The position numbers and the translations under genes were made by a program. A stretch of 32,645 bases of DNA. It comes from Rozella allomycis CSF55. Its lineage: Eukaryota. The stretch lies in contig KE561199.1 in assembly GCA_000442015.1 (NCBI GenBank), forward strand, positions 1 to 32,645, in the 5' to 3' direction. This document shows, in pieces, positions 1 to 32,645 of this stretch (within the stretch, counting starts at the first letter, position 1; each line of letters opens with the position of its first letter). The notes below the pieces were generated by a model. That model made no database searches. It was not told where the DNA came from and saw only the letters and a program-made list of their open reading frames with translations.

Positions 1-65
1 CCGCTTTCTGCGATAAAACATAAGCACTCAAAGGACAAAAACACTAAAAGAAAGAATTTAAGCAT
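1..65 (-). CDS. Signal-peptide exon of secreted/surface family, copy A (runs off the left edge)
   Basis: ATG at 65 reads MLKFFLLVFLSFECLCFIAES, near-identical to exon 1 of copy E (6173-6236). The phase-1 donor would begin at position 1. Confidence 0.8.
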   Translation of the reverse strand, partial: MLKFFLLVFLSFECLCFIAES

Positions 66-406
66 GTGGCTTGGTGAGAAAAATGATGAATCTATAAACA
101 TCCCACGGCATGGCTCAACTTAAACATAAAACAAACAAGACTAAGAACATGATTTTATTATATTGAGTTGAAGCCTGAAGGAAACTATCAGTGTAATCAA
201 ATTATTACCTTGATTAATTCAAAAGCTGGCCACTGGCCAGATCAAAGTAGGCCGCAGGGTCATAAAGAAATGATGAAATAGCTACAAAATTCAATATTAC
301 AAAATATAGCATATATTTATAGGTTTCAATAAATGGTATCATATCAATTCCTAGGCGTATAAAAGTATTGATGTATAATTTATTAATATTATTTCAGACT
401 ACGTAT

Positions 407-746
407 TCATTTAACTAGAATGGTCAGACCGCCTGCCACTATGAAACCAGCCGCTATCGCAATACCGATATACACAAACACCTTCGCCGCAGTGATTGAA
501 ACAGCAATCTCTTCAACATGATCACCATGTTGAAAGTATAAAGACAACGGGAGTTTTTCTCCTTTTCCAAACGGATAGTTCGCCCAAACTCCTTGGCAAA
601 AATCAACATCTGTTAAAATAATCTCTCCGCCAATAAACCAATTTCCATTTTCCTGATATTTTTTGTCTGCCTTTGCATTCAATTGGATACTCTGTTGGTG
701 AAATCCATGTTTTGGTGAAACGAGAGCGGCTTGAAAGCGGATAGAC
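407..746 (-). CDS. 3' part of surface family, copy B, with C-terminal TM segment
   Basis: Paralogous to 1391-1650 (GNWFIGGEIILTDVDFCQGVWANYPFGKGEKLPLSLYFQHG) and ends VFVYIGIAIAAGFIVAGGLTILVK*. The 5' part is lost at the N join at 747. Confidence 0.75.
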
Positions 747-928
747 NAAAATAGCACTGGTAGGGACAAAAAACTAATCTGTTTTGAAATTGTAAATTAT
801 ATAACATAAATTACACTAATTCAAAAGTTTCCACTGATTTTTATAACTATCATAACCAATACAATCTTTTTAGGCTTACAAATGCAAATCTACTAAGTTA
901 AATAAATATGTTTAATATTGATAATTTA

Positions 929-1127
929 TTAATGTTTTCTGCGATTGCGTAGTCGTTTAACTATAAAAGTTACACCTCCTGCCACAATCAATCCAGACAC
1001 TATCGCAATCCCGATATACACAAACANTTTAATGTCTGTTTATGTAAATTAAAGAATATTTACCGCTATTTGTTGTAAAACATAAGCATTCAAAAGACAA
1101 AAGCACTAAAAGTAAAAATATTAACAT
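929..1127 (-). CDS. Surface family, copy C (N- and C-terminal ends only; middle missing at N 1027)
   Basis: ATG at 1127 gives MLIFLLLVLLSFECLCFTTNS plus the same 28-nt intron as copy D. Left of N 1027 reads FVYIGIAIVSGLIVAGGVTFIVKRLRNRRKH* (TM plus basic tail). Confidence 0.65.
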
Positions 1128-1390
1128 GCTGATGTGGCTAGGCACAAAATTCAAAATTAGATGCATTATTTTCATGTGGCAATCCTTTTTACGAAAAGAA
1201 ATGAATTAAGTATACATCCAGAATACAGAAAATTAAAATAATAAAAGCTTACCAGTATCATATTTTTTTTCAATAAGTAAAGACTACTAAATAAAATCTT
1301 TTCTGACTTTTAAAAAAAAAGTTAAAGAATTTATTTATCATAATCTTTCAAATCAGCCAACGCGAAGGAATAAGCCTTGAGAATCTCTAN

Positions 1391-2018
1391 TGCCGGAGTG
1401 ATTGAAACAGCAATCTCTTCAACATGATTACCATGCTGAAAGTACAAAGACAACGGAAGTTTCTCTTCTTTTCCAAACGGATACTTCGCCCAAACTCCTT
1501 CGCAAAAATCAACATCTGCTAAAATAATATCTTTGCCAATAAACCAGCTGCCAGATATCTTTTGTCTGTCTTTGCATTCAATTGGATACCGGAACGACCA
1601 CACTCTGTTTGTGAAATCCATGCTTTGGTGAAACGAGAGCGGCTTGAAAGCAGATAGACTAGAGATATGGTGTGATAAAGCAACTTGGCCCTTTTCGACT
1701 CCCTTGTAGATATACTCTAATTTGGCGTTCACAAAAAGTTGGCCGTTGAATTCTCCAGCATCGGTGCCCTTGACAGAAAGATTTACTTTGATTCCGTTAT
1801 ATAAAAATTGAAAGTCTTTTACGTCTTTGTTTTTAACAGAAATTTGGAACGTGACCTTGTCGCCGTAAACCGAGACTTCGGTGGGCGTCGTTGTCTCCAA
1901 ATTCTTCTTGACAGTAAATTTAATGTCTGTTTATGTAAATTAAAGAATATTTACCGCTATTTGTTGTAAAACATAAGCATTCAAAAGACAAAAGCACTAA
2001 AAGTAAAAATTTTACCAT
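1391..2018 (-). CDS. Surface family, copy D (C-terminus cut at N 1390)
   Basis: ATG 2018 gives MVKFLLLVLLSFECLCFTTNS, intron 1954-1927 (28 nt, GT-AG), then DIKFTVKKNLETTTPTEVSVYGDKV..., in frame with ORF 1331-1900. Confidence 0.8.
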
Positions 2019-2199
2019 GCTGATGTGGCTGGCACAAAATTAGATGAATTTTTTTCATATGGCAAGCCTTTTTACGAAAAAGAACTAAATTAAATTTACG
2101 TCATCCAGTATTACACCAAATTAAAATAATAAAAGGTTACAAGTATCATATTTATCAATTCATGATAAATCTGGATTTACAAAAATCAAAAAAATTAGG

Positions 2200-5100
2200 A
2201 TGCTATATCGGTTTCGACACCTAAACAATTTCAAACGACCTCATTTCTTGTATATTTATTCGCGAAATATATCCTTGCGTCCTTTGATACGTATTGGCAT
2301 TGGATCCGGTTTTGTATCTGCTGGTAGCTACGTTTACACAAAATACAATCGTAAGATTCATAAAAGACATTTATAGAATTTACAAATACAATTAACAATA
2401 ATGTTAACTGGGTTTTTGAAAATATTAATCAAGCCAAGGACAGTATAACAAATTACAAATTGCATTGGGTTGGTGCAGAAAAGAATCACGTAAAGAATTC
2501 ACAGAATACTCAATCCCAAGGCGAAACAAGTGGAGAAGGGAATAATGACGCCCAGATTTTTACTACTGCAGGCATTGCTGGATACGTGAGCTCAGATGAT
2601 GAAAAGACGGAAGACGATAAAGAATCGGAATTCAGCTTAATTATTAAAAAGATGATTGACTTAAGGAATATATTAAAGGCATTGGGCCAGGACAATATGA
2701 TCACTCTTCCCAGTATTGTTGTCGTAGGTTCTCAAAGTAGCGGCAAAAGCTCTGTTTTAGAGTCCATAGTTGGACATGAGTTTCTTCCAAAGTATATATA
2801 ATTTTATGATATAATATAGGGGATCAAACATGGTGACTAGAAGGCCATTAGAATTGACTCTTGTGAATTGCGAAACGGAAGAAGATTATGCGGAATTCCC
2901 AAATCTTGGTCTGGGAAAAATATATGACTTTAAAAAAGTACAGAAAACGCTCACTGATTTAAATAATGCAGTTCCCGAAAAAGAGTGCATTTCCAATTCT
3001 CCAATTGAACTTTATGTCTATTCCAAAAATGTCCCAGATTTATCTCTAGTTGATTTGCCAGGATATATACAAATCACATCAAAGGATCAACCAGAGAAAC
3101 TGAGAGAAAAAATTATCGACCTTTGCGATAACTACATTAAAGACAAGAATATTATTTTAGCCGTCTCAGCGGCGGATGTGGATTTAGCAAATTCAGAAGC
3201 ATTAAAGAGGAGCAGGGCTGCTGATCCGTTAGGGACGAGGACTATTGGTGTTATTACAAAGATGGATTTAGTTGATCCGCAAAGTGGATATCAAATTTTG
3301 AATAACAAGAGTTATCCCCTTCCCATGGGATATATTGGTGTTGTATGTAAACCAGGCACTTCAGCATCATTTGAAACTAATTACTTTAAACAGAACAAAG
3401 TTTATGCGGATGATTCATCTGTCAGTGTATCTTCATTGCGCAAAAAATTGATAAAGACCTTGGAAGCCTCCATGAAAGATTCGCTGTCTTCGGTAAATGA
3501 AGCTGTTTTATCTGAACTTTCTGATGTTAAATATCAATTCAAAGTCCTATTTAATGATAGAGAAATATCGCCTGAAGGGTATGTTTCAACTATATTGGCA
3601 CAATTCAAGTCAAATCTAACGTCTGTTGCATCCCAATTNAGAGTCCATAGTTGGACATGAGTTTCTACCCAAGTATATATAATTTTATGATATAATATAG
3701 GGGATCAAACATGGTGACTAGAAGGCCATTAGAATTGACTCTTGTGAATTGCGAAACGGAAGAAGATTATGCGGAATTCCCAAATCTTGGTCTGGGAAAA
3801 ATATATGACTTTAAAAAAGTACAGAAAACGCTCACTGATTTAAATAATGCAGTTCCCGAAAAAGAGTGCATTTCCAATTCTCCAATTGAACTTTATGTCT
3901 ATTCCAAAAATGTCCCAGATTTATCTCTAGTTGATTTGCCAGGATATATCCAAATCACATCGAAGGATCAACCAGAGAAACTGAGAGAGAAAATTATCGA
4001 CCTTTGCGATAACTACATTAAAGACAAGAATATTATATTAGCCGTCTCGGCGGCTGACGTGGATTTAGCAAATTCAGAAGCATTAAAGAGAAGCAGGGCT
4101 GCTGATCCGTTAGGGACGAGGACTATAGGTGTAATTACAAGATGGATTTAGTTGATCCGCAAAGTGGCTATCAAATTTTGAATAACACGAGTTATCCCCT
4201 TCCCATGGGATATATTGTTGTTGTATGTAAACCAGGCACACCGGCATCCTTTGAAACTAATTACTTTAAACAGAACAAAGTTTATTTGGATGATTCATCT
4301 GTCAGTGTATCTTCATTGCGCAAATAGTTGATAAAGACTTTGGAAGCCTCCATGAAAGATTAGCTGTCTTCGGTAAATGAAGCTGTTTTATCTGAACTTT
4401 CTGATGTTATAATATCAATTTAAAGTCTTATTCAATGATAGAGAAATATCCCCTGAAGGGTATGTTTCTACTATATTGGCACAATTCAAGTCAAATCTAA
4501 CGTCTGTTGCATCCCAATTTTCTAAAAGTTCCATAAGAAAATTGATTAGAGATAGACTCGAAAAAAGTTTAATAGAAATTATTGCTCAAAACTACTGCTT
4601 TAATCCATCCATAAAGGCATTAGATAAAGAATCTGCAAGTGACCCTTATTGGATTCGCCAAGTTCAAATTGGATCTTCTTCTTTAGTTAAATCTGAAATA
4701 GTTAAAAATTGTACCATGGATCTTGTTAATGAAATGGAGTCGCAATTTTCATCTCTAGTCAACAAGGAACCTTTAGTGCATCATTCATCAACACTTTCTC
4801 AAATGGTGCAACTTGTTCAAAAGAAATTAAGAAATAANTTAGAAAGAAGTTTGATAGAAATTATTGCTCAAAACTACTGGTTTAATCCATCCATAAAGGC
4901 ATTAGATAAAGAATCTGCAAGTGACCCTTATTGGATTCGCCAAGTTCAAATTGGATCTTCTTCTTTAGCTAAATCTGGAATTGGTAAAAATTGTACAATA
5001 GATCTTGTTAATGAAATGGAGTCTCAATTTTCATCTCTAGTCAACAAGGAACCTTTTGTGCATCATTCCTCAACACTTTCTCAAATGGTGCAACTTGTTC

Positions 5101-5886
5101 AAAAGAAATTAAGAAATAAATTATATATCACAATTGAGCAAATTGAAAACGCCTTGAAGCCTTTAAAATGTGATTTAGAGTTTACACCGAACGACTGGTC
5201 GGTTGCAAGAAGCAGAGTCTTGTTTTTATTAGAAAAAAAATTAAAACAGACTGAATTAATTTTAGAGGAAATTCATTCAAGATATGACAAAAGAACACTG
5301 CTGAACGCTGTGGAATACCTGAAGAAACAAAGGTTAGGNNNNNNNNNNNNNNNNNNNNNNNNNNNNNNNNNNNNNNNNNNNNNNNNNNNNNNNNNNACAC
5401 ATTAAGACAAAACGATCTCGAATCTAAATACCACCCCGATGAATTAAGGTTTATCTCCATGCACAACTCGGTTATTACCTGCACCAACACAGACAAACAA
5501 AGCGACCTGTCGTTTCGGTTAAAACTACTCACCCAACGACTTCCAGTAAACGATAATCTTTATAGGTACAAAAAGGTCCTCACACCAATATGCCCACGCT
5601 GTAAAACTGAAAATGAAACAATTGAACACATCTTTATTTGCAATCATTCTATTCAAGTATGGGAATCATTAATCGAAACTTTTCTCTTACAATACAATAA
5701 CACGGCTAAACACAAAATCTGCCCTCTAATATTCAACGAAATCCTGACCTCGTTTCTTNCATGGACCCTGAATTTGCAAAAGAATTTGCTCATATCGCCT
5801 CTCAATTAAAGTTGCAAGAAAGAAAAGCCATTTTGGAAAAGGCTAGGTTTAAATTGAGTAGTTTATTAAACAGGGACAACCTCTAA
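2200..5886 (+). CDS. MGM1: Mitochondrial dynamin-like GTPase Mgm1/OPA1 (fragmented by assembly joins)
   Basis: Arg-rich presequence and hydrophobic segment from ATG 2200; introns 2351-2376 and 2792-2819 restore [36 protein letters not shown] and TKMD motifs present. The intact path is 2200-3638, 4839-5338 and C-terminus 5760-5886 ([24 protein letters not shown]). Confidence 0.93.
3640..4837 (+). pseudogene. Degenerate duplicate of internal MGM1 segment, bounded by single Ns
   Basis: Repeats about 2759-3638 and overlaps 4839-5117. It carries a 1-nt deletion near 4138, TAG at 4325 and 4361, a 1-nt insertion near 4410, and KSGIGK changed to KSEIVK. Confidence 0.8.
5397..5758 (+). mobile_element. 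Fragment of non-LTR retrotransposon ORF (zf-RVT-like Zn-binding region)
   Basis: [13 protein letters not shown]...[24 protein letters not shown] fits the CxxC..E..H..C..W motif found C-terminal to RT in LINE elements. It is flanked by an N run (5339-5396) and N 5759. Confidence 0.75.
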
Positions 5887-6122
5887 ATTCTTTATTCAAA
5901 TCTAGAATGAAAGTCTAGGGCTCTAGAGCATTTTAAGGAAAACATATTTTACCACCTGCTTATGGAATCTCTGGCCCTGGTAACACGAATTCCCTGTTCA
6001 ATCAATTAGCTCATGAATTGATCAAGGTCAATGTGAAGGCGGACATTGGTCACACTGATAGTTTCCTTCAATTCAATATAATAAAATCATGTACTTAGTC
6101 ATGTTTATTTATATTTAGGTTA

Positions 6123-6237
6123 AACCATGCCGTGGGATATTTATAGATTCATCATTTCACTTACCTAGCCACATGCTTAAATTCTTTGTTTTAGTGCTTT
6201 TGTCCTTTGAGTGCTTATGTTTTATCGCAGAAAGCGG
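6123..6237. repeat. Inverted near-identical repeat of positions ~1-118 (upstream region plus exon 1 of the surface family)
   Basis: ccatgccgtgggat(a/g)tttatagattcatcattt...agccacatgcttaaattc occurs here on + and at ~1-116 on -. Confidence 0.85.
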
Positions 6238-6774
6238 TAAGTAGTCTTTTATTTCTATAACGTAGACATTAAATTTACTGTCAAAAAAAATTTGGAGATC
6301 ACGGCCCCAAACGAAGTCTCGGTTTATGGTGACAAGGTCAAGTTTCAAGTCTCCGTCAAAAACAAAGACATAAAAGACTTTGAATTTTCATACGGTGGAA
6401 ATAAAGTAAAGCTTTCTGCCAAAGGCAATGACGCTGGTGAATTCAATGGTCAACTTCTTATGAACGCCAAATTAGAGTATGTCTACAAGGGACTCGAAAA
6501 AGGACAAGTTGTGTTATCACATAATGTTGTTACTCTATTAAGTTTTAAGGGGTTTTCGTCTAGGAATAGCATAAACCATAGTTCCAGTATTTGGTCATTC
6601 GCTTATCCGATTGTATGCAAAGACAGACAATATATTTTGGGAAATTGGTTGATTGGTAACAAGATTGCTGGAGAAAACGTCAATTTCTGTATAGGAGTCG
6701 AGGGGACCTATCGTTTTGAAAAAGATGAGGAACCATTTGTTCAGGGAGTCCTTTTTAACCGGGGAAAGTCCTAA
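6173..6774 (+). CDS. Surface family, copy E (inverted; no C-terminal TM)
   Basis: ATG 6173 gives MLKFFVLVLLSFECLCFIAES, intron 6237-6265 (29 nt), then in frame with ORF 6292-6774. It is clearly paralogous to copy D but diverges after YRFEKDEE and stops early. Confidence 0.8.
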
Positions 6775-6861
6775 AGCCTAAACCTTCAGTTTAGTGGCAA
6801 TTATTTGATTGAATTTTTTTAATATATGAGTCAAATATGAATTTGTAATAACAAAATTGAT

Positions 6862-8062
6862 TTATTTGCAGTGAGAGTTTCTCATAAAAATTACTATTTC
6901 AACCACTCCTACCACGACAGACATAAATATAAGGACAATAACTATCAATTCCAATGAAGTCGCTTAAATTAAGCCTTAAAATTTCATACCATGATGATTT
7001 GTGCTATGATCCCTGAGCATTTGTAGCAAGTCCGATATTACAGATACTCTCTGATTCAATACAGCGACACGCTGAGATACTTCAAGGTAACTTCTCGCTG
7101 CTAAATATAGTCTCTCCAAGTTTGGTTGATTCCAAAAGAATTCTGGTGTATCTGTGTTCATGCATATACATTTACATTACCTAGCACGTTTGAGACAAGG
7201 TTCACGTTTATTCTCACAGAAAAAAGTTCACCGATAAGTTTAGTTATTTCTTCCCTTGACAAGAACACATTGCCTTCTTCGGCTAGTTGCTTAGGAATGC
7301 CTGATGTCGCGTCAATGCTTTGTTGGACAAGGTCTTCAAATAAAGCAAGCTTAACCGATTGTGCAAGTGCATGACTTAGCGTTAAAAATGTTTTGGTTGA
7401 AGGTGATGATTTCAATGTTATTATATCATTGTAAATTCCAGACTTTGAGTGGGAATCATGAATGTGATACATTAAGTTATCTGTTTGAAATAGACTAGGT
7501 TCAACTGGCTTTAAAGACAAAGGAATCAGTGCCCTGCAAATATCGATCTCATCCTTTTCAGAGAGTCCCCAAAACACAGCAACTCCGTAATCAAATATAA
7601 ACAATTTGCCATTGAAATCATCGGAACTTTGTTTAGACTCTATATTTTGGTCCTTGGAAAGAACACTAGGAATACTTGGATGAAATGGAACATAAAGAGC
7701 TTCTTCAAATAACCTAGTCTCAATCAGCGGGATTGTGCTTTTCAGGAGTGTTGCTATATGTACTAAATCAACTAGGCAATAATTAAATACTATATATAAT
7801 ATTACTTGGCAAAACAATATGCGGAAACTCTATACACGGGAGGGGAATTTTCCTTCAAGTCATTATCCGAGAGAATATCATCCGAGTAACATGTTTCTCT
7901 ATCATCAGGTGGAAATATCACAAGTTTTTGATTGTTCTTGGTAGTGCGATTTACTTTATGATAATTTTTCTCGGATTTTTGATTCGGGGGCTCTTCTTCT
8001 TCATTAGTTCTCGATCTTTTATGAAGTAACGTTGAAATTTTAGAATTATTGATTTTGGCCAT
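6862..8062 (-). CDS. RMD1/RMD8 family (DUF155) protein
   Basis: RVSAYCFA, LFIFDYGVAVFWG, SHALAQSVKL and VLDTPEFFW..P.LE.LY...RSYLEVSQRV.VLNQR motifs plus a C-terminal TM (LELIVIVLIF). Introns 7180-7152 and 6989-6963; the first intron is anomalous (see findings). Confidence 0.88.
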
Positions 8063-8348
8063 CTGGAATTAATTACAATTACAATTTGTATATTTCACAA
8101 AATTGGCTTTGTTCAAGCTCATGGAGTTATTCAGAAAACCTCGTATTTTTAATTTTAGGCTAGGTTCAGCTAGCGCTAATGGAGTTATCAGAAGATTACT
8201 TTAGTCTATGGGTGTAATGACCATCGTCCTAACAATCTTTGTGGTACATGAACATCATGATCATACCAGCAATAAATAAATAAAATAAGTATTAAGTCAG
8301 CCTAAAAATTTTGCAGTGTAAGAACCGGTGTCACAAAAATTATAATAT

Positions 8349-10252
8349 TTATTTTAAGTTACTTCCATCTTTTTCCATTAAAGAAAGTAAATCTTTTGCT
8401 GATTTCGCCACTTCATAAGCTACTGCTGCAACCCGCTGTTTTGTAAGCTTATCTTGGCACCCTTTTTCACCTATGTATTCGGAGAAATTTCTGTTGAAAT
8501 ATCTTTGCAATTTTTCATTCGCTTTTATCAATTCATTTTTCCATTGCGATAATTCCGAGTAGGCATTGTCTTCAACCGAAACAAGTATGGAAACATTATT
8601 CGAAATGATTTTGGCACTGGATTCAAGATCTTTTATATTTGATTTGGCTTCTTTCAATGTTACCAACAAATCTTGAATATTTTGAACAAGGTCATTGGTT
8701 TCCTTTTCAAGCGCGACCTTCTTGACTTTAAGAATATCCCCTACCTTGATATTTTCATCTGAATTTTTTTGAATTCGAGATTTGGACTTTTTAGATTTTA
8801 TAAAATCAATTAGCTCCACGACTGTATCTGTTAAGCTGTTCGAAGCATCGTTAATCATTTCTAAATAAGAATCAATATATATCTACTGTCTAAATTTGGC
8901 TCTTCGCGACCAGTAGCACATTGTTTGGCGACAGTTATTAATGAAGACAACTTTGAGGACATAGTAGCTCTTAATGATTTTAAATCATCCTTGTTCAGGT
9001 TAATATTTTCTAATGTTGCGTAAAGTTCAAATTCTTCCGCTGACTCACTTATCTTACGCGCAATGTTAACTATTGTCTTCATGGAATCTAAAATATCCGC
9101 GGCCAGCCTAGAAGATGCAGCCGTCTGCATTTGGTCCATGGCGTTCAAAAAGTTTTGAAACAAAGATCCATCAAAATTGAATGATTTGCTCTCACTGTTT
9201 TCATGTACAGAAGCCGTGTTCTGAACATCATTGGCCTCAATTTTTCGTTGCGTTGGTTGTGCGTCATGATGGGTGATTTTTTCTTTATTGTTTTGTCCCA
9301 TCAAATCCAATCTCTTGATTAAATTAGCATATTGGTGTGATAATTGCGCAATACTTTTTCTAAGCTCTTCATTTTCTTCAAACAATCGCCTGTTAATCTT
9401 ATTTAAAGATATGTTAAGTCGTTACGTCTTCTTGTTTTTCTTTCAGTATTTCTAATTGTCTTATCTTTTCGTCGGCCTCATTAACGTTCTTTTCAACTTT
9501 TTTAAGTATCATTTTAGCATTTTATTAAACAATTACTTCTTCAAAGCCTTTTTGAACCTCCATCTGTTTTTTAAGACTGCCAATTTCCCTATTTATTGTC
9601 ATCAAGCTGTCTTCTATATCCAACATACCACTAACATTTTCCTTTTGGTATTTTGTTTCTATTTATACCTTTTTGGACTCATTTTTAAGCATATGTCCTA
9701 GATCATTCATTAAGTTATCGAGCGACTCGAGCGTTTCGTCTTGTGTAGTGACTTCGGGTTGATCTTAATTAATAACTAGGTAATAGCTACTTGTACATAC
9801 TTCCGGAAATCTATTTTCTATTTCGTAGTAAACATCGCTTGCCAGGTCCCTGAACTTGATTTCTGAAAGCGTAGCCAATTTTTGACGAGCTTGGTTTCTT
9901 TTTTGGTGAAATTCATCTTTTAACGGCAAAAAGGGCACTCTATATCGAATATTACTTGCTTACTATTAGCAGCCTTGCTCTCCCTTCTGTCAAGTTCATC
10001 AAATACATCGGTTGCAAGCTCGTGAAACTGAGAAGACGTTAATTTGGACAATTTTTCTTGTGCTGATTGTCTACTAACTGAAATTTGCTCTTTATCTATC
10101 TTTCATGAGAACACAAGAAATACCAATAGATAAATTTGATTGTAGGAATGAATATAAGGCTGCATGATAATTTTTAAATTTCTCATTAATGTTTGACCTA
10201 TAAAATTTACAAGCGAACTTTACGGTCTTCTATGAGGAAAGCTAAATGACAT
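8349..10252 (-). CDS. SPA2: Spa2/GIT-like polarity scaffold
   Basis: Two Spa2-homology repeats (SAQEKLSKLTSSQFHELATDVFDELDRRE; PFLP..FHQKRNQARQKLATLSEIKFRDLASDVYYEIENRFP), a coiled coil and a GIT-type C-terminus (AYEVAKSAKDLL). Six introns of 26-28 nt. Confidence 0.85.
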
Positions 10253-10279
10253 GAGTCGGAGTTATAAAATGTATGTAAA

Positions 10280-11226
10280 CTAATCTACTTTATTTTTGTC
10301 AAAAATAACCTCGAGGATATTTTTTCTTCTGCTAAAGTGAGCGACGGGAGATATTCCGACAAATTCAATGGGTAGATCTAAAATTTCTTTTCTGTGATTA
10401 ACGAAAAATGAAACTGTTGGACCATCATGTTCTAAACACAAGCCATCGACGTCATTCTAGGACTTGAAATAAAATGCGAAGCTTTACCGTGAACAAAGTT
10501 ACTTTAAAAACATTTTCGTCTTGATGCACTTTATAGAAATCGCTGCTTTCAGCCTCAACAATAAGCTTATCGCTTTTGATCGGGATATTGCTGTCAATAT
10601 TATCATTAATGGAATCTGGATCAGTGTGTTCCAATAAATTTTTAAAACACATGTTTTCCAAAATCTCATTGTTATTCCAAATGTAGTTTCCGCTGTATTT
10701 ATCTTCGAGCTGAACAAGGTAAATGATATTCTACAAGTATTGAGTTTGAGTTTTTGAATTACTATTTCGGGGATCGCTTCGTGTACCGTTTGCTTAATTA
10801 AACTCATAAACCTCTTTTCAAATCCAAAATCTGAACTCATGTGGTGTGAAATAGAAGGATGAACAAAAATATCCAACACTTTTTTTCTACTCTCATTACT
10901 GTCAGTCTCCGTTTCAAAAGAGTACGGCATTGGGCGAGTTTCATCCACAACTATGTCAATAGTGATGTTAGACAAGGACCAGTTTGGACATTTAACTTTT
11001 TCAGAAAGTAAAATATTGAGATATAATATAGATTTGTTATTTTCTAAATGGCATTCAAAGCTCTTGTACTTTTCAGCCATTTGTGATCGATCCAGGATAT
11101 GCCGGTAATGTTTGATAGCTTCTTTCTGTAAATTTTTGTATAACTATATAAATTTACGGACTATTGTACTGTTGGGTCCTTTTTCGCCAATTCTTCTAAC
11201 GAGTTCCACAATGAAGATAATTCCAT
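10280..11226 (-). CDS. PIH1-domain co-chaperone, PIH1D2-like
   Basis: N-terminus LWNSLEELAKKDP.LY resembles PIH1D2 (W.LLDDLA..DP..Y); LYLNI and DIFVHP segments; CS-type end AHFSRRKNILEVIF. Introns of 26, 32 and 31 nt. Confidence 0.65.
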
Positions 11227-11501
11227 TCGACGTTTGTAAATTTTAAAATTAAGACGCAAAATATTGTGTCAGCGGTATTACCCAACGCTATCTTGATCAA
11301 TTGTCTTCTATTAATTATTAGATAATTTCAAACGTTCATTTAAAATATCGGTTGAATATACTTATGTCTTTAGCCGTTATTTGAAGTACTAGACCACTAT
11401 CAAAATTATTATAATTTCTCACACTTAACGGGAAATATATTTCTAATTTTTTGAATGGAACATAAAACCCAAAAAAATGTTCATAACCCTGGCTTTAAAA
11501 A

Positions 11502-12505
11502 ATGACTGTGTCTGAAGTAGATTGCTTATCCACTCAAGGAATAGCTAAAGATAATTTATATAGTTACTTGTCTGATGTTTTATTGAATAAAGATATAGAG
11601 TTACATGAAAGATTCAGGGCTTTGTTCACTCTGAAGAATATTGGTGGACAACGATCTATTGAAATAATAGGCCAAGGTAGCCGATATATATTCTAAAACA
11701 CAGGGTTTGATGATGAATCAGCTTTGTTAAAGCACGAGTTGGCTTATGTTCTTGGGCAAATGAAAGACAAAGCGGCTATTCCAATTCTAATATCTGTTTT
11801 AGATAATGTTCAAGAGGAACCTATGGTACGACATGAAGTAAATTTAAATCTATATATTGATAGGCCGCGGAAGCACTAGGGGCCATTGGAGATGAATCTT
11901 CATTGTGCATTTTAGAAAAATATAAAAATGATCCTGAAAAATGTGTTTCCGAGACTTGCGAAATCGCAATAGATAATATAAAGTTTGAAACTCTTCGTAA
12001 TAAAGGTATTTCTTCTGAAGGTCAATCATCATTTTCTTCAATAGACCCTGCCCCGTCTCTCGCTACAAAAAGTTTAGAAGAATTAGAATGTTTGTATCTA
12101 GATGATTCCAGACCGCTATTTGAACGATACAGGGCCATGTTTGGTCTTCGCAATGAAGGATCGGAACGAGCAGTGGAAATATTAGCAAAGGGATTTGGCG
12201 ATAAAAGCGAACTTTTTCGCCATGAAGTTGCTTATGTCTTTGGACAAATGCAGCATCCAGCATCAGTTCCGGCATTAATAAAAGTCCTTGATGATAAAAA
12301 CGAAGTAGGAATGGTCAGGCATGAATGTGCAGAAGCCTTAGGCTCCATAGCTACAAAAGAATGCTACGATGTACTAAAGGCTTACAGCAATGACTCTAAT
12401 AGAGTTGTTAGGGAAAGTTGTTTGGTTGCTCTTGACATGTATGAACATGAAAACAGCGGCGAATTTCAATATGCCAACGGTGTGAACAATTTTAATGATA
12501 ATTAA
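11502..12505 (+). CDS. LIA1: Deoxyhypusine hydroxylase
   Basis: RFRALFTL and four HE motifs ([37 protein letters not shown]). Introns 11677-11703 and 11838-11863. Confidence 0.96.
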
Positions 12506-12537
12506 TCTTCCATAAATAAATTTCTTTATTTTTGACG

Positions 12538-13459
12538 CTAAATTATAAAGGGCTCAAATTTCTTCTCAGCTGTCTTTCGGATTTTCCGGTTAATGGCTAC
12601 CTTCACCCCCACGGTAACTAAAGCCATCGTTATTACAGCCCCAGACACCCCTAAAATAATTTGATCTTGGGCCCAAGAATTCTTTTTGTATGAATCGGCG
12701 GATTCGTTGTTACTTACGCCCAAATGCAGAGGGTCTCTTCTACTTTCATGATTTTCGTTTAAATCTTCGATATATGATGGAACTATTCCCTGCACACTTG
12801 GTTTAATTATCCTGCTTTCATTAACCACTAAATCTTCCTCAATTCTTTCTAGTCCGGTGTTATGATTGATGGATGTTACGAGTTCGTCTCCAAAGTTTTG
12901 TGGAGGAAGTGCAATTACTTTAGGGGTGGATTCAGGATCTTTCATGTTATTAACTTGTACATTGTTGAACCCGAAGCCTTCTGAATGTAAAGACAATTTA
13001 GAACGTTCTTATATAATGAGTAAATATATAGGTACCATCATATGGAATGTTCTTTTGTTTTAAACTTTGGTTCATTAGTTTCTTATTTCTTGGAAGTCTA
13101 ACCTTTCTAGATGCATCTCTTTTTATGTCTAAAATTCTTTGATTTCCTGTATCAGAATCATTTTTAACTGATGGAGCAGATGATTTTGTTTGGGTATTCG
13201 TTGCAAACTGCTCACATGTTTTCACATTTTTATTTGCACTCTTCATCTTGGAATTCTGTGATAGTATTTCTGATCTTTGAATGTCGTTAAATACTTTCGG
13301 TGTATTCCAATTGTGTTTTGCCAGCAATTGTTTAACACTGTTGAATGTACTTTCGCCAACTTCTTCTAGCTGAATTTCTTCATTGTTTTGAGGAAAGGCG
13401 TAGGTGAAACTTAGCAATGGTACAAAGACGATAAGTTTGCTAAAAATCATTACCAGCAT
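12538..13459 (-). CDS. Orphan type I membrane protein
   Basis: Signal peptide MLVMIFSKLIVFVPLLSFTYAFP, polar ectodomain, one 28-nt intron joining the two ORFs, TM IILGVSGAVITMALVTVGVKVAI and a basic tail. Confidence 0.7.
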
Positions 13460-13583
13460 AGATTGTGGCTTGTAATTAAACAGAAGGATCAAATTCAATA
13501 TTTATAAATTGTAGACACCATTTTACTATTTTTCTTAATTTAATTGCTTTAATCTACTAAAGTGGCGTAGCGGAAATTGTAAT

Positions 13584-15693
13584 ATGATGGAATTTGAGAA
13601 ATGTAAAATAGTAGTTGCCAGATTAATGTGAGCATTTTTAATTGCCCCTTCTCCTTCACCCATAAGAGGTACATCGTTTAAACTAGAAACGGATCGTTTG
13701 GGCGAGAATATCATATACGCCAATGGAAAAGCCATATATTTTCGCAACTTGGAAGTAATAATCATTTAGTATAATCATAGCATCCTGAATATTGTAAAGA
13801 ATACAAAGAGCATAATAGTGCTACTACTGTTGCTAGAATCAGCCCTTCTGGGTATTACGCAGCATCTGGAGGTAAAAACAGACACGTCGCGAATAAAGAT
13901 GTAAATGGAAATGTTAGAGTTTGGGATTTGACAAATGATAGTCATCTTTTAAAATATGAAACAAAAGTAATTTCAGGCAGGATAAACGACATTTCGTGGG
14001 ATAGTGAGAGTAAGAGGATTATAGCGGTCGGCGACGGAAAAAATGGGTAAACTTTTCTATTGAATGTCATTCAGATATGGAAAAGCATTTATGTTTGACA
14101 GTGGATCTTCTGTCGGTGAAGTATCTGGCCACAATAAAGTCATAAATGCGGTATCTATTCGACAGCAGAGGCCGTTTAAAGCGGTGACTTGTTCCGATGA
14201 CTATACAGTAAATTTCTATAATGGAGTTCCTTTCAAATTTGCTCTCTCTATTACTGATCATTCAAGGTTTGTCCATGACGTTAAGTTTAACAATAATGGT
14301 TCACAATTTGCATCAGTGGGTGCTGACGGAAAAGTAAAATATTCTAAAGTCAAGGAAAGATATTTTTGTACGACGGGATGACCGGGGAGAGAATAAGCGA
14401 ACTTTCTAAATGTGAAAACGGTCACAATGGGGGTATTTACGGTTTTTCTTGGTCTCCTGATGACAAAAAGATCGTGACGTCTTCCGGTGATGCTACATGC
14501 AAAATTTGGGATGTGGAGCGTGGAGTAGTGCTTAATACAATATGTTTCGACGAATCAATCGACTTTGGAAATCAGCAAGTAGGGAACGCCTGGAATCCTA
14601 AATTCATAAACTCCGTTTCTCTATCTGGCAATATTAACTATCTGGACGAACGTTCGATTAAACCTGTGAAAATTATATGCGTAATAACTATATCTTGGAA
14701 CGAATTAGGGGCATTCTAAAGCAATTACAACATCAGCTAAGGTAGACGAAAAGACTTTTTACACGGCCTCATATGATGGAAGAATATGTAATTTATATTA
14801 CCTTTTGTGATTAGGCAAGTGGAATGACGATTTGTCTTCTGGACATATTGTCAAAGGAGAATCGAAAACCCAGATTTCAGTCATGAAAGCTCACGAAAAG
14901 AATACAATTAAAATCTTAACTTTAGATGAAAAACTAAAAAAGTTGGATGTGTCCCTAAATTCGTTGATTTCAAATGCAGAGTTAGAATTCGCCGGGGTTC
15001 CTGTTGGACTAGGGTATTTCAAAGAAAATACGTTTTTGGCCACCAACAGCTATTTCTATGTATTAAATAACGATGAAGTTACCTTTAAGAAGAAATTAGA
15101 TTTTGAACCCTCTGTTTTCGAGAATTTTGACAATCTCATAGCATTATCATCTGTAATTGAAATACACATTGTTTCATAGAAAAATGAAGTTTATTTATTT
15201 CAATTTAATTCAAATGCTTTGATTGAGAATGGAAAGTTCACAAAAAATCGGGGCGATGTTACGTGTATGGCATTTTCCAATGACGGATCGCTTCTTGCCG
15301 TTGGTGACTCCCAAAGGGCCATACTGGTTTATAATATAAAGACATTTGAGGTCCTTTTATATTAAACATTTGATTAAAGGTTAAAATTAATCAATGGATT
15401 TTCCATAATGCAAGAGTAAATTCCATAAATTGGTCCCCTGATGATCTTTTCGCTACTAGCGGATCTTTGGATACAAACATAATTGTTTGGAGCGTTGAGA
15501 AACCTTTACAAAGATTGGTGATAAAAGGTAGAGTATTTGATTTTCACTCATTAGGTGCTCATCAGGACGGTGTAAGTAACGCTATTTTTCTAAATAATAA
15601 CACAATTTTATCAACAGTAAGACATTAAAAGAAGCCTTACGTTAGGGTCAGGATGGTTGCATTCGCACCTGGTCAGTTAAAACAACACAATAA
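13584..15693 (+). CDS. AIP1: Actin-interacting protein 1 / WDR1
   Basis: APSPSPIRG, SPSGYYAASGD.NGNVRVWD, SGHNKVINAVSIRQQRPF and QWIFHNARVN motifs. Eleven introns of 26-30 nt give a continuous frame to TAA 15691-15693. Confidence 0.93.
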
Positions 15694-15795
15694 AGCGACC
15701 ACCGTTTTAATCTTTAATTTATTTTTTAGACTATAAATTTCATTGTTTACTCTTAAACTATTTGCAATATTGTGCTGCATTTACGAAATTTCATT

Positions 15796-16408
15796 ATGGA
15801 GGCTTTATTTGGCATCGTAGGAAAAGACTTTGTACTTATCGCAGCAGACAAATCCCAAGTTCGCTCTATAGTCGTTATGAAAACGGATCAAGATAAAACA
15901 CGTAATCTTAATGACAATATTGTAATGGCATGTGCTGGGGAACCTGGTGATACAAGCTCTTTTGGTGAGTTCATTCAAGCTAATGTACAATTATATTCCA
16001 CTAGAAACGGTTACAATATGTCAACGAAAGAAACAGCGCACTTCACGCGCAGCTCAATAGCGAAATCACTTCGCTCCAGAGTAAAACACCGAAACTTTAT
16101 TCACATAGAATCCATACCAAGTCAATATGATTATCGCTGGCTACCATCCAAGAGATGGGCCGGAACTTTATTGGATTGATTACATGGGAACGATGCAAAA
16201 GTTGCCTTTTGCTGGGCATGGATATTCTGCATACTTTAATCTTTCCTTATTAGATAGACATTACAAAGCTAATATGTCCTTAGAAGAAGCGTCTTCAGTT
16301 CTTGGGATGTGTTTTCAAGAATTAAAAACCAGGTTTATGGTCAACCTCCCAGAGTTCACTGTTAAAGTGATTGATAAGGATGGTATTCGCGAACACAAAA
16401 TTCAATAA
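15796..16408 (+). CDS. PRE1: 20S proteasome subunit beta-4 (PSMB2)
   Basis: MEALFGIVGKDFVLIAAD, LRSR/NPYQVN, GPELYWIDYMG and HGYSAYF motifs; intron 16081-16108. Confidence 0.96.
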
Positions 16409-16469
16409 ATTTTAATGTCTCTTTGATCTGTTCCTTTTGTAGCTCAATCTTTAAACGACCCTTGCTTTA

Positions 16470-17183
16470 ATGTCTATCCGATGGAGACCTCTGGAGTCTG
16501 ATCCCGAGGTATTTTTTATGTCATTTATTCATAGATAATGAACAAATATCTTGCAGCTTTGAAGGTTCAAGAAAATTCATCTTTTCAAGACATTTTCTGT
16601 TTAGATAATGACGTATTGGAACTGTATAGTCAAGTATATGCTACAATTCTACTATATCCGTTAAGAAATGAAAAAAAATACAGGAAGTTTATGACAAATG
16701 AGGAATGTAAGATGAACAATATCTTTTTCATGAAACAAACAATCGAAAATGCATGTGGTTCAATAGCGATTTTACATGCTTTAATGAATAATGAAAATTT
16801 AATAAATAACAGCGAGACTCTGCAAAAATTCAAAAAGTCTGTTGATGATCTAAATTTTCATGATCGAGGGGAGCAATTTGGAAATACGCGAGAATTCGCT
16901 GATCTCCACAATAATCTCTCGATACAAGGCTCGTCTATTGACCATTTAAACGAGGATGTGTACCTTCATTTTGTTTGTTTTGTGCAAAAGAATAATCATC
17001 TTTTTGAATTGGACGGTAGACTTCCAGGACCCATTGACCATGGTCCATGTAAAAACTTACTTAAAGTATGTTAATACTCTGGGCTTGATTTAGGACACCT
17101 CAAAACAAGTAAAAATGATGATCTCTGAAAATCCTGGTGAGGTTGAATTTTCTTTGATAGTATTATGTAATAAAGAATCATGA
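16470..17183 (+). CDS. YUH1: Ubiquitin C-terminal hydrolase (UCH-L3/Yuh1, family C12)
   Basis: WRPLESDPE, FMKQTIENACGSIAILH and LHFVCFV..LFELDGR catalytic motifs; introns of 26 and 28 nt. Confidence 0.93.
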
Positions 17184-17278
17184 TTATTTATATTTCCTTG
17201 TTTATATGTCTTTGATTCATTTTTATCGGTGTTTACTATATTTGCAAAATTCAGCATTATTAATTGCGAGTCGGTCAA

Positions 17279-18619
17279 ATGGGTGTTCGTGTTAAACCAT
17301 CAATTTTCGTTGGTCGCTTCATTGTTTTAGCTTTTGCGTTTTTCTGTTTAATTGCGGTTGTTAACATTTTTCCATTGTCCAAGGTAATGACAGTCCAAGC
17401 AGCAGTCGGGCGAATAGCGCCTAGAAACCCTCAAACTATAAACATGGGCGAAAATACACCTAAACAAAATAGCACACAGACTACAGTAGGTTCAGACTTT
17501 ATTGGAAACAAATTTGAGTTAGCTGATTTAAGAAACTTGTATTTGGCACCAATTGATAAACAAAAAATATGGGCCATGGTAAGAAAAAAGGCCAGATCAC
17601 AGCAAAAGCGAGTCCTTGTTACTGGTGGGGCAGGATTCGTGGGAAGCCACTTGGTAGATAGACTTATGTTGATGGGAGAATACGTTATTTGTATTGACAA
17701 TTATTTTACGGGAAGGCGTTCAAATGTTGAGCATTGGGAAGGTAAGAACATTCAAATATATATTTAGGTCATCCAAATTTTGAGTTGGTGAGGCATGACG
17801 TTGAATATGAGTACACTGCTGAAGTAGATCAAATATACCATCTTGCGTGCCCAGCATCTCCTCCGCATTATCAATACAATCCAATAAAAACCTTAAAGAC
17901 CTCGTCACTTGGAACAATAAATATGCTTGAGTTGGCAAAGAAAGTAAAGGCGAGATTTCTGTTGACTTCGACTTCAGGTAGAAAATTTTTACGTTAAATA
18001 CAGAGGTATATGGCGATCCAGAAGTTCATCCCCAAAAAGAAGAATATTGGGGGCACGTGAATCCGATCGGGCCCCGTGCTTGTTATGATGAAGGTAAACA
18101 ATTCAAGCTTATCTAACTTTAGGGAAGCGTGTCGCAGAAACTCTTACATATGCGTATCATAGGCATGATAATGTCGACGTTAGAGTAGCACGCATTTTCA
18201 ATACTTTTGGACCTAGAATGAATGAAAATGACGGACGAGTTGTTAGCAATTTTATTTTACAAGCGTTAAAAAATGAACCAATAACGATTTATGGATCAGG
18301 GACACAAACGCGTTCCTTTCAATACGTACATGATCTTGTTGATGGATTGATGGCTTTGATGAATAATGAATTTAAACTACCTGTCAATCTCGGAAATCCT
18401 GATGAATACACAATAGCACAATTTGCAGAATACATTCGTAATGAAATCAACAAAAACTCAATAATCAAAAACCTCAACGCCACTGAAGATGATCCCCAAA
18501 GGAGGCAACCTGATATCACCAGAGCTAAGAATGAAATTCATTGGCAACCAGCGTTTACTGTTAAACAAGGAATTCAAGAAACAGTGGAATATTTTAAGAT
18601 CAATTTGCCAAGCCTTTAA
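17279..18619 (+). CDS. UXS1: UDP-glucuronate decarboxylase (UDP-xylose synthase) with N-terminal TM anchor
   Basis: [39 protein letters not shown] and [10 protein letters not shown] motifs; three introns (26, 26 and 29 nt). Confidence 0.96.
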
Positions 18620-18688
18620 TAAACCTTTTAAGAGAAAATGTCATTTTCTTTGTTTTTCTTTAAATGCTTCGTGTCTTGGTAACCGTCA

Positions 18689-20373
18689 ATGCTAGCAGCG
18701 GGTACAATGGTCGCATTTCATGAATGTAGAATTAGACTCACCTAATGTCAAAGTTACTCGGGTATCATATGTCAACAAGACGGATCTTGTGAAAATAAAG
18801 CAAAAAATCCATCAAGACTTATTTTCGCCCAATATAAGATTGAAAGACGAGGTAATTAATCGAGTCTTCATGCAAAGAAATTAAGACTGTATGAAATTTC
18901 GAAAGAGAGAGTCAGTACATGGGATGGTACAGTTAGAGGCCAACGGAAGAAAAGACTACAGGCGAGAGACAAAAGATTAGAAGAAGAGGAAGAGAAAAAG
19001 AAAGAGCAAGATAGGCAGTTTGCAGAAATAGTGCAGCAAGAAAAGCAGCAAAGGGTGGAAAGGGCCAAACTTCTCCAATTCAACGAAAAAGAGCCCGTGA
19101 AGCAGATTAATAGCCGTTTATTATTGAATCAAGTCCTGAAAGTAAAGATCTTTATGCATTTGAACAGGAACGTGATTTGCAAGTTAAATACAAGAATGAG
19201 AAAATGGCTGAAAACGCTAGGTCGAATCCTAGACTTGCCAAGGTTGACGACATTTTTGGTGAGCAATCTAACAGAATCGACGTGTTTGAAACGTACCAAA
19301 AACATCAAATCGATTGTGCCACAGCTCAAAAGGCCCAGTGGCATGAAAAACTTGCTACTCAAAAGCGAGAAAAGGCTGTAAAAAATATAAATCGCATAAA
19401 TAGTTTAATCTTGAAACAACAAAGAATGCCATTAAAGAAGATCAAGAACATTTTAAGCAGGAGCAATTGAAAAGGATGTTGAACAAAAAGACCAGTCAGC
19501 AAAACTTCTTGGAAAACTTGGAACAAATCAAAAGGGAAAAGATATCAAAAAGAGAAGAGGAAGTTTTCCTAGAGAAAAAACTTGAAAAAGAGGCTGCCGA
19601 ATGGAAGGAAAAGAAAGACGGGATAATGGAAAAGAAAAGAATTATTGAAAAGGAGAGATTCGAGTAAAAAAATTCTAACTTTATGCAAAGAAATTCTCTG
19701 CGACTGAGGAATGAAAATGCAATGCGGCAATTTGCTTTTAATAAACAAGTTGAAAGAAACTACGAGGAGATTGCAGAACGAGAAAAGGCAAAGGCAGAAT
19801 ACAAACTCAAACTGCAGGAAGACGAAAAACTAAAGAAGAAAATTTTGTTTTTAAAAGAAATAAAGGAACACAGATTAAATAAAGTAAATTGAACGTGTAT
19901 GTATTAAAGATTTCGCAAAAGGAAGAAGCAAGACAAAAAGAATCCGAACATGCAAAAAACCTTCACCTTCATTTCGTTGATGAGGCTCGAGATGTAGAAA
20001 CAGAAAAACAAAACAAATCAAGACATAACAAAGAAAAGGCATTGGAACTTCAAACTTTTCACAAACATCAAATGGTAAGCCCGCTAAACCATTTTTGTAG
20101 AATGAAATGCTTCGAAGAAGAAAAGAATACGTAGAAGAAAGAAGTCAATACTGCATTGATATGCATAATAATGAAGTTTTAGACAAGGCTAACTTAGAGT
20201 CGTACATCAATTCCTTGAAAAACGAGCCTTGGTGTCAAGAAGGTGTTAAAAAGTTCATTCACAATGAAATGTTACTTTTAAAACACGATAAAAATCATTT
20301 TGGTAACACTCAATTGTGTGTTTCTCAAACTTATGAAAGGCTTGGATTTGGAGATCCAAAGGGAAAAGATTAG
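18689..20373 (+). CDS. CFAP210/CCDC173-like TPH-domain axonemal coiled-coil protein
   Basis: After splicing, ISKERVSTWDGTVRGQRKKRL..RAKLLQFNEKEPVKQINSRLLLNQVLKERDLQ resembles CCDC173. It has 6-7 introns of 26-28 nt; the start may be 18689 or 18720. Confidence 0.7.
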
Positions 20374-20600
20374 GTTACATGCCAATAAACGAGGTTTCTT
20401 TTCAGTTGACATTATATTTGCCTTGACCTTTTTAGTTGTACAAAAGTGACCTTTCTGTAAAATACCTTGACTCATTGTTAACAATCTACCTTGTCCATCC
20501 CAGCCAAGTTTAGTCGTCATATAGAGATATATTAAACGAACCATGAAACGCCTAATACATACATAATTACATTTCCAAGCATCTTGTTTGTTAGATACCG

Positions 20601-22408
20601 ATGCCTACCACTGACATGTTTCATATTTCTCATGACATTGAATTAATTAGAAATATTTGTAGTAGTGAACCAACGTACGTGACATTGGAACCTAACGTTT
20701 TGATGTCAAATTTTGACCGGTTATATCAACGAAAGAGCAACAATAATGAGATGAACACTTCAAAGAGCATTACGTTGAATTATTGTACCGATGAAGATCA
20801 TGTAATCCCATGCACTACAATGAATGACGCTTATAGACCCAAAATTTCTTCTGATGATTCAATAGGGGACACGAAGCAAAGATTGGCATTCAAAAGTAAC
20901 ATACGCGTTTATATATGTTAAAGAAAGGGATTTTACATCGTCTGTATCATTAAGAGCTGATTTTTTGGTGGCTACGAATGATTTAAGCGGCACACTTAAA
21001 CTGCCAATGCAAAACCTGACCAATCGCAACACATCAACATTAACCCAAAATAGGGGTGATAGCGTTTACAAATCTCTTATTTACGAAGACTTTGAAAAAG
21101 TACTGCTTTATGTGTACATTTTTCAAAGGATACAGGCCTTACGATAAGGCCGAAGGTCCCGGATTCATACATCGCTTCTAAAGAAAATCATGTATCTGAT
21201 ACAGTAGACAATGTTGTGTTTGGCTATGACGATGTGGATTATGCAACAGTTCAAAAAAACTCATTTCTGAGTTCTTCAAACATAGAAGAAAGATCAAAAT
21301 ACATTAAGAATCCAGGAAGTGTGGTTTTATCGATGGAAAATGAGAATAGCACAAACATTTATCTTAGTGAAGTGCAGTCGCGTAAGAAATGATTTTGAGT
21401 AAAATAGAATACCAACCTCCCACACCATCATTCCATGATACCCTTAATTTGAAAGAATCTTACTTAGGGAATTTAAAAGCCGATCATTACAAAGTATACT
21501 AATTCAATTTAAAGACAAAGATTGGTCAAGGATCGATAAATTTTTACGAATCAACGACTAAATCTGCCTATATTGAATTAGGAAGTAATTTCAAAGCAAG
21601 AAAAAAAATTATCAATCCAACCTGCATTAATTTTTGTGATGACTTTATGGAATCATCCGCAAACCCTGCTTCTAAAGACTGGATTTTACCATTAGTTATT
21701 GAAAGCGAAAGTAAACCTCGGAAAAATGATTCAAATAAATCGCATATATGTTTTGGGGACGATAATATTACCCATCGACTCCCAAAATTGGATATCGGTA
21801 GTGATTCACAGAAACCGGTGCGCGTTGCAAAAACAATGCGTGATATAAAGGTGCAAAATTTATTTGAAGAAAATGAAGACAAATCATTATCCAAAAACCG
21901 ATTTATAACAAATAATATGGTGATTTTTTAATCAATTAAGGAATAGATCAATTTTGGCGATAGGTCAGATCTTTACAACAAGAAAATTGCAAGAGCAAAA
22001 AATAACAAGGAAAAATATTCAGATAATGTCAGCTTTGGTGAAAATTACCAAACCATATTGTTTGAAGACACGAAAAATTTTCCCACTCATAAATCCTTTA
22101 TTGATTCATACACAAAAGGGCTGGAAGCACGAAAGAAAAATTTATCCAACAACTTATCTAGAGTAAACCTGAATTATGAATCGTAAGTGTTTGCGCTTTC
22201 ATGAATTAGCGAAAATTTGAAGAGTCAGAGCGACTATTCAGTGAATTATAAAAACTTTGTCAAAGTGAAACGAAACTTTGACCCTCAAACTCATTCTAAG
22301 ACGAAGATGAATATTCAAAAGCTTGAAGATGGAAAATCGGAAAGATATTTTATCACTACCCATCAACATAGTTACATTTCGCCTCATTTTATTATTCAAA
22401 ATGCATAA
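20601..22408 (+). CDS. Repeat protein with Mn-like motifs, SAXO/TEX45-like candidate
   Basis: Six 26-29 nt introns give one continuous ORF containing TTMNDAY, YATVQKNSF, YLSEVQSQY, YESTTKSAY, SDYSVNY and FITTHQHSY, often preceded by (S/N)x(V/I)xFG(D/E). Confidence 0.55.
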
Positions 22409-22416
22409 ATATACAA

Positions 22417-22912
22417 TCAGACAGAATTTTTTTCTTCTTCGAGTTTTGTCTTGTCGTGAATTTTATAATGTCTTTTGAGACGGCTTTGATCCGCAAATAT
22501 TTTACCGCATTCAGGGCATTCCGCCATCATTGATGTTGTTTCGTGTGTATTTGAGTTTGTAGACTTAACTTTTCTGCTTTCATCAAATACTGCCTCAAGT
22601 GAATTGATGACCTTTACCTGTCACCCAAGCATTAGCAAAAAGTGGATAATTTGATAAATTACTGTGCCTTACATTTCTTTGTTCCCATTTTCTAGGTTTG
22701 AAATATGGGAAAATCCATTTTGATTTTATTATTTTCTCCTTTATCTTGTCTGTGTTATCACGAGGTGTGTCGTCCTCCGACATTTCCTGGCCTTGATCCG
22801 CGTAAGTCTTCCTCATTCTAGCAGCCCTAGGTTTAAGATCGTTCAAAAATGTTTCTGATGTTATACTCTTGGGGTCTTTCAAAGATATTCTAATGATTAT
22901 GCCTTTAGACAT
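22417..22912 (-). CDS. Small protein with a two-Trp motif and one C2H2 zinc finger
   Basis: Intron 22617-22590 (28 nt) joins KPRKWEQRNV..FANAWVT to CPECGKIFADQSRLKRHYKIH; TGA at 22419-22417. Confidence 0.75.
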
Positions 22913-22932
22913 TTCCTTTGTAAAATTGGGAA

Positions 22933-24457
22933 ATGAGCAACAAGCGAGCCTCTGAGATTGATGACTTTAAAATCAACGCCAAAAAACCTAAAGTAATATT
23001 AAAAAGTAGGAAAAAGTAGGCAAGCGAAGATTCTACTCCTTTGCTACCGATAGACGAAGTAAAAAAGATTTTCAAATTAAGATAGATAAAAAGACAACTC
23101 GAAGATAAAAAGAAATTGTTAGAATCCAAATTGAAGAATGTTAATAGTACAAACAGAGGTCCTGTTATTAATATGCCAAGGGCAAATGTTTCGTCCATTA
23201 AGGTAAAACATGCTCGTTTGCGTGAAAGGCAAATGTAAGGGGAGCAAAAAGAGAACTGAAAATTGAGAAGCCAGTTGTAGATTTTCACAACCCATACTTT
23301 GATCCTACCATTAAGACATTTCACAGTAGAGGCCATAGAAAGTTAAAATTTTCCAAACAGGGGAAATACGTTCAACAAGCTGATCAAGTTAGAACCAAAC
23401 TGAAATTAGCAGAATTACAGAAGAAGATCAATGATAAAGCCAAGGACATTGGCCTCGAAAAACAAATATCGATTTCCGATGAGGTTTTCATTGTAGAAAC
23501 TGTTCCACAAGCTGAATGGTGGGATCTTCAATTTTTACCATCGCATTCTTATGATGATTTAGACTCCAGCAATATTAGTTATGAATTAGTGGGGAATCTA
23601 GTGCATCATCCAGTGCAAGTGAAAGTTCACAATGAAGACACGTCTGTAAAACCTGTCTTCTTAACGAAAGAAGTATTCATATTGATGTTCAAATAAGTAG
23701 GAAAGAAAAAAGTTGCGTAGACAACGTCGTGCAGAAATTCATGAAGAAAAGCAAGAAAAGATTAGACTCGGCTTATTACCACCAGAGCAATCAAAACTAA
23801 AGCTATCAAATATGATGCAAGTTTTGACTAAAGAAGCTGTTCAAGATCCTACTAAAGTCGAGGCGATGGTTAGAGCTCAAATGGAGCAACGTAAATCAAA
23901 ACATGAGCAGCAAAACGCTCAAAGAAAGTTAACTGACGAACAAAGAAGAGAAAAAACTTTACAAAAACTTCAGAAAGATTCTGATAAACAAGTTTTAATG
24001 GCTGTTTTCAAGTATGCATTTTCTTTTAATCTGCAATCATAGAATAAAAGATTTGTCTCACCCTCAGTGGAAATACAAAATTGACATAAATGCCCAGCAA
24101 TTAATGATTACAGTAAAAAATCTACTGAATAAAAACTAGGGTTGTTGTTTAATCCACCCACAGGACAGTGTCCTAATCGTGGAAGCTGGGCCGAAGTCTA
24201 TGCGTCAATACAAGAAACTTCTACTTCAACGAATCAAATGGGATGAATGGCCTGCAACAAGAAATCCTGCAATTCAACCAAGGCTTGAAAATCCGAAAGA
24301 AAATTCTTGTCTTTTAGTGTGGGAGGGCATTTCAAACGAGAGGGTCTTCAAATACTTCACTACCAAGCAAGTACCAACTGAAGAGGATGCTCGAAATTAC
24401 CTGAAAGCATTCGACGTTGTTCATTTATATGAGCATGCCAAAATTAATACTAAATAA
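22933..24457 (+). CDS. PRP3: U4/U6 snRNP splicing factor Prp3
   Basis: NPYFDP, QGKY, EWWD, LTKEERKKLRRQRR..QEKIRLGL.PP..KLKLSNMM.VL..EAVQDPTKVE and LLLQRIKW motifs; six introns of 26-31 nt. Confidence 0.95.
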
Positions 24458-24521
24458 AACTTTATGCTCATTTAAACCTTAACTTTAATTAAATAGTTTG
24501 TTTACATTTCAATTCTCAGCC

Positions 24522-27500
24522 ATGAGTGACATTGATAAACTAGACTATTATTATCATTGCATAAATGATATTATTTTGAAACGACAAAATGCATGTACTG
24601 GATTGATTCCAGCATCTACCGCAGTTAATAATCATGGTGACTACAGAGACGCTTGGGTGAGGGATAATGTCTATTCAATACTCGGTAAAATACATTATAC
24701 GTTAAGACTTTAGCTGTATTCGGCCTTGCAATAGCCTACAAAAGATTAGATGATGATAGTGGTCGGGCATTCCAGTTAGAACATAGCGTGGTTAAAACTA
24801 TGAGAGGATTATTATTTGCCATGATGAGGCAATCGAATAAGGTGGAATTATTTAAGAACACTCAATCCCCCGCAAACTCACTTCATGCAAAATATAGCAC
24901 AAGCTCAGGTGATACTGTTGTCGGGTAATGTTTCCGCCGTATAATAATAGGGATCATGCATGGGGTCATTTACAGTTGGACGCAACTTCTATTTACATTC
25001 TTACTCTCGCACAGGTAACTTAAGAATCAAATTAAGCCTTAGATGACAGCGGCGGGTTTTCAAATAATATTTACTTTGGATGAAGTGGATTTTATTCAAA
25101 ACTTGGTTTATTACATTGAAAGAACATATAGAACACCTGATTATGGAATATGGGAAAGGGGAAATAAGATGAATCATGGTTTACCCGAGCTGAATTCTTC
25201 GTCCATAGGAATGGCTGTTGCAGCGCTACAAGCAATAAACGGTATTAATCTTTTCGGTGCTGATGGTGGTCCCAATTCGGTTGTTCATTCCCTTCCTGAT
25301 GAAATCGCTCGCAATTATACTACCTTAATAAGCTGCTTGCCAAGGGAGTCGCATTCCAAGGAAATTGATGCGTAACATAAAATATAATCAATGTTAGAGC
25401 ACTTTTGTCGGTAATCGGATACCCCGCTTTTGCCGTTGACAATCCTGACTATCAAAGAATAACAAGAGAAGAGATCGAGAAGAAATTGCTTGGCCGATAT
25501 GGATGCAGAAGATTCTTACGAGATGGGCATCAAACAGTACTTGAAGATAAGACAAGACTTCATTATGACCCACATGAACTGAAAATATTTGAATCCATTG
25601 AATGCGAATGGCCATTATTTTTCACATACCTAATACTTGACGCGATATTTCTTGGTCGAAAATCAGATGTAGAAAAATACAGTCAAATGCTGGATAAAGT
25701 ATTGGTTGTCGATAAAGAAAGTGGCAGAAAGTTGGTTCCTGAACTTTACATCGTTTCATCTGATGATGTTGAAGCTGAAAAACGAGAGCCTCACAGTCAA
25801 AATAGGCACCCAAATGAAAATGTACCACTTGTCTGGGCACAGTCACTGTACTATATTGGTGAATTGCTAAAAAATAACTTAGTGGATATCAGTGAATTAG
25901 ATCCTCTTGGGAGATACAAATTAATTAATAGACAGAAAAATGATGTATTAATCCAAATAGTGCTGATCAGTGAAAATGAAAGCCTTCAAGCCAAGCTTGC
26001 TACATATGGTGTTGAAACCCAAACTTTAAAGGATACAAACCCGTTTCACGTGGCACATCCATCTGTTTTGCGAGATTCTTACACCGCTCTTGGATACAAC
26101 GAAAAGCTTGGATTAACAGGAAGGCCGAATAGACCTATAGGGAGTTTGGGAACTTGTAAAGTTTATCGTTTTAGAGGGAAATTATACTTTTTCACTCCTC
26201 ATTTTATGGATATGGAGGAATTTTACTTGACTATGGACAATAACTATCTTGTTTCAGTATTTGAGCACGAACTACAGTTTATAAGAAAAAATTGGAAGAG
26301 TCCTGGGAGACCCACGGTAAACAATTCGGTAATAAAGTAATGAAGATGGTTATTCTTTTGAAGACTCATATGATTGCATCCTCTAACAGAAATAAGAATG
26401 ATTTATTAAACTTTATGGTATTTTCTATCGCAATTTAAAAGTAGACAACGCTAAGAACTGGAAAATGCAATGACGTACGCGTCCGACTTGGAGCTCTTCA
26501 TGAAATGATCAATACCGCATGTATTGAAAGCTTAGATTTTCTTCAAGAAAAGATGTCCGCAAATCAAATAGACAAATTGTTTAAACCCTTTAAAATAGAT
26601 GATGTAAATAAAAGAGGTTTCCTACTTAACCATGATTATGGAAAAATAAAGAAGAGAACAGTGTGCTTGCCAAAAAGTCCAAATGGAAAAAAGATTGAAT
26701 TGGAAGAAAATAATACGAATTGCTTTGAATTGTCTGCCCCTTCTTTCAAATTAAAGGATCACAATTTTGAAGCACCAAGAAGGACAATGTCGCCTGGTAT
26801 CAGTAAAAAGCGTCGAGACACATTGAAGAGCAGTGATAGTAGATCTTGTCTTGTACAACTGTCAATTAATACTGATGAAATCTTGAAGCCATTCATTTTA
26901 AAGGACGAATCGAGACTAGGAGAAGCTCTAGAAGTGTTAAAAGAGACTGAAGATATATATGAGCAAATGGACTTGCTTTACTATATTCATTCATGCAAGG
27001 GCATAGATTTTGAATGTGAATGCGGTAACGTGGGAGTTTTGTTGGAAGAAATATACTTTAAAGCGTCTTCACTAAATCTGTGGTCTATTGTGAGGCATGC
27101 TGCCAGCCTATTAGAAAAAGTTGTAAATTCATTGTCAATTAATCTTACTGACTTACTAATTCAACACAAGCACGTCAGCATCGGATACGGACCAGAGGAG
27201 AAATTTGTTTCTGAACCGATACCCCCTGCATTAATAAAAAAATTAATCTATTCTTCAGTTCATGACGATATAAGAGAAGCAACCTTGATTCAAGAAATAT
27301 TAACACATTTGGGCTCTTTCATTCGGGCAGAGCCCAAGTTGTTTGAGGGTATTCTTCGCGTACGCACAAAGTATATTGTTCTGGCTTTACGTGATGATAT
27401 CATGAGACAAAAGAATTTAGATGAGATTGAAGCCTCTGAAACTTTAATGGCAATGAGCCCATCGGATATAAAGACATCTTTAGGTAGGCTACTTTCACTG

Positions 27501-28619
27501 AAACAAGAAACAATAGAGTCATCAAAGGAAATATGTAACATTATAAAATTTGAGGATGAATGGTTTGGTGATGTTAAAGATGTACTCCATCTTGCAGTTC
27601 AATCAGGCGGTTTTGAGGATGGGAACTTTTCAAGATTTTCGATCAATAAAGAAATTAAAGAGGCTAGTGAAAGAGGGATGATATTATTCTTTATTGATCC
27701 GTATGACGGCTCTGTTAATCATAGGGCTGCATTTGATACACATATAAACGATGATGAATCTAGTGAAATGATTAAAGCCATTCAAATCGCCAATGATGAA
27801 GAATTTATATTAATTAGTGTTAGGGACGATGCAAGCGGAAAACTTGGTGAGAAAGCAAAAGATCTTTTGAGCACTTTGGGATCAAAACATATTCGCCAAC
27901 TTGGCTACAGAGATTCTTGGTGTATGATAACTAGAAAAAGCAACAAGAATGATTTTTTTGTTGAAGCTTACAATAAGAGAGGAGAGGGGCCTACCGATAT
28001 AATCAGTCTTGCTATTCCACTTAAGAGATCCATAACAGCGATAGCGTTTGGACCAAGCAAAGGTCGATGGTTTCAAAAGCGAAAAGTTGAGGGAGCACTC
28101 AATAAAGTTCCAATCAAATTCTATCCAAAAGTTTGGAGCATCTTAGAGAATTGTGGAGGCATAACCCTTTCTAATAAAACCCTGCCGCGTGATCCAACAG
28201 TATCAGAGAAGACACCAGAAGAATACAATTTTGCGTTGCAAGTGGAATCATTTCTTGATGGGTACTTTGACCCAGCTGAAAGGCAGTTGGCCGTTGAAGC
28301 TCTTATGATAATTTCAAGAATACAGGAAAGAAATCCAGAAATTGTTATGCGTGAAAATATTATAGATATTGATAAAATGATAAAAGAGGGAATTAAGCTT
28401 TTGTGGACTGTTTTGAAACAAAGTAATTCGTTCATGAAAATTATGCCCACATTGAATAATTTTCCAGAATCAAGTGAATATCCCGAAGCTTTGATAAAAA
28501 GAATTTTCTATGATCTCCCACAGCAAGGAACAGAAAGCACGACGTCATTCCTTACGCAAAGTATTCTACAAACAATGCCTTATCGCATAGACTCCACTCC
28601 CGGATGTTCAACACAATAA
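24522..28619 (+). CDS. Phosphorylase kinase alpha/beta-like regulatory subunit (GH15-like) with ILEI-like insert and CaaX box
   Basis: [44 protein letters not shown] and PLVWAQSL motifs; six introns (24685-24713, 24925-24950, 25015-25042, 25372-25397, 26317-26345, 26418-26444); ends CSTQ*. Confidence 0.92.
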
Positions 28620-28634
28620 AAAAGTTAAACTGAT

Positions 28635-30114
28635 TTATTTCCATTCATAATCTTTTGAATATATAAAGCCATATTTTGATATAAACTCATTAATTCCATG
28701 GGGACCTCTGCTGCCAAATTCATATGGTACTGGCTTTATATTTTCATTTTCGATTTTGTTCAAAAGGGGTGTAAAAATTCTCCATGCCTCCAATAGCTCA
28801 TCGTCCCTTACGAAATTCGAAGAATCATTTTGTAATACATCCAAAAGTAGGGATTCATAAGCATCTGGTATTCTTATGTCTTTGAATCGATTAGAGTATG
28901 ACAAGTCAAGTTCGCTTATAACGCAATCAGTGGCTAGACCAGGTTTCTTGACCATTAACTTTAAGTAAACGGCTTCATTAGGTTGGACTCGCAAGACCAA
29001 CTCGTTACGACTAACGTCTTTAAACACATTTCCAGGGACATCCTTAAATTGGATTCGGACTTCTGCTTTTTGTTCATTTAGCGCTTGTTAACTTTGAGAT
29101 ATATTTTTACCTTTTCCGCATTTTAGAATAAATGGAACACCTTTCCATCGGTCGTTTTGAATGAACAAAACAGCAGCTGCGTATGTAGGGGTAACCGAAC
29201 CATTTGGCACTGTCTTATCATCCAAATAACCCGGTTCTTTTCCATTTGTAGTGTACTGGCCAAGTATAACATTTTCAAACTTTATTGGTTCGATGCATTT
29301 TAAAACACTGACCTAGTTTGATGTTTAAATTTCTTTTACCTTTTCATTTCGAATATCTTGAGAATTTAAACTTTGAGGTTTTTCCATTGCAACAATAGAT
29401 AAAATTTGCATCAAATGATTTTGCATGACATCTCGAATGATTCCAAAGTCATTGAAATATCCACCTCTTCCAGCAGTGCCAATTCTTTCTTTGAAAGTAA
29501 TTTGGACATTATCAATATAATTTCTATTCCAGCATGCTCCGAACATTACATTCGCAAATCTAAGACATAGTAGATTTTTTACCATTTCTTTTCCTAGATA
29601 GTGATCAATGCGAAACATCTTTAATATTTAGAGAATTAAAAATGATTACCTGTTTCTCTTCGAAAACAAGTGCCAGTTGATTAAGAAGAGTTTTTGCAGA
29701 TTCGTAATCGCGACCAAATGGTTTTTCCAAGATGACTCTAGACTGGTTGGTAAAGCAGAAAGATTTAAGTCGAACTCCTACATCTAAGAAAATAGAAGGA
29801 GGCAATGCAAAATAGAATATGCGATCCTGAAATAAAAGTTTGGAGTTTAGAAGAGAAAAAGAATCATCTTGATCGTACTGACCGGAAATGTATGTGCATA
29901 TGCCAAGAAATTCAAGAATGGATGAATCATCTTCAGATTTTAGAAATTGTTTGATGTGAGAATGAAAGTCGACCAAGGTCATGAAAGTTCTAGCGAAACC
30001 AATTATTTGAGAGTTTTTGGGGATGTAACCGAATTTGAATAATTGAAAAAGGGCAGGGAATGTTTTCTTTTTAGCCAAATCCCCAGAGGCACCAAAGACG
30101 ACAATCGAAACCAT
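28635..30114 (-). CDS. ZWF1: Glucose-6-phosphate dehydrogenase
   Basis: [26 protein letters not shown] and IIRDVMQNH motifs; introns 29649-29619, 29339-29313 and 29110-29084. An in-frame ATG also exists at 30204. Confidence 0.97.
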
Positions 30115-30303
30115 GTGGCTTTGACGAAAGATTAAATGTTGGGGGGAAAAGCCAAGAAATAGATGAGAACAAAACATATAATGACTAATTGTGAATTGAG
30201 ACATACATATTTTAAAATAAAGTAATAATCTTATAAATTCATAAATTCATAACATATATTAATTCATAGTTTTAAATTTTGTTGTGCGACTTTATTTAAT
30301 TAT

Positions 30304-32031
30304 CTAAGCCTGATTCTGAGCAGCAGCCAACTGAGCGAGATGTTCTCTAATGGCAGGGGCGATTTCAGAAATTTTCAGGTTCAATGCTTCAGGGGATTCC
30401 AAAAGATGCAAAAGTTCGGCAATATCCATTTCTAAAAGAATGCCAGTGATTTTTGGAGCCAATTCTGGTTCTTTAGCATGGATGAGAGGAAACAAACGAT
30501 CACCAAGACGTTTCTTTTGTTCAGCAGGTGGCGCAGCGGCCAAATTAGCCAGGGTTAAATCATTTGAATTTTCTTGACGATTGATGTTTCTAACATTAGA
30601 AGTGAATTTCATTTGACGTTTTTGTTGAGGATTGTTTGACTTTTGTTGTTGAGGATTAGAAGAGCGATTTGACGGTTTCACGTATTGCTTTGGTTGTTGC
30701 TGAGGACGTTGCTGTTGAAGTCTAGAGCGGTTCATCATTTGAGGAGGAAAGACAAAGCCAGCTGGCTGCATGCCACCAGCGAAATACATGTTTGGAGGAT
30801 ACACAGGCATGCCTGGTTGAATTTGAATTCCACGTTGATTGAATTGGGCTTGCAGTTGCATTCTTCTTTCCTCTTTGCGTTGCGCTTGAGCTACATAAAT
30901 AGGCTTTGAGCCAATGATTCTTCCGTGCATTTCAGTGACAGCTTTTGACGCTTCATCGGGGGAAGAGAAACAAACAAAGCCAAACCCTTTAGAGTTTCCC
31001 TTTTCATCAACCATCACTTTAACGCTCGTGATTTGCCCAAAGACAGAAAATTCTTGACTTAACTTTTCATCATCAATTGAATCATCCAAATTCTTCACGT
31101 AGAGATTAACGCCTTGAGTTTTATTGATTCTTTCCATCTTCATTTCTTCATAAACTTTTCTTAATTCATATTCTCTTTCAGATTTCTTTTGAGCTCTTCC
31201 AACATAAATTCTCTTGCCTTCAATTTCCTTGTCATTCAAACTTTCAACTGCCATTTGAGCTTGCTCATGATTCTCAAAATTCACAAATCCAAATCCTTTG
31301 CTTTTTCCATTCTCATCCCTGGCCAAATATGCAGATGTCACATTTCCAAACTCGCTAAACATTTCAACAAACTTTTCATCACTTTCAATGCTCTCTGGTA
31401 AATTCTTTACATAAATATTAGTAAAGATTGCCTTCATCTTATCAATCTTAGACATTCTTTCCTTGCGTGGAACATGCTTTCCAACAAACACCTTCTTTCC
31501 ATTCAACAACATCCCATTCACTTTAGCAATCGCAGCATCAGCAGCCTCGGGACTCTCAAAGTGAACAAAGCCATACCCCTTAGATCCTTGATCATCACTC
31601 ACAACCTTGCACGACAATATCTCTCCAAACACTGAAAATGTATCATGCAATGATTTCGTATCAATCTCACTATCCAAATTCTTAATAAAAATATTTCCCG
31701 CTCCAGTTCTTCTCATACTTGGATCTCTTTGACTCCACATCACTCTACATGGCTTGCCTTTAATCTCAGTATAATTCAATGTTTCCAATGCTCTTTCGGC
31801 ATCCCCATGATTATGGAAATTCACATACGCATAGCCAAGTGATCTTCTCGTTATAGCATCTCTACATATACGAATAGAAGCTACCCCTCCAGCAGTTGCA
31901 AATAACTCATATAACATAGATTCAGTAACATCAGTCGATAACTCTCCAACATACAAAGATGATGGTCCACTAACTCCTACTCCACTAGTGCCAGATACAG
32001 CCGCTACAGAACTTGCCAAAGGTGAAGTCAT
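30304..32031 (-). CDS. PAB1: Cytoplasmic poly(A)-binding protein (4 RRM plus MLLE)
   Basis: SLYVGEL, RRSLGYAYVNF, three GF/GYGFV RNP1 motifs and KITGILLEMD MLLE-like motif. Intronless; first ATG at 32031. Confidence 0.98.
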   Translation of the reverse strand: MTSPLASSVAAVSGTSGVGVSGPSSLYVGELSTDVTESMLYELFATAGGVASIRICRDAITRRSLGYAYVNFHNHGDAERALETLNYTEIKGKPCRVMWSQRDPSMRRTGAGNIFIKNLDSEIDTKSLHDTFSVFGEILSCKVVSDDQGSKGYGFVHFESPEAADAAIAKVNGMLLNGKKVFVGKHVPRKERMSKIDKMKAIFTNIYVKNLPESIESDEKFVEMFSEFGNVTSAYLARDENGKSKGFGFVNFENHEQAQMAVESLNDKEIEGKRIYVGRAQKKSEREYELRKVYEEMKMERINKTQGVNLYVKNLDDSIDDEKLSQEFSVFGQITSVKVMVDEKGNSKGFGFVCFSSPDEASKAVTEMHGRIIGSKPIYVAQAQRKEERRMQLQAQFNQRGIQIQPGMPVYPPNMYFAGGMQPAGFVFPPQMMNRSRLQQQRPQQQPKQYVKPSNRSSNPQQQKSNNPQQKRQMKFTSNVRNINRQENSNDLTLANLAAAPPAEQKKRLGDRLFPLIHAKEPELAPKITGILLEMDIAELLHLLESPEALNLKISEIAPAIREHLAQLAAAQNQA

Positions 32032-32361
32032 TATTATCCTACCAGGGTTCAATCCGAAAAAAAACGCGGCTTAGCAAATATCTTCCAAAAATAATACAAA
32101 TCCTTTTTTATTCTTATTAATCTACGTTTATCATTTCTTGTTCTTTCTTTTTCCCCTCGTTTTCAAATTTTCATTTTCAAAATTTTCTATTTTTGGGTCA
32201 GATTGAAAACTAACAAATTTTTAAACGTCTCTCAGGAGAAAAGATAGCCTTTTCATAAAGTTTTCGTCATTATATCATCACTCCCGATATAGAAATTTTA
32301 CAGGGGTTATCTCACATGAATAAACTTTAACGTTGTTTCAATATATATCCATTATCAAAAT

Positions 32362-32594
32362 TTATTTTAGTAGTGCTTCTAGATCATCAACAAGTTTATC
32401 AGTCGATATCTTGGTTTGTTGCTTCTTCTTTTTCATCCTTTGTTTCATACTTGAATCCTAATCTTTTTTCTTTAACATCTATACCTTGACAAATATTGAA
32501 TTCACATTGTCGATATCATTCAATAAATCTTCTTTCACTTTGCGAAGCCGCTTTTTTCTGACTTTCATTTTTTCAGCCACCGTATAAAAATTCA
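32362..32594 (-). CDS. 3' end of an unidentified Lys-rich gene entering from the right edge
   Basis: NFYTVAEKMKVRKKRLRKVKEDLL..FVK, a 27-nt GT-AG intron (32484-32458), then DSSMKQRMKKKKQQ..LEALLK* with the stop inside AATAAA. Confidence 0.6.
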
Positions 32595-32645
32595 CTAGTA
32601 TAACGAATTTATTGAAATTGTTGGGATTTATACATGATATAAACG

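What the first reader, a model, noticed from the sequence alone, without database searches (positions are those of the whole stretch)
1927..32484. Ruler-like splicing: introns of 26-32 nt that use the first AG at or beyond 26 nt
Seen: about 65 hand-traced introns, none under 26 nt, with no consistent CTRAY branch point or polypyrimidine tract; many are purine-rich. Nearer AGs are skipped: AG at nt 25 in PIH intron 10487-10457 (uses 31) and PRP3 23673-23700 (uses 28); at nt 24 in SPA2 9963-9938 (uses GAG at 26) and in 22617-22590 (uses 28). Longer 31-32 nt introns have no AG between 26 and their end. Tiny introns are known in ciliates, nucleomorphs and microsporidia. The sharp floor suggests distance-based acceptor choice (inference). 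Intron calls rest on frame restoration, not cDNA.
Basis: partly seen in the sequence, partly recalled or inferred. Interest (0 to 1): 0.7.

Follow-up and report, generated by a model that had tools for sequence, protein, structure and literature searches.

The report
Rozella's 26-base minimum-length introns
This stretch of the parasitic fungus Rozella allomycis is full of real, extremely short introns that never fall below 26 bases and carry a conserved A exactly 23 bases from their start, which puts a fungus among the few lineages known to splice at the physical lower limit of intron size.

Summary
The window is a scaffold of Rozella allomycis CSF55. I traced 62 GT-AG introns of 26-33 nt (19 of exactly 26, none shorter), plus three longer or ambiguous ones. 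Protein homology confirms 26 of the 62 at residue level. AGs ending at bases 21-25 are passed over in 14 introns, 6 of them homology-checked. The floor is real: a gene finder restricted to 'first AG at or beyond d' scores best at d=26 and drops sharply at 27. The 'first AG' half is not shown. Only 54 positions can test it, about 1.8 AGs are expected there by chance (P of none 0.16), and a 68-nt and a 48-nt intron pass over later AGs. My reading is that these are ordinary U2-type introns compacted to a steric minimum, with the branch A 23 nt from the donor and the acceptor at the first AG at least 3 nt further on. This is a new member of the known short-intron class (ciliates, dicyemids, myxozoans). 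I had no RNA data.

The parts
1927..1954 (-). intron, 28 nt, base 23 A (secreted-protein paralogue 2018-1331)
   Evidence: restores frame
2351..2376 (+). intron, 26 nt, base 23 A (dynamin-like gene)
   Evidence: restores frame
2792..2819 (+). intron, 28 nt, base 23 A (dynamin-like gene)
   Evidence: Dynamin_N profile 25 | 27 abut across it with one split codon
6237..6265 (+). intron, 29 nt, base 23 A (paralogue 6173-6774; same site as 1927-1954)
   Evidence: restores frame
6963..6989 (-). intron, 27 nt, base 23 T (RMND1/DUF155 gene)
   Evidence: restores frame; same junction in public model P0121
7152..7180 (-). intron, 29 nt, base 23 A (RMND1)
   Evidence: DUF155 profile 141 | 143 abut
7738..7805 (-). 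long intron, 68 nt; AGs ending at 16, 34, 43, 52 passed over (RMND1)
   Evidence: only this donor keeps the motif shared with 6 of 9 aligned homologues; only the AG at 68 restores the frame
8861..8886 (-). intron, 26 nt, base 23 T (SPA2/GIT-like gene)
   Evidence: restores frame
9398..9425 (-). intron, 28 nt, base 23 A (SPA2)
   Evidence: restores frame
9489..9536 (-). long intron, 48 nt; AG ending at 40 passed over (SPA2)
   Evidence: frame only: the only GT-AG that removes two in-frame stops and keeps the frame
9642..9668 (-). intron, 27 nt, base 23 A (SPA2)
   Evidence: restores frame
9764..9796 (-). intron, 33 nt, base 23 T (SPA2); a 27-nt reading from a donor 6 nt further on also fits
   Evidence: restores frame; ambiguous donor
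9938..9963 (-). intron, 26 nt, base 23 A; AG ending at 24 passed over (SPA2)
   Evidence: restores frame
10096..10123 (-). intron, 28 nt, base 23 A; AG at 24 passed over (SPA2)
   Evidence: restores frame
10457..10487 (-). intron, 31 nt, base 23 A; AG at 25 passed over (PIH1)
   Evidence: restores frame; using the AG at 25 leaves an in-frame stop
10731..10762 (-). intron, 32 nt, base 23 A (PIH1)
   Evidence: restores frame
11144..11169 (-). intron, 26 nt, base 23 A (PIH1)
   Evidence: restores frame
11677..11703 (+). intron, 27 nt, base 23 C (HEAT_PBS / deoxyhypusine-hydroxylase-like gene)
   Evidence: restores frame
11838..11863 (+). intron, 26 nt, base 23 A (same gene)
   Evidence: this donor, not the one 12 nt upstream, keeps the motif repeated in the protein's second half
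13008..13035 (-). intron, 28 nt, base 23 T (unknown gene 13450-12538)
   Evidence: restores frame
13603..13632 (+). intron, 30 nt, base 23 A (AIP1/WDR1 gene)
   Evidence: junction gapless against solved AIP1 chain 1nr0_A from residue 1
13755..13780 (+). intron, 26 nt, base 23 A (AIP1)
   Evidence: junction gapless against solved chains
13872..13898 (+). hidden intron, 27 nt, in frame, no stop, base 23 T (AIP1)
   Evidence: its 9 codons are an insert absent from both solved chains; bounded by GTAAAA and AAAG
14047..14074 (+). intron, 28 nt, base 23 A (AIP1)
   Evidence: junction gapless against solved chains
14334..14359 (+). intron, 26 nt, base 23 A; AGs at 16 and 21 passed over (AIP1)
   Evidence: junction gapless against solved chains
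14681..14708 (+). intron, 28 nt, base 23 A (AIP1)
   Evidence: junction gapless against solved chains
14788..14814 (+). intron, 27 nt, base 23 A (AIP1)
   Evidence: restores frame; public model P0280 instead drops 17 residues here
15153..15179 (+). intron, 27 nt, base 23 C (AIP1)
   Evidence: junction aligned with a 1-residue gap beside it
15351..15379 (+). intron, 29 nt, GTC donor, base 23 A (AIP1)
   Evidence: junction gapless against solved chains
15528..15554 (+). hidden intron, 27 nt, in frame, no stop, base 23 A (AIP1)
   Evidence: its 9 codons fall where both solved chains show gaps; top-ranked in-frame intron-like candidate
15617..15645 (+). tentative intron, 29 nt, base 23 A (AIP1 C-terminus)
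   Evidence: first AG at or beyond 26 from a GTAAG donor; public model uses a 15-nt intron here; not tested by homology
16081..16108 (+). intron, 28 nt, base 23 A (proteasome beta subunit)
   Evidence: Proteasome profile 97 (+2 residues) | 101
16509..16534 (+). intron, 26 nt, base 23 A (ubiquitin C-terminal hydrolase)
   Evidence: joins a 13-codon first exon to the exon that starts at Peptidase_C12 profile position 11
17066..17093 (+). intron, 28 nt, base 23 A (UCH)
   Evidence: restores frame
17742..17767 (+). intron, 26 nt, base 23 T (UDP-glucuronate-decarboxylase-like epimerase gene)
   Evidence: restores frame
17978..18003 (+). intron, 26 nt, base 23 A (same gene)
   Evidence: Epimerase profile 116 ... 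146 spanned by the 29-residue exon between this and the next intron
18094..18122 (+). intron, 29 nt, base 23 A in a CTAAC; AG at 14 passed over
   Evidence: as above
18852..18877 (+). intron, 26 nt, base 23 A (coiled-coil gene 18720-20373)
   Evidence: restores frame
19142..19167 (+). intron, 26 nt, base 23 A (same gene)
   Evidence: restores frame
19378..19403 (+). intron, 26 nt, base 23 A (same gene)
   Evidence: restores frame
19664..19690 (+). intron, 27 nt, base 23 C (same gene); a 45-nt reading also keeps the frame
   Evidence: restores frame; ambiguous acceptor
19884..19909 (+). intron, 26 nt, base 23 A (same gene)
   Evidence: restores frame
20075..20100 (+). intron, 26 nt, base 23 G; no A at 18-24, CTAAA at 9-13 (same gene)
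   Evidence: restores frame
20896..20923 (+). intron, 28 nt, base 23 T (unknown gene 20601-22408)
   Evidence: restores frame
21100..21128 (+). intron, 29 nt, base 23 T (same gene)
   Evidence: restores frame
21382..21407 (+). intron, 26 nt, base 23 A (same gene)
   Evidence: restores frame
21494..21520 (+). intron, 27 nt, base 23 C (same gene); a 21-nt reading keeps the frame too
   Evidence: undecided between 21 and 27 nt
21920..21946 (+). intron, 27 nt, GTG donor, base 23 A; AG at 21 passed over
   Evidence: restores frame
22183..22209 (+). intron, 27 nt, base 23 A (same gene)
   Evidence: restores frame
22590..22672 (-). one intron, either 55 nt (22672-22618) or 28 nt (22617-22590), zinc-finger gene
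   Evidence: both restore the frame; undecided
22993..23019 (+). intron, 27 nt, base 23 A; AG at 24 passed over (PRP3)
   Evidence: restores frame
23059..23085 (+). intron, 27 nt, base 23 G; AG at 23 passed over (PRP3)
   Evidence: restores frame
23203..23228 (+). intron, 26 nt, base 23 A (PRP3)
   Evidence: restores frame
23673..23700 (+). intron, 28 nt, base 23 A; AG at 25 passed over (PRP3)
   Evidence: PRP3 profile 142 | 143 abut
24012..24042 (+). intron, 31 nt, base 23 C (PRP3)
   Evidence: restores frame
24113..24139 (+). intron, 27 nt (not 51), base 23 A (PRP3)
   Evidence: Prp3_C profile 27 | 28 abut
24685..24713 (+). intron, 29 nt, base 23 A; AG at 22 passed over (phosphorylase kinase alpha/beta)
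   Evidence: gapless against the homologues shown; Glyco_hydro_15 profile about continuous
24925..24950 (+). intron, 26 nt, base 23 A (PhK)
   Evidence: profile 114 | 116 with a split codon; gapless
25015..25042 (+). intron, 28 nt, base 23 C; AG at 22 passed over (PhK)
   Evidence: profile 136 | 137; gapless
25372..25397 (+). intron, 26 nt, base 23 T (PhK)
   Evidence: gapless against the homologues shown
26317..26345 (+). intron, 29 nt (not 17), base 23 A; AG at 21 passed over (PhK)
   Evidence: 11 of 11 homologues join the two flanking motifs without the 4 residues a 17-nt intron would leave
26418..26444 (+). intron, 27 nt, base 23 A; AG at 24 passed over (PhK)
   Evidence: gapless against homologues
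29084..29110 (-). intron, 27 nt, base 23 A (G6PD)
   Evidence: G6PD_C profile 152 | 154 with a split codon
29313..29339 (-). intron, 27 nt, base 23 A (G6PD)
   Evidence: G6PD_C profile 77 | 78
29619..29649 (-). intron, 31 nt, base 23 A (G6PD)
   Evidence: G6PD_N profile 168 | 169-170

Best explanation
These are ordinary U2-type GT-AG spliceosomal introns of the fungus Rozella allomycis that have been compacted to the smallest size its spliceosome can handle. The donor is little more than GTA(A). There is no CTRAY consensus and no pyrimidine tract. The one internal signal is an adenosine 23 nt from the donor, in a weak T-R-A-Y context. I take it to be the branch point, sitting at the shortest donor-to-branch spacing that lets both ends reach the catalytic centre (inferred). 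Exon ligation then uses the first AG whose G lies at least 3 nt beyond that A (inferred). This gives the floor of 23 + 3 = 26 nt and makes every AG before base 26 invisible. Where the branch lies further downstream, as it must in the 48-nt and 68-nt introns, later AGs upstream of or beside the branch are passed over in the same way. So the 'ruler' is a minimum spacing to the branch point, not a measuring of the acceptor. Shown here: the intron positions, the length floor, the passed-over AGs and the A at base 23. Inferred: that this A is the branch point, and the steric cause.
For: Organism: the DUF155 reading frame is 100% identical to a protein named for Rozella allomycis CSF55, seen on a contig of 32645 bases, which is the window's length.

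The introns are real. 26 of 62 junctions are confirmed by protein homology: Pfam profile coordinates abut across 13, all 6 phosphorylase-kinase junctions are gapless against homologues, 9 AIP1 junctions or inserts fit solved chains, and 1 rests on an internal repeat.

The floor is real. Lengths are 26:19, 27:17, 28:12, 29:8, 30-33:6, and none is shorter. A gene finder allowed only 'first AG ending at or beyond d' scores 1400.8 at d=26, against 1386.6 at 25, 1317.5 at 27 and 1180.5 at 30.

Earlier AGs are invisible. 39 AGs end at bases 7-25 (0.033 per position, against 0.039 expected from composition). 14 introns have one at 21-25, 6 of them homology-confirmed.

Base 23 is a signal. It is A in 45 of 62 introns (background 0.374, p 2e-8), and in 15/19, 10/17, 9/12 and 11/14 of the 26-, 27-, 28- and 29+-nt classes. 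For introns of 28 nt or more, A23 is 19/25 against 7/25 at base 22, 12/25 at base 24 and at most 14/25 at any position counted from the 3' end. In the homology-confirmed set it is 22 of 26. TRAY starts at base 21 in 8 introns against 0-3 at other starts; RAY starts at base 22 in 17 against at most 9; G at base 22 is 15/59, p 8e-4.

Control: 83 look-alikes in sense exons (GTA plus first AG at or beyond 26, up to 34 nt) have flat lengths, A23 35%, AT 60% (real 74%), A at base 4 23% (real 70%) and T at -3 16% (real 58%).

Literature: passages of PMC13644364 report for myxozoans and Dicyema weakly conserved As that lie further from the AG the longer the intron, and read them as branch sites. Passages of PMC2483917 report preferred branch-to-AG distances as short as 3 nt in one yeast.
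Against: There is no RNA evidence at all: no RNA run holding the stretch was listed. So neither the junctions, nor the non-use of the nearer AGs, nor the branch site has been observed.

17 of 62 introns lack A at base 23. One (20075-20100) has no A at bases 18-24, but has a CTAAA at 9-13 followed by a T run. A branch only about 13 nt from the donor therefore seems possible, which weakens the idea of a 23-nt minimum spacing.

A branch A only 3 nt from the terminal G is shorter than in Stentor, where passages of PMC9505925 place it at base 10 of 15.

Because 48 of 62 introns are 26-28 nt, anchoring to the 5' end and to the 3' end are hard to separate. The case rests on 26 introns of 28 nt or more.

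36 of 62 junctions rest on frame restoration alone. The gene finder that proposed them allowed only GT-AG.
Confidence: 0.6

Rival explanations
1. One reading: the acceptor itself is chosen by a ruler from the donor. The first AG at or beyond 26 nt is used, and no branch signal plays a part.
For: All 62 short introns obey it. The constrained gene finder peaks at d=26. CTRAY occurs in only 3 of 59 introns.
Against: Only 54 positions can test the 'first AG' part, with 1.8 AGs expected and P(0)=0.16. The 68-nt intron 7805-7738, whose donor is fixed by a motif shared with 6 of 9 aligned homologues, passes over AGs ending at 34, 43 and 52. The 48-nt intron 9536-9489 passes over one at 40. A donor-anchored A at base 23 exists. 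On random sequence the rule gives flat lengths, so the pile-up at 26-28 needs compaction in any case.
Confidence: 0.15
2. Compaction only. Branch points are chosen as in other fungi by weak U2 pairing at variable places. Introns have simply shrunk to a total-length minimum. The A at base 23 is a by-product of A-rich 3' ends in a narrow length range, or has some other role.
For: Positions -8 to -6 are also mildly A-rich (28-29 of 58). One intron has its only plausible branch at about base 13. The long introns must branch far from base 23. Passages of PMC2483917 describe short-intron lineages as lacking any branch signature.
Against: A23 holds in every length class and beats every 3'-anchored position among introns of 28 nt or more (19/25 against at most 14/25). 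TRAY and RAY matches peak exactly there. Exonic look-alikes show A23 at 35%.
Confidence: 0.2
3. Artefact: the short introns are products of frame tracing, of sequencing errors or of mis-assembly, not real introns.
For: The first 6.8 kb carries Ns and 0.9-kb near-identical repeats. 36 of 62 junctions rest on frames alone. No RNA was available.
Against: 26 junctions are confirmed at residue level in 9 different genes. The introns share GTA, AT-richness and A23, unlike exonic look-alikes. The density of about 65 introns in 24.3 kb of exon matches the 2.53 introns per kb given for this species in PMC8476143 (passages).
Confidence: 0.03

Closest known systems
Ultra-short introns of myxobolid myxozoans and Dicyema japonicum (PMC13644364, passages read)
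   Same: Introns of about 20-27 nt with weak signals. Weakly conserved As lie further from the 3' AG the longer the intron, that is, they are anchored to the 5' end, and the authors read them as the branch site. No pyrimidine tract.
   Different: Those are animals with a median of 22-26 nt. Here it is a fungus with a floor of 26 nt and a single sharp A at base 23. That study used thousands of introns, annotation and snRNA/U2AF surveys; I had 62 introns and no RNA.
Short-intron, intron-dense lineages as defined by Irimia and Roy 2008 (Paramecium, Bigelowiella nucleomorph, dicyemids; PMC2483917, passages)
   Same: Narrow length distribution at a minimum, donor reduced to GT(A), no branch-point consensus, relatively high intron density.
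   Different: Rozella is not on that list, nor on the list of lineages with introns under 30 bp in PMC13644364. In Paramecium, in-frame (3n) introns are under-represented and rich in stops (PMC5014332 abstract and passages). Here 19 of 62 are 3n and at least 2 have no stop.
Microsporidian miniature introns (Encephalitozoon cuniculi), the sister lineage
   Same: Very short introns (mean 35.8 nt in PMC2483917; 'miniature' in PMC6349667) in a reduced parasite related to Rozella.
   Different: Microsporidia have few introns with a strong donor and a CTAAYTT branch motif and poor splicing of the short ones. Rozella has about 2.5 per kb with weak signals. PMC6349667 notes in passing two putative introns of about 30 nt in Rozella S23 that lack those motifs.
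Stentor coeruleus 15-16-nt introns (PMC9505925, passages)
   Same: GTA donor, no branch consensus, and a positionally fixed branch A a few bases before the AG.
   Different: The A is at base 10 of 15 and base 11 of 16, so it moves with the 3' end. The length is almost invariant. It is a ciliate.
Classical branch-point-to-first-AG scanning and AG exclusion zones (PMC1431707, search listing only; the scanning model itself is recalled)
   Same: The acceptor is the first usable AG downstream of the branch. AGs upstream of the branch or too close to it are ignored.
   Different: Here the whole arrangement is squeezed into 26 nt, and the branch seems to be specified mostly by position.

Membership tests
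U2-type GT-AG spliceosomal introns | GT...AG termini, and removal restores a continuous, homologous protein | tested here: met
   26 of 62 junctions are confirmed at residue level. The gene finder admitted only GT-AG, so the termini are partly by construction.
U2-type GT-AG spliceosomal introns | Branch-point adenosine upstream of the acceptor | tested here: inconclusive
   A at base 23 in 45 of 62 introns, with a weak TRAY context. Its use as a branch was not observed.
U2-type GT-AG spliceosomal introns | Spliced out of the RNA | not testable with these tools
   No RNA run holding the stretch was listed. The one run laid gave only chance matches of 18-37 bases.
Short-intron, intron-dense lineages (Irimia and Roy 2008) | Narrow length distribution pressed against a minimum | tested here: met
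   48 of 62 are 26-28 nt and none is shorter. Exonic look-alikes are flat over 26-34 nt.
Short-intron, intron-dense lineages (Irimia and Roy 2008) | Donor reduced to GT(A), with no branch or pyrimidine consensus | tested here: met
   GTA in 60 of 62 and GTAA in 42 of 62. CTRAY in 3 of 59 and 49% pyrimidine at -13..-4.
Short-intron, intron-dense lineages (Irimia and Roy 2008) | High intron density | tested here: met
   About 65 introns in 24,335 nt of sense exon. PMC8476143 gives 2.53 per kb for the species.
Paramecium-type surveillance of tiny introns | In-frame (3n) introns depleted, and those present carry stops | tested here: not met
   19 of 62 introns are 3n. 17 carry a stop, but frame tracing can only find such ones. 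The two found by homology have none.
   True for all 62 short introns, but not beyond chance (P 0.16). It is broken by the 68-nt intron (homology-supported) and the 48-nt intron (frame only).
   A at base 23, p 2e-8.
Introner-like (mobile, sequence-related) introns | Introns similar to one another in sequence | tested here: not met
   Mean identity of 404 same-length pairs is 0.341, against 0.325 for shuffled interiors; maximum 0.64 against 0.71.

The most novel reading that the evidence does not exclude
In Rozella the branch adenosine is chosen by position rather than by sequence: a fixed 23-nt reach from the donor inside the spliceosome. Branch-site recognition by pairing and by SF1/U2AF would then have become largely dispensable. 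Unlike in Paramecium, in-frame introns without stops are tolerated. Rozella would then show the intron-dense starting state from which the sister lineage, Microsporidia, reduced its splicing machinery.
Probability: 0.25. Interest if true: 0.7.

Novelty: new member of a known kind. Interest (0 to 1): 0.5.

Why it matters
Lineages that splice introns under 30 nt are few (ciliates, a nucleomorph, microsporidia, dicyemids, myxozoans), and they define what a spliceosome minimally needs. This window shows that Rozella allomycis belongs to that class: an intron-dense fungus at the base of the microsporidian branch, with a sharp 26-nt floor and a donor-anchored A. In five searches that named Rozella I found no paper that links it with tiny introns. 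The only mentions were a passing note of two putative introns of about 30 nt (PMC6349667) and a range of fungal intron medians starting at 29 bp, with no species named in the text I could see (PMC8042348; its Table S7 was not among the files held). I could not read the genome paper (James et al. 2013), which may give intron statistics.

There is also a practical point. The three public gene models I could compare mishandle these introns. One fuses PRP3 with phosphorylase kinase and skips a conserved exon. One uses a 15-nt intron, drops 17 residues and translates two hidden introns. One breaks a conserved motif. This proteome is widely used in fungal phylogenomics, and a length-aware intron model would improve it.

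Tried and rejected
RNA evidence. No RNA holder was listed for window 22600-32599. The one run offered, a metatranscriptome with the same species label, gave only chance matches of 18-37 bases when laid on 12600-32599.

Whole genome: none is held. tRNA and Rfam scans of the window found nothing.

First guess, a dicyemid or a ciliate. Rejected: the standard code gives long open frames, and the best protein hits are fungal.

Relatives in metagenomes. A scan with the poly(A)-binding protein returned 80 loci, all at 65% identity or less and mostly contigs of about 2 kb. None was a close relative and none was used.

Representative search with an AIP1 exon. It found only the Rozella protein itself.

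Gene finder. A version without a cap on intron length bridged neighbouring genes and short exons with long false introns. It was replaced by a 70-nt cap and by the rule-constrained version.

Rule-conforming alternatives rejected by homology:
- 7837-7807 plus 7791-7764 in RMND1, which removes a conserved motif.
- The public 26-nt GTT intron 7815-7790, for the same reason.
- 26257-26285 in phosphorylase kinase.

Splitting the 68-nt intron into 34 + 26 nt around an 8-nt exon leaves an in-frame stop (reasoned from the sequence).

Hidden in-frame introns in the poly(A)-binding protein and phosphorylase kinase: there is no Rozella-specific insert of 6 residues or more against 12 homologues each.

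Introner-like relatedness of the introns: rejected.

Table S7 of PMC8042348 was not among the supplementary files held. James et al. 2013 is not held.

Full report
WHAT THE WINDOW IS. The window is 32,645 bases at 33-38% G+C. It has no tRNA or Rfam match. Under the standard code it has long open frames on both strands, with eukaryotic domains: dynamin, DUF155/RMND1, GIT/SPA2, PIH1, HEAT_PBS, WD40, proteasome, UCH, an epimerase, PRP3, phosphorylase kinase alpha/beta, G6PD and a four-RRM poly(A)-binding protein. The poly(A)-binding protein is about 60% identical to those of early-diverging fungi. The DUF155 frame is 100% identical to a protein that NCBI and UniRef name for Rozella allomycis CSF55 (EPZ31974.1 / RKP22023.1), seen on a contig of 32,645 bases, which is the window's length. 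No whole genome is held. No RNA run holding the stretch was listed, and the one run offered gave nothing. Everything below therefore rests on this one scaffold and on protein homology.

HOW THE INTRONS WERE TRACED. I wrote a small gene finder: a periodic Markov coding score, GT-AG introns only and no length preference. Without a length cap it bridged genes. With a 70-nt cap it gave about 20 genes in which most introns were 26-32 nt and began with GTA. The total score rises slowly to a maximum at d=26 (1400.8) and falls at once afterwards (1317.5 at 27, 1245.3 at 28, 1180.5 at 30). At d=26 the model holds 65 introns.

HOMOLOGY CHECKS. I gave 52 exons to Pfam one at a time. At 13 junctions the profile positions of neighbouring exons abut. 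Examples: PRP3 142|143, Prp3_C 27|28, G6PD_C 77|78, Glyco_hydro_15 136|137, and DUF155 141|143 with a split codon between. Phosphorylase-kinase homologues fetched align without a gap across all six junctions of my model. A 17-nt alternative at 26329 would leave four residues that 0 of 11 homologues have. The public AIP1 model agrees with mine at 7 of 8 junctions. Aligned to solved AIP1/WDR1 chains, it is gapless across six of them and nearly so at a seventh. In all, 26 of 62 short introns are confirmed at residue level, in nine genes.

THE SET. There are 62 short introns: 26 nt x19, 27 x17, 28 x12, 29 x8, 30 x1, 31 x3, 32 x1, 33 x1. The donor is GTA in 60 and GTAA in 42. The base before the AG is T in 33 of the 57 GTA-donor introns counted. 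The interior is A 38%, T 39%, C 13%, G 10%. CTRAY occurs in 3 of 59, and bases -13..-4 are 49% pyrimidine. The introns are not related to one another beyond composition. Three more do not fit the class:
- 7805-7738, 68 nt.
- 9536-9489, 48 nt.
- Either 22672-22618 (55 nt) or 22617-22590 (28 nt).
About 65 introns in 24.3 kb of exon agrees with the 2.53 introns per kb given for this species in PMC8476143 (passages).

THE FLOOR AND THE PASSED-OVER AGs. No intron is under 26 nt. AGs ending at bases 7-25 are as common as composition predicts (39 in 1178 positions = 0.033, against 0.039 expected). 14 introns have one at 21-25, and 6 of these are homology-confirmed: 14334-14359, 23673-23700, 24685-24713, 25015-25042, 26317-26345 and 26418-26444. 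The fourth is ambiguous. As a control I took the 83 places in sense exons where a GTA is followed by a first AG at 26-34 nt. Their lengths are flat (5 to 13 per length) and their composition is exon-like. The pile-up at 26-28 nt is therefore an evolved compaction, not a consequence of the rule.

WHAT IS NOT SHOWN. The 'first AG' half of the claim can be tested only at positions 26..L-2 of introns longer than 27 nt. That is 54 positions in all, where 1.8 AGs are expected; finding none has P=0.16. Two introns contradict it. In RMND1, six of nine aligned homologues share an eight-residue motif that Rozella keeps only if the exon runs to the GTA donor at 7805. From there only the AG at 68 nt restores the frame, so AGs ending at 34, 43 and 52 are passed over. 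The public model's rule-conforming 26-nt intron from a GTT donor destroys that motif. In the SPA2-like gene, the only GT-AG that removes two in-frame stops and keeps the frame is 48 nt long and passes over an AG at 40. This second case rests on the frame alone.

THE MISSED SIGNAL. Aligned from the donor, base 23 is A in 45 of 62 introns (background 0.374, p 2e-8). The counts are 15/19, 10/17, 9/12 and 11/14 in the 26-, 27-, 28- and 29+-nt classes. Among introns of 28 nt or more it is 19/25, against 7/25 at base 22, 12/25 at base 24 and at most 14/25 at any position counted from the 3' end. In the homology-confirmed set it is 22/26, and in exonic look-alikes 35%. TRAY matches start at base 21 in 8 introns (0-3 elsewhere), RAY at base 22 in 17 (at most 9 elsewhere), and G at base 22 is enriched (15/59, p 8e-4). 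This is the core of a branch-site consensus, placed by distance from the donor.

MECHANISM. The reading that fits all 65 introns is that the branch A lies at or beyond base 23, and the acceptor is the first AG whose G is at least 3 nt beyond it. The floor is then 23 + 3 = 26. In the 27-nt class, five of the seven introns without A23 have A24. In the 48-nt intron a run of As ends directly at the passed-over AG. In the 68-nt intron, a CAACAC stretch followed by pyrimidines lies between the last passed-over AG and the acceptor. That the A is the branch point, and that the spacing is a steric minimum, are inferences. Against them stands one 26-nt intron (20075-20100) with no A at bases 18-24 and a CTAAA at 9-13. 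A 3-nt branch-to-end distance is also shorter than in Stentor.

COMPARISON WITH WHAT IS KNOWN. The pattern matches the short-intron, intron-dense class of Irimia and Roy: GT(A) donors and no branch signature (PMC2483917, passages). Most closely it matches the 2026 report on myxozoans and Dicyema, where weakly conserved As lie further from the AG the longer the intron (PMC13644364, passages). It differs from the sister lineage Microsporidia, which has few introns with strong donor and branch motifs. It differs from Paramecium, where in-frame introns are depleted and rich in stops (PMC5014332). Here 19 of 62 are in-frame, and two 27-nt ones without any stop, 13872-13898 and 15528-15554, came to light only because their nine codons are inserts absent from solved AIP1 chains. 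No such inserts exist in the poly(A)-binding protein or phosphorylase kinase.

NOVELTY. Five searches that named Rozella found no paper linking it with tiny introns. PMC6349667 mentions two putative introns of about 30 nt in its S23 gene. PMC8042348 gives fungal intron medians of 29-197 bp without naming the species in the text I saw, and its Table S7 was not held. PMC13644364 does not list Rozella among lineages with introns under 30 bp. I could not read the genome paper of 2013. The tiny introns are already implicit in the public gene models, so this is a new member of a known kind, not a new mechanism.

VERDICT. The interpretation needs the branch A added and the 'first AG' claim softened. 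Interest 0.5.

Noticed in passing
13872-13898 and 15528-15554 (+): Two 27-nt GT-AG stretches in the AIP1 gene are in frame and have no stop. The public model translates them, but their 9 codons each are inserts absent from solved AIP1/WDR1 chains. They are probably introns that frame-based tracing cannot see, so in-frame introns without stops seem to be tolerated here.
   Followed up: partly
22933-28619 (+), 13584-15690 (+), 8062-6862 (-): The three public Rozella gene models I could compare mishandle the tiny introns. P0160 (1510 aa) fuses PRP3 with phosphorylase kinase, misreads two junctions, drops 7 conserved residues at a third and skips the conserved 72-nt exon 26346-26417. P0280 uses a 15-nt intron at 15617 and drops 17 residues of a WD repeat. 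P0121 uses a GTT donor that breaks a conserved motif.
   Followed up: yes
375-5111 (+): Seven families of direct repeats with a spacing of about 880-906 nt (one of 282 nt, one of 546 nt) at 80-99% identity duplicate parts of the dynamin-like gene and of a secreted-protein gene. Single Ns and a 58-N run at 5339-5396 lie among them. This looks like an assembly artefact or recent tandem duplication. I left 3661-6170 out of the intron counts.
   Followed up: partly
1620-2019 (-) and 6172-6572 (+): An inverted pair of paralogous genes for a small protein with a signal-peptide-like start flanks the dynamin-like gene (79-81% complementary). Their shared intron site holds 28 nt in one copy and 29 nt in the other.
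   Followed up: no
32031-30304 (-): The poly(A)-binding protein gene has no intron in 1728 nt, while its neighbours have roughly one per 400 nt. No hidden in-frame insert was seen against 12 homologues. My reading of its protein is not in the protein collection as an exact sequence.
   Followed up: partly
7738-7744 and 9489-9495 (-): The two long introns (68 and 48 nt) end in the same seven bases, TGAAAAG.
   Followed up: no
26445-28619 (+): The phosphorylase kinase alpha/beta protein carries an ILEI domain between its GH15 and C-terminal domains. Most fungal homologues listed have the same three Pfam families, so this is a family trait and not a fusion artefact.
   Followed up: no
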